Assembly (NCBI GenBank): GCA_963723855.1
Contig: CAVRSI010000011.1
Coordinates: forward strand, 122,181 to 186,180
Length of the DNA: 64,000 nucleotides
Source: an uncultured Actinomycetes bacterium
GTDB lineage: Bacteria > Actinomycetota > UBA4738 > HRBIN12
Direction: 5' to 3'
How positions within the stretch are numbered: position 1 is the stretch's first letter; every line of letters begins with the position of its first letter. This document shows, in pieces, positions 1-64,000 of the stretch. A model generated the notes under the pieces. That model saw only the letters and a list, made by a program, of their open reading frames with translations, ran no database searches and was not told where the DNA came from. The position numbers were made by a program, and so were the translations under genes.

Positions 1-4172
<4,172 letters not shown>

Positions 4173-4474
4173 AGAGAATCCGAGTCCCCGAGCCCGAGGG
4201 CTTGCCTCGAGCTTTGGGGGGTTCGTTTTCGGTTTGGAGTCGGCCCGACGGGAAAGCACTTCCCCCGGACCGATTTCAGCTGATCCCGCCCGTTGTCCGG
4301 ACGGTTTCAGTACTACCGTCTGCTGCACTCTGAGACACGGCGAACCGCGCCTCCCAGCTGACGGGAAAGCACTGGCTTTTGACACACTGTTCAGTTCTCA
4401 AGGTGCGAGGGGACGCGTGATCCCAGCTGATGACACCAGAAGAGGCACCTCAGGGTGGGGCGCGCCGGATAGGT

Positions 4475-4502
4475 ATCGTAGCAGCGTTCGCTGGGCCGTC
4501 AA
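4475..4502 (-). promoter_or_regulatory. Putative rRNA operon promoter (TTGACG-N16-TACGAT)
   Basis: Reverse complement of 4475-4502 reads TTGACGgcccagcgaacgctgcTACGAT, about 300 nt upstream of the 16S 5' end. The leader in between carries a duplicated AGTGCTTTCCCGTC motif (plus-strand copies at about 4240 and 4360). Confidence 0.5.
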
Positions 4503-4508
4503 CCGGGA

Positions 4509-5714
4509 CTAGGCCAGACGGCCGAACCAGCGCCGTCCGACCTGCAGGACCTTGCCGGCCAGCTCCTCGCGGCGCGCCTCGTACGAGGGATCGGTCACCG
4601 GTTCGTCGTCTAGCCTGACCCCGCCCTGCTCGATCCGCCGGCGGGCGTCGCCGTTGGAGGAGGCCAGGTCCAGGGCCACGAGCAGCCTCGGCAACCACAC
4701 CATCCCGTCTTCGGCGGCCCCGTCCGGGATCTGCACCTCGGGCACCACCTCAGGGAGCTCACGGTCGCGATGGACCCGGTTGAAGGCCTCCTCCGCGCGT
4801 GCCCCTGCGCCCGCCCCGTGATAGAGGTCCACCACCATCCGGGCCATCGCCCGCTTCTGGTCGTTGGCCTTCAGCGACCCATCTTCGAGACCCGACTCGA
4901 CGCCCGTGACCGCGTCCGTCGGCCGCCACGCCGCCAGCCACAGGTATTTGCCGATCAGCCCGTCGGGGATCCTCATCAGCTTGCCGAACATCTCGTCGGG
5001 TGCCTCCGTGATGCCCACGTAGTTCCCGAGCGATTGGCTCATCTTCTGGACCCCGTCGAGCCCCTCGAGGAGCGGCACGGTCATCGCGACCTGCGGGGCC
5101 TGATCCCACGAGCGTTGGAGCTCCCGCCCGACCAGCAGGTTGAAGAGCTGATCGGTTCCGCCCAGCTCGATGTCTGCCTCCACCGCCACCGAGTCATAGC
5201 CCTGCAGGAGCGGGTACATGAACTCCATGATCGAGATCGGACGGCCGTCCGCGTAGCGTGCCGCGAAGTCGTCGCGTTCGAGCATCCGAGCCACCGTGTA
5301 CGAAGACGTGAGCCGCAGCACGGCCTCCATGTCCATGCGCTCGAGCCACTCGGAGTTGTACCGGACCTCGAGTCGCTCGGTCGACAGGATCAGGCCGAAC
5401 TGCTCCAGGAGCCGCTCCGCGAATGCCTTGACGACGTCCTTGTCGAGTCGCGGGCGCGTCTCCGACTTCCCGGACGGATCGCCCACCCGGGCGGTGAAGT
5501 CGCCGACGATCAGCACCGCGACGTGCCCGGCGTCCTGGAACTGGCGGAGCTTGCGGAGCACGACGGCCCAACCGAGCGTCACATCCGATGCGGTGGGATC
5601 CAGCCCGAGCTTCACCCGCAACGGTCTTCCGAGCGCGAGCTTCTCCGCGAGTCCGCCTTCGGGAACGACCTCGGCGGTCCCGTCCTTCAGCAGGGCGAGA
5701 GCGTCGGGAGCCAT
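4509..5714 (-). CDS. tyrS: Tyrosyl-tRNA synthetase
   Basis: 401 aa ORF with class I motifs (KMSQS), tyrosine-binding region and a C-terminal S4-like domain. Confidence 0.95.
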   Translation of the reverse strand: MAPDALALLKDGTAEVVPEGGLAEKLALGRPLRVKLGLDPTASDVTLGWAVVLRKLRQFQDAGHVAVLIVGDFTARVGDPSGKSETRPRLDKDVVKAFAERLLEQFGLILSTERLEVRYNSEWLERMDMEAVLRLTSSYTVARMLERDDFAARYADGRPISIMEFMYPLLQGYDSVAVEADIELGGTDQLFNLLVGRELQRSWDQAPQVAMTVPLLEGLDGVQKMSQSLGNYVGITEAPDEMFGKLMRIPDGLIGKYLWLAAWRPTDAVTGVESGLEDGSLKANDQKRAMARMVVDLYHGAGAGARAEEAFNRVHRDRELPEVVPEVQIPDGAAEDGMVWLPRLLVALDLASSNGDARRRIEQGGVRLDDEPVTDPSYEARREELAGKVLQVGRRWFGRLA

Positions 5715-5765
5715 GGCGACCGGATGCTACCAGCGCGAACGGGAGCCACGGGTAGACTCGCTCAC

Positions 5766-8013
5766 GTGCGGAAGAGCTCGGGACTCCCCCTCGTTCTCTT
5801 CGTCGTCTTCGCGACCATCACGTCAGCGTGCGGCGGTCTCCCACGGCTGTCCGACTACCGCCAACGGTCGATCCCGCTCGCCCAGACCTCGTTCCTGTAT
5901 GCGTCCGACGGAAGCCTCATCACCGAGCTGCACGCCGGCGTGGACCGGGTGATCCTGTCTCGAACCCAGATGCCGCAGACGATCCGCGACGCGGTCGTCG
6001 CCATCGAGGACAAGCGCTTCTACTACCACCACGGGTTCGACCTGCGCGCGATCATCCGTGCGGCCTACGCGGACGTCTCCGCGGGCCAGATCGTCGAGGG
6101 TGGATCCACGATCACGCAGCAGCTCGTGAAGCAGCTGTACGTCGGTGACGACGAGACCCTGCGTCGGAAGATCGACGAGGCGGTGCTCGCCTGGCAGCTC
6201 GAGGACCGGCTCACCAAGGATCAGATCCTCACGAAATACCTCAACACGGTGTACTTCGGTCAGGGCGCGTACGGCATCCAGGCGGCCGCACGCTCGTACT
6301 TCGGGATCGACGCGAAGGACCTCACCCTCTCTCAGATCCGCCTTGCTGGCCGGGCTGATCCGCGCGCCGAACGACTTCGACCCGTTCGCCCACCCGGTGC
6401 ACGCACGCGTCAGGCGTAACAACGTGCTTCGGCAGATGCTCGACCAGGGGATGATCACGCCGTCCCAGAAGGACGAGGCCGTCGCCGAGCCGATCGAGCT
6501 CCACGCGTTCACGTCTCGTCAGCGGTACCCCTTCCCCTACTTCGTCGACTACTTCAAGCAATGGTTCCTCTCGAACCCGGCGTTCGGAAAGACGCGCGAG
6601 GACCGATACCAACTGCTGTTCACCGGCGGGCTCCGCATCACGACCACCATCGATCCCCAGTTCCAGCGGTACGCGCAGAGCGCGGTCCGCTCCGTGCTCC
6701 CGTATCCTGGCGACCCATCGGGCGCGATGACCGTGATCGACCCCCGGACGGGCTACGTCCGCGCGATGGTCGGCGGGGACGACGCCGACTACTGGAACGC
6801 CAACTCCGGCGACGGTCGCGTGAACCTCGCGACGGGAGGCAGCACCGGCCGGCAGGCGGGCTCGTCGTTCAAGCCGTTCGCCCTGGTGGCCGCGCTGGAG
6901 AACGGCATCTCGCCGAGCACGGTGTTCTCCGCGCCGTCCTCGATCGACATCCCGCTCGACAACGGCGAAGTGTGGCACGTGACCAACGCCGAGCCGAGCA
7001 ACTACGGCAGCCTCACTTTGGAGCAGGCGACGATCTCCTCGGTGAACACCGTGTACGCGCAGCTGATCGACGAGCTCGGCGCGCAGACCGTCATCGACGT
7101 CGCCAAGCGAATGGGGATCCGGTGCTGCCAGCGCGTCTCGGAGCCGAAGCGGCCGCTGCTCCCCTACCTGTCGGCCGTCCTCGGGACGAACGAGGTCAAC
7201 ACGCTCGAGATGAGCTCCGCGTACGGGACGCTCGCGACCGGCGGGCAACACGTCAACCCCATCCCGGTGATCAGCATCCTGGATGCGGACGGGCACCCGA
7301 TCTGGCAGGCGAACCCGAACCCCAAGCAGGTCGTCGACCCGGCCGTCGCGTCGGCCGCCAACCAGATCCTGCAGAAGGTCGTGCTGTACGGGACGGGGAC
7401 CGCCGCGAACATCGGGCGGCCGCAGATCGGCAAGACCGGTACGAACCAGAACTACGCGGACGCGTGGTTCGTCGGAGCCATCCCACAGCTGGTCGCCGCC
7501 GTCTGGGTGGGGTTCCCGCAGGGCCAGATCTCCATGTACGGAGGGTTCACGAGGATCACGGTGTTCGGAGGGACGTGGCCGGCGCAGATCTGGCGACTCT
7601 TCATGGAGAAGGCCGCGGCCACGTACCCGGTACGCAGCTTCCCGACACCGGACGTGAACTACGTGGCCGTGGCGGTCGACGTGACCCAGGACCCCTATTG
7701 CCTCCCGAACCAGTTCACGTTGCCGCAGAACATCCAGACCCTGGAGTTCATCGCGGGGACCGAGCCGACGCGCACGTGCACCGAGCCGTCCTCGCTGCAG
7801 TCGATACCCGTCCCGTCGGTCGTCGGACTCTCGCAGGCGGCCGCGATGACGATCCTCGGCGACGCCGGGTTCTACGTGAAGGTGGTCCTGGCCGTCTCGA
7901 CCCAACCGCCGGGCACGGTCATCTCCCAGAGCCCGTCGGCCGGCGTCTCCGCGTTCCAGACGAGCTCCGTCCTCATCACCGTGTCGAAGGATCTCTCGTC
8001 CCCGAGCGGCTAG
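5766..8013 (+). CDS. ponA: Class A penicillin-binding protein (transglycosylase/transpeptidase with C-terminal PASTA domain); apparent frameshift near 6345
   Basis: Glycosyltransferase motifs [10 protein letters not shown] and [11 protein letters not shown] sit in one frame (GTG at 5766; an alternative ATG is at 5724). The continuation [14 protein letters not shown]..., the transpeptidase domain and the PASTA domain are in a second frame (6145..8013). The two frames meet at about 6340-6350. Confidence 0.85.
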
Positions 8014-8632
8014 TGGCCCGCCCGCGGCGCTCGCGAGAGACGGAGGGATCTCCGTCCACCCAGAAGCGCCACGCATGTTCGAGACCCACGCGGATCCCGA
8101 CACGCGGGCCGGCGACGACGAGCGCGCTCGCCGCGGGGGTTCCCTCCGAGATCCAGATGTCGGCTCCGCGAACGAGGTCCGCGCCGTCCAACGATCGGTC
8201 GACGCCGAACGCCTGACAGAGCTTGGCGGGCCCGGAGCAGAGATCGCGATCCTTCGAGCGCCGCACGACGTTCTCGCATCTCGTCCAGCCCTTCGATCGG
8301 CTCGGCGGCACGAAGCAGCACCGCCATCCCCTCTCCCGCTCGGCCCGTGACGGCGTTCATGCAGAAATGCATGCCGTAGGTGAAGTACACGTACAGGTGG
8401 CCCGGTTCGCCGAACATCACGGCGTTCCGCGCCGTCCGCCCCCGGAAGGCGTGGCTCGCCGGGTCATCGGGCTCATACGCCTCGGTCTCCACGATGCGCG
8501 CCGCGAGCCGTGACCCGTCCCCCGAACGCGCCACGAGGATCCTGCCGAGCAGGTCGGGGGCGACCAGCGAGGACCGGCGCGCGTAGAAGCTCCGTGGGAG
8601 TCGCGGCCCGAGGGGTTGGCCGTTGCTCAGGC
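7976..8632 (-). CDS. mpg: DNA-3-methyladenine glycosylase (Mpg/AAG family); apparent frameshift near 8300; start codon uncertain
   Basis: The N-terminal part ([22 protein letters not shown]...[13 protein letters not shown]...) is in the 8010..8810 frame. The C-terminal part ([20 protein letters not shown]...WRFWVDGDP) is in the 7976..8311 frame. No canonical start lies near the expected N-terminus; CTG is the only candidate. Confidence 0.7.
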
Positions 8633-10351
8633 GGGTCGCCCCTTGCGGAGGAACCGGCGGAGCTTCGTCAGAGGCCACGTGTTGATGACATCGTCCTTGG
8701 TGAGCCAGCCGCGCTGCGCCGTCGCCACCCCGAAGCGCATCAATGACAGATGGACCGGCGAATGCGAGTCGGTGTTCACCGCGAACTTCGGTCCGTACCG
8801 CCGCGCCCACAGGATGTGCTCGTCCTTCAGGTCGAGCCTGTCGGGGAACGAGTTCACCTCGAGCGCCGTGCCCGTTCGGGCTGCCGCTTCGAAGACGGCC
8901 TCGAGGTCGAGGTCGATCGGAGGTCGCTTGCCGATCAAGCGCGCGGTGGGATGACCGATCACGTTCACGTAGGGGTTCTCCATGGCGCGGATCATGCGCG
9001 CGGTCAGTTCCTCGCGGGACTGGGTGAAGTGCGAGTGGATCGATGCCACCGTCAGGTCGAACCCGGCCAGGAAGTCGTCGGGCCAGTCGACGTTGCCGTC
9101 GGGGTCGATGTTCAGCTCGGTTCCGTGGAGGAGCGTCATGTCGTGCTCGGCCTGAAGCCCCCGCAGCTGTTCGCGTTGCGCGAGGATCTTGTCGTCGGTC
9201 ATCCGCTGCATCGCCAGGTTCGGCGCGTGATCGGTGACGGCGTAGTAGGCGTAGCCCAATGTCGCGGCGGTCTGCAGCATCTCGCCGAGGGGGGCCAGCC
9301 CGTCGGTCAGGTTCGTATGGGTGTGGAGGTCGCCGCGGAGGTCCTTGAGCTGCAGCACCTTCGGCAGCTCGCCGGCGACCGCCGCCTCGACCTCCCCGCG
9401 GTCCTCCCGGAGGGTCGGCTCGATGTACGGCAGCCCGAGACGCTCGTAGACCTCCTGCTCCGTCTCGGCGGCGAGGAGGTCTCCCGTCTTGGCGTCGAAC
9501 AGCCCGTACTCGTTCAGCTTCAGCCCGGCGCGCACCGCCCGCTCCCGGATGCGGACGTTGTGCGCCTTCGAGCCGGTGAAGTAGATCATCGCCGCACCCC
9601 AGACATCCTTCGGCACGACGCGGAGGTCCACCTGGAGGCCCCTATCGGTCACGATCGAGGACTTCGTGTCGCCGTGCGCGAGCACGCTGGTGACGGAAGG
9701 GAGCCCGACGAACGTGTCCATGATCGGCTCGGCCTGGCCGCTCGCGACCAAGAGGTCGACGTCCCCGATCGTCTCCCGCATCCTCCGCAGCGACCCTGCG
9801 TACGCCGCGCGACGGACCTGCTTGAGCGTGGAGAGCTCGGCCAGGAGCGCCTCGGCGACGTCGAGCGCGACGTTCACGAGCACGCGGCCGCCGGAGTCGG
9901 AGAGTTGTTGGAGACCACGCAGGATGTTCTCTTGGGTCTTGCCTCCGAACCCCTTGAGCGCCGCTACCCGTTCGTCCTCGATGGCCGCCACCAGCTCCGG
10001 GACGGATGAGACGTTCAGCTCCCGGTACAGGACCATCGCCTTCTTCGGGCCGAGGCCGGGGATCGACATCAGCTCGCGCACCCCCGGCGGGATCTGCGCC
10101 CGCAGCGCTTCGAGGTCCGCGAACGTGCCCGTCCGCTGGATCTCGACGATCTTCTCCCCGATCGACTTCCCGACGTTCGGGATCTGCAGGATCCCCTTCA
10201 CGTCGAGCTCCGATACATCGGCGTGATAGCCGCCCACGGAACGCGCCGCCTTCTCGTACGAGCGCGGCTTGTACGAGTCGTCGGTCAGGATCGAGAGCAG
10301 ATCCGCGAACTCGAGGAGGAGCCGTTCGACGTCGTCGTTCGCCCTCGCCAT
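8627..10351 (-). CDS. polX: DNA polymerase X family protein with C-terminal PHP phosphoesterase domain
   Basis: 574 aa ORF with an N-terminal Pol-beta-like HhH/fingers/palm region and C-terminal PHP motifs (HTHT..., DHAP...). Confidence 0.88.
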
Positions 10352-10363
10352 GCCGGACCTGCC

Positions 10364-11284
10364 TCAGGCCAGGTCGAACAGCATGAGCAAGAGCGCCTTC
10401 TGCGCGTGGAGCCGGTTCTCCGCCTGGTCCCACACGGCCGAGCGCGGGCCGTCGATCACCTCGGCGCTGATCTCCATGCCCCGGTGGGCGGGGAGGCAGT
10501 GCATCACGATCGCTCCCGGAGCGGCGAGGTCGACCAGCTTCTGGTCCAGCTGGTATCCGCGGAACACCAACTCGCGCTCGTCCGCCTCGTCCTCTTGCCC
10601 CATGCTCGCCCACACGTCGGTGTAGAGGACGTCGGCGCCGGTGGCCGCGTCGACCGGATCGTGGAGCAGGTCCACCGCGCCGCCCGTCTCCATCGCGATC
10701 TCCGTCGCCCGCTTGACCACCTGCGGGATCGGCTCGAACCCCGGCGGCGTCGCCACGCGGACCTTCATGCCGACCTTCGCGCCCGCGAGCAGCAGGGAGT
10801 GCGCGACGTTGTTGCCGTCCCCGAAGTAGGCGAGCGTGCGTCCCTCCGGCCCCCCCAGGCGTTCGCGGATCGTGAACAGGTCGGCGAGCGCCTGGCACGG
10901 ATGCTCGAAGTCGGAGAGGGAGTTGACGACCGAGACCGAAGAGGCAGACGCCAAGAGCTCGAGTCGCTCTTGCTCGAACGTCCTCAGCACGATGGCGTCC
11001 ACGTAGCGGCTGAGCACCCGCCCGGTGTCCTCGATGGTCTCGCCCCGTCCCAATTGGAGGTCCGTCGACGAGATCACCAGCGGATGGGCACCCAGCTCCG
11101 CCACGCCCACCTCGAACGACACCCTCGTTCGGGTGGACGGCTTCTCGAAGACCAGCGCCACCGAGCGTCCGCGAAGGCGGTCGGCGTACGCGTCGGGGTC
11201 GGCCTTCACCTTGCCCGACAGCTCGAGCAGCCCGATGAGCTCGGCCGGGGACAGGTCGTCGACGGAGAGGTAGTGACGCGCCAT
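10364..11284 (-). CDS. argF: Ornithine carbamoyltransferase
   Basis: 306 aa ORF with the STRTR carbamoyl-phosphate motif, the DVWASMGQE ornithine motif and HCLP. Confidence 0.9.
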   Translation of the reverse strand: MARHYLSVDDLSPAELIGLLELSGKVKADPDAYADRLRGRSVALVFEKPSTRTRVSFEVGVAELGAHPLVISSTDLQLGRGETIEDTGRVLSRYVDAIVLRTFEQERLELLASASSVSVVNSLSDFEHPCQALADLFTIRERLGGPEGRTLAYFGDGNNVAHSLLLAGAKVGMKVRVATPPGFEPIPQVVKRATEIAMETGGAVDLLHDPVDAATGADVLYTDVWASMGQEDEADERELVFRGYQLDQKLVDLAAPGAIVMHCLPAHRGMEISAEVIDGPRSAVWDQAENRLHAQKALLLMLFDLA

Positions 11285-11295
11285 CGGCGCGCAGT

Positions 11296-13696
11296 CTATA
11301 CGGGAGGCCGCGCTCGCGCTTCGTCGCCTCCGTCGCGGAGCTCGCCGCGCAGGTCCTGCGCGACCCGGGCACTGATGCGACCGACCGCCTCGTCGGCCTC
11401 GTCGCGCTCGAGCGTGCGGGAGGGGTCGCGGAACTCCACCGAGAACGCCAAGCTCTTCTTGCCGGCCGGCAACGGAGGTCCGGTGTGGACGTCGAACAGG
11501 ATGCAGGAGGCCACGAGGTCGCCGCCCGCCTCGCGGATGGCCGACACGACGGCGTCGTGCGGGACCGCTTCGTCGAGCACGAACGACAGGTCCCGGCGGA
11601 TGGGTGGGAACCTCGGGACGTCGCCGGCCTGCAGCGTCGTCGCGGCATGGCGCATGAGCGTCTCGATCTCGAGCTCCGCCGTGGCGATGCGCCCGGGGAC
11701 GTCGAGCGACTCCGCCACCCGCGGGTGGATCTCGCCGAGCACGCCGACGCGCGCGCCGTCGACCAGGACGAACGCCGAGCGACCCGGATGGAACAACGGG
11801 CCGGGAGGCTCACCCAGCGACCACACGATCCCGAGATCGGCCATCAACGCGTCGACCGCCCCCTTCGCATCGAAGAAGTCGTACTCGCGACGACCTGTCC
11901 AGGCGCTCTCGGCCGCTCCCGTGAACGCGAGGGCGGCCATGGGCCGCTCCTGGGGCTCCCCTTCGACCATCCGGAAGACCGTCCCGACCTCGAAGAGGGC
12001 GACGCTGCGCACCTGCCGGTAGGCGTTGCGGCGGATCGCGGCGAGCAGGCCCGGAGTGAGCCGCGTTCGGAGCCAGGGATCGTCGGCCTGCAGCGGGTTC
12101 GTGACGGCGATCGCATCGCCGTCGCCCGTCAGCGCCAGGTCCGCGTCGGATGCGAACGGGAACGACCGGACCTCCCGCAGCCCGGCCCGCATCAACGAGG
12201 TCCGGACACGGTGGCGGAACTCGTAGGCGTCCGGCATCCCTCCGGGCTGGCGGATCGCCGGGAGGGTCGATCCGACCCGGTCGTAGCCCTGGACGCGCAC
12301 GACCTCCTCGATCAGATCGACCTCGCGCTCGATGTCCACCCGATAGCCGGGCACCTCGACCGTCACGTCGTCGCCCGAGACCTCCGACCGCATCATCAGG
12401 CGTTCGAAGACCTGGGCCGCGTCCCCCGGCGAGACGTCGTAGCCGATCAGCGTCGTGGCCCGGCCGGCACGCATCGTCACGTGCCGCCGCTGCGGCACGG
12501 CTCCGGCCTCGACCGTGCCGCGAAGGACGCGGGCGCCGCACCACTCCGCCATCGAGACGGCACGCCCGATCCGCCCCGATCGACGCAGCCTCGGGATCGA
12601 CCCCGCGCTCGAACCGCATCGAAGCCTCGGTGGAGAGGTCGATCCGCCGTCGCGTCCTCTGGATCCCGCCGCGTTCGAAGGACGCCGCCTCGAGCAGGAC
12701 CTGATCGGTCGCGTCGGAGATCTCGGCGACGGAACCGCCCATCACGCCGGCGATGCCGACCGGACGCTCGAGGTCGCAGATCAGCAGGTCGTCGTCGGTG
12801 AGCGTCCGTTCGACGTCGTCGAGGGTGACCATCCGCTCGCCCTCGGCCGCCCGTCGCACGACGATCCCCGGGCCCTTGAGGAGCGCGAGATCGAACGGAT
12901 GCAGCGGTTGTCCGATCTCGAGCATCGCGTAGTTCGTGGCATCGACGGCGGCCGAGATCGGACGCATCCCCGCAGCGGTCAGGCGCGCCTGCACGCGGAC
13001 CGGCGATCTGGTGTGCCGAACGCCGCGAAGGATGCGAGCGACGTAGTGGGAGCACCGCTCCGGGTCGACGACGTCGACCGTGGCGACGCCTTCGGCGGGC
13101 TCCTCGTCCTCGACCACATCGATCGGCGGGAGCGTGAACGGGACCCCCGTCGCGGCCGCAACCTCCCGCGCCACGCCGATCACGGACAGGAAGTCGGCCC
13201 GGTTCGGCGTCACCTCGATATCGAGGACCGCGTCGTCCAGTCCCAGCGCCGCCTTCAGATCGTCGCCCGGCGTGAGGTCGTCGCCGAGGAGCAGGATGCC
13301 TTCATGGGTCGGCGCGATGCCCAACTCCATCGGCGAGCAGAGCATGCCTTCGGACACCACGCCCCGGATCTCGCGCGCGGTGAGCGGGGCCGGCAGCGCC
13401 GGTACCCGCGCGCCCGGTCCCGCGAGCGGTACGAGATCGCCCGCGACCATGTTGCGAACGCCGACGACAACCTCACGCTCCGACGAGCCGGTGCTCACGC
13501 GTGCCAGGCAGAGCTTGTCCGAGTTCGGATGGTCGCGGACCTCGAGGACCTTCGCGACGACGACGCCCTCGAGCCCGTCCCACGGGCGCTCGATCCGTTC
13601 GACCTCCGAGCCTTTCGACGTGAGGAGCTCGGCCAGATCCTCCGCCGAGAGGTCGACCGGGCAGCACTCGAGCAGCCAGGAGCGGACGATCTTCAT
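11296..13696 (-). CDS. pheT: Phenylalanyl-tRNA synthetase beta subunit; apparent frameshift near 12545
   Basis: The N-terminal 629 aa (MKIVRSWL... through B3/4 and B5 domains) is in the 11810..14314 frame. The C-terminal 418 aa, including the FDX-ACB domain, is in the 11296..12552 frame. Removing a single T near the ADRA/AVSMAEWCG junction would restore the frame. Confidence 0.9.
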
Positions 13697-14739
13697 GCGA
13701 CGCCTTGGAACTGCTCGAGGAAGCGCACGTCGCCCTCGACGAATAGCCGCATGTCCGGCACGCCGTACTGGATCATGGCGACCCGCTCGATCCCCAGGCC
13801 GAACGCGAACCCGGTGTACCGCTCGCTGTCGTACCCGCAATTCTCGAGCACCTTGGGATGGACCATGCCGGCGCCGAGCAGCTCGATCCAGCCGTTGCCG
13901 CACGTGCGGCACCCGACGCCGTCGCAGATGAAGCACGATACGGCGACCTGGGCCCCCGGCTCGACGAACGGGAAGTAGTCGGGGTTCAGGCGCACCTTGC
14001 GATCGCCCCCGAACATCGCTCGTGCGAACGTCTCCAGCGTCCCCTTCAGGTCGGCGAACGAGATGCCCTCGTCGACCGCCAGACATTCGACCTGATGGAA
14101 GACGGGCAGGTGCGTCGCGTCGGGGGTCTCCTGGCGATACACCCGACCGGGAGACACGATGTGGATCGGCGGATCCTGCGTCTCCATGGTGCGGATCTGC
14201 GCGGCGGACGTCTCGGTGCGCAGCAGGCGGCCGGGGATGTCGACGTAGAGCGAGTCCTTCATGGTCCGGGCGGGGTGGTCCGGCGGGATGTTCAGCGCCT
14301 CGAAGTTGTGCCAATCGTCCTCGATCTCCGGGCCCTCCACCACCTGGTAGCCCATCCGGGTGAAGACCTCGACGATCCGCCGCTCCACGATGGCGAGCGG
14401 GTTCAGGGATCCCGGACGCGGCCGGCGACCCGGGAGTGTCACGTCGACACCGTCGGCTTCGAGCAGGCGCGACTCGGCCGCCAGATCGAGCGCCGCTCTG
14501 CGCTCGTCGATCGCCGCCGTCAGCGCGTCGCGGACCTCGTTCGCGAGCATCCCCACGGCTTTGCGGTCCTCGTGGTCGAACGAGCCCAGGGCGCGTTGCG
14601 CCTCGGCGAAGCGGCCCTTCCGCCCGAGCACGGAGGACTTCGCGGCCTCCAGCTCCTCACGCGACGTCGCAGCGGCGATCGCCGCGAGGCCGCGGGCGCG
14701 CTCTTCCTCGAGGATCGTGCGGGCTTCGTTGGCGTCCAT
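13693..14739 (-). CDS. pheS: Phenylalanyl-tRNA synthetase alpha subunit
   Basis: About 348 aa starting MDANEARTIL, with class II aaRS motifs. It overlaps the pheT start by 4 nt (ATGA). Confidence 0.93.
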   Translation of the reverse strand: MDANEARTILEEERARGLAAIAAATSREELEAAKSSVLGRKGRFAEAQRALGSFDHEDRKAVGMLANEVRDALTAAIDERRAALDLAAESRLLEADGVDVTLPGRRPRPGSLNPLAIVERRIVEVFTRMGYQVVEGPEIEDDWHNFEALNIPPDHPARTMKDSLYVDIPGRLLRTETSAAQIRTMETQDPPIHIVSPGRVYRQETPDATHLPVFHQVECLAVDEGISFADLKGTLETFARAMFGGDRKVRLNPDYFPFVEPGAQVAVSCFICDGVGCRTCGNGWIELLGAGMVHPKVLENCGYDSERYTGFAFGLGIERVAMIQYGVPDMRLFVEGDVRFLEQFQGVA

Positions 14740-14768
14740 CTGGCCGCCGAGTCTAACAACGTCCCTGT

Positions 14769-16223
14769 TCAGCCCGGCGTTGTGAGTGGGATGTCCAGAT
14801 GGAACGACAGCCGGCCGTCCGCGACTTCCGCCCACGCGCGGCCGCCCTGCGCGCTCGCCACGCCGCGCGCCACGAACAGGCCGATCTTGCTGCCCGCGCC
14901 CGTCCCGGGCCGGCGTGCGGCGAACAGCGCCTCGGCATCGACGCTGGTGAGCTCGGTCCCGTCCCGCCACACGGTGAGCTGCAAGCGATCGCCGACGCGG
15001 CCCCCTTCGATCGTGATCGGCCCTTCTCGTCCCCACCAGGCCTGCGCCTCGATGAACGACAGCAGCGCGCTCTTCACGCGCGCGGGATCGGCGACGACGA
15101 CGTCGCCCTTCCCGGCCCAGCGCACCTCGGGATGCTCGGGGTCGCGTTTCACCGACGCGACGATCCCCCGACCCAGCTCCGTCAGATCGATCCGTTCCGG
15201 GAACATCTCGAGCGTGCCCGCTGCGACCCGGCCGGCGTCGACCAGCAGGCGCAGGATCGCGTCCATCCGGTCGGCGTCGTAGACGATGCCTCGGAGCATC
15301 AGCGCCCGCTGCTCCTCCGTCATGATCTCCCACCGCTTCTCCAGCGCGTAGCCGAAGCCCTTCATCGCCGTCAGGGGCGAGCGGATGTCGTGAGCGGCGG
15401 CGGCCACGATCGTCTCGAGCGCGACGGTGCCGCTTCGACGCCTCCGAGCCCATTCGAACAGACACACGGTGGCGGCGGCCGCGAGGTTGAGCGACTCCGC
15501 CTTGCCCTGATGCGGGACCCGAACCGTGGCGTCGGCCAGCGCGAGGACGTCGTCGGGCAGCCCGTGCGCCTCGTTGCCGAACACGAAGACGACCGGCACG
15601 CTCAGGTCCACAGCGTATAGGTCCTGTTCGCCGTGCCCATCCATCGCGAGCACCCGCATCCCCTTGTCGCGTGCCCCCTGGAGGACGGCTGCCGTTCCCT
15701 CGTCGCGGACGATCGGCAGATGGAAGATCGACCCCGCCGAGGATCGCACGGTCTTGGGGTTGTAGACATCCACCGAGCTGGCCGTGAACACGACTCCCCC
15801 GGCCCCGGCGGCGTCCGCCGACCGCAGCACCGTTCCGGCGTTGCCGGGGTCACGCACTTCGTGCAGCACCGCCACGCACCCGTCGCTCGGCAACGCGTCG
15901 GACCCGACGTCGAGGAACGGGCACACACCCACGATCCCCTGCGGCGTCACCGTGGACGTCAGCTTGGCCATCACGTCCGAGCTGACCTCGTTGACGTCGA
16001 CGCCCGACTGACGTGCGCGGACCGCCAGTGGGTCCGCCCCATCGCTCACGAACAGCGCGAGGAGGGCCTCGGGATGCTCCAGGGCCTCACCGACCCCCTG
16101 GGCTCCTTCGACCAGGAAGCGGCGATCGTCTTCGCGGAACGCGCGCTTCTTCAGGCGAACGGCCGCGGCGATCTTCGGGTTCTTGATGGACGTCAGCACG
16201 GCACCGGATCCGCCACGAGACAC
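14769..16223 (-). CDS. TrmH/SpoU-family rRNA 2'-O-methyltransferase (RlmB/TsnR-like) fused to a C-terminal histidine-kinase catalytic core (HisKA + HATPase_c)
   Basis: The N-terminal ~260 aa carry an L30e-like domain plus SpoU motifs (RDPGNAGTVLRS, FGNEAHGL, ESLNLAAAATVCLFE). The C-terminal ~220 aa carry an H-box (AAHDIRSPLTAMKGF) and G-box (GSKIGLFVARGVASAQGG). It is one continuous 484 aa ORF. Confidence 0.8.
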   Translation of the reverse strand: MSRGGSGAVLTSIKNPKIAAAVRLKKRAFREDDRRFLVEGAQGVGEALEHPEALLALFVSDGADPLAVRARQSGVDVNEVSSDVMAKLTSTVTPQGIVGVCPFLDVGSDALPSDGCVAVLHEVRDPGNAGTVLRSADAAGAGGVVFTASSVDVYNPKTVRSSAGSIFHLPIVRDEGTAAVLQGARDKGMRVLAMDGHGEQDLYAVDLSVPVVFVFGNEAHGLPDDVLALADATVRVPHQGKAESLNLAAAATVCLFEWARRRRSGTVALETIVAAAAHDIRSPLTAMKGFGYALEKRWEIMTEEQRALMLRGIVYDADRMDAILRLLVDAGRVAAGTLEMFPERIDLTELGRGIVASVKRDPEHPEVRWAGKGDVVVADPARVKSALLSFIEAQAWWGREGPITIEGGRVGDRLQLTVWRDGTELTSVDAEALFAARRPGTGAGSKIGLFVARGVASAQGGRAWAEVADGRLSFHLDIPLTTPG

Positions 16224-16248
16224 CCGAAGCGCATGGCTCCGGCTTCCG

Positions 16249-16614
16249 TCAGGATGCGGCGGGGAGTGCCGACTTCGCGGTCTCGACGAGCGATGCGAAC
16301 GCCGCCGGATCGTTCACCGCGAGATCGGCGAGGATCTTGCGGTCGACCTCGACGCCGGCGGTCTTGAGTCCGTTCATCAATCGCGAGTACGACAACCCGT
16401 GCGGCCGGGCGGCGGCGTTGATCCGCACGATCCAGAGCCGGCGGAACTGCGCCTTGCGATCGCGGCGATCGCGGTAGGCGTAGTTGCCGGAGTGCATGAC
16501 CTGTTCCTTGGCCACGCGGTAACGCGTGTTGCGGCTCCCCGTGTAGCCCTTCGCCTTCTCGAGGATCTCGCGGCGCTTCTTCTTCGCGTGGACCGATCGC
16601 TTCACCCGTGCCAT
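16249..16614 (-). CDS. rplT: 50S ribosomal protein L20
   Basis: 121 aa starting [18 protein letters not shown]. Confidence 0.95.
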
Positions 16615-16618
16615 ACGG

Positions 16619-16810
16619 TCATGCCCCCAACAGTCGCTTGATCTTCTTGCGCTCCGCGGTGACCTCCGACATGCCTTCGACACGCCGGCGCCGGCTGGAG
16701 CTCTTCTTCGTGAGCATGTGGTTGCCCGTCGCCTTGCGGTGGAGCAGCTTCCCGTTCCGCGTGATGCGGAACCGCTTCGCCGCCGAGCGGTTGGTCTTCA
16801 TCTTCGGCAT
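16619..16810 (-). CDS. rpmI: 50S ribosomal protein L35
   Basis: 63 aa starting [14 protein letters not shown]. Confidence 0.95.
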
Positions 16811-16817
16811 CTCGATG

Positions 16818-17372
16818 TCACCCTTCGTCGGATGCGGGTGCCGCACCTGAGTCGGTCTCGGCCACCTTGGCCTCGACCTGTTTCTTGGTGGGGGCGATCA
16901 CCATGATCATGTTGCGCCCCTCTTGCTTCGGCATGGACTCGACGACGATGGTATCGCCGAGCTCCGAGATCAGTTGGTCCAGGATCTTGCGTCCGAGGTC
17001 CGTGTGCGCCATCTCGCGCCCGCGGAACATGATGGTGATCTTGACCTTGGCTCCCGCCTTCAGGAACCGTTCGACGTGGCCCTTCTTCGTGGCGTAGTCG
17101 TGCCGGTCGATCTTGGGGCGGAACTTGATCTCCTTGACCTCGACCCGCGATTGCTTCTTGCGAGCCTCCTTCTGGCGGATGTCGCGTTCGTACTTGTACT
17201 TGCCGTAGTCCATGATCCTGCACACCGGCGGATCGGCCTGCGGCGCGACCTCCACGAGATCCAGGTCGAGGTCCCGAGCCTGTCTCAGAGCGTCCTGGGT
17301 GGAAACCACCCCGATCTGCTCACCGTCGGCCCCCACCAGACGAACCTGTGGAGACCTGATCCGGTCATTGAT
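16818..17372 (-). CDS. infC: Translation initiation factor IF-3, non-AUG (ATC) start
   Basis: The conserved IF-3 N-terminus INDRIRSPQVRLVGADGEQIGV is in frame with an in-frame TGA a few codons upstream. The only initiator-like codon is ATC at about 17372, consistent with the unusual IF-3 start codons known in other bacteria. Confidence 0.88.
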   Translation of the reverse strand: MNDRIRSPQVRLVGADGEQIGVVSTQDALRQARDLDLDLVEVAPQADPPVCRIMDYGKYKYERDIRQKEARKKQSRVEVKEIKFRPKIDRHDYATKKGHVERFLKAGAKVKITIMFRGREMAHTDLGRKILDQLISELGDTIVVESMPKQEGRNMIMVIAPTKKQVEAKVAETDSGAAPASDEG

Positions 17373-17403
17373 CCTCGGATCTTGCGAGACCCCGCATCAC
17401 CTC

Positions 17404-17500
17404 TTTCGAAAAACAAGCACCGGTCGAGCCGGTGCGCGGACGACACACGTTCTGCCCTGCTGGCCAGCCAGTATAGGTGCCGCCCGCCTCACGTGTCGAC
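17404..17500 (-). promoter_or_regulatory. infC leader: putative promoter (TCGACA-N18-TATACT) followed by an intrinsic-terminator-like hairpin (GCACCGG-CTCGA-CCGGTGC-TTGTTTTT)
   Basis: On the minus strand the promoter-like hexamers precede a perfect 7-bp GC stem plus T-tract (plus coordinates about 17408-17437). The infC start follows directly. Confidence 0.45.
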
Positions 17501-17506
17501 GACGCC

Positions 17507-17848
17507 TCACCAGTCGGGTTCGAGCGGTCTTCCGTACGCATCCTCGAGACGTTGGGTGTCGTCCTCGGTGGTGTATCCGTACGCGATCTCGAGCACCCTG
17601 CCTCGTGTGGTGCCGACGTTGCGGATGCGATGGGTCTCCTCGGCGGCGACCATGAACTCCTCGCCCGCCTGCGCCTCGACGACGCGGTTGCCGATCTCGA
17701 CCGTGAGACCGGGGTCGAGGACGACCCACATCTCGTCCCGCATGCGGTGGTAGTGAACGCTGGTCTCATGGGCGGGCTCCACCGTGATCATGCGAACGGA
17801 GGACGGCTGGTTGAGGGCGTAGGTCGCGACCTTGCCCCAGGGCTTGTC
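17507..17848 (-). CDS. Small cupin-domain protein
   Basis: About 113 aa from a GTG start with cupin motifs (PWGK..., HYH...E..., G.RV). It sits immediately downstream of ribH. Confidence 0.6.
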   Translation of the reverse strand, partial: DKPWGKVATYALNQPSSVRMITVEPAHETSVHYHRMRDEMWVVLDPGLTVEIGNRVVEAQAGEEFMVAAEETHRIRNVGTTRGRVLEIAYGYTTEDDTQRLEDAYGRPLEPDW

Positions 17849-17853
17849 GACGA

Positions 17854-18372
17854 TCACGGGGTCCCCCCTATCGTCACCGTCTGCTCGCTCCCCTCTCCGA
17901 TCCCGGCGTCGGGCAGCTGCTCCAGCACCGACACCATCGAGAGCACGGCGTCTGCCGCCTCCCAACCCTTGTTGCCGTGCGCGCCGCCGGCGCGATCCTC
18001 GGCCTGGGCCAGGTTCTCGACCGCGAGGACCTCGAAGATGACGGGGATGCCCGTGTCGCGGGCGACGTCGGCGATGCCTCTGGCCGCCTCGTTCGCTACC
18101 AGATCGAAATGCGCGGTCTCACCGCGGATCACCGCGCCCAGGCAGATGACGCCGTCGAACCGACCGGAGCGAGCGAACCGCTGCGCGACGAGCGGGATCT
18201 CGAACGCGCCCGGCACCCAGGCCACGTCGATGGCGTCGTCCGCCACCCCGAGGGCAGTCAGTCGGGCGACCGCCCCGTCGACGAGCTTGCGGGTGATGAC
18301 CTCGTTGAAGCGCGCCGCGACGATCGCGATCCGCCGGCCGGCACCCTGCGCGGGACCCTCGTAGACGTTCAC
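17854..18372 (-). CDS. ribH: 6,7-dimethyl-8-ribityllumazine synthase
   Basis: 172 aa with the typical RibH core ([10 protein letters not shown]..., GAFEIP). Confidence 0.9.
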
Positions 18373-19649
18373 CGTTCGCCCGCTCCATCCAGGACCGGCG
18401 CATCGGGCAGGCCGTCGAGCAGGTGACCCATCTTCTCTCGCTTGGTCCGCAGGTATCCGATGTTCTCGGGCGTGGGCTCGGTCTGGATCGGGATACGCGC
18501 GGAGATGGACAGCCCGTGCCCCTCGAGGCCGGCGCGCTTCGCAGGATTATTCGTGAGCAGCCGCATCGTCCGAACGCCGAGGTCGACCAGGATCTGCGCG
18601 CCGATCCCGTACTCGCGCGGATCGGCCGGGAACCCGAGGTCGGTGTTGGCCTGGACGGTGTCGCGGCCCTGGTCCTGCAGCTCGTACGCGCGGAACTTGT
18701 GGGTCAGCCCGATCGCCCTGCCCTCGTGCCCGCGGATGTAGAGGACGACGCCACGGCCCTCCTTGCCGATGATCTCCAACGACCGGTGCAGCTGCTCGCC
18801 GCAGTCGCACCGGAGCGACGCGAAGACATCCCCCGTCAAACACTCCGAGTGCACACGCGTCAGGACGTCTCGCCCGTCGCCGATGTCTCCGTGCACCAGG
18901 GCCACGTGCGTCCGGCCGTCCACGGCACTCTCGTACGCGTAGGAACGGAACTCGCCGTACGGGGTCGGGATGGTCGCCTCGGCCACCTTCGAGACGAGGA
19001 TCTCGTTCGCGCGCCGGTAGGCGATGAGGTCGGCGATCGAGATGATCTTCAGCCCGTGTTCGGCGGCGAAGCGCACCAGATCCGGCAGCCGGGCCATGGA
19101 GCCGTCCTCGTTGACCGTCTCGCAGAGGACCCCCGCCGGGTACAGCCCCGCGAGACGCGCCAGGTCGACGGACGCCTCGGTGTGACCCGCACGCTTGAGG
19201 ACGCCGCCCTCCCGGTAGCGAAGGGGGAAGATGTGCCCCGGACGGGAGAGGTCCTGCGGAACGGTGTCGGGATGGACGATCGCCTGGATCGTGCTGGCCC
19301 GGTCGGCCGCCGAGATCCCCGTGGTGACGCCCCGGCGCGCATCCACCGAGACGGTGAACGCCGTGTGGCGCTGATCGGTGTTGTCGGCCACCATCAACGG
19401 GATCTCCAGCTCGTCGAGGCGATCGCCGACCACGGGCATGCAGATCACGCCGCTCGAGTGCCGCACGATGAACGCGATCGCCTCGGGCGTCACCTTCTCC
19501 GCCGCCATGATCAGGTCGCCTTCGTTCTCTCGGTCGGCATCGTCGACGACGATCACCACCCGCCCGGCGCGGATGTCTTCGACCGCCTCCGGGATGGACG
19601 AGAACGGCGACGTCTCCGTGCCCGTGTGCTCCTGTTCGCTCATCGTCAT
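18369..19649 (-). CDS. ribBA: Bifunctional 3,4-dihydroxy-2-butanone-4-phosphate synthase / GTP cyclohydrolase II
   Basis: 426 aa starting MTMSEQEH. The DHBP synthase half is followed by GTP cyclohydrolase II zinc cysteines ([15 protein letters not shown]). Confidence 0.93.
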
Positions 19650-20272
19650 CGTCCTTCCATACCTTCGGCCATCTCTCCCCATTCTCCGGCGATCTCGTCT
19701 GCCATGAGCCGCTCGACGTATTTCGCGATCACATCGACTTCCAGGTTCACGACGTCCCCCGGAACGACCGTTCCCAGCGTGGTCACGGCGAGCGTGTGAG
19801 GGATCAACGCCACCTCGATAGCTTCGCCGGCGATCGCCGCGACCGTGAGGCTCACACCGTCCACCGAGACGGACCCTTTCTCCACGACGTAGCGGAGCAG
19901 TCCTTCCGGAACGCGAACGGCGATCACGGCGCCGCCGTCGTCGTCTCGGTCCATGCCGGTGACCTCGCCGACCCCGTCCACGTGCCCCTGCACGAGGTGG
20001 CCGCCGAGCCGCGCGGAGAGCGTCACCGGCCGCTCGAGGTTCACCGGGTCGCCGGGAGTGAGCCTGCCCAGGGTCGATCGATCGAGCGTCTCCGGCGACA
20101 GGTCGAACGAGAGGTCGCCGGCGCCTCTCGCGACCACCGTCAAGCACACCCCGTTCACCGCGACCGAGGCTCCGATGTCGCTATCGGTGACGACGGTCCG
20201 ACAGCCGACCACGAGCCGGGATGTGCCGGCTTCGAGCACGACGCCGCGCTCCTCAACGATCCCCGTGAACAT
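19646..20272 (-). CDS. ribE: Riboflavin synthase alpha subunit
   Basis: 208 aa ([10 protein letters not shown]...), two lumazine-binding repeats. Confidence 0.9.
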
Positions 20273-21380
20273 CCGCCTCCACCTTCAGGTCGTCCCCGAT
20301 CCGTTCCACGCTCACGATGCGGAGCCCTAGCGCCCGACCGATGGGCGCGAAGCCCTCCCCCATGAGGATCCCGGGCGCCTCCGCGCCGCCGACCAGCTTG
20401 GGCGCCAGGTAGAGCACGACCCGGTCGATCAGGCGTTGCTCCACGAAGCTCCATGCCAGGGTCGCTCCGCCCTCCAGCAGGACGCCCTGCACGTCGCGCT
20501 TGCCCAGATGCGCCAAGAGGTCGGGGAGACAGACGCCCCCCGTCTCGTCGGTATCGAACGACTCGACGTCGGCTCCGGCGGCCGTCCACCCATCGACCTC
20601 GCCGCGTGAGGCTCGGCCGGTCGTGGCGACGAGGGTCGGAGCCGATCCGTCGAAGACGCGGGCGTTCGCCGGGACGCGGCCGGACGCGTCGACGACGACG
20701 CGCAGCGGAGGACGGCCTCGGTAGGAGGGCTCGCGGACCGTGAGCGCGGGATCGTCGTCGACCACGGTGCCCGCGCCGACCACGATCGCGTCGGACGCGG
20801 CGCGGAGGCGGTGCGCGTCCTCGCGCGCGGCCTCACCCGTGATCCATCTGGACGACCGGTCCGTCGCGGCCGTCTTGCCGTCGAGCGACGCGGCGGTCTT
20901 CAAGGTGACGAGCGGGAGTCCCGTCACGACGTGGCGTTCGAACGCGGCATTCAACCTGCGGGATGCGTCTTGCAGGACGCCGTCCACGACGTCGACCCCG
21001 GAGACGCGCAGGCGCTCGAACCCGCGGCCGTCGACGAGGGGGTTCGGGTCACCCGCCGCGACGATCGCCCGTGCGACGCCCGCCTCGACGATCGCGGTCG
21101 TGCACGGCGGCGTCCGTCCCACGTGATCGCAGGGTTCGAGGGTGCAATAGAGGGTCGCGCCGCGGGCCAGCTCGCCCGCGGCCTCAAGCGCCCGTGCCTC
21201 GGCGTGCGGGGTACCTGGGCCCTCGTGCCAGCCCTCGCCCACCACACGGCCGTCGCGAACGACGACGGCGCCGACCATGGGGTTCGGGGAGACGAGGCCT
21301 CGTCCGAGTGCCGCGAGCTCCAGGGCGCGCCGCATGTGACGCTCGTGGTCCCCGTCCTGCGCTGCGCCTGGCGTCGTCAT
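20253..21380 (-). CDS. ribD: Bifunctional riboflavin biosynthesis deaminase/reductase
   Basis: Has the CMP/dCMP deaminase zinc motif (HAEARAL..., TLEPC) and a C-terminal reductase domain. Probable start is ATG at about 21380, preceded by GAGG. Confidence 0.88.
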   Translation of the reverse strand: MTTPGAAQDGDHERHMRRALELAALGRGLVSPNPMVGAVVVRDGRVVGEGWHEGPGTPHAEARALEAAGELARGATLYCTLEPCDHVGRTPPCTTAIVEAGVARAIVAAGDPNPLVDGRGFERLRVSGVDVVDGVLQDASRRLNAAFERHVVTGLPLVTLKTAASLDGKTAATDRSSRWITGEAAREDAHRLRAASDAIVVGAGTVVDDDPALTVREPSYRGRPPLRVVVDASGRVPANARVFDGSAPTLVATTGRASRGEVDGWTAAGADVESFDTDETGGVCLPDLLAHLGKRDVQGVLLEGGATLAWSFVEQRLIDRVVLYLAPKLVGGAEAPGILMGEGFAPIGRALGLRIVSVERIGDDLKVEADVHGDR

Positions 21381-21444
21381 CCTCGAGCCTTCCATCGGGG
21401 CGAGGATCGGGCGAACGCGGCGCGCGGCTCCGCGCACACGGCGG

Positions 21445-21580
21445 AACCGCCACCCCGTCTCCTCCCATCCCGACTTTCACGGTCGGTCCCGGAATCTCAC
21501 CGGATCAACCCTCGCGTGGCTCGCGAGGGGTCGCGGACTTTCACCGCCGGTGGGGAATCGCACCCCGCCCCGGAAACGAG
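21445..21580 (-). ncRNA. FMN riboswitch (RFN element) controlling the ribD-ribE-ribBA-ribH operon
   Basis: The minus strand reads TTCCGGGGCGGGGTGCGATTCCCCACCGGCGGTGAAAGTCCGCGACC...GGTTGATCCGGTGAGATTCCGGGACCGACCGTGAAAGTCGGGATGGGAGGAG. This matches the conserved RFN core blocks. Confidence 0.88.
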
Positions 21581-21642
21581 TTATCTCGAGAACGAGTATA
21601 CGAGCGAGCCCGTCGGCCGGTCCAGGCGTGCGCCGCGGCCCG

Positions 21643-22572
21643 TCAGGGGGCGCGGCGGTCGATCGCGTACGACGAGCCGCCGTCACGCTTGGCGAACTGC
21701 TTCATCTCGGTGGCCACCGCGACCGCCTCGCCGTAGTGGAGGAACGCGCGCCGGGCCGTCGTGGCGATGCCGACCGAGATGGCCACGAGCGGCACGTCCT
21801 GCATGACCCCCTTACGGTCCTCCATGCGGATGAACCCGCGATCGAGATCCTCGGACTCGTAGAAGCCCGAACGCGAGCCGTCGAACCGTTCGCAGATGCG
21901 CTTCGCGACCGCCTCGGCGAAGTCGGGGTTCACCACGGCCACGAAGTCGTCTCCACCCACGTGTCCGACGAAGCCTTCGCCCGGATCGAACTCGACGACG
22001 GCGTCCTGGATGATGCGCGCCGTCGCCTGGATCAGCCGGTCGCCGCGCACGAAGCCCTTCTGGTCGTTGTACGTCTTGAAGTTGTCGAGGTCGCAGTACA
22101 GCACCGCGAACGGTCGCGCCTCGCGCACCTGCCGTTCGATCTCCTCCTGGATCCGGATGTTCCCCGGCAAGCCCGTGAGCGGCGAGAGGTTGCGCATCTC
22201 CTTCGCGCGACGGAGCGTGCCCTTCACGCGCGCCAGGAGCTCGATCGGGTCGAACGGTTTGATGATGTAGTCGTCGGCGCCGGACTGCAGCCCGGTCACC
22301 TTGTCCGCGGAGAGCGCCTTGGCGGTCAGCATGATGATGCTGGTGTTCGCGGTCTGCGGGTTCTTGCGCAGTCGCTGCGCGACCTCGAAACCGTCGATGC
22401 GCGGCATCATCACGTCGAGGAGCACCAGGTCCGGACGGAGCTCCCCGGCCTTCTCGAGCGCCTCTTCGCCGTCGGCCGCGACGGCGACGTCGTAGCCGGC
22501 CGATCGGAGGTTCACCTCGACGAACCGCGCGATATCGGGATCGTCGTCGACGACGAGGATGGTCTCGGCCAT
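21643..22572 (-). CDS. Response regulator with receiver domain and GGDEF-type diguanylate cyclase domain (signature reads GGDDF)
   Basis: N-terminal REC domain (VVDDDPDIARFV...LLDVMMPRIDGFE...) followed by GGDEF-domain blocks (LTGLPGN..., DLDNFKTYND..., HVGGDDFVAVV). Confidence 0.85.
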   Translation of the reverse strand: MAETILVVDDDPDIARFVEVNLRSAGYDVAVAADGEEALEKAGELRPDLVLLDVMMPRIDGFEVAQRLRKNPQTANTSIIMLTAKALSADKVTGLQSGADDYIIKPFDPIELLARVKGTLRRAKEMRNLSPLTGLPGNIRIQEEIERQVREARPFAVLYCDLDNFKTYNDQKGFVRGDRLIQATARIIQDAVVEFDPGEGFVGHVGGDDFVAVVNPDFAEAVAKRICERFDGSRSGFYESEDLDRGFIRMEDRKGVMQDVPLVAISVGIATTARRAFLHYGEAVAVATEMKQFAKRDGGSSYAIDRRAP

Positions 22573-23238
22573 CTACGCTGCCACCTCTCCTCGCGCGATC
22601 GCGGCAAGCTCACGAGCGGCCGTCGTCGGATCGGGCGCCTGGAAGATCGCCGATGCGGCGACCAACACGGTGGCTCCCGCATCGACCGCGCGTTGCGCGT
22701 TGTCGATCTTGACCCCGCCGTCGAGCTCCACATCGGTGGACAGGCCGCGTCGGTCGACCTCGCCCCGCACGGCCTCCAGCCGCGGGTAGACGTCGGGGTT
22801 CAACTCCTGTCCCGACCAGCCCGGCCTGATGCTCATGAGCATCACGTCGTCCAGATCGTCCAGGTACGGGAAGACGGCGTCGACCGGTGTCTCCAGGTTG
22901 AGCGTCATCCCCACGCGCATGCCGGCGCCTCGAGCCTTGGCGATGACGGGCGCCGGGTCCGCGACCGCCTCGTGGTGGAACGACACGATGTCCAGACCCG
23001 CCTCCGCGAGGTCGTCGAACAGGGACTCCGGGGCCTCCACCATGAGGTGTCCGTGGAACGCGCGGTCGGTCACCGGCCGCAGCGAGGCAACGACCACGGG
23101 TCCGATCGTGAGCGGCGGGACGAAGTGCGCATCCATGACGTCGATATGGATTGCTTCGGCATACATCTCCACCAGCTTGACCTGGTCGGCGAGGTGCGCG
23201 AAGTCCGCGGACAGGATCGAGGCGGAGAGCTTGCCCAT
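22573..23238 (-). CDS. rpe: Ribulose-phosphate 3-epimerase
   Basis: About 221 aa starting MGKLSASILSADFAHL, TIM-barrel Rpe motifs. Confidence 0.9.
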   Translation of the reverse strand: MGKLSASILSADFAHLADQVKLVEMYAEAIHIDVMDAHFVPPLTIGPVVVASLRPVTDRAFHGHLMVEAPESLFDDLAEAGLDIVSFHHEAVADPAPVIAKARGAGMRVGMTLNLETPVDAVFPYLDDLDDVMLMSIRPGWSGQELNPDVYPRLEAVRGEVDRRGLSTDVELDGGVKIDNAQRAVDAGATVLVAASAIFQAPDPTTAARELAAIARGEVAA

Positions 23239-23260
23239 CCGGGCTATCGTACCCGCACCG

Positions 23261-24544
23261 TCAGGGGCGTTTGCGGAAGGCCGCCACGAACATGCCGTCC
23301 GAGCCGTGGCGGTGGGGCCACAGGCGCACCCGCGTCGCGGCCCCATCGGGACCCTCGATCTCGACGGGCTCCAGCTCGGGCCGATGGCGAACGAGCGCAT
23401 CGCATGCCGCGTCGGTCTCCGCGCGCGGGAAGGTGCACACCGAGTAGACGAGGCGGCCGCCCGGCCTGAGGCGATCGGCAGCGGCAGACGCGATCGCCAC
23501 CTGGAGCCGGGCGAGCGAGGAGAGGTCGCCGCGGCGCGGCCGCCACAGCAGCTCCGGTCGCCGCCGCGCCGACCCGATCCCGGAGCAGGGAGCATCGACG
23601 AGGACCCGGTCGAACGCCGCATCGACCGACGGCCGGGTCGCGTCCTGCGCCACGACGCCGACGGCCACGCCGAGCCGTTCCGCGGTGCTCTTGACGAGCG
23701 CCGCGCGCTCGGGTCGAACGTCGGCGGCGATGACGGTCCCCGACTCGCCGACGATGCACGCCGCGTGCGCCGCCTTCCCGCCGGGCGCCGCACAGACGTC
23801 GAGCACGCGGTCACCCGGCCGGGGATCGAGGGCTCCGACGACGAACGCGGATGCCTGGTCCTGCACGGCGAACCAGCCTTGCGCGAACCCGCGGAGCCTG
23901 GACGGATCGCCCCCATCGAGGAGCACGCAATCGGGATGCAGCTTCGCGGGATACGGGGTGTGCCCGCTCGCGCGCAAACCGCGGACGAACGCCTCGACGG
24001 TGGTCCTGCACGTGTTCGTCCTGAGGCTCAACGAACCCCGTTCGCCGAAGGCCTCCGCGGCTACCTCGGCCTCGGCGTCGCCGAGGATGCGGCGGAGCTC
24101 ACGCACCGCCCACGGGGACATGCCGGTGCGCATGAAGATGTCCTCGTCCGTGGCGCCCGTCGGCGGTGAGGGCGGGTCGTCGGCGATCTTCCGAAGGATC
24201 GCGTTCACGAACCCGCGCTCTCGAGGGGTCGCGAGATCGACCGACTCGGACACCGCGGCGTGTCGGGGGATCCGCATGAACAGCAGTTGGTACGCGCCGA
24301 GTCGCAGCGCGGCGCGGGCGCCGGGGCTCATCCTCGCGACCGACCGGGACGCCCGCTGGCCGATCGCACGATCGAGCCCGGGGATGTGGCGCAGCGTCCC
24401 CAGGGCCAGCTCCGTCGCGAGCGCCCGGTCGCGCGGGGTAAGGCGCGAACGCTCCAGGAGCGCGGGCAAGACCCGAGTGGAGTACGCGTCCTCGTCGGTG
24501 ACGCGACGCACCGTTTCGACCGCGACCGATCGCGCCGTGGTCAT
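23261..24544 (-). CDS. rsmB: 16S rRNA (cytosine-C5)-methyltransferase RsmB/Sun family
   Basis: N-terminal NusB-like domain plus SAM MTase motifs (DVCAAPGGK, DAPCSG, PGGRLVYSVCT). Confidence 0.88.
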   Translation of the reverse strand: MTTARSVAVETVRRVTDEDAYSTRVLPALLERSRLTPRDRALATELALGTLRHIPGLDRAIGQRASRSVARMSPGARAALRLGAYQLLFMRIPRHAAVSESVDLATPRERGFVNAILRKIADDPPSPPTGATDEDIFMRTGMSPWAVRELRRILGDAEAEVAAEAFGERGSLSLRTNTCRTTVEAFVRGLRASGHTPYPAKLHPDCVLLDGGDPSRLRGFAQGWFAVQDQASAFVVGALDPRPGDRVLDVCAAPGGKAAHAACIVGESGTVIAADVRPERAALVKSTAERLGVAVGVVAQDATRPSVDAAFDRVLVDAPCSGIGSARRRPELLWRPRRGDLSSLARLQVAIASAAADRLRPGGRLVYSVCTFPRAETDAACDALVRHRPELEPVEIEGPDGAATRVRLWPHRHGSDGMFVAAFRKRP

Positions 24545-25485
24545 GATCCGAGCCGCTCGCCCGTCAGATCTCGTACGCCGTGCGCCCAATCTGCGGCCGG
24601 CATCCGACGCCTCCCGGCTGCCGCGACCTCGAGCAGGATGATGGTCCCTGAGCCCGCCGCGACGACGACGCCCCGGCGATCGACCCGCATGATCGCTCCC
24701 GGCTCCTCCTCCTCCTCAGGTCCGGCCACAGCGGCTCGAAGGATCTTGAGGTCCTCACCCCTGAACCGCGTGGTCGCGCCCGGGTCCGGGGCGAACGCAC
24801 GGACACGTCGCACGAGCTCGTCGGCGGGCCGCGACCAATCGATCACACGGTCGACCGCCCCCAGCTTGGGTGCGAACGTCGCGACACCTTCCTGAGGCCT
24901 GGACGTCACCCTTCCCGCCGCGAGATCGGGTAGCAGTCGTGCGACCATCTCGGCTCCGATCCCGGCGAGGCGGGCGCCGAGCGAGCCCGCGTCGTCGTCC
25001 GATCCGATCGGCTCCTCACCGCGTGCCAGCACCGGCCCGGTGTCCAAGCCTTCGTCCATCTGCATCAGGGTCACGCCCGTGACGGGATCGCCCGCCAGGA
25101 TGGCGTGCTGGACCGGGCTCGCGCCTCGCCAGCGGGGCAGCAGCGAGAGATGAACGTTCACAGAGCCGAGCCGAGGAGCGCTCAACACCTCGCTCGACAG
25201 CAGCTCGCCGTAGGCCACGACGATCGAAACGTCGAGCGACAGCGCACGCAGCCGTTCCAGGAACCCGTCGTCTCTCGTCGTCTCCCGCTCCTCGAGTGGG
25301 AACGCGAGCGACCGCGCCGCGTCGGCGACGGCGGTCGCGGTCAGCCTCGAGCCCCTGCCGGCGGGGCGCGGTGGGTTCGTCACGACGAGGACCACGTCGA
25401 CGTCCGCGCTCAGGGCGAGCCGGTCGAGCGTTGGGACCGACCAGGGGTCGTTGCCCAGGAACGCCACCCGGACTGGCGAGGTCAC
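24541..25485 (-). CDS. fmt: Methionyl-tRNA formyltransferase
   Basis: 314 aa with Fmt N- and C-terminal domains (VNVHLSLLPRWRGASPVQ...). Confidence 0.9.
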   Translation of the reverse strand: MTSPVRVAFLGNDPWSVPTLDRLALSADVDVVLVVTNPPRPAGRGSRLTATAVADAARSLAFPLEERETTRDDGFLERLRALSLDVSIVVAYGELLSSEVLSAPRLGSVNVHLSLLPRWRGASPVQHAILAGDPVTGVTLMQMDEGLDTGPVLARGEEPIGSDDDAGSLGARLAGIGAEMVARLLPDLAAGRVTSRPQEGVATFAPKLGAVDRVIDWSRPADELVRRVRAFAPDPGATTRFRGEDLKILRAAVAGPEEEEEPGAIMRVDRRGVVVAAGSGTIILLEVAAAGRRRMPAADWAHGVRDLTGERLGS

Positions 25486-25488
25486 CGG

Positions 25489-26016
25489 CTACACCCCGTC
25501 GTCGTTGCGCCGCTTGCGGGGCTCGGCGAGACCCAGTTCGATGCGACGGAGCTCCGCCAGCACCGCCCTGCGACCCTCTTCGTCCAGACGGTCGATGAAC
25601 AACGTCCCCTCGAGGTGGTCCGTCTCGTGTTGGAAGATCCTGGCGAGCAACCCCTCACCCGCGACCTCCAGCGGCTCGCCCCGGAGGTCTTGCCCTCGGC
25701 AGACGATCTTCATGAAGCGGAGCGTCCGGTAGAACGGACCGGGGATGGACAGGCATCCCTCCTCCTCCAGGATCTCCCCTTCGGGACGCACCAGCTCGGG
25801 GTTCGCCATGAACATCGGTCCCGTGATGCCGTCGTCGAAGACGAACAGCCGCAGCGAGATGCCGACCTGGGGTCCGGCCAGGCCCACGCCGGGAGCGTCG
25901 TACATCGTCTCGAGCATGTCCTCGGACAGCCGCCGAAGCGCGTCGTCGAAGCGCTCGACGGGCTTCGCCGGCGTCTTCAGCACAGGGTCGCCCAGGGTGC
26001 GGATCGGGATGATCAC
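25489..26016 (-). CDS. def: Peptide deformylase
   Basis: 175 aa with motifs GLAGPQVG, EGCLS and HETDHL. Confidence 0.95.
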   Translation of the reverse strand: MIIPIRTLGDPVLKTPAKPVERFDDALRRLSEDMLETMYDAPGVGLAGPQVGISLRLFVFDDGITGPMFMANPELVRPEGEILEEEGCLSIPGPFYRTLRFMKIVCRGQDLRGEPLEVAGEGLLARIFQHETDHLEGTLFIDRLDEEGRRAVLAELRRIELGLAEPRKRRNDDGV

Positions 26017-26037
26017 GTCGGGTCCACCGTTCGTCGC

Positions 26038-27846
26038 CTAGAGGTGCGGTTCCGCCTCGACCCTCGCCACGACGTCGCGGGCGGCCAGCTCGCGGACCGT
26101 GCGACCGAGCTCGTTCACGCGACCCGGGTCGAGCGCGAGCAAGCATACCGTCTGGTCTCCGACCGACGATGCCAACATCGTGATCGGCTTGATGGCGGCG
26201 AGCTCAGCCTCGAGCCCGGCGCTGCCCGCCACGCGGAACACGGCAGATCCGACCGGGAACCCCGCCGCCTTCCGGCGCTCGGCTTCGTCCGCGTGGAACC
26301 GATCCGGGTTGCCGCGCACCAACGCCTGGATCGCGGGGTCGTTCGGGCGATCCGCCTGCACGATGGCCTTCCCCGCCGGCCGGGCCCAGGCGACCGCTTC
26401 CACCCAGGTCGCCAGCGCTCGCTCGCGTGCGGCGATCCCGGGCCGGCGCTCCGCGAGGTCGGCATCGAGGATCGCCACCAGCTCGAGATCGCCCGTCCCG
26501 AGATCGCGCACCGATTCCGGCCCTCCCACCACGATCTCGGCGGGTCTCGGCAGTCGTGCCCGGCCCGGGGACGAGATCCGTCGGACCGGCACCGGCGCGA
26601 CGGACGCGGCCCACTCCTCCACGCGCTCTGCTCCGCCACGGCGGAGCCCGAAGTCCGTCGCACCGCAATGCGCACAGCGCCCCGACGCCTCGCACACCAC
26701 ACATCGCACGATGCCCTCCTCCGATCGGAGGACGCCGCCACACGCCGCGCACGCCGCGGGCCGGCCGCACGATCGACATACCTGCGCGATGCCATAGCCG
26801 GGGAGCGGCGAGAAGATGAACCCCCGGTGGGTCTCGCGGAGCGCTCGGAGGAGTCGAGGGGCACGACCTTCCGGCCCGGCACGCACGACCTCCACGGGGG
26901 GCCACCGCCGCGTCGACGGCGCGACGCCTGTGAGGCCGAGCGCGTTCGCCTCCGACGACGGACACAGCGCCGAGAGCACGCAGGCTGCTCCGCTCTGCTG
27001 GGCCCGTCGCAGCGCGACATCCCGCACGTGGTAGTAGGGCGCGCGGTCCTCGCGATGGGCCGGATGGCTCTCCCGTGACACCACGATCGCCCCCAGATCG
27101 GGCACCGGCGCGAACACGCCCGGCCTCGTCCCCACGACGACGTCGTATCGCCCTTCCAGGATCTCCAGCCACCTCCGATATCGGGCTCGCCTGTCTCCCC
27201 CGACCAGCAGCCCCACGCGCTCGCCGAACGATTCGACGATCGCCGCCGCGGTCGCCGGGACCGGCGCCGCCTCGGGCACCAACACGATCGCGCGCCGCCC
27301 ACCCGCCAGACAGCCGCGAACGATCTCGACGGCCGCCGCGACCTCGTCCTCCGGCGCCGGCCGGAGGACGAATGCGCCCGAACCGGACGCGACGGCCGCC
27401 TGCAGACGGGGTCCATTGCGATACGAGGCGAAGAGGTCGGCGATCGAAGCCGCCGGAGCGCGGCCCCCGCCGCCATCCCCTGGCGCGTCGGCCCCGAACC
27501 ACTTCTCCTCGGACGCGACCCGGGGCGGCGCTACGCGCCCGATCACGGCGGCGAGCGGAGCGATGTAGCGCTCGCTCACCCACCGCATCAGCTCGAGCAT
27601 CGGCCCGTCGAAGAACCGGACGGGAGACACGACCTTCTTCACGTTCAGCGTCCGCGTGCCGAACATCTCCGCGGACTCCAGCACCCACCCGCGGACCAGC
27701 CGGCCGTGGAACGGAACCTGGACGAGCGACCCGACGCCCGCGTCGAGCTCGCCGGGGAGAAGGTACGTGAACGGCCTGTCGAGGCTGAGGATGGGACGGT
27801 CGATGCAGACGGCGACGGGACCCTCGAGGACGAGGCGGTCGTGCAC
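26038..27846 (-). CDS. priA: Primosomal protein N' (PriA), with apparently degenerate helicase ATPase motifs
   Basis: 602 aa with a PriA N-terminal DNA-binding region and a Cys-rich zinc-binding insertion (CRSCG...CAACG...CVVCE...CAHCG). The expected Walker A GxGKT and DEXH sequences are not recognisable. Confidence 0.8.
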   Translation of the reverse strand: MHDRLVLEGPVAVCIDRPILSLDRPFTYLLPGELDAGVGSLVQVPFHGRLVRGWVLESAEMFGTRTLNVKKVVSPVRFFDGPMLELMRWVSERYIAPLAAVIGRVAPPRVASEEKWFGADAPGDGGGGRAPAASIADLFASYRNGPRLQAAVASGSGAFVLRPAPEDEVAAAVEIVRGCLAGGRRAIVLVPEAAPVPATAAAIVESFGERVGLLVGGDRRARYRRWLEILEGRYDVVVGTRPGVFAPVPDLGAIVVSRESHPAHREDRAPYYHVRDVALRRAQQSGAACVLSALCPSSEANALGLTGVAPSTRRWPPVEVVRAGPEGRAPRLLRALRETHRGFIFSPLPGYGIAQVCRSCGRPAACAACGGVLRSEEGIVRCVVCEASGRCAHCGATDFGLRRGGAERVEEWAASVAPVPVRRISSPGRARLPRPAEIVVGGPESVRDLGTGDLELVAILDADLAERRPGIAARERALATWVEAVAWARPAGKAIVQADRPNDPAIQALVRGNPDRFHADEAERRKAAGFPVGSAVFRVAGSAGLEAELAAIKPITMLASSVGDQTVCLLALDPGRVNELGRTVRELAARDVVARVEAEPHL

Positions 27847-27862
27847 GCGCTTCCCCGGCCGG

Positions 27863-29053
27863 CTAGCTGACGGCGCGGCGGAGGTCGTCGACGCGGTCGG
27901 TCGCCTCCCAGGGGAACTCTTTGCGCCCGAAATGACCGTACGCAGCCGTCTCGCGGTAGATGGGGCGGGCGAGCTGCAGGTCGCGGATGATCGCGGCCGG
28001 CCGGAAGTCGAACAGGTCGCGAACCGCGTTCACGATCGCCTCCGGGTCGGCCTCCTCGGTGCCGAACGTGTCGACCATCAAGGAGACGGGATGGGCGGTC
28101 CCGATGGCGTACGCGACCTGGAGCTGACAGCGGTCGGCGAGGCCGGAGGCGACGACGTTCTTCGCCACGTACCGCGCCATGTACGCGGCGGAACGGTCGA
28201 CCTTGGTCGGGTCCTTCCCGGAGAAGGCCCCTCCGCCGTGCGGCGCCATGCCGCCGTAGGTGTCCACGATGATCTTGCGACCGGTGAGTCCGGTATCGGC
28301 CTTCGGTCCGCCGATCTCGAACCGTCCCGTTGGGTTCACGATGATCTTCGTGCCGGACACGTCGATCTCCGGGAGCTCATGAAGGATCGGCTCCACCACC
28401 TCGGCCACGATGTCGGGCTTGAGGAGCGTCTCGACGTCCACTTCCTCGCGGTGCTGCGATGAGATCAGGACCGTGTCCACGCGCACCGGCACGTTGCCTT
28501 CGTACGCGATGGTGACCATCGCTTTGCCGTCGGGACGCAGGTACGGAACCACGCCGGCGCGGCGGACGTCTGCCAGGCGACGGGCGAGCCGGTGCGCCAT
28601 GGCGATCGGGAGCGGCATCAGCTCTTCCGTCTCGCGGCAGGCGAAGCCGAACATCATGCCCTGATCTCCGGCGCCCAGATGGTCCAGCTCGTCCTCGGAA
28701 TGCCCCTCGCGGTGCTCCGTCGCGTCCTCGACCCCCCGGGCGATGTCGGGTGACTGGTCCTGGATCGCGGTCAGGACCCCGCAGGTCTCGCCGTCGAGTC
28801 CGAACTTCGCGTCCGTGTATCCCACCTCGGTCACCGTCCGACGCACCACCGAGGGGATGTCCACCCAGGCGTCGCACGTGATCTCGCCCGCCACGATCAC
28901 GAGCCCGGTCGTCACGAGGGACTCGCACGCGACGCGGCTGTTGGGGTCGGCCGTGAGCATCGCGTCGAGGACGGCGTCGGACAGCTGGTCGGCCAGCTTG
29001 TCGGGGTGTCCCTCGGTGACGGATTCCGAGGTGAAGAGGTGGCTGCGACTCAT
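27863..29053 (-). CDS. metK: S-adenosylmethionine synthetase
   Basis: About 397 aa starting [19 protein letters not shown], hallmark MAT motifs throughout. Confidence 0.95.
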
Positions 29054-29075
29054 GTCGGCGCGAGTATATCGGCCG

Positions 29076-30269
29076 TCACGGACGCGACCCGTCATGCCCG
29101 GCGAGGAGGCCGGCGACGCGGTCGCAGATCGCAGCGGCCAGCTCAGCCTTGGTCCAGGTGCGGAGAGGCTCGACCGGGCCGTCCGCCGACAGGATCATGG
29201 CCACGTTCGTGTCGGAGCCGAACCCCGTGCCTTCGCGACCGACCTCGTTCACGACCACCAGGTCCAGGTGCTTGGCCCTGAGCTTCTTCTCCCCCGCTGC
29301 CGCGAGATCGGACGTCTCCGCGGCGAACCCGACCAGGATGCGCGTGCCCTTGCGCTCACCGAGCTCACCGATGATGTCGGGCGTCGGCTCGAGGTGGAGA
29401 TCCGGAACGCCGGCCTCCTTCTTCAGCTTGCCCTCGGCGACGGCCTTCGGCCGGAAGTCGGCGACCGCGGCGGCCATCACGACGACGTGAGCCTCGTCCG
29501 CGGCGGTGAGGACCGCGCGCTGCATCTCCTCCGCCGTGTCGACGCGAACGATGGTCACACCAACGGGCGGCGCCACCGTGTCGGGACCGAGGATCAGCCG
29601 GACGTCCGCGCCGCGGGACGCCGCCTCCGCCGCGACCGCGACGCCCATCTTCCCCGTCGAGCGGTTCCCGATGAAGCGAACCGGATCGATCGGCTCCTGG
29701 GTCGGGCCCGCCGTGACGACCATCCGCACGCCGTCCAGGTCGCGGAGTCGCGGTCAGCGAGCGCTCGATCGCGCGGAAGATCTCTTGCGGCTCGGCCATC
29801 CGGCCGAGTCCCTCGTCGCCTGCGGCCAGCGCCCCCACGACCGGACCGACGAACAGGGCACCGCGCTCGCGCGAGCGTCGCGACGTTCGTGGCCGTCGCG
29901 GGATGCTGCCACATGCCGGTGTGCATCGCGGGGACGAGGATCAGCGGGCACGTCGCCTCGAGCAGCGTCGACGTGAGCAGGTCGTCGGCGATCCCCGTGC
30001 GCGAGCTTCGCGAGCACGTTGGCTGTGGCGGGGGCGACGACGGCGACGTCGATGTCGTGCGCCAGATGGACGTGGACGACCTCGCCGGGGTTATCCCAGA
30101 GCGAGGTCTGGACCGGATTGCCGGTGATCGCCGCGAACGTGTCCGCGCCGACGAACCGCTCGGCGGAGTGCGTCAGGATCACGCGGACGTCGGCGCCGGC
30201 TTCGACCAGGAGTCGAGCGAGCAACCCGGCCTTGTATGCAGCGATGCTCCCCGTGACGCCGAGCAACAC
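29076..30269 (-). CDS. coaBC: Bifunctional phosphopantothenoylcysteine decarboxylase / phosphopantothenate-cysteine ligase, disrupted by at least three frameshifts
   Basis: The CoaC N-terminus ([14 protein letters not shown]...LAKLAHG) is at 30269-~29990. The fragment [14 protein letters not shown] is in a second frame. [17 protein letters not shown] is in a third frame. The CoaB domain ([26 protein letters not shown]...) is in the 29076..29729 frame. Confidence 0.8.
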
Positions 30270-30291
30270 CCGTCGTCCGGAGAGCGACGTG

Positions 30292-30540
30292 CTACTCGTC
30301 CGCGGGCTCCTCGGTTCGCTCGTAGTCGATCTTCCCCTCGGCGATCTCTTCGAGGGCGATCGACAACGGCTTGTTCGTCAGGCCGCCGCTCTCGATCAAC
30401 GGCGGGATGAACTCCGCACGTCCCTCGCCGAGCTGGCTGTAGTACGAGTTGATCTCTCGTGCCCGCTTGGCAGCCAGGATCACGAGCGTGTACTTGGAGT
30501 CGACGGCTGCGAGCAGGTCGTCGATCTTGGGTTCGATCAT
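30292..30540 (-). CDS. rpoZ: DNA-directed RNA polymerase subunit omega
   Basis: 82 aa starting [10 protein letters not shown], with LAAKRAREI. Confidence 0.9.
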
Positions 30541-31152
30541 CTAGACGGTCTCCTCAGGGTGGCCGGAAGCATGGCCGGTTCGGGATGCTTCGATGATAGC
30601 AGCGACCTCGTCGGCCGCGCGCTGCAGGTCGTCGTTCACGACCACGTGATCGAACCAGCCGCGTTGGGTCATCTCCCAGGCCGCCGTGTCCAGACGCCTG
30701 GCGATCCGCTCGTCGTCTTCGGTCCCCCGGCCTCGCAAGCGCCGCTCGAGCTCCTCCATGGACGGGGGCGCGAGGAAGATCAGCGTCGCGTCGGGGACCT
30801 CGGCCCGCACCTGTTCGGCGCCTTTGACGTCGATCTCCAGGATGACGTCGCGTCCGGCGGCAAGCGAGTCATCAACGAACTGCCTCGGCGTGCCGGAGCG
30901 GTGATCCACGAACGGAGCCCATTCCAGGAGCTCGTCGTTGCGCAGCATCGCGTCGAACGCCGCCTCGGAGATGAAGTGGTACTCCCGGCCGTCCCGCTCG
31001 TTGGCCCGTGGAGCACGGGTCTTGACCGAGATCGAGTACGCGAGACGGCCATGGCCCTCGGCGCGATCCCGGTCGAGGAGCCGTCGGACGACGCTCCCCT
31101 TCCCGACTCCGGAGGGACCCGCGATGACGATCAGCTTGCCTCGTCGGGAGGC
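30541..31152 (-). CDS. gmk: Guanylate kinase
   Basis: P-loop GPSGVGKGSV plus the GMP-binding region. The probable start is TTG near 31150, since the upstream in-frame region belongs to the mihF tail. Confidence 0.82.
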   Translation of the reverse strand, partial: ASRRGKLIVIAGPSGVGKGSVVRRLLDRDRAEGHGRLAYSISVKTRAPRANERDGREYHFISEAAFDAMLRNDELLEWAPFVDHRSGTPRQFVDDSLAAGRDVILEIDVKGAEQVRAEVPDATLIFLAPPSMEELERRLRGRGTEDDERIARRLDTAAWEMTQRGWFDHVVVNDDLQRAADEVAAIIEASRTGHASGHPEETV

Positions 31153-31159
31153 CAAGCGG

Positions 31160-31474
31160 TTACTTCTTGAACTTCTCGAGGAGCATCTCGCGCTGCTTGG
31201 CCCCGAGGCCGCGGACGCGGCGGCTGACGGAGATGTCGAGCTCCTCCATGAGCTTCTGCGCGCGCACCTTCCCGACACCCGGGAGCGACTCGAGCACGTT
31301 GGACACCTTCATCTTGCCGACGATGTCGTCGCCCGACCTGGCCAGCACGTCCTTGAGCGTGAGCTTCCCGGACTTCAGCTCGCCCTTCAGCTCCGCGCGC
31401 TTCTTCCGCGCCTCGGCGGCCTTCGCGAGGGCTTGCGTGCGCTGCTCCGGTGTCAGGACGGGTAGGGCCATCAT
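31160..31474 (-). CDS. mihF: Actinobacterial integration host factor mIHF
   Basis: About 104 aa (MMALPVLTPEQRTQALAKAAEARKKRAELK...LPGVGKVRAQKLMEELDISVSRRVRGLG), a typical mIHF sequence. Confidence 0.8.
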   Translation of the reverse strand: MMALPVLTPEQRTQALAKAAEARKKRAELKGELKSGKLTLKDVLARSGDDIVGKMKVSNVLESLPGVGKVRAQKLMEELDISVSRRVRGLGAKQREMLLEKFKK

Positions 31475-31622
31475 GCGCTCCTTTGCGTATCGCGGATCGA
31501 GAACCCGGGCATACCCGCGGGTCAGAACCCGGCGAGTATACGCACCGCCGCGAGCGCGACACAACGCGAACATCGAACGCTGCCTGCGGGTTCGGACGCG
31601 ACCGTCCGCGCGTCGGCGAGGA

Positions 31623-32298
31623 TCAGCGCGTCTCGCGGAGGATCGCGCGGGCGACGCCGACCGGGTCGTCTGCATCGGTGATCGGCCGGCCGACGACGAT
31701 GTAGTCGGCTCCGCGCTCGATCGCGTCTGCGGGCGTCAGCACGCGCACCTGATCGTGACCGTTGCCCCCTGCGGGTCGGATGCCGGGGACGACGAGACAG
31801 AAGTCGTCGCCGCAGACGGCGCGCACGTCGCGCACGTCCTCGCCCGACACGACGACGCCATCGAGACCGCTCGCCTTCGCTTCGAACGCGAGCGAGGCGG
31901 GACTCGCGAGCCCCTCCCCCGACTGGCTCGACAACACGGTGACGGCGAGCACGAGCGGGAGCGGGACGTCCCGACTCCGTCGGCGCCACGGTCAGCGCCG
32001 CTTCGTGCCGCGCGCATCATCTCCTCGCCGCCGAGGGCGTGCACGTTGAACATCCGCACACCGAGCCTGGCGATGTTCGCGGACGCTCGCTCGACGGTGT
32101 TCGGGATGTCGTGCAGCTTCGCATCGGCGAAGACCGGCGCATGAGACGCGATGCGCTGCACGACCTCCGGGCCGGCCGACCAGAACAGCTCCAGCCCGAC
32201 CTTCAGCATGCCGACGTGCGGGGCGAGGCTCGAGGCCAGCGCGTCTGCCTGCTCGGCATCGGAGACGTCGAGCGCCACGACGAGCGGATTCTCCGGCC
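31623..32298 (-). CDS. pyrF: Orotidine 5'-phosphate decarboxylase; two closely spaced apparent frameshifts near 31940-31990
   Basis: The N-terminus MIPRPENPLVVALDVSDAEQ...GGEEMMRAAR is in one frame. HEAALTVAPTE is in a second. LPLVLAVTVLSSQ...DQVRVLTPADAIERGADYIVVGRPIT is in a third. Confidence 0.85.
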
Positions 32299-32304
32299 GC
32301 GGGA

Positions 32305-33300
32305 TCATGTCGTCGCGGGATCCGCGTGAAGCACGGCCGGCATCCGCAGACGCCCGCGCAGATCGGCCGGCGACGCGAACCGCTTCTCCTTGAGGTAGTT
32401 GGAGATGCCGCGCGCGACCTCGACGGGTGCGGAAGGATCGATCAACGTGGCGGTCCCCACCTGTACCGCCCACGCGCCGGCGAGCAGCATCTCGACGGCG
32501 TCCTCTCCCGACCGCACGCCGCCGACGGCGACGATCGGCGTGTCGGGCATCGCGCGCGCCACCTCGAACACCGCACGCAACGTCAACGGCTTCAACGCGG
32601 GGCCGGAGAGCCACCCTTCGACCGGACCGAGCGTCGGACGGAGCGTCGCGGCGTCGACGCCCATCGCCGGCGGGGAATCCAGCACGGTGACACCGTGCGC
32701 GCCCGCGCGGACGACGCCGCGGGCGAGCTCGACGATGTCCGGGGTGGACGAGGGCAGCTTGGCGAAGACGGGCACCATCGACATGCGCGCGACCGCCCCG
32801 ACGATCTCCGCCGCGCGGTCGGCATGCGCCCCGAGGACCATGCGCTCCAGCTCCTCGTCCGGATCCGACAGCCGAACCTCGAGCGCCGCGATCTCCGGGC
32901 GCCCCTGCAGCAGGCTCGTCAGTCGGACGTACTCCTCGAGCGTGCTCCCCGTGATGGACACGATCACGGCCGTCCCGGCACGGACGTAGCGAGGGAGCTC
33001 CTCCGCGATGAAGCCTTCGATGCCGGGGTTCTGCATCCCGGTCGCCCACGTGATGCCGGCCGGGGACTCCGCGATCCGCGGCGTGGGATCTCCCCTGCGA
33101 GGACGAAGCGTGATGCTCCGTGTCACGAGCGCGCCGACGCGACGTGTGTCGATCAGGCCGGTGAGCTCCCGGCCCGTTCCGGCGCACCCGGATGCGACCA
33201 TGACGGGCGTCGCGAGCGCCATCCCGGCCAGGTCGACGGCGATCGAGCGTTTCACCCCGGCCACGAGCGCACCACCGGCAGTCCCTCGGGAGGCGTGGGA
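32305..33300 (-). CDS. pyrD: Dihydroorotate dehydrogenase catalytic subunit (class 1B-like)
   Basis: Contains PVMVASGCAGTG..., TGMQNPGIEGF and IVSITGST. Start is approximate because of overlap with the upstream pyrK-like gene. Confidence 0.8.
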   Translation of the reverse strand, partial: SHASRGTAGGALVAGVKRSIAVDLAGMALATPVMVASGCAGTGRELTGLIDTRRVGALVTRSITLRPRRGDPTPRIAESPAGITWATGMQNPGIEGFIAEELPRYVRAGTAVIVSITGSTLEEYVRLTSLLQGRPEIAALEVRLSDPDEELERMVLGAHADRAAEIVGAVARMSMVPVFAKLPSSTPDIVELARGVVRAGAHGVTVLDSPPAMGVDAATLRPTLGPVEGWLSGPALKPLTLRAVFEVARAMPDTPIVAVGGVRSGEDAVEMLLAGAWAVQVGTATLIDPSAPVEVARGISNYLKEKRFASPADLRGRLRMPAVLHADPATT

Positions 33301-34124
33301 AGCATCGTCGGCGCATCGGACAGCCATCGGTCCCAGAGCACGCGCGCCGGGTTGAACACGGGGCCGTCGACGCAGGACCGAAGATGGTCGTAGCCGCTGC
33401 CGTCCTTGCGAGCCACGGGCACGACGCATGTGAAGCAGAGGCCGTACCCGCACGCCATCCGCTCCTCGACCGACACCTGGGCCGGGATCTGCCGCTCGCG
33501 GCAGAATCCGGCGATCCGCTCGAGCGTCTTGGTCGACGCTGCCGCGTAGAGCACCTGCACCCCGCATCGATCGGCCATCTCCGGCAACGCGTCGAGGACG
33601 GAGCCACGATCGCCCAGGCTGCCGTCCGACGTGACGATCTGGATCGTCTGCGACAGTCGCTTGCCCTCGATCGGCTTGAAGACCCGCTCCAGCGACTCGC
33701 CGCCGATGATCATGTCGACGCGCTTGTGTCGCGCGATCAGTTCTTGCGCCAGGAAGTAGAGCGATGCCGCGCCGTGCCCTTCCCCGACCAGGAGGCAGTT
33801 CGTGAGGCGCTTGGGGTAGGCGAAGCCCTTCCCCAGCGGTCCGATGACGTCCAGGAACTCGTGCGCGCGCGCCTTCCCGAGCCACTCCGTTCCCGGGCCG
33901 CTCGGATCGACGACGAACTCGAGCGTCCCCGCCCAACCGCCGCGTCGCGACGCCTGATGCACCGCGAAATGCCGGCGCAGCAGGAACTCGCGTCCCTCCG
34001 GCATCTGGATCGCCAAGAACTGACCCGGCCGCGCGCGCTCCGCGATCTCGGGCGCGACGAGCGTGATGGAGTGGTACGCGCCGAGCTTGCGCGTGGACAG
34101 GATCTCTGCGCGAACGCGTTTCAT
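33252..34124 (-). CDS. pyrK: Dihydroorotate dehydrogenase electron-transfer subunit (PyrK-like, FAD/NAD-binding with 2Fe-2S cysteines)
   Basis: Starts [29 protein letters not shown] and carries a C-terminal CGYGLCFTC cluster motif. Confidence 0.82.
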   Translation of the reverse strand: MKRVRAEILSTRKLGAYHSITLVAPEIAERARPGQFLAIQMPEGREFLLRRHFAVHQASRRGGWAGTLEFVVDPSGPGTEWLGKARAHEFLDVIGPLGKGFAYPKRLTNCLLVGEGHGAASLYFLAQELIARHKRVDMIIGGESLERVFKPIEGKRLSQTIQIVTSDGSLGDRGSVLDALPEMADRCGVQVLYAAASTKTLERIAGFCRERQIPAQVSVEERMACGYGLCFTCVVPVARKDGSGYDHLRSCVDGPVFNPARVLWDRWLSDAPTMLPTPPEGLPVVRSWPG

Positions 34125-37100
34125 CCGGCCTCGCCCGCCACCGACGCCGCCGCCTCCGCGAACGAGAGACGCGACTGCGACGCGCCCCCGCTCGCGGTTG
34201 CGTGGTGCTCCTGGATCGAGCGCGGTTCGCTCGGTCCACCTCGGAGCGCCTCGATGCCGCGAACGGCCGCGAACACGCCCGGCAGGGTGGTGATGCACGG
34301 TACCCCGGCCGTCGCGGTCGCCGTTCGGATGTAATAGCCGTCGCTCCGCGGACCGCGACCGAACGGCGTGTTGATCACGAGGTCCACCTTCCCACCGCGG
34401 ATCAGGTCCGCCACGTTGTGGGGTCCCTCGGACACCTTCGCGACCCGCTCCACGACGATGCCGGCTCGCTCCAGCACGCCGGCGGTGCCGCTCGTCGCGA
34501 CCAAGCGGAAGCCGAGATCGGCCAGCCGTTTCGCCGGGAAGACGATCGCCCGTTTGTCGCGGTTGGCCACCGACACGAACACGGTGCCACTCGTCGGAAG
34601 GCCGGCGCCGGTCGACACGAGCGCCTTCGCGAGCGCCATCCCGGGATCCCTGTCGATCCCCATGACCTCGCCGGTCGACTTCATCTCCGGCCCCAAGACC
34701 GTATCGACGCCGGGGAACCGGCCGAACGGCAGGACCGCCGCCTTCACCGCGGTGTACGGGAGATGCCGGTAGTGATGGGGGTCCGCCGGCAGCACGCCGT
34801 CGGCCGCAAGCTCCGCGAGCGTCCGGCCAGTGAGCACGAGCGTGGCGATCCGCGCGAGCGAGACGCCGATCGCCTTCGCGACGAACGGCACCGTACGGGA
34901 GGCGCGCGGGTTCGCCTCGAGGACCCATATCCGCTCGTCCTTGACCGCGAGCTGCAGGTTCAGCACCCCCTGGACGCCCAAGCGGCGCGCGAGACGACGG
35001 GTGATGTCTTCGATCTCGTCGAGCTCGTCGTCCGAGAGCGTGGCCGGAGGGATCTGGCACGACGAGTCGCCGGAGTGCACGCCTGCCTCTTCGATGTGCT
35101 CCATCACGGCGCCGATGAACACGTCGGCGCCGTCGCACACCGCGTCGACGTCGACCTCGATCGCGCCCTCGAGGAACCGGTCGATGAGGACCGGATGATC
35201 GGGCGAGGCCTCAGCGGCCGTCCTGACGAACGTCTCCAGGTCGTCGGCGTCGTAGACGATCTCCATCGCCCGTCCACCCAGGACGTAGGACGGCCGGACG
35301 ACCACCGGGAACCCGATGCGGGCGGCGATCGCCCGTGCCTCCGGCAAGGTCCGCGCCTCGCCGTGCGGCGGCGCGGCGATATCCAGCTCGGCGAGGAGCT
35401 CAGCGAACTTGCCGCGATCCTCGGCGAGGTCGATCGCCTCGGGACGCGTGCCCAGCACGGTGAACCCTTCCTCCTCGAGCGTGCGCGCCAACCTGAGCGG
35501 GGTTTGACCGCCGAACTGCACGATCACACCCACCGGCCGCTCCGCGTGGCAGACCGCGAGGACGTCCTCCGCGGTGACGGGTTCGAAGTACAACCGGCTC
35601 GACGTGTCGTAGTCGGTCGAGACGGTCTCGGGGTTGCTGTTGACCATGACCGACTCGAACCCGGCCTCCTCCAACGCGAACGCCGCGTGCACGCACGCGT
35701 AGTCGAACTCGATGCCCTGGCCGATCCGGTTCGGACCCGACCCCAGGATCACCACGCGCGGTCTCGACGAGGGAAGGACCTCGGTCTCCTCTTCGTACGT
35801 GGAGTAGTGGTACGGCGTGCGCGCCGCGAACTCGCCGGCGCACGTGTCGACGGTCTTGAAGACGGGAGCCACCCCGAGCGCCTCGCGATGACGTCGCACC
35901 GATGCATCGGTCGCGTCCGTCAGGTCCGCGATCCGCGGATCGGAAAGGCCCAAGCGCTTCGCCGCTCGCAGCTCGTCGGCGCCGAGGGTGGACAGCGGAC
36001 GGCCGCGGAGCGCGCTCGCGCCCTCGACCACCTGCGCGATCTGATCCACGAACCACGGATCGATCGACGAGACCTCTGCCACTTCATCGACCGTGTGACC
36101 CGCCAGCAACGCGGCCTCCACGAGGAGCAGCCGGCCCTCGGTGGCGGTCGCGACCGCCGCCAACGGTCCGGGAGTCGTCGCACCCAGATCGAAGCCGCCT
36201 TTCTCCAGACCACGCCACGCCTTGCCGAGCGCCTCTTTGAACGTGCGGCCGATCGCCATCACCTCGCCCGACCGACTTCATGGTCGACGTGAGCTCGGGG
36301 TCGGCTCCCGGGAACTTCTCGAACGCGAACCGCGGGATCTTCACGACCACGTAGTCGAGCGTCGGCTCGAACGCCGCCGGCGTCTCCCCGGTGATGTCGT
36401 TCGCGATCTCGTCCAGCCGGTAGCCGACCGCCAACAGCGCGGCGATCTTCGCGATCGGGAACCCGGTGGCCTTCGAGGCGAGCGCCGACGACCGGGACAC
36501 GCGCGGGTTCATCTCGATGAGGACCATGCGCCCGTCACGCGGGTGCACGGCGAACTGGACGTTGGAGCCGCCGGTCTCGACGCCGATCGCGCGGATGCAT
36601 CGGAGCGCCGCGTCCCGCATGAGCTGGTACTCCACGTCCGTCAGCGTCTGCACGGGAGCCACGGTGACGGAGTCGCCCGTGTGCACGCCCATCGGGTCGA
36701 CGTTCTCGATCGAGCAGATGATCACGCCGTTGTCGTCGCCGTCCCGCATGACCTCCAGCTCGAACTCCTTCCAGCCGGCGATCGACTCCTCGACCAAGAT
36801 CTCGCCGACCGGGGAGATCTCCAGGCTCCGCCGCGCCAGGTCCCCGAGCTCCTCGCGCGTGTGCGCGAACCCACTGCCGCCGCCCCCGAGCGTGAACGAC
36901 GGCCGGACGATCACCGGATAGCCGATCGCGTCGCCGAGCGCCAGCGCCTCGTCGAGGGTGTGCGCCACCTCCGCCCGCGGCACCTCGAGTCCGGCCTCGA
37001 GCATGGTCCGCTTGAACCCGCTGCGATCCTCGGCACGGTGGATCGCCTCCAGGCTCGCGCCGATCAGGCGGATCCCCAAGCGGTCCAGGTCGCCGGACTC

Positions 37101-37409
37101 GGCCAGCGCGACGGCGACGTTCAATCCCGTCTGACCACCGAGCGTCGGCAACAACGCATCCGGGCGCTCGCGCTCGAGCACGGCGAGCACGGATGCGGGA
37201 TCGAGCGGTTCGATGTACGTCCGGTCGGCGAACTGCGGGTCGGTCATGATCGTCGCGGGGTTGGAGTTCACCAGCGACACGTGGAACCCCTCGCGCCGAA
37301 GCACCTTGCACGCCTGGGTGCCCGAGTAGTCGAACTCGCACGCCTGCCCGATCACGATCGGCCCCGAGCCGATCACCATGATCGACCGGATGTCGGCGCG
37401 TCGCGGCAT
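34121..37409 (-). CDS. carB: Carbamoyl-phosphate synthase large subunit; apparent frameshift near 36268
   Basis: The N-terminal ~448 aa ([30 protein letters not shown]...) is in the 36084..37940 frame. The remaining ~713 aa ([11 protein letters not shown]... through the MGS-like domain) is in the 34121..36262 frame. The junction is KSVG|EVMAIGRTF, where an extra G in a GGG run breaks the frame. Confidence 0.93.
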
Positions 37410-38557
37410 CAGCTGTGCTCCATGAGATCGCGGAAGTCCTGGAACAGGTAGCGCGAATCGTGCGGTCCGGGCGCCGCCTCGGGGTGGTACTGCACCGAGA
37501 ACGCCGGGACGTCGACGCAGCGGAGCCCTTCGAGCGTGCCGTCGTTCAGGTTCCAGTGGGTGAGCTCCGCGTCGCCGTAGTCGGTCGCCGCCACCGGGAT
37601 CGCGCCTTCGGTGCGCGCCCATCCCTGCGGGTCGACGGCGAAGCCGTGGTTGTGACTGGTGATCTCCACGACGCCGGTCCGCAGGTTCTTCACCGGCTGG
37701 TTCACACCGCGATGGCCGAACCGCATCTTGAAGGTCCTTCCACCGAGGGCCAGCGCGAGCAGCTGGTGGCCGAGGCAGATCCCGAAGATCGGCACCTTGC
37801 CGATGAGGCCCCGGACGGCGGCGATGCCGTAGGACGTGACCGCGGGGTCGCCGGGCCCGTTCGACAGGAACACCCCGTCGAAGCCCCCGGCGGCGATCTC
37901 CGCGGCCGGGGTCTCCGCCGGGAACACGGTGGTCTCGCAACCGGTGGCGGCCAGCCGTCGCAGGATGTTGCGCTTCATGCCGTAGTCGTAGGCGGCGACC
38001 CGGTACACGGCGCCGTGCGAGCGGTCCACCGGGCCAGCGAGCGTCGCGGCCTCATACGGCTGGGCGGCCGACACCGTCCGCGCGAGATCGGCACCCTCCA
38101 TCCCCGGCGAGTCCTGGACCCGTTGCACCAGTGAGGCGGCGTCCACGTCGATCGTCGAGATCGCGGCGCGCATCGCCCCGTGTTCGCGGAGCCGGAGCGT
38201 GAGCCGTCGGGTGTCGATCCCCTCGATCCCTACCACGTTCGCGGTGGACAGCTCGTCGGCGAGGCTGCCGTCGGCTCGCCAGCTGGAGGCCCGGCGCGAC
38301 GCCTCCCGCACGACGAACCCCGACACCTGCACCCGGACCGACTCGGCGTCCTCGCGGTTGACGCCGTAGTTCCCTTGCTGCGGGGCGGTCATCGCCACGA
38401 TCTGTCCTGCGTACGACGGATCGGTCAGCACCTCCTGGTACCCGGCCATCCCGGTGTTGAAGACGGCCTCGCCGAACGCCTCCCCGTCCGCCCCGAACCC
38501 CGTTCCGGAGAAGACCGTGCCGTCCTCCAGGGCGAGGAGCGCCGGCGGTCCGGTCAT
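37409..38557 (-). CDS. carA: Carbamoyl-phosphate synthase small subunit (glutamine amidotransferase)
   Basis: About 382 aa starting [18 protein letters not shown], with the GATase triad region [10 protein letters not shown]. It is the downstream part of an 815-aa composite ORF in the track. Confidence 0.93.
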
Positions 38558-39852
38558 CTGGTGGCCTTCCCGTTCGTCACGGTCAGCTCGCCCCGCAACA
38601 TCGTGTGGACGACCCTGCCGCGCACCGTCCTGCCGAGGAACGCCGAGTTCCGGCTCTTCGACACGAAGGGCGCCTCCACGACCCACTCGACCCGTGGGTC
38701 GAACACCACGAGGTTGGCGGGCCGGCCCGGCTCGATCGGCCCGCCGTGCTCGGCCGCCCCAAGGATGCGAGCCGGCGTCGTCGACAACGCCTCGAGCGCG
38801 CGGGACATGGTCAGGATGCCCGGCTCGACGAGCTCCGTGAGGACGGCCGCGAGCGCCGTTTCCAGTCCGATCGTTCCGGGCGGCGACTGATCGAACTCGG
38901 CCTCCTTCTCCTCGACCGCGTGGGGCGCGTGGTCCGTCGCGATCGCGTCGATGGTCCCGTCGGCCACGCCCGCGCGGAGCGCGTCGCGATCCTCGGGGCT
39001 CCGGAGCGGCGGGTTCACCTTGAGGTTCGTGTCGTAGGTGACGAGGTCGTCGTCGGTGAACACCAGATGGTGCGGGGTCACCTCGGCGGTCACACGGATA
39101 CCCTCGGCCTTGGCGCGACGCACCAGCTCGACGGAGCGGGCCGACGACAGGTGGCAGACGTGGAGCCGCGTGCCGGTCATCCGCGCGATCGCGAGGTCCC
39201 GGGCGACGATCGACTTCCTCCGCCTCGGCGGGCTGGCCCCGCAGCCCCAAGGAGTAGGAGTGGAAGCCCTCGTGCATCTGGCCGTTCTCGGCGAGCGACG
39301 CGTCCTCGCAATGCTCGGCGATGACCACGTCGTCGAACGCCTTCGCGTAGACGAGCGCGTTGCGCAGGAGGCGCGCCGTGGGCACGCATCTCCCGTCGTC
39401 GCTGAACATCCGAACTCCCGCCTCGACCATCTCGCCGATCTCCGCGAGCGACTCGCCGTCGAGGCCCTTCGTGATCGCGCCCACCGGGAACACGTCGCAG
39501 AGGCCCGCGGCCGCGGCCAGGTCCCGGACCTCATGGACGACGCCCGCGTGATCGGCGACCGGTTCCGTGTTGGCCATCGGCGCGACCGCCGTGTACCCGC
39601 CGATCGCGGCCGCCCGCGTGCCGGTCTCGATCGTCTCCTTGTGCTCGAACCCCGGCTCCCGCAGATGCGTGTGCATGTCGACCAGGCCCGGGGACACGAT
39701 GAGTCCGGCGCAGTCGATGACCTCTGCGTCGCCCGCCTCGAGGGCACCCTCTCCGATCGCGGCCACCCACCCGCCCTCGACGAGGACGTCCCCGACGACA
39801 TCCACGTCGGCTGCCGGGTCGACGATCCTGCCGCCCCGCAGGATCAGTGCGG

Positions 39853-39856
<4 letters not shown>
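38554..39856 (-). CDS. pyrC: Dihydroorotase; apparent frameshift near 39222
   Basis: The N-terminus [14 protein letters not shown]...[10 protein letters not shown]... is in one frame up to ...GQPAEAEEV. The continuation [22 protein letters not shown]...DHAPH... is in the 38554..39801 frame. Deleting one base restores the frame. Confidence 0.9.
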
Positions 39857-41400
<1,544 letters not shown>

Positions 41401-41549
41401 TAAAGGGTGGTTCCTCGTGACCGCAGCATAGCAACTCGATCCGGCGCCCGACAGCATCGGCCAGCGCCTATCGGCGGCGGTATCCGTGCCTGTGGGCGTA
41501 GACTAGGGTGTGTCGACAGACACCTCCGAGCTGAAAGGCGGTCTGCCAG

Positions 41550-41816
41550 ATGGAATGGGGCATCGTCGCGGTGATCGCGGTCGCCGTCATCTTCGGCGTC
41601 AACAAGTTGCCGGACATCGCGCGCAACTTCGGGCGCGCCCAGGGTGAGTTCAAGAAGGGCCTGAAGGAAGGCGCCGTGGACGACGACGGCGGAGTCCACC
41701 GAGCCGAAGAGCGAGTCCTAGTCCGCTCCGGCGTCCACCTGGGTCTGCGGTCCGGTTCCCGGGCGACCCAGCTCCCGGGCGATCCGCCCGAGGATCCCGT
41801 TCACGTACCGTCGTGA
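41550..41816 (+). CDS. tatA: Twin-arginine translocase protein TatA/E
   Basis: Starts MEWGIVAVIAVAVIFGVNKLPDIARNFGRAQGEFKKG. The 3' end is uncertain because the ORF overlaps the convergent nusB by about 100 nt. Confidence 0.7.
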   Translation: MEWGIVAVIAVAVIFGVNKLPDIARNFGRAQGEFKKGLKEGAVDDDGGVHRAEERVLVRSGVHLGLRSGSRATQLPGDPPEDPVHVPS

Positions 41817-42163
41817 CTCGTCGGACGACAGCTCCGTCGCCGCCTCCACCGCCTCGCTGATCGCGACCGACGTGGGGATGTCGGGCCGGTGCATCAGCTC
41901 GAAGACGGCCACACGCATGATGGTTCGGTCGAGGGTCGCCATGCGCGCCACGGTCCAGCCCTCGGAGTGCTCCTCCAGCAAGGGGTCGATCTCCGAGAGA
42001 TGGTCCTGCACGCCCCGCACGAGCTCCTCGGCGAACGGCGACACCGAGCGGCCGGCCTCCCGCCAATCGGCGAGCACCGCGTCCCCCGGCGTCTCGGTGA
42101 TGTCGGACTGGTACAGGATGTCGAGCGCGGTTCGCCTGGCCTCGCGCCGGTTGGTCACGCCTT
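41718..42163 (-). CDS. nusB: Transcription antitermination factor NusB
   Basis: About 148 aa from a GTG start ([19 protein letters not shown]...). The GTG overlaps the efp stop (GTGA). Confidence 0.85.
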
Positions 42164-42722
42164 CACGCGCTCGATGTACTCGCCCGTCCGCGTGTCGACC
42201 TTGATCTTCTCGCCCTCCTCCACGAAGAGCGGCACCTGCACGACGATCCCGGTCTCGAGCTTCGCCGGCTTGTAGGCGCCGGTCCGCGTGTCGCCCTTCA
42301 CGCCCGGGTCCGTCTCGGTGATCGGTGAGGACCATCGAGGCCGGCAGGTCGACGCCGATGGGCACGCCCTCGTGCACGGTCACCTGCGCCTGGCCGCCCT
42401 CCACGAGGTAGCCGCCGGCGTCGCCCACGAGCGCTCCCGGAACGTGGATCTGGTCGTACGTCTCGAGATCCATGAACACGTAGTCCTCGCCGTCGCCGTA
42501 GAGGTACTGCATGTCCTTGCGCTCGACGATGGCCAGGCCGACCTTCACCCCGGCGTTGAACGTCTTCTCCGCGACGGCCCCCGTCTTCAGGTTCCGCAGC
42601 TTCGTCCGCACGAAGGCGCCGCCCTTCCCGGGCTTCACGTGCTGGAACTCGATCACCTGGAAGAGCGTGCCGTCCAGCTCGAGGGTCATCCCGTTCTTCA
42701 GTTCGTTCGTGGAAACACTCAC
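42160..42722 (-). CDS. efp: Elongation factor P; apparent +1 frameshift near 42318
   Basis: The N-terminus [48 protein letters not shown]... is in frame until ...SMVLT. The C-terminus [55 protein letters not shown] is in the adjacent frame. An extra base lies in ACCGATCACC. Confidence 0.9.
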
Positions 42723-42737
42723 CGACGTCTCGCTCCC

Positions 42738-43801
42738 CTACAGCTCGATCAGTTCGCGGATGGACGTCCCGATGACGCGACACCCGTCGTCGCCGACCTC
42801 CACCATGTCCTCGATCCGCACGCCGCCCAAGCCCGGCACGTAGATGCCCGGCTCCACGGTCATGACCGCCCCGACCGGAAGGACGTCCTCGCCGTCGCGC
42901 CGGAAGTTCGGTCCCTCGTGGATGTCCAGCCCGACGCCGTGACCCAGCCCGTGGGTGAAGAACGAGCCGTATCCGGCGTCGTCGATGACGCCCCGAGCGA
43001 CGGCGTCGATCTGACCGCCGGTCGTGCCTGCGTGCGTGGCGTCGATCGCCGCCTGCTGCGCCTGGCGCACCACATCGTGGATCTTCCGAAGCTCCGCCGG
43101 CGGTGAGCCGAACGCGATGGTGCGGGTCATGTCGGCGTGGTAGCCGCCGCACAGCCCCGCGAAGTCCATCTTGATCACGTCGCCCTCCTCCAGCACCCGG
43201 TGGGTGGGGTGATGATGCGGCTCCGCGGACTGCTCACCGAACGCCACGATCGATTCGAACGACAGCCCGTCGGCCCCGGCTCGACGGAGCGCGTGCTCCA
43301 GCTCCAGGGCGACCTGGCGTTCGGTCATCCCGACCGCGAGCGTCTCGAGGATCTCCTCGAACGCGGCGTCGGTGCACGACTGCGCCTCGTCGAGCAGCGC
43401 GATCTCCTCCGCGTCCTTCACCCACCGAAGGCGCTCGACGGCCTCCCCCATCTCGACGAACTCGACGTCGGGGGCCTTGTCCTGCAGCTTCCGGAGCTCG
43501 CTCACCGTCACCTCGTGCGGTTCGAACCCCAGCCTGCCGATGCCGAGCGCGACGACACGCATCCGCGAGCGGCTCGGTCGAACCCGTCCAGGTACGTCAC
43601 ACGCTCCATATCCGGCACTTCATGACGTGACTGCTCGGTGTACCGCCCGTCGGTGAAGAAGAGACCCGCTGCCGGTGTCACGATCGTCTGTGCGTTCGAG
43701 CCGGTGAAGCCCGTCAGGTACCGGACGTTCGTCAACCGCGTCACGAGCATGGCGTCGACCGCCTGCTCCTCGATCGCGGGGATCAGTGCGTCGCGCCTCA
43801 C
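42738..43801 (-). CDS. Xaa-Pro aminopeptidase (M24B family); apparent frameshift near 43560
   Basis: The N-terminal creatinase-like domain (GTG start; ...AMLVTRLTNVRYLTGFTGSNAQ...FFTDGRYTEQ) is in the 43508..44668 frame. The catalytic domain with metal ligands (HGLGHGVGLDIHE..., E...E) is in the 42738..43562 frame. Confidence 0.85.
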
Positions 43802-44232
43802 TCGGTGATCCACGGCATCGCCTCCAGAGCCAGATGATAGCCACCGGCCCCGAGGCCGATGATGGACGCGCGGCAGACGCCGGCGACGACCGACGTCCGA
43901 CGGAACTCTTCCCGCGCATGGATGTTCGTCATGTGCACCTCCAGGACCGGGATCCCGCAGGCCTCGATCGCATCTCGGAGCGCGTAGGAGTAGTGGGTCA
44001 GGGCCCCGGGATTCACGACGATCGCGTCGATCCCGTCGGCGCGCGCGCCATGGAACCACCCGACGAGCTCGCCCTCGTGATCGGACTGGCGCCATGAGAC
44101 GTCGTGCTCCATCTCGCGCCCCCGATCCGTCACCGCGCCCATGATCTGCGCCAACGTCTGGGTGCCGTACGTCTCGGGCTCCCGGGTCCCGAGCGCACCG
44201 AGGTTCGGGCCGAACAGATAGAGGATCTTCAT
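43798..44232 (-). CDS. aroQ: 3-dehydroquinate dehydratase, type II
   Basis: 144 aa starting MKILYLFGPNLG, typical type II DHQase. Confidence 0.95.
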   Translation of the reverse strand: MKILYLFGPNLGALGTREPETYGTQTLAQIMGAVTDRGREMEHDVSWRQSDHEGELVGWFHGARADGIDAIVVNPGALTHYSYALRDAIEACGIPVLEVHMTNIHAREEFRRTSVVAGVCRASIIGLGAGGYHLALEAMPWITE

Positions 44233-44259
44233 GCGCCCGCTCCCATGTCGTTGAGCACC

Positions 44260-45310
44260 TTACGAGCCTCGTCGTCGGTGACGTCGTCGACCACGATCGG
44301 ACGTCCGATGTCTTGCAGGAGGACGAAGCGAACACCACCGCGGATACTTCTTGTCGAGCCTGAAGGCCGAGAGGATGTCGTCGGGGTCCGGAAGCGATCC
44401 GTCCGTCTCCAGCCCGAACGAGGCGAGCAGCCTCCCGGTGCGTGCGGCCAGGCCGTCGGGCGCCACGTCGCGGGCCTCCGCCAGCCGCGCCGCGAACACC
44501 ATGCCGACGGACACGGCCTCGCCGTGGGAACGGCCCGCGAACGCGTCCAGCCGCTCCAACGCGTGCCCGAGCGTGTGTCCGTAGTTGAGGATCAGGCGCC
44601 GACCGTCGTCCCGCTCGTCCTCTGCCACGATCTGGGCCTTCGCGGCGACGCAGCGAGCCACGATCCACTCGAGGGTCGCCGGGTCCCGCGCCAACACCGC
44701 CCCCGGGTCGCGCTCCAGCACGTCCAGGAGCCCACCGTCGAGGATCAGGGCGTACTTCACGACCTCCGACAGGCCGGAGCGGAACTCTCGCTCGCCGAGG
44801 GTTGCCAACGTGTCCACGTCGGCGACGACGAGCCGAGGTTGCGCGAACGCCCCTACGAGGTTCTTGCCCTCCGGAAGGTTGACGGCCGCCTTCCCGCCGA
44901 TCGCGGCGTCGACCTGTGCGAGCAGCGTGGTCGGCACCTGGACGAACGGGACGCCCCGCATGTACGTCGACGCGACGAACCCGGCGAGATCGCCGACCGC
45001 TCCCCCTCCCAGCGCGATCACGGGATCGTCACGATGGGCCTCCTGGGTCGCGAGCTGGTGCAGCAACGTCTCGTACACGCGCAGGGTCTTCGCGTCCTCG
45101 CCCGCGGGAACGACCAAGGGAACCGTGGCGAGGCCCGCCTCGCTCAGGGACGCCGCGAGCGGCTCCAGCCATCGAGCCGACACCGTGCCGTCGGCGACGA
45201 CGAACGCGGTGGAGGCGCCCGGGCAGCTCGGGGAGCAAGGAGCCGACCGACGCGATCGTGCCCGAGCCGACGCAGACGTCGTAGGACCGCCCCGGGATCG
45301 GGACGGTCAC
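44260..45310 (-). CDS. aroB: 3-dehydroquinate synthase; apparent frameshift near 45215 in a CCCGGG run
   Basis: The N-terminal ~32 aa ([31 protein letters not shown]) is in one frame. The remainder ([20 protein letters not shown]...[11 protein letters not shown]...) is in the 44260..45183 frame. Confidence 0.88.
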
Positions 45311-45804
45311 GCGGACCAACGAAGCTCCTCCACGATGGCGTCGGCGACCTCGGCGGGCGAGGCGGTCCCGTCGACCACGTGCGCCGCGAACTCGCGGTAG
45401 AGCGGCTCCCGAGCCGCCAGGAGGCGTTCCAGGTCGCCCTCCGTCCGGATGAGCGGCCGGTCCGCCGCGGGACGCACACGGGACCGGAGATCCTCGAGCG
45501 GCACGTCGAGGAACACCGCCACGCCGGTGTTCCGCAGGGTGATGCGGTTGGCGGGCTCCAGGACGACGCCGCCGCCGCACGCCACCACGGCCGGGTCGTG
45601 CATGCTCGCGTCCGTCAGCGCGGCGGCCTCCCGGGCGCGGAAGGCCGCCTCTCCCTCGGCGGCGAAGATGTCGGCGACGCTCGACCCCGTCTCGCGCTCG
45701 ATCTCCGAGTCGAGGTCGATGAACGGGACGCCCAACCGCCCCGCGAGCTCCTTGCCCACGACCGACTTGCCCGCTCCCGGCATCCCCACCAGGTAGACGA
45801 TCAT
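45307..45804 (-). CDS. aroK: Shikimate kinase
   Basis: About 165 aa starting [22 protein letters not shown]-loop kinase. Confidence 0.9.
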
Positions 45805-46953
45805 GCGAGCGTCTCCACGTACGCGTCCAGGTTCCGCCGCACCTCGGCCAGCGAGTCCCCGCCGAACTTCTCCACGACGGCGTTCGCGAGCTCGAACGCG
45901 ACGACCGCCTCGCCGACGACCCCTCCGGCCGGCACCGCGCACACGTCCGTCCGCTGCTTGATGGCGACCGCGGCCGCGCCCGTGGCCAGGTCCACGGTGG
46001 CGAGCGGACGGGGAACCGTGGAGAACGGCTTCATGGCGGCGCGCAGGCGGATCGGCTGGCCCGTCGACATGCCGCCCTCGATGCCCCCCGCGCGAGCCGT
46101 CTTGCGCCCGATGCGCCCGTCCCGGACGCACGATCTCGTCGTGGGCGTTCGATCCGGTCCGGCCGGCCGACGCGAACCCGTCGCCCACCTCCACGCCCTT
46201 CACCGACTGGATGCTCATCAGGGCCAGCGCGAGCCGCGCGTCGAGCTTGCGGTCGTAGTGCACGTACGAGCCGAGCCCGGGAGGCGCGCCGTACGCCACC
46301 ACCTCGAAGACCCCGCCGACCGTGTCCTTCGACCGCCGGATCCGATCGATCTCGGCGACCATCCGGTCGGCGGTCGCCTCGTCCGTGCAGCGCACCGGCG
46401 ATGCGTCGATCGCGTCCAGGTCGGCCAGGACCGGGACGCGCGACCGCGCCGGGACCTTCACGCTTCCGATCTGCACGACGTGTGAGAGCACGCCGATCCC
46501 GATCTCCGCGAGGAACGCCTTGCAGCAGGCCCCGACGGCGACCCGCGCGGCCGTCTCGCGCGCGCTCGCCCGCTCCAAGACGTTGCGCACGTCGTCGAAG
46601 CCGTACTTCTGCGTCCCGACCAGGTCCGCATGGCCCGGCCGCGGACGGGTGAGGCGCGCATCCGGATCCTCGGCGCCCTCGACGGCCATCAGGTCCGCGT
46701 ACTTCGCCTCGAACTCCACGTTGGGGATCGTGATGGCGATCGGGGAGCCCAGGCTGGTCCCGTGGCGGACGCCCGTCAAGATCTCGAACCGGTCGGCCTC
46801 GAACCGCTGCCGGCCTCCGCGCCCGTAGCCATGGCGGCGCCTCGCGAGCTCCCCGGCGATCTCCTTGGGAACGATCCCCACACCCGCCGGGAGGCCCTCC
46901 ACGATCGCGACCAGCGCTTTGCCGTGCGATTCGCCGGCCGTGAGCATCCGCAA
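45801..46953 (-). CDS. aroC: Chorismate synthase; apparent frameshift near 46112
   Basis: The N-terminal ~270 aa ([25 protein letters not shown]...) is in the 45307..46965 frame. The C-terminus ([24 protein letters not shown]...DAYVETLA) is in the 45801..46070 frame. One base is missing in CCGGG/ACGGG. Confidence 0.9.
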
Positions 46954-47014
46954 CATGGCGTTCATCTTACGGACCGGCCGAGGCGCCGGATGGGCGGGGG
47001 CGTGGTCTTGATGG

Positions 47015-47050
47015 GGCGGGGGCGGCCCCGAAGAACGAGGCCGCCCCCGC
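47015..47050 (-). terminator. GC-rich stem-loop (GGGGCGGCC-loop-GGCCGCCCC) between the pil MNOP-like operon and aroC
   Basis: There is a perfect 9-bp inverted repeat with no U-tract, so intrinsic termination is uncertain. Confidence 0.35.
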
Positions 47051-47100
47051 GCCGGCGACCGCTCCCCCCGTGGGCGGATCGCCGGGACCCGGAACCCGTC

Positions 47101-47760
47101 TACTTCGACGGGACGAAGCAGAGCGTGAAGGACTGATCTCCGAACAGGAACGTGGCACAGTCGCCGGCGACGTCCCGCAGCTCGAAGTTCCCCCCCGCGA
47201 ACGTGTCCCCTTCAGCCGGGTGGTAGACCGTGCCGTCGACCGACGACCGAGGCGTGCTGCACGCCGTTGGAGGTGTACGTGTCGATCAGCACCACCTCAT
47301 GACCGCCGATGGTCGTCGACGATCCGTTCGTCGGCGGCAGGGTCGGCCCGGTCGGTCCGGGGCCGGTCGTCCCACCGGTGGACCCCGTCGGCCCGGGACC
47401 CGTCGTCCCACCGGTGGACCCAGACGGCCCCGACGGCCCGGGTCCGGTGCCGGTGCCGCCGGTGGACCCTCCGGGCGCCGGGAACTGCGGCGGGATCGAG
47501 AACGGATCGCGCCCGGAGAAGATCGGGCTCGGGGCGGGTCCGCCGCTCTGCGACGGGGACACGCTGCCGGTCGGTCCGGTCGACGGAACGCCGGTGACGC
47601 CGGTCGGACCACCGCTCACCGATGGCCCCACCGAGAGCGGCGGCAAGGCCGATCCGCCGCCCTTCCCCAGCTGACCGAGAAGGAGCAGCGCGAGGACCAG
47701 CACGCCGGCCACGATGCCCCCGATCTTCAGCGCCTTACGGTCGCGTTCGTTGAGAGGCAT
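47101..47760 (-). CDS. PilP-like type IV pilus protein: N-terminal TM helix, Gly/Pro/Ser/Thr-rich tandem-repeat linker and a small C-terminal domain; apparent frameshift near 47225
   Basis: Reads [28 protein letters not shown]..., then a linker ([13 protein letters not shown] x2), then ...[19 protein letters not shown]. The continuation [46 protein letters not shown] (stop about 47101) is in the adjacent frame. Confidence 0.5.
47351..47421 (-). repeat. Two copies of a 36-bp in-frame tandem repeat encoding [12 protein letters not shown] inside the PilP-like gene
   Basis: Near-identical 35/36-nt units at 47351-47385 and 47387-47421. Confidence 0.8.
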
Positions 47761-47763
47761 CCG

Positions 47764-48414
47764 TCAGGCTCCTGGCTTCGTCTCGGCTGCCGGCGAAGGG
47801 CTCGTGGGCGCGGTCGTCGCGGTCGTCGCGCCGGCCGCAGAGGTCGGGCCAGGCGATGAACCCGGGCCAGCGCTCTCGTCGCTCGTGTAGATGTCGACCG
47901 AGGCGGTGAGGGTCAACAGGCTCGAGTTGCTTTCGGAGGGCGAGGGCGAGATCGACACCGCGGTCGTCTTCGCGGCGCGCGGGAGCGTCTCGACCTTGAA
48001 CAGGAACTCCGTGAGCGCGAAGTAGGAACCGGTGGTTGAGATGGCGTTGGCCACGGTGGACAGTCCCGTGGCCGGGTCGAAGATGGGATTGGTCGGCGTG
48101 ATCGTGACGACGTCGACCCCCGACTCCACGGCTGCGTTCTGCATCAGCAGCATGAACCCTTGCTGGTCGACGGTCGGCGGGATCGCTTGCTGGACCTTCC
48201 GGATGGTCTCCCGGTTCGCCGGGGCCTCTGCCTGGGCCGCCTGAAGAGCCGCCAATTGCGCACCCAAGGTCGCCTGCTGACCCTGCGCCTCCGCGAGAGC
48301 GGCGTTCGCATCCTTCACCTGACCCATCTTCGGCAGCACCAGGAAGAACCCCACCAGCACGACCGCGGCGGCGGCGGCGATCCCGGCGAACAGCGGCGCG
48401 CGCTTACCCCCCAC
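47764..48414 (-). CDS. pilO: Type IV pilus assembly protein PilO
   Basis: Has a TM helix (LFAGIAAAAAVVLVGFFLVL), a coiled-coil region and a periplasmic domain. Probable GTG start at about 48414. Confidence 0.7.
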   Translation of the reverse strand: MGGKRAPLFAGIAAAAAVVLVGFFLVLPKMGQVKDANAALAEAQGQQATLGAQLAALQAAQAEAPANRETIRKVQQAIPPTVDQQGFMLLMQNAAVESGVDVVTITPTNPIFDPATGLSTVANAISTTGSYFALTEFLFKVETLPRAAKTTAVSISPSPSESNSSLLTLTASVDIYTSDESAGPGSSPGPTSAAGATTATTAPTSPSPAAETKPGA

Positions 48415-49034
48415 CCTGCACGTCCCCTCGGCCGCGAGGCGTGAGCGCGTCCTCCGAAAGGTCGACCCCGCTGGTGAAGGTGTACAAGCCCGGTATTCGG
48501 ACCGGTCTCGGTGGCGCTCGAGACCCAAGGGTTGACCCATCCCTTAACCGATTCGAGCCTCGTGATCCAGCTCGCTAGGCTTTCGAACCCGTCCGCCGCC
48601 CCGCCGGCGGTGAACGACCCCACGAACGTCGTGGTGGTCGACGCCGCGGCTGTCCCGGTCACCGGCGCCGTGAGCGAGGCACTGAACGAAGAGAGGTACG
48701 CGTCCGATGGGATCGTGCGGGAGAGGTCCATCAGCATCTCCGAGAACGACACTTCGCCGACATACGCCTTCGCGAGCAGCGCCTCCTGCGCGGCGGCCTG
48801 CTCCTGGAGCTGCTGGAACTCCTGCAGCTGACCGATCTGAGCCTGGAGCTGCTGGTTCGTTGCGTTCTGTGCCGCGATGTCGTCGTTGATGCCCGCCAGC
48901 TTCTGGCTCTGCAGGAACCAGAAGGCGATGAGCAGCACGACCACCGCCGCACCGGCCCCGACGATCAGTGTGGTCTGCTGTTTGGTCTTCTGCCGTGCGC
49001 GAAGCTCAGGGGGAAGGAGGTTGACCTGACTCAC
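48404..49034 (-). CDS. pilN: Type IV pilus assembly protein PilN; possible frameshift near its 3' end (about 48460)
   Basis: Starts MSQVNLLPPELRARQKTKQQT with a TM helix. The ORF tail after ...SSATETGPNTG looks out of frame. The adjacent frame gives LYTFTSGVDLSEDAL... ending at TAA 48404, 8 nt before the pilO GTG. Confidence 0.8.
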
Positions 49035-50086
49035 GCGAAATGCCTCCCGGGGATGCCCAGGCCGACGGCCACCGCGAGCACCGGCTCCGCTTCGGCAAGC
49101 GCCTCCTCAGACAGGGACAGCTGCGACTTGGCCCGGCGGAACACGTGGCCGCGCTCGATCGTCGCGGGAACCCGTTCCTGCAGGAGCTCCAGGAAGCCCT
49201 GCAGCTTCGACCCGCCGCCGATCACCAGGACCCGCCCGATCCGGGCCCCACGCGTCTGGGCCGTGTAGAACTCGAGCGAGGACCGAACCTCGTCGACGAA
49301 GTTCTGCGCCCGCTGCATGGCGGCGCGATGGACCTCTTCCAGGTCGGGACCGCCCTCGACGGCCTCGCCGCGCTTCAGACGCTCGGCGACGTCGGCCTCG
49401 ACCCCGAAGTTCCGGGCGATCGCCAACGTGATGTCCCGGCCGCCCGACGGCAGGATCCGGACGAACCGCGTCACGCCCTTCTCGTGGACCAGGATGTTCG
49501 TGACCGTGGCGCCGATATCGACGATGGCCTCTTCGCCACCCTCTTCGTCCTCCATGCCGACCTCCGGCATGCCGACCGCGCGCGCCATGGCGAACGGAAC
49601 CAGGTCGACGCCGATCGGCTCGAGCTTCGCGGCGAGCGCGACATCGACGACCGTGTTCACCATCGCGCGCTGCGCGGCGACGAGGATGAGGCGCAGCATG
49701 CGGCGCCCCTCCTGCTCGAACTCTCCGAGCGGATCGAAGTCCAGGACGGCGTCCTCGACCGGCATGGGGATGAACTCCTGCGCCTGGAACCCGAGCGACG
49801 CTCGGAGCTCCTTCTCGGGGAGCCACGGGAGCGCGATCTCGCGCACCACCACCCGTTGGTTCCCGACACCCATGTAGACCTGCCGGCTCTTGAAGCCTCC
49901 GCGCTGCCAGAGCTCGCGCAACGCCTCGCTGACGACCTCGGGCTGGCGGATCTCGCCCGCCTCGACCGCCCCCTCCGGCAACGGCACCTGCGCCGCCCGA
50001 ACGACCACGGGGGTGTCGCCGCCCTGGAGCTCGGCGGCGCGCACGGCCGTCGCGCCGATATCCAGTCCGACCCGTACCTTCGCCAT
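49031..50086 (-). CDS. pilM: Type IV pilus assembly ATPase-like protein PilM
   Basis: 351 aa starting MAKVRVGLDIGATAVRAAEL, an actin-like fold typical of PilM. Confidence 0.9.
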   Translation of the reverse strand: MAKVRVGLDIGATAVRAAELQGGDTPVVVRAAQVPLPEGAVEAGEIRQPEVVSEALRELWQRGGFKSRQVYMGVGNQRVVVREIALPWLPEKELRASLGFQAQEFIPMPVEDAVLDFDPLGEFEQEGRRMLRLILVAAQRAMVNTVVDVALAAKLEPIGVDLVPFAMARAVGMPEVGMEDEEGGEEAIVDIGATVTNILVHEKGVTRFVRILPSGGRDITLAIARNFGVEADVAERLKRGEAVEGGPDLEEVHRAAMQRAQNFVDEVRSSLEFYTAQTRGARIGRVLVIGGGSKLQGFLELLQERVPATIERGHVFRRAKSQLSLSEEALAEAEPVLAVAVGLGIPGRHFA

Positions 50087-50293
50087 CTACGGACCCTCCG
50101 TCCGAACGGAGCGCTCCTCCAGGAAGCGCTCCAGGTCTGTCTCGCGCAGCCGGTAGTTCTTGCCGACGCGCACGGCCGGAAGCTCGCCGCTCTTGATCAG
50201 CCGGTAGACCGTCATGTTCGAGACCCGCATCGCGTTCGCGACCTCGGACACGGTCAGGAGACCGCCCGGAACGAACGGCTGCGACTCGCTCAC
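50087..50293 (-). CDS. Small MerR/excisionase-family HTH DNA-binding protein (BldC-like, 68 aa)
   Basis: GTG start; reads LTVSEVANAMRVSNMTVYRLIKSGELPAVRVGKNYRLRETDLERFLEE. It sits immediately upstream of pilM and is preceded by the SD GGAGGAGGG. Confidence 0.7.
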   Translation of the reverse strand: MSESQPFVPGGLLTVSEVANAMRVSNMTVYRLIKSGELPAVRVGKNYRLRETDLERFLEERSVRTEGP

Positions 50294-50327
50294 GCGGTCA
50301 CCCTCCTCCGAGTGCTCTTGTTGTCAC

Positions 50328-50383
50328 CTCATGTGGCACTTGTGCCACGTTGGTGCTCATGTGCCTCAAGTGGCACGATGAGG
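50328..50383 (-). promoter_or_regulatory. Operator-like array upstream of the HTH gene: two 23-bp units, each an inverted repeat of GTGGCAC/GTGCCAC half-sites
   Basis: Unit one is CTCAT-GTGGCAC-TT-GTGCCAC (50328-50348, perfect 16-bp palindrome). Unit two is CTCAT-GTGCCTC-AA-GTGGCAC (50355-50376). Confidence 0.6.
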
Positions 50384-50743
50384 CCCCTTACCAAACACCA
50401 GGGAGCAACCGCAGTCAAACATCTCGCACAGGGAAGTTTCCGCAGGTCCGAACGGGTGTTCGGACAAGACCAGCTGCGCTCGGTCCCGAGAGTGGGTCGG
50501 CCTGCTGCCGGATTCATGTAAGAAGGGTGCCGAACCTGTTCAGTTAAGATTGACACCGCCGACGTACGGTGGCAGGAGTGGCGCAGGTCGATGCCACAAC
50601 ATCGCCCAGTTCGACGCCTTCCTCACGCCGAAATGGATAGGTCGGAACCGGACTTAGGACGAAGGGACGGCCGGAAGAGCACCTTTTTGCCGCTGTTGCG
50701 CCCTGGTCGGGTGACATAGATTGACCCAGTGAGGAAGCTTCCG

Positions 50744-51138
50744 ATGACGAAACGACGGTCGATCGCACGGGGGCTCGGGCAAGCAGTCGCCCGTTCGCAA
50801 CGCCCGCCCTTCCCCGATTGCCCGACCTCGAGACCGAGGGACCGGTGCATCAGCTGCTCATGTCCGGGGAGCGCGATGACGGCGGCTGGGGCCTCATCGG
50901 GGCGTTCTGGCTCTCGGTCGACGGCCGGCGCGGCGGGTTCATCGTGTCTCCGGGATTCCTTGGCATGGTAGCGAGATGGTCCGCAGCCTTCGAAGCGCGC
51001 TCGACCGCGGCTGGACCGAGGAGCGGATACTTCTCCTGCTGGGAGGGTCAGGTCGGCACCGTTGGCACCTACATGATCGATCCCGAGACGCCCGCGGAGA
51101 ACCTGGTCGAAGTCGCCCGCCGTGTAGGGGCGCTCTAG
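50744..51138 (+). CDS. Hypothetical small protein (possibly frameshifted between 50729 and 50818 frames)
   Basis: An SD (GTGAGGAAG) precedes the ATG at 50744. The downstream frame 50818..51138 has high GC3 and a plausible sequence (...GWGLIGAFWLSVDGRRGGFIVSPGFLGMVARW...). No recognisable domain. Confidence 0.3.
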
Positions 51139-51469
51139 CGGCGATCGGTGGTCATCCGCTTCCAGGCGCTCCGCTTCCCGCCAGCGTTGCCCTATCGGGC
51201 TCGCGTTCCATGTCCATCGCGATGCGTACTCAGCGATCGGTATCGAGAACACGATCCTTTCCGGTGGGGCAGAACGGGTGTCAGGATGTCGTGGCTGCCT
51301 AGTCCCGTACGCTCGGAGCGGAGCCGCAGAGAGGTAGGCGACCCCTGAGCCCTCGCCACCAGGCGGCGGCGCACGCCTCTCGATGGGTTGCGGCAAGAGG
51401 TCCGGCTGAGGACCCGTGCCGCCGCTCGGGTCACGTTGCCGTCGGCGAGACGTCCTGCGACAACGCGCC

Positions 51470-52288
51470 TTAACCGTCCGCGTTTGCCTCACTCTCACCG
51501 TGGAGGGACGGGTTGCTGATCAGTTCGGCGATGGCTAGCCCAAGCAGAACCAGTCGTCGTCGGGGAGGATCCCGCCTGCTGCGACGGCGCCGGCGCTTGC
51601 TGGCCCAAGATCTCAAGACAGATGCATCGGCTTCGCCAAGGCTTGGCGCATTCACCAAGGTGCCTTGAACAACCACCCCGATCGTGCAGGTGCCGCCGAC
51701 GCTGTAATAGAAATCCCCATTGAGTGCGGTGTTGATCGCCCCTGTCACGTTGAAATCGCCGAACACGCTCCTGTAACAAGTAGGTGCTCCGGCTGGTGGG
51801 GTGATATTGGCCGTCGTCGTAGCAGTCGTCGATGTGAGCAGGTATCTGCCCGCGTTCGCGTCCAGGGTGATGCCGGTAGCTGTCACCGAGATGCCTGTTC
51901 CGGGGCCGATGGACGCGAAGGTCGCGCTTGCGGCCGAGCAGGTCACGACGTCGGGCGAGATCACCCCGGTCAGCGAGCAGAGGGTCATCGTGGCCGCATT
52001 CGCGCCGTCGTAGACCTTGTCGGCCGCAGTCACGGTTGCGGTCACCGGCCGATACAGCGTCCCGCCTTTGGCCCCATAGCCTATGCAGAGCGCCTCACTT
52101 GGAAACGTTGTTCCGTCCGCGCGGACGAGCGTTTGCCAGCCGCCCTTCTGACAGAGTTTCGCATTCGTGGAGTTGCTGCCAGCGAAAGCGATTCCGACGT
52201 TGACGACGAGCATCACAACCACAAGGCCGAACGTCGCCACGATCGAGACCATGCGTCGAGCCCTTCGGCGCTCACGTCTCGCCCTCAT
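51470..52288 (-). CDS. Secreted/membrane-anchored protein with an MBG/YDG-type adhesin-repeat signature, in a lower-GC island
   Basis: Has an Arg-rich N-terminus plus hydrophobic segment (MVSIVATFGLVVVMLVVNVGIAFA) and a Cys-containing region. It carries a KVYDG...LTGVISPDVVTCSAASATFAS...GRYLLTSTTATTTANIT block typical of MBG/YDG repeats. Local GC is about 55-60%. The C-terminal ~60 aa may be out of frame. Confidence 0.5.
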   Translation of the reverse strand: MRARRERRRARRMVSIVATFGLVVVMLVVNVGIAFAGSNSTNAKLCQKGGWQTLVRADGTTFPSEALCIGYGAKGGTLYRPVTATVTAADKVYDGANAATMTLCSLTGVISPDVVTCSAASATFASIGPGTGISVTATGITLDANAGRYLLTSTTATTTANITPPAGAPTCYRSVFGDFNVTGAINTALNGDFYYSVGGTCTIGVVVQGTLVNAPSLGEADASVLRSWASKRRRRRSRRDPPRRRLVLLGLAIAELISNPSLHGESEANADG

Positions 52289-52656
52289 GATTCACCCTTC
52301 TTCATGGTGCCCGAACCGTCATGACGTCTCGCCCGATCCAGGGACTTGACAACCCCCCTTCCGTCCTACTATCGACCGGAGACAGCGCCTCGCCCCATCG
52401 GTCTTCGGTCGGCGAATCCGGGCCACAAGGCGTAGCACTCGCCAATCAGTCAGCGTGAACACCTAAGCAACTGAGGGCTTGCATGACTCGGAAGACATCA
52501 CTCGGGATGAAGCAAGCCGGGTCCATCGGAGGATTGGGACCTTATCGGCTCCTTGTGTCGCCGCCTTCACCGGTCTCCTCTGTCGTCGCCTTCACGTGGT
52601 AAACGGCCTCGACTCCACGGAAGGAACTTGGCCGATCGGCCCGAGCGGGGCAAGCC

Positions 52657-53436
52657 TCACGATTCGCGCTCACGTGACCGAACGGAGGTACCAGTCTGCG
52701 ATCGTCGCACCCCAAGCGTCGCTGTGATGGCGCCCGCCGCAAGGAACGGCCCGAATGGGATCGCGCTCTTTCGCCCGCGGCCGGCGAGCAGGGCGACGAG
52801 GCCTCCCAGACCCCCGAGCAAGACTGCGACGCCGGCCGCCACAGCGACGCAGCGCAAGCCGAGCGCTCCCATCATCAAGCCGATCAGCGCCGTCAGTTTC
52901 ACGTCGCCCATGCCGAGGCCTCGAGGCGCTATCAACGCGATGAGCATGAACAGACCCCCGTAGGCGAGCACACCCACGATCGCGCGCAGCGGGGCCAGCG
53001 GTTGGCCGATCGCCCACCCGAGGACGATCGCGGCGGCGAACGCTGGGAACGCGGGATAGGTGATCCGGTTAGGGATGATGCGATGCTCCAGGTCGATGGC
53101 ACCCACGGCGAGCATCGTCGCGCAGAAGGCGACAGAACCACGATCAGATGAGATCTGTGGATAAACGATGGCGACCCCCGCGAACAAGGCCGCGGTCCCC
53201 CCCTCCAGCACGGGATATCGGACCGGGATCGGTGCACGGCACGAGCGACACCGACCGCCGAGAAGGAGCCACGAAAGGACCGGGATGTTGTCGCGACTCT
53301 TGATCTCGGCACCGCAGTGCGGGCAGCGCGACCGCGGTGAGACGATCGATTCCTTCTTCGGGATCCGGTCGACGACGACGGTCAGGAAGCTCCCGACAGC
53401 GAGTCCGAACGGTACCGCGACGAGGGCACGGATCAC
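52657..53436 (-). CDS. pilD: Type IV prepilin peptidase (A24 family) PilD
   Basis: Has N-terminal zinc cysteines (CPHCGAEI...CRSCRAPI), catalytic Asp motifs including GMGDVKL, and multiple TM segments. Confidence 0.9.
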   Translation of the reverse strand: MIRALVAVPFGLAVGSFLTVVVDRIPKKESIVSPRSRCPHCGAEIKSRDNIPVLSWLLLGGRCRSCRAPIPVRYPVLEGGTAALFAGVAIVYPQISSDRGSVAFCATMLAVGAIDLEHRIIPNRITYPAFPAFAAAIVLGWAIGQPLAPLRAIVGVLAYGGLFMLIALIAPRGLGMGDVKLTALIGLMMGALGLRCVAVAAGVAVLLGGLGGLVALLAGRGRKSAIPFGPFLAAGAITATLGVRRSQTGTSVRSRERES

Positions 53437-53475
53437 GCGTCACTCACGCGCAAACCTTAGCGCCCCTACCAGACC

Positions 53476-54957
53476 GGACCATGGAACCTACGAGGCCTCG
53501 CGCACGTACGCGATGTCCTCGCGGAACGAAGTGATGGTGCCGTAGCCCGGAACGAGCACCGGGCGGAACGTCATCGTGTAGTTGTTCCCGATGACGACAG
53601 TGCCGCCCATGACCTGGCCGTAGTAGTTGTTCTGGTTGTTCATGTTCGCCGCGCAGGGTGTGTAGAAGAAGACCTGGGTGTTGGAGTCGAAGTTCGTGAG
53701 GTTCCCGACGCTGACGTCCTTGCTTGACGTGCCTGTCGGGCAGGGAGATGGAGCGGGCCATGTGCTGATGAAGAAGATGCTCTCGGTCGCGGAGGCTCCG
53801 TTCCAATTGGATTTCTGCTGGAGGTTGATGCCCCAGTCCGTGATGATCGCTAGGTTCCCATTGACACCTATCGTCTTGTTGTTGCCGTTCGAGAACGTGC
53901 AGGGGGTCGCGCCGGGTCAATCCGCACGACGAAGCTCCCAGACCAGGAACCCTCGACGAACGATCGGGCCTGACTGCAGGCGTCTCCCACCGAGAACGTA
54001 TTGCCTCCGCATGTCGTGGACGCCGACGCGCCAAACGTGCATACCGTGTATCCCGCATTGACCCAGTTCGTTTGGTCCGTCGCCGTGAACGTGATCTGAG
54101 GGAAGGGTTGGGTCGGAGGCCTGGGCGACACGGTGTTCGTGTATGACGTTCCGGCCACGGAGACCCCGCTGATCGTCGTGCCCGCAGTAGCGCTGTTGCC
54201 GATCGATTCGCTGCCGCCGATCGAGGAGCTTGAAGAGGTGACGCTGCCCGAGACGCTCGTGGGGTTGGCCATGGTCACACTGTCGTTGGCCCACAGGTTC
54301 CCCTGGATGTTCGAGTTGTTTGAGATCGACGCCGCCCCGTATGGGATGTAGACGTTGCCGCGAATGCGTGGCGTGTTCGTGATGACGAGGTCGCCGTTCA
54401 ATATGTACACGTCGCCGTCGTTCCCGTTATTGCCGTAGATGTCGAAGTTGTTCGGGAAGTTCGCGCCATTGTTGGTAAGGACGGCGGCTCCGAAGCCCCC
54501 GTAGACAGGCATTAGTCGGATGTAGGTCTGCATCGTCCTCGGGGTTTGACCGCCAACCGTTCCCGTAGTGGTGATGAATACCGACGACGGGTAAACCGCG
54601 TCGGTAAAGGGACAGTTCATCACGTGCGCAGGGGTAAGCAAACCACTGGCGTCGTAAAAGGTCGGCGTCGCAGTGAAGCTAGCGCTCGCCGGCGCGCTCG
54701 CGATCGACTGGGTCACGGGGTTACAGCTCAGCGTCGTAACCGGGGTGGACTGCAGGAGCGCGTAGTAGTAGTTCGCGCCGGATTCGGCGGCGTCTACTGA
54801 GGTCAGCCTTTGCCGGTCGTAGCCAGTGGACTGCGCGTCGTGGATCGACTGCGCGACGATCACGGTGGACAGGATCAGCAGCACCATGCTCACGAGGAGG
54901 GCGATCACCATCGCCATTCCTTCCTCTCCGCTCGATCGGATGCGCATCGTTAGCTCC
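53476..54957 (-). CDS. Large PilX/PilY-like pilus-associated protein (about 490 aa); apparent frameshift at a C5 run near 53905
   Basis: The SD TAAGGAG precedes an ATG at about 54957. It starts MRIRSSGEEGMAMVIALLVSMVLLILSTVIVAQS and has Asn/Gly-rich beta-solenoid-like repeats (NGANFPNNFDIYGNNGNDGDVYILNGDLVITN...). The C-terminal ~140 aa (GVNGNLAIITDWGINLQQK...FREDIAYVREAS) is in the adjacent frame. Confidence 0.5.
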
Positions 54958-54984
54958 TTACGGTTCACGTTGGCACGTTCGTGG

Positions 54985-55580
54985 GCAGGGTGGCGCAGAC
55001 GGCGAGCGGATAGCCGAACGAGGTGTTTCGGCCCGTCACCGAGGTCTGCAGTCTTTGGGTCGCATTGGCGGACCCCGTCGGGGTCCGAGTTGACGAGGAA
55101 CTGCACCGTCATCGTCCGCCCGGTAGGATCAAGCGTGAATGCGCTCTGTGATTGGGCGCGGTTCAAGATGCCGTCGGCAACGACCTGCCAGGTCAAGGCT
55201 CCCGGCGTGATGTTCGGCTTCCAATACCCGTACATCAGCTGGTTCTGACTGTTGATCGTCCACAGAGCGCAGCGGCTGATGTCATCCTGTGCTGAGTAGG
55301 CCTGGGTGTAGATGAGGAACGTATACCCTGCGGCGTTGGGCGGGTACAGGAGATTGCCGGAGCGCACCTGGCGGTCGATCGTCTGCATGGCGAGGCGGAC
55401 CTGGTTGATCGTTCTGGACCGCACGTCCTCGTTCACGCTTGCCTTCTGGATCGATGTCAAGGTCGATAGCAGGATCACCATGGCGATCGACAGGATGCTC
55501 ATGGCAACCACTAGCTCGACGAGCGTCATGCCTCCGTGTTCGTGGAGGCGCTGCCGTAGCTTGGCGATCCGATTCGCCAT
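54985..55580 (-). CDS. Minor pilin with prepilin-type N-terminal cleavage/methylation domain
   Basis: Starts MANRIAKLRQRLHEHGG|MTLVELVVAMSILSIAMVILLS (G-1, E+5). Its 3' end is unresolved because the track ORF runs into the next gene, so a terminal frameshift is likely. Confidence 0.65.
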
Positions 55581-55585
55581 CCCTA

Positions 55586-57369
55586 TCACCCGGCCGCCGG
55601 CGCGGGAGCGTAGACACTTCGCGTGAGCATCGTCCCCATGTTGATAGCGATGTTCAGGTTTATCGCCGTCGCCCCGTCGACGATCACCACGTAGTGCACC
55701 GTCGCCTTGAAGGGCGTCACGCTTGAGTCCTCGGCCGTGCACTGGGTGAGCGTCGCGCTCGGCGTGCACGTCCGGGTCGAGCCGGACGTGGCTGCTTGGA
55801 TCCCGAGCTCACCGAGATGGTCACCGTGACAACGTGCCCGCCGACCGTGGCGGTCTGGGTCGCGGGAGGCGCAACGATGTTGTTGAGCAGCGCATCTGTC
55901 ACCGAGCGAGAGGTGTAGCTTGCACCGTTCCAGTAGGAGATCGTGCCGGCCGACGGGGCGGCCGCCGGCGCGGCCGTGGTCGTCGACCCCGCCTGGGAGG
56001 TCGCGCTGTCCCGGTATCCGGTCATCGAGAGCAGGTAGCCAGTCCAACCGGCCGGCGCGCCGACCGCCGCCGGGAAGGCGCCGATGTTCACCTGGCCGAT
56101 GTTCCGGGTGGCCGACCGCGACGCTGCCGTCCTTGCCGGGGTCCACCTGGCGATTGACGAAGGACGTGTTTGGGTTGCTCGCGGCCGCGTCGACGCTCGC
56201 AAGCGCCGCGGTGCCGAGGCCCCCAGCAAGTCCATTGAGAGTCATGGAGGCCGTCAGAGGCGCCTCCCTGCTGGATCCGCCCGCCGACGCAAGGGAGGTT
56301 ATCGGTCTCAGCCGTATCGGTCGGGGGCGGGCAGACGTTGGTTCCCCCGGCAGCGACCGCGGCGTCGGCCAAGCCGGCGTCATTCGGTGGCGCTCCAGGT
56401 CGATGGACGTCGAGCCGTTGGTGGACGAAACCGCACCGCCTAGGCCCGAAACCGGCAGACTCGTACCGTAGGTGAGGGCGGGTGCTCCCGGGTCTGAGTC
56501 CGCGGCGCTCGCCGTCGTGAGCGTACCGGCGTCCGTCCGTGTGCCAGCCCCATCTGTCACCGAGACCTGGGACTCCGAGAACGACGCCCGACCTACCGTC
56601 ACTTGCTCGTTCTGAAGGTTCGACTCCGTTCCAGTCAGACCGAGGTAGCCGCTCGTGAAGTTGTTCAGGCCCTGGATCGACCCGCTGATATCGATATGCG
56701 CTGCCGGCACCTGCGCGAGGCCGTAAAAGGACGGTTGGCACGGAGCCGCGAATGGGTGGGTCGACGAGCTCAGGCACCCACTCGGCGACGAGAACAGGCT
56801 CTGGATCTGAACGAGGTTGTTGGCCTTGTTCGGGTAGGCAGCGCTTGTCCAGCTAATCATGACGGTGACCCGGTACGGGGTCATCGCGGGGCAGGTGGCC
56901 GTCACCGAAGGGCAGTCGTTAGTGACGTAGGTCTGCCAGTTGAAAGCGATGTTATTCGTCGTCGCGGTCGCGGCGATCGTGCCGGTGTGTGGATTGATCC
57001 ACGGCGTCGAAGGCACGCCACCGGAGTTCACGATCCGCTCGCCTGAGCAGGACTGGAACCGGTAGACGATCGGTGTCCCCCCACAGTTCGCGATGTTCGG
57101 GTCTGTTAGATCACTGCTGGACAGCCCCGTCTGGATCTTCGAGTACGCCTGCCCTCGGATGGTCTCCATGATCTGGTCCGCGATGCCGTCGGCGGTGACA
57201 CGCTCGCGGCCGTAGGCGATCGAGTGGAACCCGAGGGTCGCCGTGTACGCCATCGCGACCATGGCGGCGAAGATGATCGTGATCGCGATCATCGTCTCGA
57301 TGATGGTGAATCCGCGCTGGTCGTCTTTGGCGAGCGCAGACAGGCGCCTTGCAGTATCGCCCGGGTCAT
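55586..57369 (-). CDS. Large minor pilin / pilus tip protein with prepilin leader; several apparent frameshifts (leader at about 57349, body at about 56400 and about 55760)
   Basis: The ATG at 57369 (SD GGGAAGGA) gives MTRAILQ in one frame. The joined reading would be RRLSALAKDDQRG|FTIIETMIAITIIFAAMVAMAY. The body is Thr/Ser-rich and its pieces lie in at least two frames before the common stop at about 55586. Confidence 0.55.
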
Positions 57370-57723
57370 ACGGTCCTTCCCTATGTCAACAGCTGTCGAG
57401 TAATGGGTCGGCAACTCGGCTGGCCGGCTTGAGGTCATCTGGGGGATATCCCGCGGATCGGGTAGGTCGAACGACTCAGGTTCCTTGGGTACCGGACCGT
57501 GGCAGGATTCCTTGAGGGAGGACGACACCTCGTCTGATACACATGCCCAAGAGAACGGAGCACACAGAAGGGGCGGCCCGGAGGCCGCCCCTTGCGTGTG
57601 TGCCGTTCCTGATCGTCTGTTACGGAATGCGGGTGCCGCGGCCGCAGCAGCAGCGGTGCCTGTGCAGTTGGCCGGCGCGCGGTGGAACCATAGGTGGTGC
57701 CTCCGGCAGCCGAGTCTTTGATC

Positions 57724-58122
57724 TAGTAGCAGGTACCCGACGCGGACAGGCGGTCCGCCGACCAAGAATTGTGTTTGGGGCGCCGTAATGTCGGCGGCAC
57801 CGGCCGGAGCGGTGCATCCATCGTCTGTGGCAGCCGGGGCGCCGCCACGTAGCACAGCGACGGCTCGACCGTCTTCAGGCCGGTCGCGGCCGGTCGTCTG
57901 CGACCTGCGTATGGTGCTGGCGTCCGTGTAGATCGTCTTCGCAGCCACGAGGGCGTTGCGAAGGTCGGACTGCGCCGCGCGGTTCTGGGCCCGGGTACGG
58001 GCGCCCAGGAACGTCGGCAGTGCGATGGCGATCAGGATGCCGATGATCAGAACGACCACCATCAGCTCGATGAGGGTGAAGCCGTCCTCATCCTGCTTGC
58101 GCTCGAAATAGCGCTTGAGCAT
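57724..58122 (-). CDS. pilA: Type IVa major pilin paralog 1; apparent frameshift near 57905
   Basis: Starts MLKRYFERKQDEDG|FTLIELMVVVLIIGILIAIALPTFLGARTRAQNRAAQSDLRNALVAAKTIYTDAST, preceded by SD GGAAGGGAG. The Cys-containing C-terminal segment (...EPSLCYVAAP...GTCY) is in another frame. Confidence 0.8.
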
Positions 58123-58172
58123 CTGCGTCAACTCCCTTCCTTGGATCTCGTGGCACGCCCGTGCGGCGCACC

Positions 58173-58808
58173 CTACTGGGTCAGGGTTTCGGCGTCTGCG
58201 GCATCCTGCTTGAGGGCTCGGCGCTCGTCCGTCCATGAATACCTGGGAACGGGTAGGACGCGGGCTACCAGCCGGCGGCGGCGGGGCTGTCGCGGCGGTC
58301 GCGGTTCGCCGCTGCCCACGTCGCCGTGCAGTTCGGCGGCCGTCGTCTTCCCGTACTTGGTCCCGGTCGTGCCGTCGAGGATCACGAAGCACGTGCTGCG
58401 ACGCCGACAGCCGAGCCGCGGAGAACTGCGTCGCCGTCGAGTGGACGCTGATCGACCCGATCCCGCTCCCGCTGGCGCACGCCGGGAGCGACGGGGTTCG
58501 TCGCCGCCGATGCCTGCCGTTGGCACGTAACACATGTTCGGGATGATCGTGACGAGCCCGTGCCGGACTCGTCGGCGGATGTGAACGTGGCGTTGTCCGT
58601 GTACAGGATCCGCGCCGCCAGGACCGCGTTCCGCAGGTCCGATCTGGGCGGCGCGGTCCTGGAACCTCGCCCGCACGCCGAGGAACGTCGGCAGGCCCAT
58701 CACGATCAGGATGGCGAGGATCATCACGACGACCATCAACTCGATGAGCGTGAAGCCGTCCTCGTCCTCGTCGCAAGCCGTCTGCCAGGTTCGGAGCACC
58801 GGTGCCAC
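58173..58808 (-). CDS. pilA: Type IVa major pilin paralog 2; multiple apparent frameshifts
   Basis: GTG start with SD GAGAGGAG; reads MAPVLRTWQTACDEDEDG|FTLIELMVVVMILAILIVMGLPTFLGVRARFQDRAAQ. The continuations SDLRNAVLAARILYTDNATF... and ...IIPNMCYVPTAG... are in other frames. The 3' end is uncertain. Confidence 0.7.
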   Translation of the reverse strand: MAPVLRTWQTACDEDEDGFTLIELMVVVMILAILIVMGLPTFLGVRARFQDRAAQIGPAERGPGGADPVHGQRHVHIRRRVRHGLVTIIPNMCYVPTAGIGGDEPRRSRRAPAGAGSGRSASTRRRRSSPRLGCRRRSTCFVILDGTTGTKYGKTTAAELHGDVGSGEPRPPRQPRRRRLVARVLPVPRYSWTDERRALKQDAADAETLTQ

Positions 58809-58982
58809 CTCCTCTCGCTCGTCAGCGTCGACGGCCGGGGACCCGTCCGTCGCACCGTCTTTCACGAGATATCGGCACGGATGCCGTCGAGGGTTGACCC
58901 CTCCGGCCCGCCGACGCGGACCGGAGGGACAAGAGCCAACGTTCGACGTACGTAGAACCGGCGGATCACTACGTACGTGGCC

Positions 58983-60199
58983 TTACTGGATCAGCTTGAT
59001 GATGTTGAACATCGGCATGTAGAGCGCGATGACCGCGGCTCCCACGGCTCCTCCGATGATCGCGATCAGGAGCGGCTCGATCAGCGACGTCAGGGCGTCG
59101 ACCGACGCCTCGACCTCCTGGTCGTAGAACTTCGCGACCTTCTCGAGCATGGTGTCGACCTGGCCGGTCTCCTCACCCACCGCGAGCATCTGCACGACCA
59201 TCGGCGGGAACACGGCGTGCCTCGCGAGCGGCTTGGCGATCGACTCACCTTCGCGGACGCTCGCCTGCACGTCGACGACCGCCTTCGACATCACCTTGTT
59301 GTTCACGGTGTCCGCGACGATGTCCAGCGCCTGCAGGATCGGGAACGCCCGAGCGCAGCAGCATCGCCGGCCGTGCTGGAGAAGCGGGACAGCGCGGTCT
59401 TGTGGAAGAGCGTGCCGAAGATCGGGATCTTCAGCTTGAGCGCGTCGAGCGTCGCCCGTCCGGCTTCCGTCTTCTTGTACCGCCTGAAGAGGAACGACGA
59501 ACACGAACGTGAGCATGATGAGGAGTCACCAGTACTTCTTCACCGCGTCCGAGGCCATGAGCAGGACCCGGGTCGGCAGCGGCAGCGTGCCGCCGAGCTG
59601 CGTGTAGATGGTCTTGAACTGCGGCACGACGAACAGCAGCATCGCCGACATGATCAGGACGACCAGCGCGACGACCGCGACCGGGTACGTCATGGCCGAC
59701 TTGATCTTCTGCCGCAGGTGCACCTCGCGCTCGAGCACGTCGGCCAGCCGGAGCAGCACGTCGTCCAACATCCCGCCCGTCTCGCCCGACTTGACCATGG
59801 CGATGTAGAGGTCGTTGAACGCCTTGGGGAACTTCGCCATGGCCACGGACAGGCTCGAGCCCTGCTCGACGTCGTTGCGGACGAGCGTCAGGGTCTTCGC
59901 GAGCTCCTTGTTGCTGACCTGGTCGGACAGGATCGACAGCGCGCGCAGGATCGGCAGGCCGGAGTTGACCATGGTGGCGAACTGCCGGGAGAAGATCGCG
60001 ACTTCCTTGAGCTTGATCTTCGCCGGCCTGATGTTGATCTCGAGGTTGAGGCCCTTCTTCTCCTTGCCGACCTCGAGCGGGGTGTACCCCATCTCGCGGA
60101 GGCGCTCGAGGACCAGGCGCTCGTTGTCGGCGACGAGGGTCCCCGTGACGAGGTTCCCGGACTTGTCCCGGACCTTGTACTGCGTAGGACTCAGACATA
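58983..60199 (-). CDS. pilC: Type IV pilus inner-membrane platform protein PilC (GspF family); at least three apparent frameshifts (about 60185, 59530, 59400)
   Basis: The ATG overlaps the pilT stop. The first GspF repeat (...FSRQFATMVNSGLPILRAL...) is in the 59526..60482 frame. The second repeat (...FPILQALDIVADTVNN...LIEPLLIAIIGGAVGAAVIALYMPMFNIIKLIQ) is in the 58983..59516 frame. The central TM segment is in a third frame. Confidence 0.85.
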
Positions 60200-61357
60200 G
60201 TCGCCTCCCGACATCATCGAGCCCATCGCCATGGCTCCGCCGCCGTCCATCGGAGGCGGAGCGGAGGCGCCGCCGACCAGCCGCTGGAGCTCCTCGGGGT
60301 CGTGGCAGCGCTCGAACGCCACCTGCTGGTTGATGCGGCCGGCCTTCACGTGCGCGGCGATCGACATGTCCATCGTCTGCATCCCGTACCGGCCGCCGGC
60401 CTGCATCGCGGAGTAGATCTGGTGGACCTTGCCCTCGCGGATCAGGTTGCGGATGGCCGGGGTCGTGACCAGCACCTCGCACGCCGCGACGCGTCCCTGG
60501 CCGTCGGTCGTCTGGAGCAGCTGCTGCGTGACGACACCCTGAAGCGTGGTCGCCAGCTGCACCCGCACCTGCTGCTGCTGGTGCGGTGGGAACACGTCGA
60601 TGATGCGGTCGATCGTCTGCGGCGCGTCCTGCGTGTGCAGGGTCGCGAAGACCAGGTGGCCGGTCTCGGCCGCCGTGATCGCGGTCGAGATCGTCTCGAG
60701 GTCTCGCATCTCACCGACCAGGATGACGTCGGGGTCCTGACGCAGGACGTGCTTCAGGGCCTGGCCGAACCCGTGCGTGTCGGCGCCGACCTCGCGCTGG
60801 TTCACGATGCACTTCTTGTGCTTGTGCAGGAACTCGATCGGGTCCTCGACGGTCATGATGTGGCCGGCCCGCTCCTCGTTGACCACGTCCACCATGCCGG
60901 CGAGCGTGGTCGACTTGCCCGAACCCGTCGGGCCCGTCACCACGACGAACCCACGCGGGAACCGGGCGAGGTCGGCGACCACGCCCGGGAGGCCGAGGTC
61001 TTCGAGCTTCTTGATCTCGAACGGGATGAGCCGGAACGCCGCGCCGAGCGCGTCGCGCTGCTGGTAGACGTTCACACGGAAGCGCGCCTGACCCGGCAGG
61101 GAGTAGGACATGTCCAGCTCCAGCTCCTGCTCGAACCGCTCGCGGAGCTTCTGCGGCAGGATCGCGTAGATCATGCCCTGAAGCGCCCGGGGCGTCAGCG
61201 GAGGATACTTCTCCAGCCGCTCCAGCTCGCCGTTCACACGCACGACGGGCGGGGTCCCCACCGTGAGGTGGAGGTCCGAACCGCCAACCTCCAAGAGCGC
61301 CGTGAGCAGCTCCGGGATCGGGATATTCACGTCGTCTTGATCTGCTTGCATCACCAT
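60191..61357 (-). CDS. pilT: Twitching motility ATPase PilT
   Basis: 388 aa with Walker A GPTGSGKST, the PilT AIRNLIRE motif, and an intact frame. Confidence 0.95.
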   Translation of the reverse strand: MVMQADQDDVNIPIPELLTALLEVGGSDLHLTVGTPPVVRVNGELERLEKYPPLTPRALQGMIYAILPQKLRERFEQELELDMSYSLPGQARFRVNVYQQRDALGAAFRLIPFEIKKLEDLGLPGVVADLARFPRGFVVVTGPTGSGKSTTLAGMVDVVNEERAGHIMTVEDPIEFLHKHKKCIVNQREVGADTHGFGQALKHVLRQDPDVILVGEMRDLETISTAITAAETGHLVFATLHTQDAPQTIDRIIDVFPPHQQQQVRVQLATTLQGVVTQQLLQTTDGQGRVAACEVLVTTPAIRNLIREGKVHQIYSAMQAGGRYGMQTMDMSIAAHVKAGRINQQVAFERCHDPEELQRLVGGASAPPPMDGGGAMAMGSMMSGGDYV

Positions 61358-61358
61358 C

Positions 61359-63041
61359 TCACTTCACCACCCTTGCGATCTCTCCGATGGATGTCCGGCC
61401 CATGCGGGCCTTCTCCAGACCGTCGTCACGAAGCGTCATCATTCCCTGCTCGATCCCGGTCTTCCGGATCTCATCGGCAGATGCCCGGTCGACCGTGAGC
61501 CGTTGGATCTCCTCCGTCATCGGCATGACCTCGTACAGACCTGCACGTCCGCGGTAGCCCGTGTTCGAGCATGCCGAGCAGCCGGCCGGATGGAACAGCG
61601 TGTCGATCTCCGGGATCAGCCAGTCCGGGTAGCCGGCGGCCACCAGTTCCGCGTGCTCGGGCTTGTACGCCTCCTTGCATCGCTCGCAGAGCATCCGGAA
61701 GAGGCGCTGGGCGACGACGCAGTCGATCGCGGACGCCACCAGGAACGTCTCGACCTCCATCTCCACCAGCCGCGAGATGGCCGATGCGGCGTCGTTCGTG
61801 TGCAGCGAGGAAAGGACGAGGTGACCGGTGAGGGCGGCCTCGATCGCGATCGTGGCCGTCTCCTTGTCGCGGATCTCACCGATCAGCACGATGTCCGGGT
61901 CGGCACGAAGGATCGACCGCAGGGCCGACGCGAAGGTGAGCCCGGCCTTCGGGTTCACCTGCATCTGGTTCACGCCGTCCAGGCGGTACTCGACCGGGTC
62001 CTCGACCGTGATGATGTTGCGGTCTTCCTGGTTCAAGATGTTGAGCGTCGCGTACATGGTGGTCGACTTCCCCGAACCGGTCGGCCCGGTCACCAGGATC
62101 GCGCCGTACGGCTTGCTGAACGACGCGGAGAACCGCTTGTAGGCGTCGTCGGAGAAGCCCAGATCCTCGAGGCGAAGGAGCGCCTGGGACTTGTCCAGGA
62201 CGCGGATGACGATCTTCTCGCCGTAGACCGTGGGGAGCGTCGCGACACGCAGATCGAGCGTGCGCCCGCCGACCCGCATGCTGATGCGGCCGTCCTGCGG
62301 CACCCGCTTCTCCGCGATGTTCAGGTCGGCCATGACCTTCAGCCGGCTGATCAGGCCGCCCTGGATGTTCTTGGGCGAGTGCATGACGTCGTGGAGCACG
62401 CCGTCCACGCGGAACCGGACGCGGACGTCCCGCTCGGTCGGCTCGATGTGGACGTCGGAGGCCCGGTCGCCCACCGACTGGGTCATGATCGCCTGCACGA
62501 GCTTGACGATCGGTGCTTCCTCGAGCGCCGCCTCCAGCTGTTCATCGTCGCCCTCGAGCTGTTCGGAAGCCTGCGACGCAAGGGCTTCGACCTGCCCGTC
62601 CATGCCGGCGAACTTCTGGATCGCCTGCTCGACGTCGGCGGCCGTCGCCACCACCGGCTGGACGTCGCGGTTCGTGATCGTGCGGATGTCGTCCAGCGCG
62701 TAGACGTTCGCGGGGTCCGACATCGCGACCAGGAGCTTGCCGTCGCGTTCCCCGATCGGGATCGCGCGGTACCGGCGCGCGAGCGCATCCGGCAGCAACA
62801 TCGTGGACGAGGGATCGATGTGATAGTCGGCCAGGTCGACGAACTCCAACCCGACCTGCTCGGCGAGGGCGCGGACCAGGTCCGCCTCCTTGATCAACCC
62901 GAGGTCGATCAGGACGCGGCCGAGCGACTTGGGGGTCTTGCGATGCTCCTCGAGCGCCTGCTCCAGTTGCGCAGCAGTGATGAGACCCTGTTCGATCAGG
63001 ATCTGTCCGAGTTGCTTCGCCTTTCGCTTGACCGTAGTCAT
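61359..63041 (-). CDS. pilB: Type IV pilus assembly ATPase PilB (GspE family)
   Basis: 560 aa with N-terminal GSPII domains, Walker A GPTGSGKST, and a tetracysteine zinc motif (CERC...CSAC). Confidence 0.95.
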   Translation of the reverse strand: MTTVKRKAKQLGQILIEQGLITAAQLEQALEEHRKTPKSLGRVLIDLGLIKEADLVRALAEQVGLEFVDLADYHIDPSSTMLLPDALARRYRAIPIGERDGKLLVAMSDPANVYALDDIRTITNRDVQPVVATAADVEQAIQKFAGMDGQVEALASQASEQLEGDDEQLEAALEEAPIVKLVQAIMTQSVGDRASDVHIEPTERDVRVRFRVDGVLHDVMHSPKNIQGGLISRLKVMADLNIAEKRVPQDGRISMRVGGRTLDLRVATLPTVYGEKIVIRVLDKSQALLRLEDLGFSDDAYKRFSASFSKPYGAILVTGPTGSGKSTTMYATLNILNQEDRNIITVEDPVEYRLDGVNQMQVNPKAGLTFASALRSILRADPDIVLIGEIRDKETATIAIEAALTGHLVLSSLHTNDAASAISRLVEMEVETFLVASAIDCVVAQRLFRMLCERCKEAYKPEHAELVAAGYPDWLIPEIDTLFHPAGCSACSNTGYRGRAGLYEVMPMTEEIQRLTVDRASADEIRKTGIEQGMMTLRDDGLEKARMGRTSIGEIARVVK

Positions 63042-63193
63042 GTCGGGCTACCGGCGTCCGTTCGGTCTAGGTCGTCAGGAACTAACTTCGTCATCACCGC
63101 TCTCGACCTGAAGCAGGCCCGAGAACTCTTTGGCCAACATGACCGGATCGACCTCGGCGTCGGCGTCGAGCTCCATCGGAGGTGGCGTGTCCG

Positions 63194-63916
63194 TTACCGT
63201 TGCGTTCGTTCGTATCGGAGGCGTCGCCGCCGGCCGCTCCTTCCGCGTCCGGGCCGGACGTCGACGTGCCCTCCGCTCCGGCGGCTGCCCTTCTTCCCGG
63301 AGCCGCCGTTCGCGGCGCGCTCGACGGCATCCGCCGGGTCGGAACCGGACCCCTCCGCACCGGCCGCATCCCCCGAGCGGCCGACACCGCTTGCAACCGC
63401 GGCCATCGCCTCCTCGGTGGACGCGGCGGGCTTGCCGTCCGCGGCGGGCTGGGCGGTCCGAGCCCAATGTCGTGCCTGGGCGCTGTCGGGGGCCGGCGGG
63501 GTCGCGGACGAGTCGCCGTTCGTCGACTGCTTGTAGGACGACGTCGGCGATTTGCCCCGGGGCCCACCCGACGCCTCGGGGACGCGGAGCGTGTCGCGGC
63601 GGTTCCGGGACTCCTCGGCGGAGGTCAGGATGCCCTCGAGCTGATCGATCACCAGGCCGGGGCGGACGCCGGCGTTGGCCACGGCGAATGCACCGTACGC
63701 GGGCCGTCTGACGTAGACCCAGACCTGGTCGCCGAATTCGACGAAGCTGCGCTCGGGGTCCCCGAGCGAAGCGAACCTGACCCAGGCCGGCTTCACGGCC
63801 GTCTCGTCGTCCGGGTAGGACCCGAGGATCAGCCCGTCCCTGGAAAGGATGAGACAGCCGCGCACGTCGGCGACGCCGCCCGCGATGCGATACGCGAGCG
63901 CCGAGTAGTCATCCAT
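63194..63916 (-). CDS. Roadblock/LC7 (MglB-like) domain protein with a low-complexity C-terminal tail
   Basis: The N-terminal ~100 aa (DYSALAYRIAGGVADVRGCLILSRDGLILGSYPDDE...) match the roadblock/LC7 fold. The tail is Gly/Ser/Arg-rich and may be partly out of frame. The gene lies directly upstream of pilB at the window edge. Confidence 0.65.
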   Translation of the reverse strand: MDDYSALAYRIAGGVADVRGCLILSRDGLILGSYPDDETAVKPAWVRFASLGDPERSFVEFGDQVWVYVRRPAYGAFAVANAGVRPGLVIDQLEGILTSAEESRNRRDTLRVPEASGGPRGKSPTSSYKQSTNGDSSATPPAPDSAQARHWARTAQPAADGKPAASTEEAMAAVASGVGRSGDAAGAEGSGSDPADAVERAANGGSGKKGSRRSGGHVDVRPGRGRSGRRRRLRYERTQR

Positions 63917-64000
63917 ATGTCACCCCTCACATCGTCGGACCGTGGCGAACGCTTGAGCATCCGGCCCGGATGAAGCGGTGAACGGCCGCAGGCGCGGGGG

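Follow-up and report, generated by a model that had tools for sequence, protein, structure and literature searches.

Single-base insertions interrupt conserved genes in an actinobacterial metagenome contig and very probably reflect consensus errors among co-occurring strains

Interrupted genes across the window

The window analysed here is a 64,000-nucleotide stretch of contig CAVRSI010000011.1, from an uncultured Actinomycetes bacterium, and it carries about 60 genes. Alignment and tblastn comparison with intact orthologues revealed that 22 of these genes (about a third) are interrupted, mainly by single extra bases, and a codon-usage Viterbi segmentation of the window also placed switches of coding frame inside conserved genes. 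Coverage by relatives of 92-96% nucleotide identity extends over 6.2-50.5 kb and 57.7-64 kb of the window, and the closest of these relatives are MAG contigs from Microflora Danica, produced from Nanopore reads with the metaFlye + Medaka pipeline (PMC12313526). In clean contigs at ~94-95% nucleotide identity all genes are intact, among them a 1.57-Mb contig (L011/L015; ~94.7% identity to the window), and all genes are likewise intact in a more distant relative, L012 (84% identity). The rRNA operon and 4.5-6.2 kb lie outside the comparison with relatives, because exact-protein look-ups for polX, aroQ, pilM and tyrS gave no match. The minor-pilin proteins of the Microflora Danica panel also had no match to the window, and usable minor-pilin references were obtained by one large protein search. 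The interrupted genes, and one spacer, are listed below; residues are those of the orthologue in tblastn, and "both alleles" marks an insertion that leaves the two alleles of a panel SNP in tandem.

5766..8013, plus strand: ponA (class A PBP; start approximate); extra G at 6335 relative to loci L014 and L015; residues 1-33 in frame +3, 30-588 in frame +1
7976..8534, minus strand: mpg (3-methyladenine DNA glycosylase); extra base at 8261; residues 1-91 in frame -3, 92-185 in frame -1
11296..13696, minus strand: pheT; extra base at 12553; residues 1-381 in frame -1, 382-799 in frame -2 (orthologue of 799 aa, intact in L014 and L015)
29076..30269, minus strand: coaBC; extra bases at 29999 (both alleles, C/G), 29870 and 29748, each missing from 8-9 of 9 relatives
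31614, no strand: spacer between pyrF and mihF; extra base (both alleles), missing from 11 of 11 relatives
31623..32308, minus strand: pyrF; extra bases at 31980 and 31957; residues 1-109 in frame -1, 115-227 in frame -3
34121..37409, minus strand: carB; extra base at 36267-36270, where relatives read CTCGCC[G or C]ACC and the window reads CTCGCCCGACC; residues 1-381 in frame -3, 381-1095 in frame -1 (orthologue of 1095 aa in clean relatives)
38554..39860, minus strand: pyrC; extra bases at 39847 (relatives G or T, window GT) and 39211 (both alleles, C/G); two frames
41550..41720, plus strand: tatA; extra base at 41684 (both alleles, C/G); a single tblastn HSP, residues 1-45 of 56
42155..42722, minus strand: efp; extra base at 42323; two frames
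42738..43813, minus strand: pepP; extra bases at 43574 (both alleles, T/C) and 43553; residues 1-88 in frame -1, 87-357 in frame -3
44229..45319, minus strand: aroB; extra bases at 45218 (in CCCGGG) and 44342; three frames
45801..46965, minus strand: aroC; extra base at 46128 (relatives G or C, window GC); two frames
47100..47760, minus strand: PilP-like gene; extra base at 47244 (both alleles, C/G); residues 1-172 in frame -2, 173-219 in frame -3
48404..49034, minus strand: pilN; extra base at 48486; two frames
51535..52288, minus strand: YDG-domain gene; two single-base deletions near 51610 relative to L114, the sole comparator (88% identity)
53488..54947, minus strand: PilX-like minor pilin; net +2 at ~53904-53913
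54965..55580, minus strand: minor pilin B; extra C at ~55076 (C3 to C4), missing from L114 and L115; residues 1-175 in frame -3, 174-210 in frame -1
55586..57371, minus strand: minor pilin A; leader base missing at ~57350, ATG out of frame; comparator L114 only
57650..58122, minus strand: pilA copy 1; ~6 frame changes and one in-frame stop
58268..58808, minus strand: pilA copy 2; ~10 frame changes
58983..60198, minus strand: pilC; extra bases at 60181, 59496, 59366 and 59340; TGA stop at 59526-59528
63075..63916, minus strand: hypothetical 279-aa gene; extra bases at 63285 and 63193; three frames

Full-length orthologues from clean relatives returned adjacent tblastn HSPs in different frames for ponA, mpg, pheT, pyrF, carB, pyrC, efp, pepP, aroB, aroC, the PilP-like gene, pilN, the 279-aa gene and the pilins. 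The shifted segments of coaBC and pilC are short, and these two genes therefore aligned in one frame, with identity lowered to 76% and 87%, respectively. With locus L114 as the reference, the multi-frame pattern was also found in the YDG-domain gene, the PilX-like gene and minor pilin B, and minor pilin A aligned in one frame with a leader that lacks one base. A preliminary description of this DNA had reported at least 20 genes readable in two or three frames; every gene that it named was confirmed by the Viterbi segmentation, tblastn and the comparison with L114, and tatA (41684), the YDG-domain gene (~51610) and the 279-aa gene (63193, 63285) are added to its list. Frameshifts are indeed present in the span of 4509-60200 that it gave, but this span ends too early, because the shifts in the 279-aa gene carry the frameshifting beyond 60200. 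Likewise, its view that the frames are joined by 1-nt indels holds at the junctions, nearly all of which are insertions in the window, but not at ~53908, where the net change is +2.

The few events that are deletions fall in the variable pilus region and rest on the single comparator L114. Eight homologues of the PilX-like protein (472-501 aa), several of them on JGI metagenome contigs, all change frame at ~53904-53913 when aligned to the window. The extra C in minor pilin B produces an apparent fusion with the PilX-like gene; the preliminary description had warned that the frameshifts affect apparent gene fusions. Frame changes in the two pilA copies were placed with an intact pilin of 157 aa, from L001, as the reference in a frameshift-aware alignment, and the sister assemblies L021, L022 and L023 carry shifted pilin segments of their own. 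JGI contig L003 carries an intact pilC of 403 aa.

Assembly-private insertions on SNP columns

The indels are private to this assembly, almost all of them are 1-nt insertions, and they lie outside homopolymers and on SNP columns. Window-private indels were counted in 6.3-50.4 kb (~44 kb, well covered by relatives), and all 21 single-base events found there are insertions, with no deletions; a 2-nt intergenic insertion is additionally present at 50319. Where several relatives cover a site, between 7 of 9 and 11 of 11 of them are without the extra base, and sites 6335, 8261 and 12553 are covered by two loci only. In a nearest-neighbour scan, the window did not look like a mosaic of panel strains; it differs by 2-9% from every one of them, and the window-private class could therefore in principle include real lineage-specific changes. 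An exact 41-mer spanning the carB insertion is absent from GTDB representative genomes, and a scan of JGI contigs in which the extra base was optional recovered only two distant contigs (~75% identity), both without the base, which is weak negative evidence.

Homopolymer errors in Nanopore reads are mostly deletions, whereas those in the window are insertions. Indels in homopolymers, the textbook source of Nanopore frameshifts (PMC9262707), were the cause favored in the preliminary description, and classical length errors of the Nanopore or Ion Torrent type at low coverage were considered on that basis; a few sites do extend a short run, namely GG to GGG at 31957, CC to CCC at 36267, CCCGGG at 45218 and C3 to C4 at 55076. 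However, the inserted base is unlike both of its neighbours at 14 of the 21 sites, compared with 49% expected for random insertions. A random insertion abuts an identical base 51% of the time, and homopolymers are thus, if anything, under-represented. Furthermore, no window-private length change was found in any of the ~78 runs of at least five bases that are covered by relatives, and the indels reported in C5 or G6-7 runs were accordingly unconfirmed wherever such runs could be checked. As in the earlier Nanopore case (PMC9262707), single-base indels in the window break conserved genes and reference-guided repair restores their length; unlike that case, the window has insertions, placed outside homopolymers, and its long runs are correct. 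Homopolymer error is largely refuted by these observations and is a very improbable cause of the pattern as a whole.

The extra bases are instead placed on polymorphic positions. Both alleles of a panel SNP stand in tandem at 6 of the 11 resolvable window insertions, compared with 5.9% of simulated random insertions (P = 1.5e-5), although this pattern is confined to about half of the resolvable sites, and at some the extra base simply lengthens a GG or CC by one. In sister assemblies, 48 of 120 sites are of the both-allele type (P ~1e-27). The in-frame stop of pilC may have a related origin: the codon at 59526-59528 is TGA in the window, TAG in L002 and TGG or TAC in relatives, and the TGA looks like a mixture of two real relatives' alleles, TGG and TAC. 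Divergence within 15 nt on either side of the sites is not raised (0.053 vs 0.054), and within 3 nt there is a trend only (P = 0.057); no regional effect is therefore claimed, except in the hypervariable pilA genes, where errors are very densely packed. Judged from these sequences, the insertions on SNP columns and the mixed pilC codon point to consensus or polishing errors that arise from strain heterogeneity.

Intact frames after repair and the improbable case of pseudogenes

Once the extra bases are removed, the genes regain their full length, and they are still under purifying selection. The repaired ORFs measure 396 aa for coaBC (the length in L011), 434 aa for pyrC, 188 aa for efp (the length in relatives), 387 aa for aroC, 209 aa for pilN (as in L026) and 279 aa for the hypothetical gene (as in L001 and L003), and for nearly all of these genes the repaired alignments are codon-for-codon and gap-free. 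The expectation that a one-base repair against a homologue would restore a full-length protein was thus borne out, with ORFs of orthologue length. Downstream of the shifts, differences from orthologues comprise 480 synonymous and 149 non-synonymous changes (ratio 0.31), compared with 1171 and 287 in intact genes (ratio 0.245); by this measure, relaxed selection downstream of the lesions was not found.

If the lineage were in reductive decay, or the cells of the population defective, genuine pseudogenes would also leave many conserved genes interrupted. Reductive genomes such as that of Mycobacterium leprae contain stops and deletions, share their lesions among independent isolates and show relaxed selective constraint. 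The window resembles such genomes in its many interrupted conserved genes, but none of those traits holds in it. Only two in-frame stops were seen against ~50 indels, most of them single-base, and no large deletions were seen inside genes in the window, which is not a mixed lesion spectrum. The genes hit, 22 of ~60, include pheT, carB, coaBC and pyrC, and the substitutions downstream of the shifts are mostly synonymous. Moreover, the clean contig of ~94.7% identity, from the same population, is fully intact, and other contigs of that population carry the same lesion type in different genes, at 0.05-3.4 per kb and with insertions several-fold more frequent than deletions. The both-allele pattern, in addition, has no known mutational basis. 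In favor of pseudogenes, the lesions do stand in the sequence as given, and two insertion sites recur in another assembly: the insertion at 29999 is common to the window and L005, and across 45218 the window and L024 have the same sequence. These two cases are read as recurrent artefacts, though real polymorphism would look alike. A control took indels shared by at least two assemblies as "real", but the region is 97% coding and many of the shared events look like recurrent artefacts. On balance, genuine decay is exceedingly unlikely.

Pilus genes are phase-variable in some bacteria. The densest lesions of the window do fall in the pilA copies, but programmed ribosomal frameshifting, transcriptional slippage or phase variation is scarcely credible at any of the sites, which lie outside repeat tracts and are uninterrupted and in frame in relatives, so that no shift is conserved, and 6-10 shifts per pilin gene are unlike a switch.

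Strain heterogeneity as the probable source and its consequences

Taken together, these data make it very likely that the frameshifts are absent from the organism and are consensus errors in a long-read metagenome contig built from co-occurring strains. The preference of the preliminary description for an assembly or consensus artefact over real pseudogenes is thus strongly supported by the private insertions, the restored ORFs and the synonymous differences. The contig is most likely a Nanopore assembly made with metaFlye and Medaka, to judge from the platform and software of its relatives, and the error spectrum of the window matches that of Microflora Danica contigs.

As for the exact step that introduces the extra base, we infer the following. 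The contig would have been assembled from reads of several co-occurring strains that form one species-level population, and a SNP between strains would make the read pile-up ambiguous. The consensus may then sometimes keep both alleles in succession, and such tandem alleles would add one base and shift the frame; alternatively, alleles of adjacent SNPs may be mixed, possibly into a stop codon. Consensus errors of the metaFlye type under strain heterogeneity were seen in the myloasm benchmark (PMC12424758), which, like the population of the window, involves co-occurring genomes of ~95% identity and finds poor consensus quality in some contigs and good quality in others. That benchmark (PMC12424758) gives Q-scores only, and the window adds 1-nt insertions of tandem alleles and mixed-allele codons. 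This signature was derived in the present analysis and not from the literature.

There is a very small chance that part of the type IV pilus damage is real, namely the lesions of both pilA copies, the pilC stop at a Trp/Tyr codon and the lack of a PMT gene. Co-existing strains would in that event carry length-variable or inactivated pilus genes, amounting to surface variation under phage or predator pressure, and consensus errors would merely blur a real signal in the pilus genes.

Under the favored explanation of strain-derived consensus errors, many public Microflora Danica contigs share this class of error, at rates that reach 3.4 per kb. Its signature is a 1-nt insertion outside homopolymers by which a SNP column is duplicated, and it could serve for flagging or repairing the affected sites even when reads are lacking. 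If the breaks are strain-merging mistakes, the genes are therefore almost certainly intact in the organism. Inferences drawn from the window, such as pseudogenes, truncated proteins or fusions like that of minor pilin B with the PilX-like gene, need the frame-corrected sequence. The window holds no biological novelty: it is a syntenic and ordinary segment of the chromosome of a soil actinobacterium, and its genes are intact.

Gene content of the window and frame-split genes

The window has a G+C content of about 70%, and nearly all genes between 4.5 and 63.9 kb are carried on the minus strand in an order that is typical of actinobacteria. A search for tRNAs across the 64-kb window found none, and no tRNA was seen in the spacer of the rRNA operon. 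Non-coding features and gene-order blocks are as follows.

1-4175, minus strand: rRNA operon, comprising 23S (truncated at the start of the window) and 16S
21453-21581: FMN riboswitch, upstream of ribD
Block 1: tyrS, ponA, mpg, polX, argF, pheT-pheS
Block 2: TrmH-like gene, rplT-rpmI-infC, ribH-ribBA-ribE-ribD
Block 3: GGDEF gene, rpe, rsmB, fmt, def, priA, metK, coaBC, rpoZ, gmk, mihF
Block 4: pyrF-pyrD-pyrK-carB-carA-pyrC-pyrB-pyrR
Block 5: nusB, efp, pepP, aroQ-aroB-aroK-aroC
Block 6: type IV pilus cluster

The preliminary description had reported conserved genes split by single-base frameshifts between 4509 and 60200. A clean reading in two frames is no proof of a frameshift, because at such G+C each of the six frames contains long open stretches. 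Codon-usage Viterbi segmentation revealed that the coding frame switches within conserved genes. Intact window proteins (PilB, RpoZ, L20, an HTH protein, PyrR) served as exact look-up queries to retrieve related DNA. Identity of these relatives to the window is 92-96%, covering 6.2-50.5 kb and 57.7-64 kb. Nearly all of them belong to one ENA assembly series with contig_N names, which a genome scan identified as Microflora Danica long-read MAGs with the label 'uncultured Actinomycetes'; these MAGs are Nanopore-only metaFlye assemblies with one round of Medaka polishing (PMC12313526).

Full-length orthologues taken from the cleanest relatives were used as tblastn queries. Adjoining matches in differing frames were returned for ponA, mpg, pheT, pyrF, carB, pyrC, efp, pepP, aroB and aroC, as well as for the PilP-like gene, pilN, the pilins and a hypothetical 279-aa gene (63075..63916, minus strand). 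For coaBC and pilC the match was in a single frame with reduced identity because the shifted segments are short, and tatA gave one match only, stopping at residue 45 of 56. In total, 22 of the approximately 60 genes are interrupted. Every gene named in the preliminary description is confirmed, counting those of the pilus locus described below, and the frameshifts continue to 63285. At 14769-16199 a TrmH/SpoU-type rRNA methylase continues into a C-terminal portion that matches HisKA weakly (476 aa in all); this fusion is not an artefact, because the protein has the same length in L014 and L015, both clean relatives.

Single-base insertions and the both-allele signature

Pairwise alignments were all projected on window coordinates, and an event was retained when 70% or more of the relatives spanning it supported it. 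Between 6.3 and 50.4 kb, all 21 single-base window-private indels were insertions (one of them intergenic), accompanied by one 2-nt intergenic insertion, and no window-private deletion was found against the covering relatives. Removal of the extra bases, a check that had been proposed at the outset, yielded ORFs of exactly orthologue length, and nearly all repaired genes aligned gap-free and codon-for-codon with the orthologue. Differences from orthologues 3' of the shifts comprised 480 synonymous and 149 non-synonymous changes (1171 and 287 in intact genes); this synonymous excess indicates that the original reading frame stayed under purifying selection. Just two in-frame stops were seen: pilC and pilA copy 1 have one each.

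At several insertion sites the relatives are split between two bases and the window carries both in tandem; at the carB site, for example, CTCGCC[G or C]ACC in relatives corresponds to CTCGCCCGACC in the window. Sites were assigned to this both-allele type when deletion of either of two adjacent, different bases left a sequence identical to that of at least one relative. This held for six of 11 resolvable window sites, compared to 5.9% of 20,000 simulated random insertions (P = 1.5e-5). Divergence within 15 nt either side of the insertion sites was not raised, and the association is therefore with the SNP column itself rather than the surrounding region.

The insertion at 29999 also occurs in relative L005, and L024 is the same as the window across 45218. 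This sharing is read as one variable position having attracted an error more than once; it is possible that these two sites are instead real polymorphism, as each is present in another assembly. Homopolymer errors, the cause favored in the preliminary description, were rejected, because 14 of the 21 inserted bases are unlike both neighbors (49% expected for random insertion into the window sequence) and none of the ~78 relative-covered runs of at least five identical bases (111 in the window) shows a window-private length change. The GGG, CCC and CCCGGG contexts that it had pointed to do occur at insertions, but not above chance. Real pseudogenes were rejected because the reading frame is under purifying selection past the shifts and relatives keep the frame at every site, and programmed frameshifts and phase variation because, in addition to these intact frames, no site lies in a repeat tract.

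The insertion sites are unevenly spread, with some close pairs, and a 17.2-kb segment of about 20 genes (12553-29748) has zero frameshifts (P about 0.001 under uniform placement); possibly, the reads there came from one strain alone.

Lesions in the pilus locus

In the minor-pilin region a close relative was absent from the panel of relatives; a single protein search supplied PilX-like homologues (470-500 aa) and the locus L114, whose pilus cluster is intact. Comparison with these revealed further shifts in the YDG-domain gene, the PilX-like gene and minor pilin B. The minor pilin B shift accounts for the seeming fusion of that gene with PilX, and minor pilin A has one base absent from its leader. 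Frameshift-aware alignment placed ~6 shifts plus the stop in pilA copy 1 and ~10 shifts in the other copy. The pilC stop falls at 59526-59528, where the KKYWW motif has its second Trp codon; this codon is TGA in the window, TAG in the sister assembly L002, and TGG (Trp) or TAC (Tyr) in other relatives. Both TGA and TAG look like mixtures of two real alleles made by the consensus step.

L021 and L114 carry a PMT-family gene (protein-mannosyltransferase-like, ~442 aa) that separates the pilA copies from the minor pilins and lies on the opposite strand. No tblastn match to it was found in the window (57511-57846 region), where L114 5750-7390 is without counterpart; its absence may reflect true variation between strains or a collapse in the assembly. 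A 2.3-kb lower-G+C stretch (50320-52650), with pilD on one side and an HTH_17 gene on the other, contains the following.

50623-51498: ORF with a weak Exo_endo_phos match
51470-52288: YDG-domain ORF

In most Microflora Danica relatives the HTH gene directly follows pilD, and L114 has the YDG gene and additional genes.

Error pattern in relatives and probable origin of the frameshifts

Broken genes differ between the relatives' contigs, and all genes are intact in L011/L015 (a 1.57-Mb contig) and L012. The private indels of relatives are mostly 1-nt insertions, and their rate ranges from 0.05 to 3.4 per kb (3.4 in L005), compared to 0.5 per kb in the window.

Private insertions and deletions in three relatives
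L005: 55 insertions, 9 deletions
L006: 20 insertions, 1 deletion
L007: 19 insertions, 0 deletions

Among the relatives' private 1-nt insertions (n=178), 73% lie between different bases, and 48 of the 120 resolvable are of the both-allele type (P about 1e-27). Private 1-nt insertions disrupt carB, coaBC, metK, priA, pilM and others in L005, L006, L007, L019-L025, L029 and L030.

The relatives' intact frames, purifying selection and the both-allele sites uphold the initial attribution to assembly, and the frameshifts are very probably consensus artefacts of long-read assembly from a mixed strain population. We infer both the platform and software behind the window itself and the step that would add the extra base. 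The window must be frame-corrected ahead of any gene-level inference. The biological interest of the frameshifts is low; the both-allele signature could serve to identify errors in related public MAGs.

Follow-up and report, generated by a model that had tools for sequence, protein, structure and literature searches.

Between rplT and pheS, in the 64-kb window of DNA from an uncultured actinobacterium (the window being the whole stretch that was analysed, 64,000 nucleotides), a single open reading frame joins a TrmH/SpoU rRNA 2'-O-methyltransferase to a transmitter with HisKA and HATPase_c folds. There is a high probability, judged from sequence, that this fusion is real and conserved and that its transmitter is blind to ATP. 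Given the motifs it has lost, we infer that the C-terminal module is a pseudokinase and not the histidine-kinase core proposed in the initial annotation. Histidine kinases are usually viewed as sensors that respond to external or metabolic cues, and rRNA 2'-O-methyltransferases as housekeeping enzymes with constitutive activity. A broad, wholly uncultured group of Actinomycetota keeps the two tied to each other within the infC-rpmI-rplT-pheST translation operon; the link begins with translationally coupled genes and continues with a single polypeptide, which seems to have arisen several times independently. This hints that ribosome modification and two-component signalling are connected in a way not yet described. 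Public pipelines label the protein only as "TrmH family RNA methyltransferase", which hides its signalling half.

One reading frame between rplT and pheS

The open reading frame (14769..16223) is uninterrupted, with 484 codons plus stop. It lies on the minus strand, which corrects the earlier note, and all other features given below lie on the same strand. Since homologues open with MLTS or VLTS, the actual start is probably a GTG at 16199 ("VLTSIKNPK..."), giving a probable true coding sequence of 476 amino acids (14769-16199). The gene for L20, rplT (16249..16614), is located immediately upstream and is a neighbour in all related loci, and pheS (13693..14739), likewise a conserved neighbour, begins 29 nt past the fusion stop. 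Every related fusion locus lies between these two genes. The N-terminal 262 residues are wholly explained by the methyltransferase, which comprises an L30e/L7Ae-like RNA-binding domain (residues 15-99; 15927..16181) and a SPOUT (SpoU/TrmH) catalytic domain (residues 117-256; 15456..15875). A six-residue linker (residues 263-268, the SGTVAL region; 15420..15437) then leads from the last SPOUT helix (247-263 in the AF2 model) to the first helix of the DHp domain, and marks the fusion point. The DHp (HisKA) helical hairpin, with H-box AAAHDIRSPLTAMKGFG, spans residues 269-335 (15219..15419), and is followed by a CA-like α/β domain of Bergerat fold (residues 338-480; 14784..15212) in which the nucleotide-binding motifs are remodelled. 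No transmembrane segment, PAS or GAF domain was detected in the fusion protein, in agreement with the earlier description of it as lacking sensor input.

The initial annotation had allowed that two genes might have been merged through a lost stop codon, and an assembly prone to errors might equally have joined them by an indel. Indel-type breaks do occur in the window, for example in pheT, and sister lineages carry two separate genes in this slot. However, more than 120 protein clusters with 64-88% identity span 97-98% of the query with an identical domain set; they derive from JGI, ENA, NCBI and Logan, short-read assemblies among them, and the module is present in at least 141 GTDB species (species-level MAGs of uncultured Actinomycetota). 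Among 81 sequences (the window and 80 genome loci), 76 give a stop-free single alignment of at least 460 residues over both halves. In the split lineages, moreover, the kinase is canonical and comes with a PAS domain, which means that the gene pairs there are not halves of this protein. Short "stand-alone" degenerate modules (P0121, P0122, P0127 and others) begin inside SpoU motif 3 on frameshift-ridden contigs in which all neighbouring genes are broken, and were set aside as fragments. The full-length clusters and intact loci thus rule out a lost stop or frameshift, to which we assign a practically negligible probability. Orthologous loci with two separate genes, named beforehand as the finding that would undo the fusion, were indeed found in sister lineages; they reveal how the fusion evolved and do not point to an artefact in the window. 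A literature search on SpoU/TrmH with histidine kinase or HisKA, and on Rv1644/TsnR, returned no account of a methyltransferase-kinase architecture.

By its motifs and modelled fold, the N-terminal half is an intact SPOUT 2'-O-methyltransferase of the RlmR/RlmP(YsgA)/AviRb group. Pfam models match the N-terminal domain (MRM3-like_sub_bind at residues 15-99, 2.4e-15, 57 bits; SpoU_sub_bind, 2.5e-9, 38 bits) and the catalytic domain (SpoU_methylase at residues 117-256, E = 1.2e-35, 123 bits). Motifs 1 to 3 of the SpoU/TrmH subfamily are present with their catalytic residues, of which N128 and R134 (motif 1), E218 (motif 2) and N246 (motif 3) are invariant and correspond to YsgA N117, R123, E206 and N234, the residues mutated in that enzyme. 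A phmmer search against the PDB returned RlmR (1e-33), YsgA (2.5e-31) and AviRb (2.6e-30), and the best Foldseek matches were RlmR (9muj/9h1k; E = 5e-21, 33% identity) and YsgA (7qiu). The monomer model matches the folds of RlmR, YsgA and RlmB with a TM-score of about 0.8 on the target, and the N-terminal half superimposes over its full length on 9muj, 7qiu and 5kzk; together with the sub_bind matches, this superposition identifies the N-terminal domain as being of the RlmR/RlmP type. The RlmR alignment stops at residue 254 of the 254-residue query segment, and the solved stand-alone SPOUT enzymes terminate at the fusion point. Similarity is nearly equal to the RlmR (U2552), RlmP (G2553) and AviRb (U2479) enzymes, and scores fall below the NCBIfam equivalog cut-offs (for RlmB, 114 bits against 160). 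The 23S copy of the window itself ends before the A-loop.

A conserved DHp hairpin and a remodelled ATP site

The transmitter is modelled by AF2 with a pLDDT of 91 and a pTM of 0.86, and both a DHp hairpin (helices at residues 269-300 and 303-335) and a Bergerat α/β CA fold are present in the C-terminal half. When the two expected profiles were searched for, HisKA scored above its Pfam gathering threshold at residues 269-333 (30.2 bits against 26.9), but HATPase_c stayed below its own at residues 398-481 (22.0 bits against 26.4), its alignment covering only profile positions 24-110. HisKA and HATPase_c are the only Pfam matches of this region even at E <= 1, which eliminates the HWE/HisKA_2-type kinase families. 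The strings first quoted as H-box and G-box, AAHDIRSPLTAMKGF, which contains His278, and GSKIGLFVARGVASAQGG, both occur in the protein; the latter, however, is a degenerate G2 box with lysine in place of the central glycine.

His278, at the phospho-acceptor position (codon 15390..15392, gtg on the plus strand, hence CAC), sits in AAAHDIRSPLT, an H-box of the HisKA kinase type. It is invariant in all canonical relatives and in all 133 members of a degenerate class defined by arginine at the position of the G1-box aspartate, to which the window belongs. The H-box pattern of the fusion clade is H-D-x-x-S-P-L-T. The DHp hairpin is the segment under strongest constraint in the protein, with a dN/dS of 0.22 compared to 0.24 for the SpoU domain, 0.33 for the N-terminal domain and 0.39 for the CA-like domain.

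The CA-like domain has taken a different course. In the GHKL superfamily, residues of the N, G1, F and G2 boxes are needed for nucleotide binding, the aspartate of the G1 box (DxGxG) binding adenine (N6), the N-box asparagine coordinating Mg2+-ATP, and the G2 box (GxGxG) belonging to the ATP lid. The N-box asparagine is retained in all 99 canonical relatives and in none of the 133 class members, which have A, S, G, T or V at this position (alanine in the window). In the N-box remnant LLSFIEAQAWW (residues 386-397; 15033..15068) both asparagines are lost (serine and alanine take their places in the window), and a derived invariant Trp-Trp pair follows. Arg420 (codon 14964..14966) stands for the G1 aspartate, arginine being found here in 133/133 members by definition of the class. 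Across the F-box/G2-box remnant and ATP-lid region, GTGAGSKIGLFVARGVASAQGG (residues 440-461; 14841..14906), and just before it, the second F-box phenylalanine is replaced by Arg437 (96% of the class) and the central G2 glycine by Lys446 (lysine in 126/133 members, arginine in 3/133). The derived invariant residues W396, W397, R420, R437 and K446 all lie within the N, G1, F and G2 boxes, and the ATP-lid segment retains normal length. By comparison, every ATP motif is intact in 13/13 canonical fused members and in 86/86 unfused relatives.

Because four ATP motifs are replaced, ATP-dependent autophosphorylation by the window-type protein is unlikely. A functional sensor-less histidine kinase, which would autophosphorylate with ATP and signal the state of the methyltransferase or ribosome to a response regulator, would agree with the HisKA score, the invariant histidine and the confidently modelled kinase fold, as well as with the existence of same-fusion relatives whose kinases are fully canonical (P0174, P0351, P0277 and P0279). 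For those lineages this reading is probably true. In the window clade, however, the N-, G1- and F/G2-box residues of a functional kinase are lacking and the HATPase_c profile is not reached, and we regard the reading as very improbable there.

The substitutions are fixed rather than random, which makes a new ligand specificity possible. The former ATP pocket, remodelled with Trp-Trp, two arginines and a lysine, might bind another small molecule, probably anionic or aromatic (c-di-GMP, (p)ppGpp and SAM/SAH are examples), and so exert allosteric control over the methyltransferase or the DHp domain. Coordinated changes confined to the four pocket motifs and frozen across the clade, the preserved length of the lid, purifying selection on the CA-like domain and a syntenic GGDEF protein (see below) would all fit such a re-targeted pocket. 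The arginine and tryptophan side chains could, on the other hand, merely fill and stabilize an empty pocket, and the GGDEF protein, in which the motif takes the atypical form GGDDF, matches the Pfam domain only in part, so that its cyclase activity is uncertain. We consider a re-targeted pocket improbable. A basic RNA-binding surface was also considered for the CA-like domain and rejected, as the domain is acidic (net charge -6, pI 5.0) and not more basic than its canonical relatives.

Split relatives, origin of the fusion and a candidate receiver

In sister lineages, the rplT-pheS slot holds separate genes for a TrmH methyltransferase and, directly downstream, a PAS-histidine kinase (for example HYT27237.1); the two share an overlap of 11 nt and a GGAGG Shine-Dalgarno sequence is present, an arrangement seen in three lineages. 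Fusions with canonical kinases also exist, namely P0174, P0351, P0277 and P0279, the last being a 733-residue protein that contains PAS, and MBI1844197.1 and MGC1512609.1 ("Acidimicrobiales bacterium") are canonical fusions as well. Split and canonical relatives share the orthologous rplT-[X]-pheS position and homologous methyltransferase and DHp-CA sequences with the window clade; they differ from it in keeping canonical N, G1, F and G2 boxes and, often, PAS. This comparison shows, at the level of sequence and gene order, that a gene for a cytoplasmic PAS-histidine kinase, separate from but translationally coupled to the methyltransferase gene in sister lineages, gave rise to the transmitter. 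A neighbour-joining tree of the methyltransferases (200 bootstraps) recovers the degenerate clade as monophyletic (85%) and nests the P0174-type fusion among split-type methyltransferases (100% and 87%). The junction sequences of the fused clades are unlike one another. These observations suggest several independent fusions of the two genes.

No response regulator lies beside the fusion, whose neighbours are rplT and pheS; a cognate regulator, adjacent or in the same operon, is thus absent at this locus, and the whole window contains one receiver domain. It belongs to a REC-GGDEF(GGDDF) protein (21643..22572, minus strand) encoded 5.4 kb from the fusion, which the initial annotation had named as a candidate partner. 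The gene is syntenic in loci L088, L090, L091, L094 and L095, which represent degenerate, split and P0174-type lineages. It also sits inside a conserved housekeeping block (def-fmt-rsmB-rpe ... rib ... infC-rpmI-rplT), and its synteny may therefore be incidental. The best 120 REC-GGDEF homologues are all at least 87% identical and hence come from the same clade. In the canonical fused clade B (L093), no REC-GGDEF gene and no REC of any kind was found near the locus. A stand-alone REC overlapping argF is present in split and P0174-type loci (L090, L091 and L095), but none of the degenerate-clade loci that extend as far as argF, roughly 67 in number, has it. The true partner could have been lost along with kinase activity; the evidence for this is weak, as the loci with this REC group together in a single clade of the methyltransferase tree and L093 has no REC nearby. 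The REC-GGDEF protein remains the best candidate target of the DHp module.

Possible function and relation to known systems

In the mechanism that we put forward tentatively, with somewhat less than even confidence, the dimeric methyltransferase would take the position of a sensor domain, and the input would be its state: SAM/SAH-bound, rRNA-bound or bound to pre-50S particles. The CA domain of the window clade, to judge from its motifs, would no longer bind Mg-ATP, and the protein could not autophosphorylate. As constraint is strongest on the histidine, the H-box and the surface of the DHp, the module would still act on a receiver domain through its DHp hairpin, with the syntenic REC-GGDEF protein as the best candidate. 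Likely activities would be those of a phosphatase, of a docking site or, as with ChpT or Spo0B, of a phosphoryl shuttle. The reverse flow, in which the state of the receiver tunes methylation, would be equally possible. One point against this mechanism is that SPOUT enzymes dimerize with perpendicular helices, a geometry that may not suit a parallel four-helix bundle of DHp domains.

The DHp-CA module might instead be a purely structural remnant that carries out no phosphoryl chemistry and has no receiver partner, serving as an extra dimerization clamp or scaffold for the SPOUT dimer or in the binding of pre-50S particles. Dimerization is obligatory for SPOUT 2'-O-methyltransferases, the RlmR-RNA complex has a 2:1 stoichiometry and the DHp is itself a dimerization domain; the loss of the ATP motifs, the lack of a neighbouring response regulator and the absence of the stand-alone REC from the degenerate clade would also be expected of such a remnant. 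A scaffold role, however, leaves unexplained why the histidine is kept in every class member together with the whole H-box, including D(+1) and S(+4), which matter for phosphatase chemistry in HisKA kinases, while the pseudokinase DivL has not kept its histidine. The acidic CA-like domain offers no sign of a gained RNA-binding surface, and RlmR and YsgA dimerize without any such module. We therefore hold a structural role to be on the unlikely side.

A bolder reading, for which we see little likelihood, is that the protein senses ribosome maturation or SAM status. Whether the methyltransferase dimer is free, bound to SAM/SAH or occupied with a pre-50S particle would gate the action of the DHp on the ultra-conserved REC-GGDEF protein, or the Trp/Arg/Lys pocket would bind c-di-GMP or another nucleotide that controls A-loop methylation. 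If true, 23S rRNA modification would be coupled directly to two-component and c-di-GMP signalling in a manner not known before, and the repeated independent fusion would be its Rosetta-stone signature. Recurrent gene fusion is classic evidence of functional interaction, and if such an interaction is real in the present case, the modification or assembly status of the ribosome would feed into, or be controlled by, phosphorelay or second-messenger signalling. The window clade also amounts to a natural experiment in which a true kinase became an ATP-blind pseudokinase while the phosphorylatable histidine was kept, and matched canonical and degenerate pairs are available for biochemical comparison.

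The closest SPOUT relatives of the N-terminal half are RlmR of T. thermophilus (TTC1712/TTHA0275, Um2552), RlmP/YsgA of B. subtilis (Gm2553) and AviRb (Um2479), RlmR and RlmP/YsgA being A-loop 23S rRNA 2'-O-methyltransferases. With RlmR and YsgA, the fusion shares the L30e-like N-terminal domain and SpoU catalytic domain at 31-34% identity, and all four catalytic residues. The gene ysgA presumably adjoins pheS in B. subtilis. All three enzymes end where the DHp domain of the fusion begins, and none has a C-terminal transmitter. Compared to class I HisKA kinases such as T. maritima HK853, E. coli EnvZ and ZraS, the fusion shares the typical H-box (H-[DE]-x-[RK]-[ST]-P-L-T) but lacks a sensor, transmembrane segment, HAMP, PAS and an adjacent cognate response regulator, and its N, G1, F and G2 boxes are replaced.

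Retention of the histidine with loss of the ATP motifs, a trait read here from sequence, recalls ChpT of Caulobacter and Spo0B of Bacillus, which are dimeric histidine-kinase-like histidine phosphotransferases. ChpT has been described as unable to bind ATP (PMC3433190). Unlike these two proteins, the fusion has a sequence that clearly places it in HisKA, derives from a true kinase of the recent past, is joined to an enzyme and has no upstream hybrid kinase and no phosphorelay partners that we could find in its flanks; unlike ChpT, its lid keeps its length and carries new invariant arginine, lysine and tryptophan residues. Of the pseudokinases DivL and RetS, neither is joined to an RNA-modifying enzyme. 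In DivL the histidine is lost, with tyrosine in its place, and the CA domain is kept, whereas the fusion presents the reverse, a retained histidine beside a lost ATP site.

Extent and conservation of the fused gene

The fusion ORF (14769-16223, minus strand, 484 codons) probably starts at the GTG at 16199, giving a protein of 476 aa, because its homologues begin with MLTS or VLTS. Upstream, 49 nt separate this GTG from the end of rplT at 16249; downstream, pheS begins 29 nt after the fusion stop codon. Pfam places an MRM3-like/SpoU substrate-binding domain at residues 15-99 and a SpoU_methylase domain at residues 117-256 (E 1.2e-35), followed by HisKA at residues 269-333 and HATPase_c at residues 398-481. 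The two motif strings quoted in the initial annotation are both found in the ORF, and profile support for its C-terminal part is divided: HisKA scores 30.2 bits, above the gathering score of 26.9 bits, while HATPase_c reaches 22.0 bits against a threshold of 26.4 and matches profile positions 24-110 only. NCBIfam returned RlmB/TrmH/TsnR equivalogs and many kinases, every match being sub-threshold. Since the methyltransferase takes up all 262 N-terminal residues, the earlier statement that the protein has no TM, PAS or GAF domain holds.

Screening 5.8 billion proteins yielded more than 120 clusters with 64-88% identity and 97-98% query coverage, about 475 aa in length, that carry the same four Pfam families as the query and derive from JGI, ENA, NCBI and Logan assemblies. 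Looking for the fusion in related genomes, as had been proposed, we scanned one genome for each GTDB species and detected the C-terminal module in 141 of them, each an uncultured Actinomycetota MAG. Among 81 sequences (the window and 80 fetched loci), 76 give a stop-free single alignment of at least 460 residues across both halves, and the others are long-read MAGs riddled with frameshifts. In every locus long enough to include them, rplT and pheS flank the gene, which confirms the slot assigned to it at the outset. The clusters and the uninterrupted sequences bear out a fusion in a single frame, and we regard an artefact as next to impossible.

Short database proteins resembling stand-alone C-terminal modules were discarded: they begin within SpoU motif 3, and all neighbouring genes on their contigs are broken too. 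The window's own pheT (region 11296-14314, minus strand) is split over two frames near 12.5 kb, its N-terminal part lying in ORF 11810-14314 and its C-terminal part forming ORF 11296-12552. The related locus L088 has one pheT of 789 aa, and the split is probably an assembly indel; many such breaks occur in the related long-read MAG contigs L089 and L092.

The methyltransferase and kinase-like halves

An AlphaFold model of the fusion protein (pLDDT 81) gave as its top structural match RlmR of Thermus thermophilus (Um2552; 9muj/9h1k; E 5e-21, 33% identity). The other leading matches were an uncharacterised Sinorhizobium enzyme (5kzk) and YsgA/RlmP of Bacillus subtilis (Gm2553; 7qiu), with AviRb, NHR/TSR and RlmB lower, and sequence comparison ranked these relatives identically. 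Stand-alone enzymes of the RlmR/YsgA type end exactly where the fusion point lies. Residues N117, R123, E206 and N234 of YsgA are essential by mutagenesis (PMC9380741), and their counterparts N128, R134, E218 and N246 are all invariant. From sequence and model we conclude that the N-terminal half would be an active SPOUT 23S rRNA 2'-O-methyltransferase of the RlmR/RlmP/AviRb group, with the A-loop as its likely target region. The window contains an rRNA operon (1-4175, minus strand) with a complete 16S gene (2647-4175) and a 23S gene (1-2400, minus strand) that is truncated at the window edge and covers Rfam model positions 1-2219 of 2925; this copy stops before helix 92, and the A-loop lies outside the window.

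Nucleotide binding in the GHKL superfamily requires two residues, the Asn of the N-box for Mg2+ and the Asp of the G1 box for adenine N6. We defined a degenerate class by Arg at the G1 Asp position, found in all 133 of its members, the window's protein included. The phospho-acceptor His is kept in 133/133 and the N-box Asn in 0/133, with Ala, Ser, Gly, Thr or Val instead; the central G2 Gly has become Lys in 126 members and Arg in 3, 96% have Arg in place of the second F-box Phe, and an invariant Trp-Trp directly follows the N-box. Every motif is kept in 13/13 canonical fused and 86/86 unfused relatives. The kinase core of the initial annotation is not supported: because the N-box Asn and G1 Asp are replaced, the window clade's protein is predicted to be an ATP-blind pseudokinase, incapable of autophosphorylation with ATP, and a working kinase is very unlikely given that its ATP motifs are replaced across the whole clade.

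The substitutions are restricted to the former ATP pocket, coordinated, and then fixed in the clade; that the pocket was re-targeted to a new ligand seems to us rather improbable. The C-terminal half still has the fold of a transmitter and, judging from these sequences, its CA-like domain is not decaying. Rough dN/dS values from 2516 pairs among 76 coding sequences, with dS near saturation in many pairs, were 0.22 for the DHp hairpin, 0.24 for SpoU, 0.33 for the N-terminal domain and 0.39 for the CA-like domain; the DHp is thus strongly constrained. A basic RNA-binding surface on the CA-like domain was also considered and found unsupported (net charge -6).

Split genes and probable repeated fusion

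Searching exhaustively with the C-terminal module, and then scanning with Pfam, uncovered deeper fusions. The degenerate signature also occurs at only 33-55% identity (P0124, P0141, P0146, P0150, P0164, P0197, P0220 and P0314), and fully canonical kinases are present in the fusions P0174 (505 aa, HATPase_c 90 bits), P0351 (103 bits) and P0277. In P0279, which is 733 aa long, a PAS domain separates the two halves. A homologue search with P0174 identified its closest relatives as split proteins, a TrmH-only protein of ~285 aa and a PAS-HisKA-HATPase_c protein of ~355 aa, and genomic look-ups located their genes side by side in the same rplT-pheS slot with an 11-nt overlap. The kinase start overlaps the methyltransferase stop in a different frame, and a GGAGG Shine-Dalgarno sequence lies 6-7 nt 5' of the TTG or GTG start, an arrangement that reads as typical translational coupling.

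In a neighbour-joining tree of methyltransferase domains (43 sequences, 200 bootstraps), the degenerate clade is monophyletic (85%) and the P0174-type fusion falls within the split-type methyltransferases (100% and 87%). Another canonical fused clade, P0249/P0277/P0280 with P0351/P0357 (100%; one member labelled Acidimicrobiales), and the PAS-containing fusions form separate branches, and linker sequences differ from group to group. Because the branches are separate and the linkers differ, the sequences indicate that the association is ancient and that fusion probably happened several times, a classic sign of functional interaction.

Full-text literature searches turned up no account of a SpoU/TrmH-histidine-kinase architecture, and public databases annotate these proteins as 'TrmH family RNA methyltransferase'. 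Each half comes from a well-known family, and pseudokinases as such are known; what is noteworthy is that the fusion recurs, that the gene sits in a translation operon, and that split genes, canonical fusion and pseudokinase form a clean natural series.

Candidate partners and a possible role

The 64-kb window contains a single kinase-like module and a single receiver domain, that of the REC-GGDEF protein (21643-22572, minus strand, 309 aa) initially named as candidate partner. It carries GGDDF rather than GGDEF/GGEEF, and its Pfam GGDEF match covers only positions 5-106 of 161. In the degenerate, split and P0174-type lineages, the gene has rpe on one side and the FMN riboswitch/ribD on the other. 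It is embedded in a long syntenic stretch of housekeeping genes, and it is missing from the neighbourhood of the canonical fused clade B. Its conservation is exceptional: more than 120 clusters, all ~309 aa, share 87-99% identity; between the window and L088, identity is 94% for REC-GGDEF, 92% for L20, 83% for both pheS and argF, and 75% for the fusion protein.

In split and P0174-type lineages, a stand-alone REC gene (132-154 aa) follows argJ and overlaps the argF start (L090 16081-16545; L091 16695-17126; L095 16985-17383). Between pheT and argF, both argJ and this gene are absent from the window and from ~67 degenerate-clade loci reaching argF. The pattern is suggestive of a REC lost together with kinase activity, with essentially one clade behind the co-loss.

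The FMN riboswitch (21453-21581, minus strand, 108 bits) lies directly downstream of the REC-GGDEF gene and upstream of the ribD-ribE-ribBA-ribH operon. A small cupin/mannose-6-phosphate-isomerase-C-terminal-like ORF (17507-17965, minus strand) between ribH and infC occupies the same place in L088 and L094; split-type lineages have hisG, a cold-shock protein gene and DUF1844 instead. L094, a divergent degenerate-clade genome, has two insertions: from the cupin gene to infC, one with a large AAA_16/GerE (LuxR-type) regulator and a guanylate-cyclase-like gene (4329-8333), and from pheT to argF, one with an ECF sigma factor and a neighbour of 701 aa. L085 is the genome that encodes the 733-aa fusion with a PAS domain; directly after its pheT (11652-12202) comes the gene for a GGDEF-domain protein of 498 aa whose first 183 residues have no Pfam match, which gives the locus another GGDEF neighbour, independent of the first.

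Neither the solvent-exposed His nor the H-D-x-x-S-P-L-T motif varies, and a pure scaffold would not need this invariance; a module serving solely as a structural dimer clamp is accordingly doubtful, and for the same reason we tentatively favour action on a receiver domain, as phosphatase, phosphoryl shuttle or docking site, although the odds are somewhat against even this role. The dimeric methyltransferase would then occupy the usual position of the sensor domain, and the DHp of the ATP-blind module would keep its receiver-directed action, possibly linking A-loop-type rRNA methylation with two-component or c-di-GMP signalling. A precedent is ChpT, a histidine-kinase-like protein that keeps the His and does not bind ATP (PMC3433190). 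In ChpT, however, the ATP lid is replaced by a helix, whereas the fusion protein retains its lid, in which Arg, Lys and Trp residues are new.

Follow-up and report, generated by a model that had tools for sequence, protein, structure and literature searches.

The minus-strand region 17372-17500 of the window, by which we mean the whole 64,000-nucleotide stretch of DNA analysed here, is best read as the 5' leader and translation-initiation region of the infC-rpmI-rplT operon in a clade of uncultured Actinomycetota, in which a promoter, a leaky terminator hairpin without a sensor, a GUC start codon and feedback by IF3 would act together; we give this reading a probability of roughly 0.55. The promoter, the hairpin, the Shine-Dalgarno sequence and infC itself all lie on the minus strand, and the features on which the argument depends are as follows.

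17507-17965, minus strand: cupin gene upstream of infC (Pfam MannoseP_isomer and Cupin_2; from the ORF list)
17494-17499, minus strand: -35 hexamer TCGACA (GTCGACA nearly invariant in the 30 aligned relatives)
17470-17475, minus strand: -10 hexamer TATACT (C-TATACT invariant in 30 of 30 aligned sequences, flanks unalignable)
17441-17450, minus strand: semi-conserved leader motif ACGTGTGTCG, consensus CGTG(TG)TYC, from the alignment of relatives
17417-17435, minus strand: leader hairpin GCACCGG-CTCGA-CCGGTGC, a terminator-like stem-loop with 7 pairs, 6 of them G-C, and a 5-nt loop
17407-17416, minus strand: U-rich tract TTGTTTTTCG after the hairpin, with 7 T in the first 8 nt
17396-17406, minus strand: extended Shine-Dalgarno sequence AAAGAGGTGAT, containing the in-frame TGA 17399-17397 and overlapping the out-of-frame ATG 17397-17395
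17388-17390, minus strand: GTC, proposed true initiation codon of infC, 9 nt past GAGG and homologous to AUG/AUA/AUC starts elsewhere
16818-17390, minus strand: infC (IF3), 190 codons from GTC, stop TGA 16820-16818 (Pfam IF3_N 2.7e-33, IF3_C 2.1e-36)
17370-17372, minus strand: ATC, the start proposed in an earlier note on this DNA and a possible secondary start, residue 1 of Pfam IF3_N, 27 nt from GAGG and the NCBI start in sister MAGs
17334-17336, minus strand: GTG, the public-annotation start for the exact protein (172 aa), which truncates it by 18 conserved residues, including the start of IF3_N
16619-16810, minus strand: rpmI (L35), with ATG 7 nt past the infC stop (Pfam Ribosomal_L35p 2.7e-18)
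16249-16614, minus strand: rplT (L20) (Pfam Ribosomal_L20 1e-45)

Promoter and hairpin upstream of infC

In the window, the cupin gene is the final gene after ribH, and its stop codon lies 7 nt ahead of the -35 hexamer. About 34 relatives from uncultured Actinomycetota, comprising 30 aligned sequences together with L201-L204, share a single order that runs from the stop codon of the upstream gene through the promoter, the hairpin and a U-rich spacer to the Shine-Dalgarno sequence, and the gene directly upstream of infC differs among them (cupin, csp, ribH or other). Because the relatives keep this order, the hairpin belongs to the infC-rpmI-rplT leader and does not merely terminate the rib operon.

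The sequence TCGACA-N18-TATACT, described in the earlier note as promoter-like, is indeed present on the minus strand (17499-17470), matches 10 of 12 consensus positions and is conserved in the relatives, giving infC a promoter of its own. Its two hexamers are the most conserved intergenic elements and in every relative are located after the stop of the upstream gene and before the hairpin; the -10 TATACT is also found in L201-L204, and the spacer between the hexamers measures 17-18 nt in 25 of the 28 relatives scored. Single-sequence scans returned one promoter-like site in 3 kb, with 0.4 expected, and five terminator-like sites in 20 kb, with 8.5 in shuffles. Neither the promoter nor the hairpin thus stands out by single-sequence statistics, and their significance comes from conservation in the roughly 34 relatives.

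Transcription probably starts near 17463. The stretch between the -10 hexamer and the stem, 27-36 nt long, is unalignable among the 30 relatives save for a loose CGTGTTC motif. This motif was rejected as the start of a conserved upstream ORF acting by leader-peptide attenuation, since NTG occurs at -56 to -63 in all three frames and neither the peptides nor the stop positions are conserved. Termination-reinitiation from a short ORF ending at the in-frame UGA was also rejected, a GTG being in frame in only 13 of 30 sequences and the UGA being changed to UGG in L012 and L203.

The perfect 7-bp GC hairpin with a T-tract had likewise been correctly recognised: together with TTGTTTTT it spans 17435-17409 on the minus strand, inside the infC leader, with six of seven pairs G-C, seven T in eight and a predicted stability of -12.1 kcal/mol. 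Its distance from ATC 17372, previously given as about 30 nt, is in fact 45 nt from the stem end at 17417. Across 25 sequences, 98.9% of the hairpin cells are paired, with loops of 3-9 nt and seven G.U cells that each pair only on the infC-sense strand. The stem is conserved in sequence beyond its pairing, which could point to a protein-binding site instead. The hairpin is present as a single copy in the window and was dropped as a repeated element; as a DNA operator it was set aside too, loops of 3-9 nt speaking against a dimeric DNA site.

In the window, the hairpin has the features of an intrinsic (Rho-independent) terminator, having on the transcribed strand a GC-rich stem of at least 5 bp, a short loop and then at least five U within 8 nt. 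It shares with canonical terminators the GC-rich 7-bp stem, the 5-nt loop and seven U in the next 8 nt, and differs from them in its position within a 5' leader, 12 nt ahead of the Shine-Dalgarno sequence, and in a U tract that is degenerate in most relatives. Among the relatives, the 8 nt that follow the stem contain 4.5 T on average, where 1.55 would be expected, only 10 of 30 reach the five in eight of an intrinsic terminator, and L010 has the hairpin without a T tract, so that termination may be weak or may not be the selected function. In 28 of 30 relatives, GGAGG lies 10-13 nt past the end of the stem. The hairpin is most likely a leaky intrinsic terminator or insulator, perhaps also aiding translation.

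The start codon of IF3

The infC frame is open from TGA 17399-17397 and contains no ATG, GTG or TTG before GTG 17336, which lies inside IF3_N, leaving none to begin the conserved N-terminus; the non-canonical start suggested in the earlier note is thus upheld. Its specific choice of ATC 17372 stands in so far as this codon is in frame, encodes residue 1 of IF3_N and is called by the NCBI pipeline, which in sister MAGs starts at the Ile codon (“MNDRIR...”), while the comparative evidence favors GTC 17390 as the main start. The accompanying claim of ATC as the sole in-frame option for the conserved N-terminus is not confirmed, as coding-type conservation runs six codons further upstream, to GTC 17390. 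With most gene callers using the internal GTG (172 aa) and the NCBI pipeline the Ile codon, the current annotations of the window IF3 are wrong or inconsistent, and the IF3 N-termini of this phylum-level group therefore need curation.

Codon periodicity, compared in 11 sequences found via downstream peptides, starts directly after GTC 17390. The six codons before ATC 17372 read V-S-x-D/E-P-R, and, apart from a synonymous AGG/CGN switch, all variation in codons 2, 4, 5 and 6 (S, D/E, P, R) falls on position 3, a pattern that shows coding-type selection on codons 2-6. Codons -5 to -1 before GTC have no third-position periodicity in the same 11 sequences: the three codons adjoining GTC are essentially invariant (TGA in 10 of 11, TGC in 11 of 11, GGG in 10 of 11), and substitutions in codons -5 and -4, which fall within the Shine-Dalgarno sequence, affect positions 1-2 and spare position 3. 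The peptide S-x-D/E-P-R also corresponds to the residues directly after the start of IF3 in lineages where the codon homologous to GTC 17390 is AUG (L010), AUA (L011 and L013) or AUC (about 50 other Actinomycetota); L010 and L013 also have the layout of the window, with the Shine-Dalgarno sequence, UGA, six nucleotides and the start codon. The 9-nt spacing of GTC 17390 from the Shine-Dalgarno sequence is like that of the rpmI and rplT ATG codons, at 10 and 9 nt, respectively. Translation most likely starts at GTC 17390, six codons upstream of ATC 17372.

The Shine-Dalgarno region is itself strongly conserved, GTGATGCGGGGTCTC being invariant in nine of ten unbiased clade sequences with the exception of L012 (GTGGTG), and GAGGTGAT is complementary to the 3' end of 16S rRNA. 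At 17390, the relatives carry GTC (27), GTT (2) or GTA (1) and never GTG, which makes up 42% of the Val codons in the remaining gene. We see an even chance that the whole clade starts IF3 at a GUH codon, mostly GUC, in some cases GUU or GUA and never GUG, which would have replaced the AUC of other Actinomycetota and would be driven by the 9-nt Shine-Dalgarno complement 9 nt upstream.

To our knowledge, no natural gene is known to start at GUC, which fails to pair with the initiator anticodon at its first and third positions, so that IF3 should discriminate against it. In E. coli, infC reportedly starts at AUU and is autoregulated by IF3 (Butler et al. 1987; Sacerdot et al. 1996; summarised in PMC5499595). 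The window clade resembles that system in lacking a canonical start codon and in using a codon against which IF3 should discriminate, and differs from it in that the codon is GUC, GUU or GUA, with a two-position mismatch, and is accompanied by a 9-nt Shine-Dalgarno complement. In E. coli, initiation from codons that are not near-cognate reaches about 0.01-1% of the AUG level (Hecht et al. preprint), and the infC start is given as AUU or AUC in all species (PMC5499595). A codon of this AUU/AUC class does exist in the window at ATC 17372, yet it is GTC 17390 that corresponds to the AUC start in other Actinomycetota, and codons 2-6 have the look of translated sequence. A literature search for an actinobacterial infC attenuator or a GUC start returned nothing.

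The codon at the Ile position was scored in 31 relatives and is ATC in 18, ATA in 9, TTG in 2, GTG in 1 and ATT in 1, ATA accounting for 0.3% of Ile codons elsewhere in the gene. This odd usage, in which ATA accounts for 9 of 31 codons and the sole non-Ile variants are TTG and GTG, fits a start codon at that position. As proof of an Ile-codon start, the ATA enrichment is weakened, not removed, by the general enrichment of A/T-ending codons across codons 3-16. RNAalifold further predicts a small hairpin, GGGUC/GAUCC, in the first infC codons, which could bring the Shine-Dalgarno sequence near ATC and would also explain some of the conservation.

Proposed control and competing explanations

In the reading we prefer, the sigma-A-type promoter TCGACA-N18-TATACT would start a transcript with about 73 nt ahead of the coding region, the leader RNA consisting of about 28 poorly conserved nucleotides, the 7-bp GC hairpin with its U-rich tail and, 12 nt later, the extended Shine-Dalgarno sequence GAGGUGAU. 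The hairpin and U-run would act as a leaky factor-independent terminator that damps transcription from the infC promoter and would stop read-through from the upstream rib/cupin genes, with no built-in sensor or antiterminator, and the fixed distance to the Shine-Dalgarno sequence suggests that the hairpin also frames the ribosome-binding site. The strong Shine-Dalgarno sequence would place the ribosome at GUC 17390, 9 nt past GAGG, ATC 17372 may serve as a secondary start, and IF3 would discriminate against GUC, preserving classic IF3 autoregulation. We infer the transcription start, termination at the hairpin, GUC initiation and IF3 feedback from sequence and its conservation. If initiation at a GUH codon throughout the clade is true, its IF3 genes would be the first natural gene family with a demonstrated need for a start codon other than AUG, GUG, UUG, CUG and AUH, and the logic of IF3 autoregulation would reach as far as a “double near-cognate” codon. 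With the literature placing infC at AUU/AUC everywhere, such a conserved GUC/GUU/GUA start would enlarge the set of natural bacterial initiation codons and offer a clean natural system in which to ask how far IF3 discrimination can be traded off against Shine-Dalgarno strength.

The hairpin may instead be mainly a structural part of the translation-initiation region that, as a stem stabilising the mRNA or as the boundary of a U-rich single-stranded standby or S1-binding site, would together with the 9-nt Shine-Dalgarno complement offset a very weak start codon; we hold this to be possible, though doubtful. The near-constant 10-13 nt between stem end and Shine-Dalgarno sequence would suit such a role, Nocardioides terminators lying 23-77 nt from the start, as would a U tract that is imperfect in two thirds of the relatives and missing from L010, the sole member with an AUG start. 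The L010 correlation, however, comes from one lineage only, the window tract (seven of eight U after a stem with six G-C pairs) is that of a textbook intrinsic terminator, and a hairpin about 28 nt from the predicted 5' end is no 5'-terminal protective stem. The earlier note had also considered that the hairpin could simply be the terminator of the upstream unit, rib/cupin or csp, which would make the promoter-like hexamers irrelevant. A rib operon does lie upstream of infC in almost all relatives, and there is no other terminator-like structure between the upstream gene and infC, but this explanation is insufficient and in our view highly improbable, given the conserved -35/-10 always found between the upstream stop and the hairpin, a TATACT invariant in 30 of 30 sequences, and an upstream gene that varies. 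Moreover, the 10-13 nt between hairpin and Shine-Dalgarno sequence leave no room for another promoter, and full termination at the hairpin would leave infC-rpmI-rplT without a transcript. As for the start, translation could begin at the out-of-frame AUG 17397 (or GUG 17400) and enter the infC frame by a programmed, prfB-like +1 frameshift at CGG-G with the Shine-Dalgarno sequence as stimulator, to which we assign the lowest probability of all. AUG-CGG-GG does not vary in the clade, L012 has at the AUG position a GUG that could still serve as a start, and in a sister lineage comprising L201 and L202 (four distinct proteins) one G is missing, which brings GUG-GUG-CGG in frame with GUC. Against a frameshift, the AUG is only 2 nt from GGAGG, within the extended Shine-Dalgarno duplex, CGG-G is not slippery and the A site holds neither a stop nor a clearly rare codon, such that the site lacks the prfB-type combination of slippery P site, stop or rare A-site codon, Shine-Dalgarno-like element 3 nt upstream and conserved 0-frame start. 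Furthermore, AUG(-7) is replaced by GUU in L203, L010 retains UGAUGCGG although its codon at the GUC position is already an in-frame AUG, L013 shares this geometry but lacks any AUG, and the codons before GUC have no coding periodicity. A further sequence with an in-frame AUG, P0016/L205, was treated as an assembly error, having several indels relative to the near-identical window sequence and a C-terminal frameshift.

The infC leader element is not an L20 leader, and a Bacillus-type transcription attenuator, in which the binding of free L20 to the leader blocks an antiterminator and so causes forced termination at the hairpin, with translation starting at ATC 17372, is very unlikely to explain it. 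The operon is identical (infC-rpmI-rplT), the element occupies the leader position downstream of the operon promoter, a terminator-like hairpin comes after its own promoter, infC in many other Actinomycetes is likewise preceded by a long structured leader that includes a terminator (Scr1601-type), and the NCBI pipeline start at the Ile codon in sister MAGs would agree with ATC. The L20_leader model of Rfam (RF00558), in contrast, has no match at E<=10 either in the 10 kb at 13000-23000 or in the 221-nt slice 17300-17520; the sole Rfam match was sroD, at 14.7 bits, on the terminator part. The Bacillus subtilis infC leader is about 200 nt long and has a conserved operator of 25 nt, a mimic of helices H40/H41 of 23S rRNA (Choonee et al. 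2007, PMC1865079), a covarying antiterminator, and a terminator conserved in structure but not in sequence (PMC1865079). The window leader is like it in preceding infC-rpmI-rplT, in having a single promoter followed by a factor-independent terminator and in the non-AUG infC start. It differs in that only about 28 nt precede the hairpin, unalignable in the 30 relatives and without the conserved operator domain of about 25 nt (two adjacent helices with an unpaired AA), and in that its stem sequence is conserved. An alternative antiterminator fold, whose absence the earlier note had itself taken to tell against L20 control, was not found: RNAalifold on 25 leaders returned no helix other than the hairpin and the small one in the first infC codons, and by duplex energies pairing to the 5' arm was no better than in shuffles (mean z +0.33), the best upstream-leader duplex reaching -3 to -9 kcal/mol compared with -12 to -21 for the hairpin. 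The likeness to the Bacillus attenuator drawn earlier thus includes nothing defining beyond a promoter plus terminator before infC, and this clear negative means that the window element should not be filed as an L20 leader.

Leaders of infC in other Actinomycetota

The Scr1601-type infC leader of other Actinomycetes is about 200 nt long and has the invariant core AAG-Y-GGAG...CUCCCACC, which occurs upstream of infC in 39 of the 79 loci tested. In the window, this core has no match and neither does the Scr1601 covariance model (Rfam RF02830), and the core is also absent from L001-L008, L010 and L012. The model itself gave no match at E<=0.1 in Nocardioides, Propionibacteriaceae and Slackia loci, though the core motif is visibly common to them.

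A promoter followed by a terminator before infC recurs across Actinomycetota in at least two forms, the short one of the window and the long Scr1601-type. High-GC Gram-positives, in which we know of no L20 leader described so far, may therefore generally control the IF3/L35/L20 operon by a leader terminator. The Streptomyces Scr1601 leader (RF02830) and its relatives resemble the window element in their location upstream of an actinobacterial infC and in an intrinsic terminator ahead of the Shine-Dalgarno sequence, which in some Nocardioides lies 8 nt away, compared with 12 nt in the window. Scr1601-type lineages start infC at AUC, 4 nt past GGAGG, whereas in the window clade GTC lies 9 nt past GAGG.

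Layout and conservation of the infC leader

The infC, rpmI and rplT genes, identified by Pfam, lie on the minus strand behind a riboflavin operon, the order being FMN riboswitch, ribD, ribE, ribBA, ribH, a cupin gene, the region in question, infC, rpmI and rplT, followed on the same strand by a SpoU-methylase/histidine-kinase fusion, pheS and pheT. The rib operon, headed by the riboswitch, ends directly upstream of the infC promoter. The fusion downstream of rplT is an unusual domain combination by Pfam, joining an rRNA methyltransferase of the SpoU/TrmH type, substrate-binding domain included, to HisKA and HATPase_c histidine-kinase domains in one 484-aa ORF (14772-16223, minus strand), while a PleD-like ORF, apparently a response-regulator receiver plus GGDEF-like domain as read from its translation, adjoins the rib leader (21643-22572, minus strand). 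The features ahead of infC are as follows.

21581-21453, minus strand: FMN riboswitch ahead of ribD (RF00050; Rfam 108 bits, E 5e-25)
17509-17507, minus strand: stop codon of the cupin gene
17499-17494, minus strand: -35 hexamer TCGACA, with an 18-nt spacer to the -10 hexamer
17475-17470, minus strand: -10 hexamer TATACT
17435-17417, minus strand: hairpin GCACCGG-CTCGA-CCGGTGC, with TTGTTTTTCG directly 3'
17406-17396, minus strand: extended Shine-Dalgarno sequence AAAGAGGTGAT
From TGA 17399-17397, minus strand: open infC frame, TGC GGG GTC (17390) TCG CAA GAT CCG AGG ATC (17372) AAT GAC CGG ATC

The promoter-like hexamers, the hairpin with its T-tract and the infC frame described in the earlier note are thus correct on the minus strand, and the arrangement is real and conserved in relatives. 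These were collected by a protein-seeded scan with one genome per species and one DNA-pattern scan of metagenomes, with four further contigs added through protein matches, yielding about 34 members of one uncultured Actinomycetota clade (the window clade; IF3 identity 75-97%) and, in the same scans, about 70 outgroup loci. Across a 30-sequence alignment, C-TATACT is invariant, GTCGACA nearly so, and the arms GCACCGG and CCGGTGC are near-invariant around a loop of 3-9 nt; the promoter spacer measures 17-18 nt in 25 of 28 scorable sequences, and the stretch from the -10 hexamer to the stem could not be aligned among the 30 relatives. GTGATGCGGGGTCTC is unchanged in 9/10 unbiased clade sequences, the exception being GTGGTG in locus L012. 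Paired cells make up 98.9% of the hairpin, and its seven G.U cells can pair solely in the infC-sense RNA; a different 8-bp stem replaces the whole conserved one in locus L010. By single-sequence statistics, promoter and hairpin are unremarkable.

Role of the hairpin and relation to known leaders

The gene immediately upstream varies among relatives (cupin, cold-shock protein gene, ribH or another), and its stop codon is always followed first by the promoter and then by the hairpin, which is itself only 10-13 nt from the Shine-Dalgarno sequence. IF3/L35/L20 transcripts must therefore cross the hairpin, making it part of the infC leader and not, as the earlier note had offered as an alternative, simply the terminator of the rib operon. 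In the window, its sequence has all the hallmarks of an intrinsic terminator (a stem with 6 GC pairs, -12.1 kcal/mol, U at 7 of the 8 following positions), a class otherwise rare in this genome. Relatives average 4.5 T in the 8 nt after the stem against 1.55 expected, with at least five in only 10/30. We infer both the transcription start and termination at the hairpin.

The same note had likened the leader to the L20-responsive attenuator of Bacillus, an interpretation that is not supported. The Bacillus leader spans about 200 nt, with a 25-nt conserved operator whose two helices and AA dinucleotide mimic 23S rRNA H40/H41; its terminator is conserved in structure, not sequence, and its antiterminator covaries, the operator pairing with the terminator 5' arm (PMC1865079). 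L20 leaders have been described solely in Gammaproteobacteria and Firmicutes, with a Deltaproteobacteria candidate (PMC7247131). None of the features that set the Bacillus leader apart occurs here: only about 28 nt, not conserved, precede the hairpin, and the covariance-model search suggested in the note gave no L20_leader match at E<=10, even with a 221-nt slice. Nor did an alternative antiterminator fold emerge: apart from the leader hairpin, RNAalifold predicts just one small stem-loop, inside the first codons, and pairing of upstream leader with the 5' arm reaches at best -3 to -9 kcal/mol (hairpin, -12 to -21) and does not exceed that of shuffled sequence (mean z +0.33). A leader peptide was also ruled out.

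A terminator in the infC leader is common in Actinomycetota. In Streptomyces, the sequence ahead of infC is a match to Rfam Scr1601 (RF02830; 178.7 bits), which ends in a terminator and was confirmed as an 'sRNA' by Vockenhuber et al. before being placed within a UTR (PMC8388888). Its invariant core, AAG-Y-GGAG-(covarying loop)-CUCCCACC, occurs 114-277 nt upstream of infC in 39/79 tested loci, including Streptomyces, Nocardioides, Nanopelagicales, Propionibacteriaceae and Slackia (for example L043:3684-3896; also L016, L030, L046, L050 and L075), and in Nocardioides and Propionibacteriaceae the core precedes a strong, T-tailed hairpin. Rfam covers this widespread leader only as the Streptomyces 'sRNA'. 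An unpaired AA directly 5' to one of its helices is reminiscent of the L20-operator rule, and by this analogy the Scr1601-type leader may be the L20 or IF3 leader so far missing from actinobacteria. In contrast, the core is absent from the window clade, whose leader is a short version without this domain; it belongs to neither the L20_leader nor the Scr1601 family and adds a new, minimal form to the infC leaders in which a promoter is followed by a terminator.

As no sensor was found, the simplest model would be a leaky terminator that sets operon output and insulates the operon against read-through from upstream. The fixed stem-to-Shine-Dalgarno distance leaves room for a possible role in translation initiation, as does the missing U tract in L010, the sole AUG-start lineage. 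L20, IF3 or Csp might also act on the hairpin in trans. In L003, L006 and L010, the infC promoter is separated from the rib/cupin genes by an inserted cold-shock protein gene; because Csp proteins are antiterminators and IF3 is cold-induced in E. coli, Csp is a candidate for such a factor.

The infC start codon

Three starts can be called for the window's infC: GTG 17336, ATC 17372 and GTC 17390. The first, used by gene callers, is wrong: the resulting 172-aa product lacks conserved residues of IF3_N. The window's exact protein is stored in this form in NCBI, ENA and JGI, from the internal GTG at 17334-17336 (minus strand), and its cluster includes an NCBI-named member of the same length, MGZ6544418.1; these entries are a systematic N-terminal truncation.

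GTC 17390 is probably the start, and we would put the chance that it is the main one at about 0.5-0.55, which, like our grading of the rivals, is a rough judgement and not a calculation. In 11 sequences found via downstream peptides, variation at codons 2, 4, 5 and 6 (S, D/E, P, R) is confined to position 3 (TCG/TCA/TCC, GAT/GAG/GAA, CCG/CCA/CCC, AGG/CGC/CGT/CGG), as it is at codons 8-16. Codons before GTC lack third-position periodicity: the three directly 5' are near-invariant (TGA 10/11, TGC 11/11, GGG 10/11), and codons -5 and -4, within the Shine-Dalgarno sequence, change at positions 1-2, never at position 3. S-x-D/E-P-R-I-N-D-R is also the IF3 N-terminus in about 50 other Actinomycetota, following an AUC 4 nt from GGAGG; there Ser is AGC, against TCN in the window clade, so selection acts on the protein. 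The GAGG-to-GTC gap of 9 nt compares with 10 nt for rpmI and 9 nt for rplT, whereas ATC 17372 lies 27 nt away. The homologous codon is AUG in L010 and AUA in L013, both of which keep the order Shine-Dalgarno sequence, UGA, six nucleotides, start codon. In the relatives it is otherwise GTC (27), GTT (2) or GTA (1, plus L204) and never GTG, even though 42% of the gene's other Val codons are GTG; a start codon kept non-canonical, like AUH elsewhere, should show just this pattern.

The earlier note's non-canonical infC start thus holds, with its position probably six codons too far downstream. Initiation solely at ATC 17372 seems doubtful to us. NCBI's pipeline starts infC there in sister MAGs ('MNDRIR...'), the codon is ATA in 9/31 sequences against 0.3% of the gene's other Ile codons, and TTG and GTG are its sole non-Ile variants; codons 3-16, however, are enriched for A/T-ending codons. 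A small hairpin, GGGUC/GAUCC, could in this model shorten the effective Shine-Dalgarno distance and would account for part of the conservation, but leaves the Arg- and Ser-codon patterns unexplained. Far less credible is that translation begins at the invariant out-of-frame AUG 17397 and shifts by +1. In favour of this reading, one G fewer in the L201/L202 lineage puts GUG-GUG-CGG in frame; against it, the AUG lies inside the Shine-Dalgarno duplex, L203 has GUU at this triplet, and L010 and L013 need no frameshift.

That sister lineage reads GGAGGTGGTGCGG-GTC (L201:1490-1520 and L202:1490-1520), one G short of the window clade, with two GUG in frame directly before GUC; the resulting 'VVRVSTDPR...' occurs in four distinct JGI proteins (DNA from two, L201/L202) and is thus no sequencing error. 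In L205:270-470 (protein P0016), a contig nearly identical to the window, single bases are missing from the hairpin loop and from codon 3, and there is a C-terminal frameshift, giving an apparent 'MRGLEDPRINDR' protein that is probably a long-read assembly error and counsels caution when inferring start codons.

Comparison with infC starts elsewhere

According to the literature, infC starts with AUU or AUC in all bacteria (PMC5499595), and in E. coli the efficiency of initiation at codons that are not near-cognate is some 0.01-1% of that at AUG (Hecht et al., preprint). In the window clade, a GUH start (GUC, GUU or GUA) would go together with a Shine-Dalgarno complement of 9 nt. We infer both initiation at GUC and IF3 feedback; if true, the autoregulatory start codon of IF3 would here take a new form. 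In Thermoleophilia and Solirubrobacterales, an additional conserved stretch, (V/M)PVPRRFDRRPPERDTTRINE, lies at the IF3 N-terminus, some 60 nt upstream of where the match begins (L018, L024, L027, L031, L034, L037, L040, L059, L060, L062, L071 and L077). This stretch begins at an in-frame canonical GTG and varies synonymously, and these lineages seem to have given up the non-canonical infC start.

Follow-up and report, generated by a model that had tools for sequence, protein, structure and literature searches.

A complete gene set for a retractable type IV pilus between aroE and aroC in an uncultured soil actinobacterium

Gene content of the pil locus

A pil gene cluster occupies positions 47100–63916 on the minus strand of the window, the 64,000-nucleotide stretch of DNA analysed here, with aroC directly downstream; features described below lie on this strand unless stated otherwise. 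In transcription order the cluster comprises a gene for a Roadblock-fold protein (Rbl), pilB, pilT, pilC, two pilin genes, three minor-pilin-like genes and pilD, followed by a YDG-domain gene, a 68-aa HTH gene, pilM, pilN, pilO and a fourth gene that we refer to as P4. The ATG of the Rbl gene at 63916 and the P4 stop codon at 47100–47102 mark its ends. Every gene that the initial annotation had listed is present, in the same order, on the same strand and with matching end points, including PilB, PilT, PilC, PilD, PilMNO and the pilins of the full type IVa pilus (T4aP) set that it had proposed. The aroC-aroK-aroB-aroQ-pepQ-efp genes lie immediately next to the locus, as it had stated, and a terminator-like hairpin (47039–47060) lies between P4 and aroC (45803–46965; Chorismate_synt 1.2e-87; single-base insertion at 46128). 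The locus is a real, complete gene set for a retractable type IV pilus of an uncultured soil actinobacterium. As given, only pilB, pilT, pilD, the HTH gene, pilM and pilO are intact; about 10 of the 16 genes are frame-broken and not translatable end to end, each of those in the pil locus carrying one to four single-base insertions.

The extension ATPase PilB (560 aa; 61359–63041) matches T2SSE (5e-139) and MshEN (3.5e-24), and scores 651 bits on TIGR02538 (cut-off 675.65) and 68 bits on NF053729 (cut-off 38). Its residues 10–62 form an N-terminal domain with the MshEN-type c-di-GMP-binding motif, and among solved structures it is closest to Thermus PilF (6f8l) and Geobacter PilB. The retraction ATPase PilT (388 aa; 60191–61357; TIGR01420 487.5 bits, cut-off 319) carries the AIRNLIREGK motif, and the solved structure nearest to it is Geobacter PilT (5zfq, 7e-129). 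T2SSF domains are found in both halves of the platform protein PilC (58983–60198; 403 aa in the relative L084). Alignment of pilC with six relatives and with L082–L084 places four single-base insertions at about 60183, 59496, 59366 and 59340–59345, and an in-frame TGA at 59526–59528 stands where relatives have TAC. The prepilin peptidase PilD (259 aa; 52657–53436; A24_N_bact 6.9e-33, Peptidase_A24 1.2e-13) has the four-cysteine N-terminal domain and both aspartate motifs.

PilM (351 aa; 49031–50086; PilM_2 1.8e-48; TIGR01175 193 bits, cut-off 133) is nearest, among solved structures, to Thermus PilM (2ych). PilN (about 210 aa; 48407–49034) was recognized by its VNLLPPE N-terminal motif and expected position, its Pfam match being sub-threshold (17–21 bits versus 22.8), and a single-base insertion at 48486 shifts its last 25 or so residues. 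The pilO gene (47764–48415, start approximate) aligns in a single frame with its L004 homologue and scores 32.9 bits on PF04350 (cut-off 22). By homology with characterized T4aP, PilB would drive extension and PilT retraction, PilC would be the platform in the cytoplasmic membrane, and PilM would bind the INLLP-type N terminus of PilN, with PilN–PilO as the alignment complex.

The two pilins and the minor pilins share N_methyl motifs of the G↓FTLIELM type, whose G↓F(T/M)L(I/V)E leader PilD would cut, judging from its homologues. Pilin A (58266–58808, 3′ end approximate; about 177 aa in relatives) has a GTG start and a leader ending in ...DEDEDG↓FTLIELM, and is broken by several single-base insertions (at about 58642, 58508 and 58395); its homologue in L083 has the N_methyl motif. 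Pilin B (57620–58122, 3′ end approximate; 157–167 aa in relatives; MLKRYFERKQDEDG↓FTLIELMVVV...) is frameshifted once, near 57900, and its homologue in L082 matches TIGR02532 and PF07963. It is the likely major pilin, and is present as one copy in the window versus three or four paralogues in relatives.

Three large minor pilins had also been described. Three genes are indeed present, but the large open reading frames of 495 and 633 aa are frameshift fusions; the real genes encode about 594, 205 and 486 aa, and we refer to them as X, Y and Z. The frame of the minor-pilin-like X (55586–57369; ...QRG↓FTIIETMIA) is shifted near 57330, with a probable compensating pair near 56150–55780; over 592 aa, X shares 51% identity with L019:4032–6035, itself a weak N_methyl match. 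The frame of minor pilin Y (54960–55580, 3′ end approximate; MANRIAKLRQRLHEHGG↓MTLVELVVA; N_methyl 2.4e-5) changes relative to L019 near 55070. The large pilus-associated Z (53488–54947; frameshift near 53910) starts with a hydrophobic segment, and a domain search found no secretin domain in it. Its position directly upstream of pilD is held in relatives by a 592–595-aa protein with weak PilX_N and DUF4900 matches (3.6e-4 and 1.8e-5 in L004:5569–7353). By analogy with characterized T4aP, these large proteins would prime or tip the fibre and may vary between strains.

Between pilD and the HTH gene the window carries a 2.2-kb insertion (50463–52680) that all relatives lack. It holds the YDG-domain gene (51470–52288; YDG 3.8e-12), which encodes an N-terminal hydrophobic segment, is probably frameshifted in its C-terminal part, is flanked on both sides by a 14-nt inverted repeat and has no homologue in any fetched relative locus. 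Also inside the insertion is a plus-strand gene (50725–51138), missed in the initial annotation, that belongs to no Pfam family and is probably frameshifted in the window. Its product is 47% identical to a 141-aa open reading frame of L019, which also lies between pilD and the HTH gene, there co-oriented with the pil genes.

Regulatory genes and conservation among relatives

In Rbl (63075–63916; 279 aa in relatives; insertions near 63285 and 63195), a nearly invariant 113-aa N-terminal domain and a conserved acidic motif at the C terminus, MELDADAEVDPV(L/M)LAKEFSGLLQVESGDDE, enclose a variable, disordered middle part. It falls below the Pfam Robl_LC7 threshold, and its predicted fold is Roadblock/LC7, closest to Streptomyces CvnB. 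The gene had been called MglB-like; the Roadblock/LC7 fold stands, but the comparison with MglB was overstated, since CvnB is nearer and no partner or MglA-like GTPase lies beside Rbl, whose neighbours are aroE and pilB. Unlike conservon CvnB and Myxococcus MglB/MglC, Rbl has no adjacent CvnD/MglA GTPase, DUF742 protein or sensor kinase, and it has in addition a disordered stretch of about 130 residues as well as the acidic motif.

A sigma-28/WhiG-like promoter (58869–58897; TCAA-N17-GCCGATAT) lies between the post-pilC stem–loop and the first pilin gene and is kept at the same place in L002–L009 and L082–L084; with the consensus from ref. PMC8325347, matches occur in the background at 0.005 per 310 nt. 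The spacer is N17 in the window and N16 in relatives because of an extra base near 58887 in the window. A second match (52542–52569; TGAA-N16-GCCGATAA, one mismatch) lies between pilD and the YDG gene, with about 0.3 matches of up to two mismatches expected by chance in the whole window. The conserved pilin promoter agrees with the published WhiG control of type IV pili in Rubrobacter (PMC8325347) and Actinoplanes (PMC12871210). The 68-aa HTH_17 protein (MerR/excisionase-type; 50087–50293; HTH_17 1.6e-17) is encoded next to pilM, which its gene abuts, and the gene is kept at this position in every locus reaching far enough upstream; its best solved relatives are 6amk and 6ama (E about 1e-3). 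The sigma-28/WhiG-type promoter would drive the pilin gene, with the MshEN-type c-di-GMP motif on PilB, the BldC-like HTH protein upstream of pilM and the Roadblock-fold protein with its acidic tail upstream of pilB as putative regulatory elements.

The nearest genomes are metagenome-assembled genomes labelled Actinomycetota/Actinomycetes, and the taxonomy of the window's host was taken from these record labels, which agree with the actinobacterial affiliation proposed initially. The genes of the window follow the order alaS, aro and pyr genes, metK, presumably as in Streptomyces, and a 16S gene lies at 2647–4175. The comparison with related loci that had been suggested was run on 80 species-representative Actinomycetota loci of about 21 kb each, plus L082–L084; the order aroE-Rbl-pilB...pilO-P4-aroC is conserved in all 80, and L082–L084 share it. 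Although the arrangement had been called distinctive, it is, judged from gene order, an ordinary, clade-typical feature of a lineage of at least 80 related species. Moreover, T4aP in Actinomycetota had already been reported in a genomic survey (PMC6668835), in Rubrobacter (PMC8325347), and in Actinoplanes zoospores and several further families (PMC12871210). Close PilM homologues in metagenomes number in the thousands.

The PilP-like protein P4 and known pilus systems

P4 (about 213 aa; 47100–47760; frame broken by a single-base insertion at 47245) is present after pilO in nearly all loci. It is built from a transmembrane (TM) helix, two tethers, the first rich in Pro/Thr/Ser, with an invariant RDPFS motif between them, and a 70-aa beta domain. 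P4 fails the Pfam PilP threshold, and among distant family members PilP is the commonest Pfam match, though sub-threshold. The structure of the beta domain is confidently predicted, and its best compact matches among 48,164 chains are the HR domains of PilP, GspC, OutC and GspB (ranks 1–4, 6 and 9), with GspC the best. The initial PilP-like call is thus borne out as a predicted PilP/GspC HR-domain fold. In Pseudomonas PilP, too, an anchor is joined to an HR beta domain by an unstructured region that contains an (R/K)xPF motif. The best explanation of the predicted structure is that P4 is a divergent PilP, TM-anchored instead of lipid-anchored. The RDPFS segment probably holds PilN/PilO, like the N-terminal region of Pseudomonas PilP, and the HR-type domain on its long Pro/Thr/Ser tether could extend into the cell wall. 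As the initial annotation had noted, there is no secretin in or near the locus: domain scans found none in its large proteins, the scanned window regions or the relatives' loci. What is new here is the conservation of a PilP-like protein where no secretin is seen.

Among actinobacterial T4aP, we compared the locus with those of Actinoplanes missouriensis zoospores, the WhiG-controlled pil cluster of Rubrobacter radiotolerans/xylanophilus and clusters predicted in Cellulomonadaceae, Jonesiaceae, Sanguibacteraceae and Cryptosporangiaceae. All share the phylum and a clustered pil locus. Further likenesses are a sigma-28/WhiG-type promoter before pil genes (−35 TAAA, −10 GCCGATAA; PMC8325347, PMC12871210), matched in the window upstream of pilin A and the YDG gene, and a link to c-di-GMP, here the motif in PilB. 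The descriptions in these papers, on which the comparison is based, do not mention an aroE/aroC insertion or a PilP-like, Roadblock or BldC-like HTH gene.

The T4aP of monoderm Firmicutes (Streptococcus sanguinis, Clostridium perfringens/difficile) likewise have clustered PilB, PilT, PilC, PilD and PilMNO, more than one major-type pilin, a few minor pilins and no secretin (PMC6916266, PMC10191384). However, S. sanguinis lacks PilP, an absence described in review as logical for monoderms, whereas the window's clade conserves a PilP/GspC-HR-like protein after pilO; the window also differs in its short pilin leaders (13–25 residues) and extra Roadblock and HTH genes. With the diderm PilMNOPQ systems of Myxococcus, Pseudomonas, Neisseria and Thermus, the locus shares the pilM-pilN-pilO-pilP order, and solved structures from Thermus, Geobacter and Myxococcus are the closest to its PilB, PilT and PilM. 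Yet aroC instead of pilQ follows the fourth gene, PilW/TsaP/PilF pilotins are absent from the locus, and P4 has a TM helix in place of a lipobox and much longer low-complexity tethers. Tad/Flp (type IVc) pili are also type IV filament machines of monoderm high-GC bacteria, and are those studied experimentally in Actinobacteria (Bifidobacterium breve and Micrococcus luteus; PMC6916266). They have TadA, the platform paralogues TadB/TadC and Flp pilins of 44–68 aa, without PilT or PilMNO; profile searches found no Tad features in the window's locus.

Alternative readings and the broken frames

We consider it probable that the locus encodes a working retractable T4aP of an uncultured, presumably monoderm member of the Actinomycetota, vertically inherited in a broad clade and always placed between aroE and aroC, and that its broken frames are assembly errors. 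A standard diderm-type T4aP, in which P4 docks a PilQ-type secretin or other outer-layer pore encoded elsewhere in the genome, is very unlikely given the lack of a secretin domain in the window or any of the loci of about 21 kb, the actinobacterial labels of the relatives and the presumably Streptomyces-like alaS-aro-pyr-metK order. The known PilP/GspC HR domain does bind the secretin N0 domain (PMC6916266, PMC10191384) and P4 retains this fold across the clade, but PilP also stabilizes PilN/PilO independently of the secretin (PMC6916266), and P4 combines its TM anchor with a tether of more than 100 residues and no lipobox. It is also very unlikely that the machine, instead of making a surface pilus, is a short Com- or T2SS-like pseudopilus that serves DNA uptake or protein secretion. 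PilB and PilC score high on the GspE and GspF models and stay just under the PilB/PilC equivalog cut-offs, PilO matches GspM weakly and GspC is the top structural match of P4. Against this, the locus shows hallmarks of T4aP in a PilT that exceeds its family cut-off, a PilM (TIGR01175) separate from PilN/PilO but present with them, and pilins of 157–177 aa; PilT and PilMNO are missing from Com systems, and T2SS is confined to diderms (PMC10191384). As T4aP can itself mediate DNA uptake, this alternative concerns function, not kind.

It is also unlikely that the locus is truly decaying in this genome, with real frameshifts, a real pilC stop and a real 2.2-kb insertion, and that the cell has stopped making the pilus. 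About 20 single-base insertions that disrupt frames within 16.8 kb, the lineage-specific insertion with its inverted gene, and the reduction to one pilin B copy would fit such decay, as would the in-frame TGA in pilC, which is more than one base change away from the relatives' TAC and so also counts against an error. However, the breaks are 1-nt insertions relative to every relative, including L004 and L084, whose contigs look short-read assembled and have intact genes. Similar insertions break aroC, aroB, efp and pepQ, and pheT, carB and pyrC/carA switch frame without meeting a stop codon; a free-living cell needs aroC, aroB, efp, pepQ, pheT and carB. Such insertions run window-wide and strike essential genes too, which speaks against the pseudogenization of which the initial annotation had warned. 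In the long-contig sister assemblies L082 and L083, pilT and pilC are also frame-broken, but at other positions. Over 4 kb, pilB, pilT and pilM are intact with dN/dS of 0.13 or less (pilB, 0–0.016; pilM, 0.006–0.10; pilT, about 0.08 versus close relatives and 0.13 versus the more distant L009), and the HTH gene gives 0.03–0.2; these values point to purifying selection on all four genes. From these comparisons, the broken frames look like assembly or sequencing errors rather than gene decay. As a point against this reading, their density is several-fold higher at 42–64 kb than at 13–30 kb of the window, which suggests that error rates are uneven or that the 42–64-kb region is more variable.

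Gene content and reading frames of the pil locus

Genes were assigned from Pfam and NCBIfam scans together with their nearest solved homologues, and the inventory and coordinates of the initial annotation proved right in the light of these matches, the pilin leaders and the sequence motifs. The pil locus is real, complete and conserved, and it is probably functional. In transcription order, its genes on the minus strand start with Rbl, which encodes a protein of the 279-aa type (63075–63916; the window stops 84 nt upstream of it). The product of pilB (61359–63041; T2SSE 5e-139, plus MshEN) is an extension ATPase of the PilB type found in type IVa pili (T4aP): its top NCBIfam model is TIGR02538, type_IV_pilB (651 bits, narrowly missing the equivalog cut-off of 675.65), and its nearest solved structures are the T4aP proteins Thermus PilF and Geobacter PilB. 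A dedicated retraction ATPase is encoded by pilT (60191–61357), with a TIGR01420 score of 487.5 bits against a cut-off of 319.1, the AIRNLIREGK motif, and Geobacter and Pseudomonas PilT as nearest solved structures. The single platform protein PilC (58983–60198) scores below the NCBIfam equivalog cut-offs for PilC and has two T2SSF domains, both in the two fragments of the window and in the intact homologue from the related locus L084.

Two pilin genes, A (about 58266–58808) and B (about 57620–58122), encode ...G↓FTLIELM leaders, and their homologues score above the cut-offs of PF07963 and TIGR02532. They are followed by the minor-pilin-like genes X (55586–57369), Y (about 54960–55580) and Z (53488–54947) and by pilD (52657–53436; A24_N_bact and Peptidase_A24), the product of which has the four-cysteine domain and both aspartate motifs; the locus thus combines a prepilin peptidase with pilins that carry class III signal peptides (G↓FxxxE). 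Beyond a YDG-domain gene (51470–52288) and a 68-aa HTH_17 gene (50087–50293; 1.6e-17) come the components of the PilM–PilN–PilO alignment subcomplex. PilM (49031–50086) scores 193 against a TIGR01175 cut-off of 133 and is closest to the solved Thermus and Myxococcus proteins, and PilO (47764 to about 48415) scores 32.9 against 22 for PF04350. PilN (about 48407–49034) has a sub-threshold Pfam match (17–21 bits versus 22.8) and is recognized by its VNLLPPE N terminus and canonical position. The last gene, which we call P4 (47100–47760), is followed by aroC, starting at 46965. The pilus may serve in motility, adhesion or DNA uptake.

In the sequence as given, pilB, pilT, pilD, the HTH gene, pilM and pilO alone have unbroken frames, and breaks affect pilC, both pilins, the minor pilins, pilN, P4 and Rbl. 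The initial annotation had allowed for most of the locus being truly pseudogenised. Wherever a break could be aligned at the DNA level, it consists of one extra base in the window that is present in no relative. Such bases lie in aroB (44345 and 45221), aroC (46128), an intergenic stretch (47088), P4 (47245), pilN (48486), pilin A (58395, 58508 and 58642), pilC (about 59340, 59366, 59496 and 60183) and Rbl (63195 and 63285), and pilin B, X, Y, Z, efp and pepQ proved to be broken as well on comparison at the protein level. A codon-position model placed stop-free frame switches in pheT (~12570), carB (~36267), pyrC/carA (~39216) and elsewhere. Wherever relatives were available for comparison, the frame changes in 4490–47100 are also single extra bases. 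Given these changes in housekeeping genes, the window carries roughly 0.3–1.3 indel errors per kb, unevenly distributed, and a reading of it that is based on open reading frames is unreliable.

We therefore reject pseudogenisation: essential genes are affected likewise, the same single-base insertions occurring in aroC, aroB, efp, pepQ, pheT and carB, and the dN/dS ratios are low. The intact pil genes are under strong purifying selection, with 29–57 synonymous versus 0–3 non-synonymous differences in pilB, a dN/dS for pilT of about 0.08 in comparisons with close relatives and of 0.13 with the more distant L009, and one of 0.006–0.10 for pilM. Consensus indel error in the metagenome assembly is the parsimonious explanation of the broken frames. 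In two sister assemblies from the same sequencing project (L082 and L083), pilT and pilC are broken at other positions, and the genes are intact in L004 and L084, which were apparently assembled from short reads. Two observations fit assembly error less well, namely that pilC has an in-frame TGA (59526) in place of the TAC of relatives and that breaks are denser in some parts of the window than in others.

Frame changes in the region 4490–47100 fall, for example, at ~8277, 12570, 29748–29992, 32008, 36267, 39216, 42322, 43576, 44345, 45221 and 46128; those free of stops lie in pheT, carB, pyrC/carA, efp, pepQ, aroB, aroC and probably coaBC.

Gene order and variation among relatives

The locus is followed by aroC, aroK, aroB, aroQ, an M24 peptidase gene (pepQ) and efp, then by pyrR, pyrB, pyrC, carA and carB, and farther along the window by metK, priA, the rib genes behind an FMN riboswitch, pheST, argF, tyrS and an rRNA operon. 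The riboswitch (21453–21581, minus strand; 108 bits), upstream of rib genes that include ribBA (~18369–20147), is ordinary. On the other side, the three contigs with a PilB identical to that of the window (L082–L084; DNA identity 92–95%) show the order aspS ... alaS, ruvX, mltG (YceG), aroE, Rbl, pilB, which places the pil locus inside an alaS–ruvX–mltG–aroE // aroC–aroK–aroB–aroQ block. Such a block is probably the usual arrangement in actinomycetes. In cultured actinomycetes such as Streptomyces or Corynebacterium, a lone pilD may lie between aroE and aroC; a literature search found no report of a lone prepilin peptidase at this place in either genus.

Close homologues of PilM number in the thousands in metagenomes, and the named ones are labelled as Actinomycetota metagenome-assembled genomes (MAGs). 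Scanning one genome per GTDB species, we found 273 genomes that encode a PilM relative with two specific PilM peptide patterns. The best 80 of these 273 are all MAGs, with PilM identities of 62–100%, and 76 of the 80 are labelled Actinomycetota, Actinomycetes or Actinobacteria; the remaining four are one Solirubrobacterales, two labelled ‘bacterium’ and one ‘Candidatus Velamenicoccus archaeovorus’. The contig with the last label (L040, JBHGAT010000004.1) has the same pilD–HTH–pilMNO–P4–aroC block, with a PilM identity of 72%, and is probably misbinned or mislabelled. No relative matches the window exactly: the highest DNA identities are 95% for L083, 94% for L084 and 92% for L082 and L002, the last of which has a PilM identity of 100% and yet differs at the DNA level.

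Wherever the contigs reach, all fetched loci have the order pilB–pilT–pilC–pilin(s)–variable minor pilins–pilD–HTH–pilM–pilN–pilO–P4–aroC–aroB, and aroE–Rbl lies upstream in all five that extend so far. The arrangement is clade-wide and vertically inherited rather than an oddity of one genome. The initial annotation had called it distinctive; among the loci fetched from the best 80 of the 273 relatives, it is the norm. The case is a caution for genome scans, in which apparent pseudogenes can be assembly indels and ‘distinctive’ synteny the rule of a clade.

The window locus is a T4aP of a known kind. The survey of Denise et al. (PMC6668835) reported T4aP from monoderms, Actinobacteria among them, and the pili of Actinoplanes zoospores and a WhiG-controlled pil cluster of Rubrobacter have been published, with more actinobacterial families predicted (PMC8325347, PMC12871210). 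The view that the pili commonly described in high-GC Gram-positives are of the Tad type, taken in the initial annotation, echoes an older Gram-positive survey, in which Tad-type operons were the only ones found in three Actinomycetales genomes (PMC3244431). Compared with characterized monoderm T4aP, this clade differs in three respects: it adds a fourth alignment-complex protein that resembles the HR domain of PilP and GspC, it has a Roadblock-fold and a BldC-like HTH protein as fixed members, and its locus is fixed inside the shikimate gene block.

Variation among the loci is found in the pilin copy number and minor-pilin cassette, and at the pilD–HTH junction. The pilin and minor-pilin cassette of the window has a G+C content of 0.63–0.66, compared with about 0.70, and could be aligned to that of L019 only. 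The gap between pilD and the HTH gene is below 1 kb in every relative and contains an ORF (141 aa) only in L019. The window has a 2.2-kb insertion at this place (50463–52680), absent from all 80+ relatives. Within it lie the YDG gene and a plus-strand homologue of the L019 ORF; the ORF and its homologue share the junction and lie on opposite strands. The junction looks like a hotspot for accessory cargo. A mobile-element origin of the insertion was considered and rejected, its flanks bearing no convincing terminal repeats; the YDG gene within it is flanked by a 14-nt inverted repeat (51444–51457 / 52320–52333).

Many close relatives have a gene for a PMT-family protein O-mannosyltransferase on the opposite strand between the pilins and minor pilins (for example, at 1631–3040 of L001, and in L002, L003, L006, L007, L019, L082 and L083), which the window does not have; its presence suggests O-glycosylation of the pilins in these relatives.

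The P4 and Rbl proteins

P4 follows pilO directly, both in the window and in almost all loci that reach so far. It has neither a Pfam match (P4 of L004) nor an NCBIfam match (P0231), and its named homologues are all annotated ‘hypothetical protein’, in a family of 988 representatives at 50% identity (E ≤ 1e-3). The members share a layout of an MPLxxRDRRxL motif and transmembrane helix, a Pro/Thr/Ser-rich stretch, an invariant RDPFS, a second low-complexity stretch and a C-terminal domain of 70 residues that has two conserved cysteines. From a 44-sequence alignment, AlphaFold2 predicted the transmembrane helix (residues 5–31, pLDDT 82–94) and a seven-stranded beta domain (pLDDT 94–97) of the small HR-type beta-sandwich kind. 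In a comparison with 48,164 chains, its best compact matches included PilP (4av2_M, 2ivw_A and 2y4x_A), OutC/PulC (6hcg_e) and GspB (4wfw_A).

A profile search of PDB sequences with P4 did not find PilP and returned only weak transmembrane or low-complexity matches, and P4 does not reach the gathering score of Pfam PilP (PF04351). Of 50 more distant members of the family, four match PilP, their most frequent Pfam hit (best E 0.0037), and one matches T2SSB (5.6e-5), all below the cut-off. The structural and sub-threshold Pfam matches and the position after pilO support the name ‘PilP-like’, used in the initial annotation, at the level of fold and architecture. The name does not extend to formal membership of Pfam PilP or to the mode of anchoring, which in P4 is a transmembrane helix; no lipobox, and so no lipoprotein anchor, was found in it.

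The locus, the parts of the window that were scanned and the ~21-kb loci of relatives yielded no secretin or other outer-membrane component. Reviews of monoderm T4aP describe PilP as absent from Streptococcus sanguinis, which they call logical without a secretin, and note that PilP stabilizes PilN/PilO and is one of the eight proteins in the minimal assembly set of Neisseria (PMC6916266, PMC10191384). Because of this stabilizing function and the place of PilP in the Neisseria set, P4 would most likely have a secretin-independent role. Gram-positive T4aP have been dissected almost only in Firmicutes, where PilP is absent, and here a large soil Actinomycetota clade retains a PilP-fold protein with no secretin found within the data searched. 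P4 thus bears on the roles of PilP beyond secretin docking and on the passage of pili through a thick wall.

The other fixed member, Rbl, has the Roadblock/LC7 fold, with a Pfam match of only 16 bits. Family members hardly differ over their first 113 residues, vary in a disordered middle part and share a conserved acidic motif of ~30 residues at the C terminus. The initial annotation had described it as an MglB-like roadblock protein. The fold stands; the label MglB-like goes beyond the evidence because no MglA/CvnD-type Ras-like GTPase is encoded beside Rbl, which lies between aroE (upstream) and pilB (downstream) wherever the loci of relatives reach that far.

A joint reading of the two proteins, which we put forward tentatively and consider unlikely to hold as a whole, is that P4 is no vestige and forms or recruits a collar for the fibre in the wall, with Rbl acting as a GTPase-independent switch on PilB/PilT. 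The RDPFS segment of P4 would hold the membrane-anchored protein next to PilN/PilO, and its Pro/Thr/Ser tether of about 100 residues would take the beta domain into the peptidoglycan. The collar formed or recruited at that site would guide the fibre across the wall and replace, in a monoderm, the link between PilP and secretin. Rbl, with its invariant domain and acidic tail, would switch PilB/PilT independently of a GTPase.

The conserved last ~30 residues of Rbl (window 63075–63170) read MELDADAEVDPVLLAKEFSGLLQVESGDDE, in a protein the middle of which is free to vary. This C-terminal motif looks like a short linear docking motif for a partner.

The HTH protein and promoter-like sites

The HTH gene abuts pilM and is kept in all loci that extend so far. 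At 68 aa, with HTH_17 only and no effector domain, its product is BldC-like in size and domain content. Its best solved relatives are 6amk and 6ama (E 1–2e-3), named ‘putative DNA-binding protein’, which we take to be Streptomyces BldC.

Scans for sigma-70 promoters and terminators were uninformative. For sigma-28 (WhiG/FliA), we used the flagellar/WhiG consensus TAAA-N16-GCCGATAA, taken from Rubrobacter (PMC8325347), and candidate sites were predicted upstream of pilin A and of the YDG gene. The former, TCAA-N17-GCCGATAT, lies between the stem–loop after pilC and the start of pilin A and has two mismatches to the consensus; the spacer is N16 in relatives and N17 in the window owing to one of its extra bases. 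A site occurs at the same place in L002–L009 and L082–L084; the background rate is 0.005 matches per 310 nt. The latter (52542–52569), between pilD and the inserted YDG gene, has one mismatch; about 0.3 matches with up to two mismatches would be expected by chance in the whole window. In more distant relatives, the motif is absent at the stringency used. PilB residues 10–62 match the NCBIfam MshE-related c-di-GMP-binding motif domain above its cut-off. The predicted sites and this domain would extend the reported WhiG and c-di-GMP control of actinobacterial pili to uncultured lineages.

The N terminus of PilB comprises two tandem ...LGxxLIxxGLIxxxxLxxALxxQ/H repeats, which start with QLG or SLG, not RLG. 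The RLG start of the MshE-type repeat is important for c-di-GMP binding.

Distant relatives (L011, L013, L022, L024, L025, L036, L037, L041, L043, L059, L063, L065 and others) have a conserved CTTCAG element and a GC-rich hairpin, GAACGCGCRCC-N4-GGGTGCGC, about 60–20 nt upstream of the first pilin start and immediately ahead of the pilin ribosome-binding site, GGAAAGGAGG. These elements may be a regulatory structure of the 5′ untranslated region.

Follow-up and report, generated by a model that had tools for sequence, protein, structure and literature searches.

A complete type IVa pilus (T4aP) cluster in the window (i.e., the whole stretch of 64,000 nucleotides analyzed here) ends with a gene that encodes a PilP-like bitopic protein. 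This protein is probably the PilP-equivalent fourth subunit of the PilM-PilN-PilO alignment subcomplex, in the pilus machine of a monoderm actinobacterium without a secretin. Judging from its predicted architecture, this protein would work like PilP and be built like GspB and GspC. We regard it as an unannotated subunit of secretin-less actinobacterial T4aP machines that is anchored by a transmembrane (TM) helix and carries a Cys-stapled HR domain on long linkers. Reviews have described PilP as absent from monoderms and treat this as logical, since monoderms offer no secretin for PilP to connect with (PMC6916266). The presence of a PilP/GspC-type protein fixed behind pilO in approximately 480 Actinomycetota clusters suggests that the HR domain has a secretin-independent job, and makes this protein a candidate factor in the placement of the pilus machine within a thick cell wall or in its passage through that wall. 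All of the evidence is computational and concerns a lineage with no cultured member among the family matches.

The pilus genes lie on the same strand, with the PilP-like gene at their end. The cluster and the elements flanking this gene are arranged as follows:

61359-63041, minus strand: pilB
60191-61357, minus strand: pilT
59526-60482 and 58983-59516, minus strand: pilC, split in two
52657-53436, minus strand: pilD
50087-50293, minus strand: HTH_17 DNA-binding protein, directly 5' of pilM and kept in related loci
49031-50086, minus strand: pilM (Pfam PilM_2, E 1.8e-48; TIGR01175 above cutoff)
48315-49034, minus strand: pilN (weak Pfam PilN match, position and tblastn synteny; 3' end out of frame in the window)
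47764-48540, minus strand: pilO (Pfam PilO, E 8.6e-8; true start probably further downstream than that of the listed ORF)
47769-47773, minus strand: Shine-Dalgarno sequence AGGAG, read from the sequence, 8 nt 5' of the ATG and within the end of pilO
47100-47760, minus strand: whole gene of the PilP-like bitopic protein, 661 nt (660 plus one extra base), 219 aa when repaired
47039-47060, minus strand: weak terminator-like hairpin, 40 nt past the stop codon and ahead of aroC (one found versus 0.2 expected)

Pilin-like genes with N-methylation motifs are also found in the cluster. The PilP-like gene starts with the ATG at 47758-47760 and ends with the TAG at 47100-47102, both read on the minus strand. 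It was first described as occupying positions 47101-47760, which locates it correctly, on the minus strand, apart from a boundary that falls one base inside the stop codon. Only 3 nt separate its start from the TGA stop codon of pilO (47764-47766), and the position of the putative ribosome-binding site points to translational coupling with pilO.

The order pilD-HTH-pilM-pilN-pilO-[PilP-like gene]-aroC was found to recur across 82 related loci when these were searched by tblastn with the Pil proteins of the window, and this synteny holds down to 42% PilM identity. Both pilM and pilN are located upstream of the gene in 76/76 loci with enough flanking sequence, and pilO in 74/76. The preliminary description, which placed the gene directly after pilO in the position typical of PilP, is therefore borne out by the 3-nt gap and by these linkage counts. 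On the downstream side the cluster borders an actinobacterial housekeeping block (aroC-aroK-aroB-aroQ-pepP-efp-nusB-pyrR-pyrB-pyrC-carA-carB). No Secretin domain was detected in the tested ORFs of the 64-kb window, nor was a secretin gene found in the related 12-kb loci, in which aroC, not pilQ, follows. The assignment of a monoderm, secretin-less status rests on these ORFs and loci together with phylum-level knowledge.

After removal of the extra base (discussed below), the protein is divided into the following parts:

47668-47748, minus strand: N-terminal TM helix, residues 5-31 (AF2 helix, pLDDT >90; no lipobox Cys)
47515-47667, minus strand: linker 1, residues 32-82, rich in Gly/Pro/Ser/Thr/Val and predicted to be disordered (pLDDT ~50)
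47500-47511, minus strand: RDPF motif, residues 84-87 (D, P, and F conserved in >=90% of family members)
47311-47499, minus strand: linker 2, residues 88-150, rich in Gly/Thr/Pro/Ser and predicted to be disordered (pLDDT 48-57)
47350-47421, minus strand: two exact tandem copies of a 12-aa unit, encoded by 36-nt units (47386-47421 and 47350-47385) identical at 32/36 nt
47103-47310, minus strand: C-terminal HR-like beta domain, residues 151-219 (AF2, Foldseek, and hhalign)
47157-47159, minus strand: conserved Cys201 (>=90% of family members)
47118-47120, minus strand: conserved Cys214 (>=90% of family members)

This arrangement shows the topology of a type II bitopic protein, with a short cytoplasmic N-terminus, one TM helix, and the remainder outside the membrane. 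A conserved cytoplasmic motif (MPLxxRDR+xL) precedes the helix, the modeling of which agrees with the TM anchor proposed earlier, and AF2 confidence is intermediate (~70) around the RDPF motif. The Gly/Pro/Thr-rich linker and its 36-bp tandem DNA repeat, likewise part of the earlier reading, are both present; Tandem Repeats Finder (TRF) reported a period of 36, 2.3 copies, and a score of 126 at 47347-47430. Linker 2 is 63 aa long in the window protein and ranges from 48 to 63 aa in seven close relatives, in which the repeat patterns also vary (GGTTGPGPT-type units, three copies of GPVPT, or SGSPSG-type units). Because both lengths and patterns differ among these relatives, linker 2 evidently evolves by gain and loss of repeats, with the motif and the domain staying fixed. 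Variation of the repeats, which the earlier reading had anticipated between strains, was observed between related species.

The two conserved cysteines are located in the C-terminal domain, and none occur in the N-terminal 200 residues of the repaired protein. According to the DSSP strand pattern of the AF2 model, the last beta-hairpin is formed by residues 201-206 and 209-214 with a two-residue turn, so that Cys201 and Cys214 would be cross-strand partners. This fits a predicted disulfide staple on an extracytoplasmic domain, beyond which the protein has only five residues.

Relatives of this protein form a family spread across uncultured Actinomycetota. An exhaustive profile search retrieved 480 clusters at E<1e-3, of which 123 also passed E<1e-10; most of the proteins have 170-230 aa and carry the domain at the extreme C-terminus. 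A word-indexed search with the domain yielded just nine near-identical fragments of 48-100 aa. An initial genome scan with the full-length alignment had no conserved stretch, and a narrower alignment of the domain was used instead. When one genome was scanned for each GTDB species, 93 relatives were identified, and all 80 relatives listed of these 93 are uncultured Actinomycetota or Actinomycetes MAGs. The nearest relative among the loci compared, L003 (MFD00822.bin.2.15), has 93% nucleotide identity to the window. All named matches are designated "hypothetical protein", derive from Actinomycetota MAGs or metagenomes, and carry no meaningful Pfam domain; a cluster look-up of ten family members returned neither names nor cultured hosts.

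Architecture statistics were derived from an alignment of 116 family members. The N-terminal hydrophobic helix preceded by MPLSxRDRRxL occurs in 109 of these, the [RK]DPF motif in 106/116, and the domain of approximately 65 aa with a Cys pair at a spacing of 13 residues in at least 96/116. Linker 1 is rich in P/S/T/G (median 46 aa), and linker 2 has a median length of approximately 44 aa (range 22-98) and a composition of 21% G, 17% T, 16% P, and 13% S. Some variants depart from this plan, as P0040 has two tandem domains and others possess an extra Cys pair at the start of the domain. When searched against Pfam and NCBIfam the repaired protein was not recognized, and no PilP match was obtained at E<=1 in Pfam. 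Subthreshold Pfam PilP matches were obtained for just 4/116 members (best E 0.0037), one of which has its match on the C-terminal beta domain, and subthreshold T2SSM matches in relatives fall on the N-terminal TM segment. By these profile searches the family is unannotated and has no Pfam or NCBIfam model; the existing alignment would be sufficient to construct one.

AF2 modeling on the 116-sequence alignment predicted an all-beta C-terminal domain at residues 148-214 (pLDDT 97-98), and a model of the domain only reached a pLDDT of 91. These models show the C-terminal domain as a small beta-sandwich, predicted to be of the HR type present in PilP, GspC, and GspB. In Foldseek searches of the PDB with the domain-only model, the first match was the GspC HR domain (3oss_C; prob 1.00, TM 0.66 query / 0.78 target, rmsd 2.5 A, and 2.2-2.5 A over the full-length and domain-only runs). 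It was followed at rank 2 by GspB (4wfw; prob 0.96, TM 0.52 / 0.49, rmsd 4.3 A), at rank 8 by Myxococcus xanthus PilP (3jc8_Pa; prob 0.97, TM 0.60 / 0.33, rmsd 3.9 A), and at rank 40 by Pseudomonas aeruginosa PilP (2lc4; prob 0.75, TM 0.55 / 0.42, rmsd 4.8 A). Higher probabilities for P. aeruginosa PilP were reached with the full-length model, namely 0.94 (2y4y_B) and 0.92 (2lc4). Structure prediction had been proposed as a check on the initial assignment, which was made to depend on a PilP-like sandwich and on conserved linkage to pilMNO; a beta-sandwich with GspC, GspB, and PilP as its top PDB matches was predicted, and the linkage is present (76/76 and 74/76 loci).

Profile-profile comparison, which is independent of the fold search, points in the same direction, but its strength varies with the alignment used. 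The full-length family alignment was compared through hhalign with an alignment of 24 PilP sequences from Myxococcus, Neisseria, and Pseudomonas, which resulted in a probability of 90.9% (E 1.2e-6) and in a match that is in register over the beta domain. Specifically, the family consensus "h.V.LvDVF..G...AQV.VDgtvYtV.eGetFA.nF.L.SisG" was aligned with the core of the PilP beta domain. The family and PilP also have an R-[DS]-P-F motif in common. In PilP it is found ahead of the beta domain as VGKRDPFRSPI (M. xanthus) and LRSPFQPPV (Pseudomonas), and in the family it likewise precedes the domain. An hhalign run anchored on this motif (97.8%) was given no evidential weight, as it is circular, its windows having been chosen for the motif. 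Results that count against the PilP-equivalent role include the lack of a Pfam or NCBIfam match, the low count of 4/116 subthreshold members, and the probability of 54.8% obtained against PilP when the alignment was restricted to the domain.

On the one hand, the protein resembles PilP (PF04351) in that its gene comes immediately after pilO, in that it is membrane-tethered with a disordered N-terminal part containing R-[DS]-P-F-x-P followed by a small C-terminal HR beta-sandwich, and in a remote profile-profile similarity across the HR domain that is of uneven strength (90.9% with the full-length alignment, 54.8% with the domain alone). On the other hand, it has a TM helix in place of a lipobox and lipid anchor (the PilP sequences collected carry L-x-x-C lipoboxes, whereas the Actinomycetota protein does not), its linkers are much longer, of low complexity, and repeat-bearing, and its domain contains a conserved Cys pair. 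Furthermore, aroC instead of pilQ is found downstream, with no secretin among the window ORFs tested, and the protein scores below the PilP family model. "PilP-like" is consequently a fitting label as to fold, position, and architecture, with the caveats that PF04351 is failed, that the anchor is a TM helix and not a lipobox, and that no secretin gene adjoins. In Gram-negative bacteria, proteins of this fold connect the pilus machine with its outer-membrane pore, which a monoderm should lack. Since there is no lipobox, and no secretin partner in the ORFs and loci tested, the link to PilQ that defines PilP would not apply here.

The protein could also be regarded, although we consider this unlikely, as a GspB/GspC-type scaffold, possibly acquired from T2SS-type proteins or ancestral to them, that anchors the machine to the wall like OutB/GspB, rather than as a PilNO-stabilizing PilP orthologue. 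In addition to providing the top structural match (3OSS chain C), GspC has an N-terminal TM helix anchor too, and GspB/OutB (4WFW) shares with the protein a TM helix, a Pro-rich linker, and a C-terminal HR-like domain; this is the plan of GspB and GspC and not that of a lipoprotein. GspB is also the next structural match, and 11/116 family members have subthreshold matches to Pfam T2SSB. GspB/OutB reportedly tethers the secretin both to the inner membrane and to the peptidoglycan cell wall, which would suit such a scaffold. However, the neighbors are pilMNO and the context is that of a pilus cluster, not of a T2SS/gsp operon, and no PDZ or coiled-coil domain follows the HR domain as in GspC. 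Likewise, the family falls below the threshold of T2SSB (PF16537), and neither of the partners of GspB, i.e., GspA and the secretin GspD, was seen near the gene. Secretin binding by the GspC HR domain takes place at N0, whereas no secretin gene was found in the related loci or among the window ORFs tested. The PilP-type R-D-P-F motif is present in the protein, and GspB lacks the context of this motif as far as seen. Finally, hhalign matches PilP (90.9% with the full-length alignment) but gives no signal between the domain profile and single E. coli K-12 GspC and GspB sequences, although single sequences are too weak for such a comparison. The scaffold interpretation and the PilP-equivalent role differ mostly in name and in the partner that is stressed.

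We consider it highly unlikely that the similarity of fold is coincidental, the protein being then an unrelated wall-exposed beta-domain protein (adhesin-like, wall-binding, or regulating pilus output) whose gene is just co-transcribed with pilMNO. Such a protein would be compatible with the Foldseek E-values, which are weak (0.02-1.3), as expected for 65 residues, and not significant or proof alone, and with the occurrence of other small beta folds at prob 0.3-0.6 (BCCP domains and Rpn13 Pru). It would also be compatible with the absence of a match to any curated family and with the outcome of PDB sequence searches with the family profiles, which returned no related proteins and only chance-level matches (FMDV VP3, bleomycin-resistance protein, and MetAP2). 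Nevertheless, four independent lines agree with one another, i.e., the fold ranking, the hhalign probability of 90.9%, the common motif, and a gene position that is fixed behind pilO. Moreover, all PDB matches at Foldseek prob >=0.9 fall within a single T2SS/T4P protein superfamily, and no other fold was matched at that level.

The role of a PilP-equivalent subunit can be outlined by analogy with characterized machines. PilP uses its unstructured N-terminal part to pack on the coiled coil of PilN and PilO, and its C-terminal beta-sandwich to bind PilQ at the N0 domain, like the GspC HR domain with the N0 domain of GspD (PMC11525922). Eight proteins, PilP among them, suffice to assemble filaments when PilQ is lacking (PMC10191384). 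In the Actinomycetota protein, the TM helix would take over the role of the lipid anchor of PilP, as in GspC and GspB, and linker 1 would be about long enough to run along the PilNO stalk. The [RK]DPF segment may then dock on the ectodomains of PilN and PilO, by analogy with the unstructured N-terminal part of PilP, and the docked segment would stabilize PilNO, the secretin-independent role of PilP. It is from this analogy that we predict both an interaction with PilNO and a function for the RDPF motif. Linker 2 (63 aa, up to roughly 20 nm when fully extended) would hold the disulfide-stapled HR domain up to approximately 15-20 nm further out, in the zone of the cell wall. There, the HR domain would bind a partner other than a secretin N0 domain, for instance the wall, the pilus or its pilins, another protein of the cluster, or itself, in which case its copies could form a collar around the fiber. 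Peptidoglycan or the pilus fiber had already been suggested as possible partners in the earlier reading, and unannotated proteins of the cluster that might serve as such are encoded at 53444-54058, 55586-57292, and 63194-63916. Any particular one of these partners is much less likely than the PilP-equivalent role.

Tentatively, and with some doubt, these elements could be combined into a model in which a whole monoderm Actinomycetota lineage has kept an HR protein as a fixed fourth subunit alongside PilMNO, with a TM helix as its new anchor and long, possibly glycosylated repeat linkers that extend it outward. The stapled domains would then act as a collar or anchor in the wall zone that guides the pilus through the thick peptidoglycan layer. 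If this were true, HR proteins would not be just secretin adaptors and PilP would have a secretin-independent, possibly ancestral, function. It would also provide an entry point for understanding the passage of type IV pili across the Gram-positive wall.

The gene was initially read as a single gene, which overlooked a frameshift; the copy present in the window is not one ORF. The unrepaired ORF that starts at the ATG stops at 47212 after 182 aa, and the C-terminal domain (ending TLCFVPSK*) is encoded in another frame. The C-terminal peptide given in the preliminary description is indeed encoded there, but a dash (in "VQHA-VDG") masks the change of frame. We located the break as follows:

~47245, minus strand: frame-breaking extra base (DNA alignment with L003, L005, and L006; position approximate in a repeated TCGGTC context)

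Alignment with these three close relatives, which have intact ORFs, gives the minus-strand context of the extra base as GCCTCGGT[C]GTCGGTC. Its removal results in a 660-nt ORF of 219 aa that reads ...HASVSVDGTVY..., and close homologues read ...HA[ST]VSVDGTVY... unbroken.

The one-base frameshift is most likely an assembly error and not biology. The extra base is missing from 3/3 close relatives aligned at the site. An intact ORF is found in 65/82 related loci, and the 17/82 broken loci are mostly long-read MAGs. The breaks in relatives occur elsewhere, as the L001 copy is broken within the RDPF motif and the L002 copy several times in the linker, which together with the intact loci argues for an error. 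The same conclusion follows from the housekeeping genes of the window, since efp, aroC, and pyrC are similarly affected by frameshift-type fusions (efp::nusB, aroC::aroK, and pyrC::carA); carB and pilC also carry frameshift-type breaks or splits. We rejected a programmed frameshift, given that 65/82 loci are intact, that the other breaks are at differing positions, and that the three aligned relatives lack the base. The gene-caller "proteins" of 64-100 aa, which would suggest two separate small genes, were discounted on the same grounds. We therefore give hardly any credence to a true pseudogene or a programmed frameshift that leaves a truncated 182-aa protein without the end domain, which would account for the window as read, with its extra base and its ATG ORF stopping at 47212, but is opposed by the intact loci, by broken copies that differ in break site and come mostly from long-read MAGs, by the comparable breaks and fusions in essential genes (efp, aroC, pyrC/carA, carB, and pilC), and by the fact that neither a slippery site nor a conserved shift position was found. 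The same type of error affects public data, as the database entries of 48-100 aa for the C-terminal domain are artefacts of frameshifted long-read assemblies.

The whole type IVa pilus (T4aP) cluster adjoins the aroC-aroK-aroB-aroQ-pepP-efp-nusB block, which is conserved in actinobacteria, in every one of the related loci from uncultured Actinomycetota (L001-L082). This constant setting suggests an old site of insertion, kept by vertical inheritance, rather than a mobile island. The features concerned in the window are the following:

52657-53436 to 43798, T4aP cluster beside the aroC-to-nusB block
50087-50293, HTH_17 gene (excisionase/MerR-like, 68 aa), directly upstream of pilM
51470-52288, TM-anchored YDG-domain protein, between pilD and the HTH_17 gene

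Nearly all of the related loci (L001-L082, at ~3000-3350) have the HTH_17 gene immediately before pilM, and the product of this gene is a candidate for a dedicated regulator of the pilMNO-P operon. The interval between pilD and this gene holds a segment of ~2.2 kb (~50460-52680), which includes the YDG-domain gene. The closest relative (L003) lacks an equivalent of this segment and has only a short spacer at that place. GC content in the segment is somewhat reduced (0.59-0.67 versus ~0.70).

Variation was also observed within the PilP-like family itself (P0040, P0042 and a subgroup of the family alignment A5). In some members, of ~310 aa, the HR-like domain, the C-terminal beta domain of the family, is doubled in tandem, and in another subgroup the domain opens with an additional Cys-x(7-8)-Cys pair (e.g., 'GCRQGEEVTCQG'). 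Because the linker is frameshifted in assemblies, the domain is often called in public annotation as a short fragment beginning at an internal GTG/ATG codon. The database proteins P0003-P0009 are 48-100 aa long; among them, P0007 has its tail out of frame and P0009 appears chimeric, with an unrelated N-terminus ahead of the final 44 residues. In the window, a gene caller could choose over the real gene two long "shadow" ORFs with high GC3:

47309-47674, + strand, antisense through the low-complexity linker
47230-47859, + strand, antisense through the low-complexity linker

In appearance the window resembles a long-read assembly rich in indels; several of its ORFs are frameshift-type fusions or fragments of adjacent genes, among them:

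14769-16223, SpoU methylase joined with a HisKA fragment
34121-36262, truncated CarB
37409-39856, dihydroorotase and CarA fusion
41718-42722, EF-P N/OB domains and NusB fusion
45307-46965, chorismate synthase and shikimate kinase fusion
58983-60482, PilC in two pieces

A protein with response-regulator receiver and GGDEF domains is encoded at 21643-22572. Its GGDEF match covers only profile positions 5-106 of 161, and the gene may be cut by a further indel.
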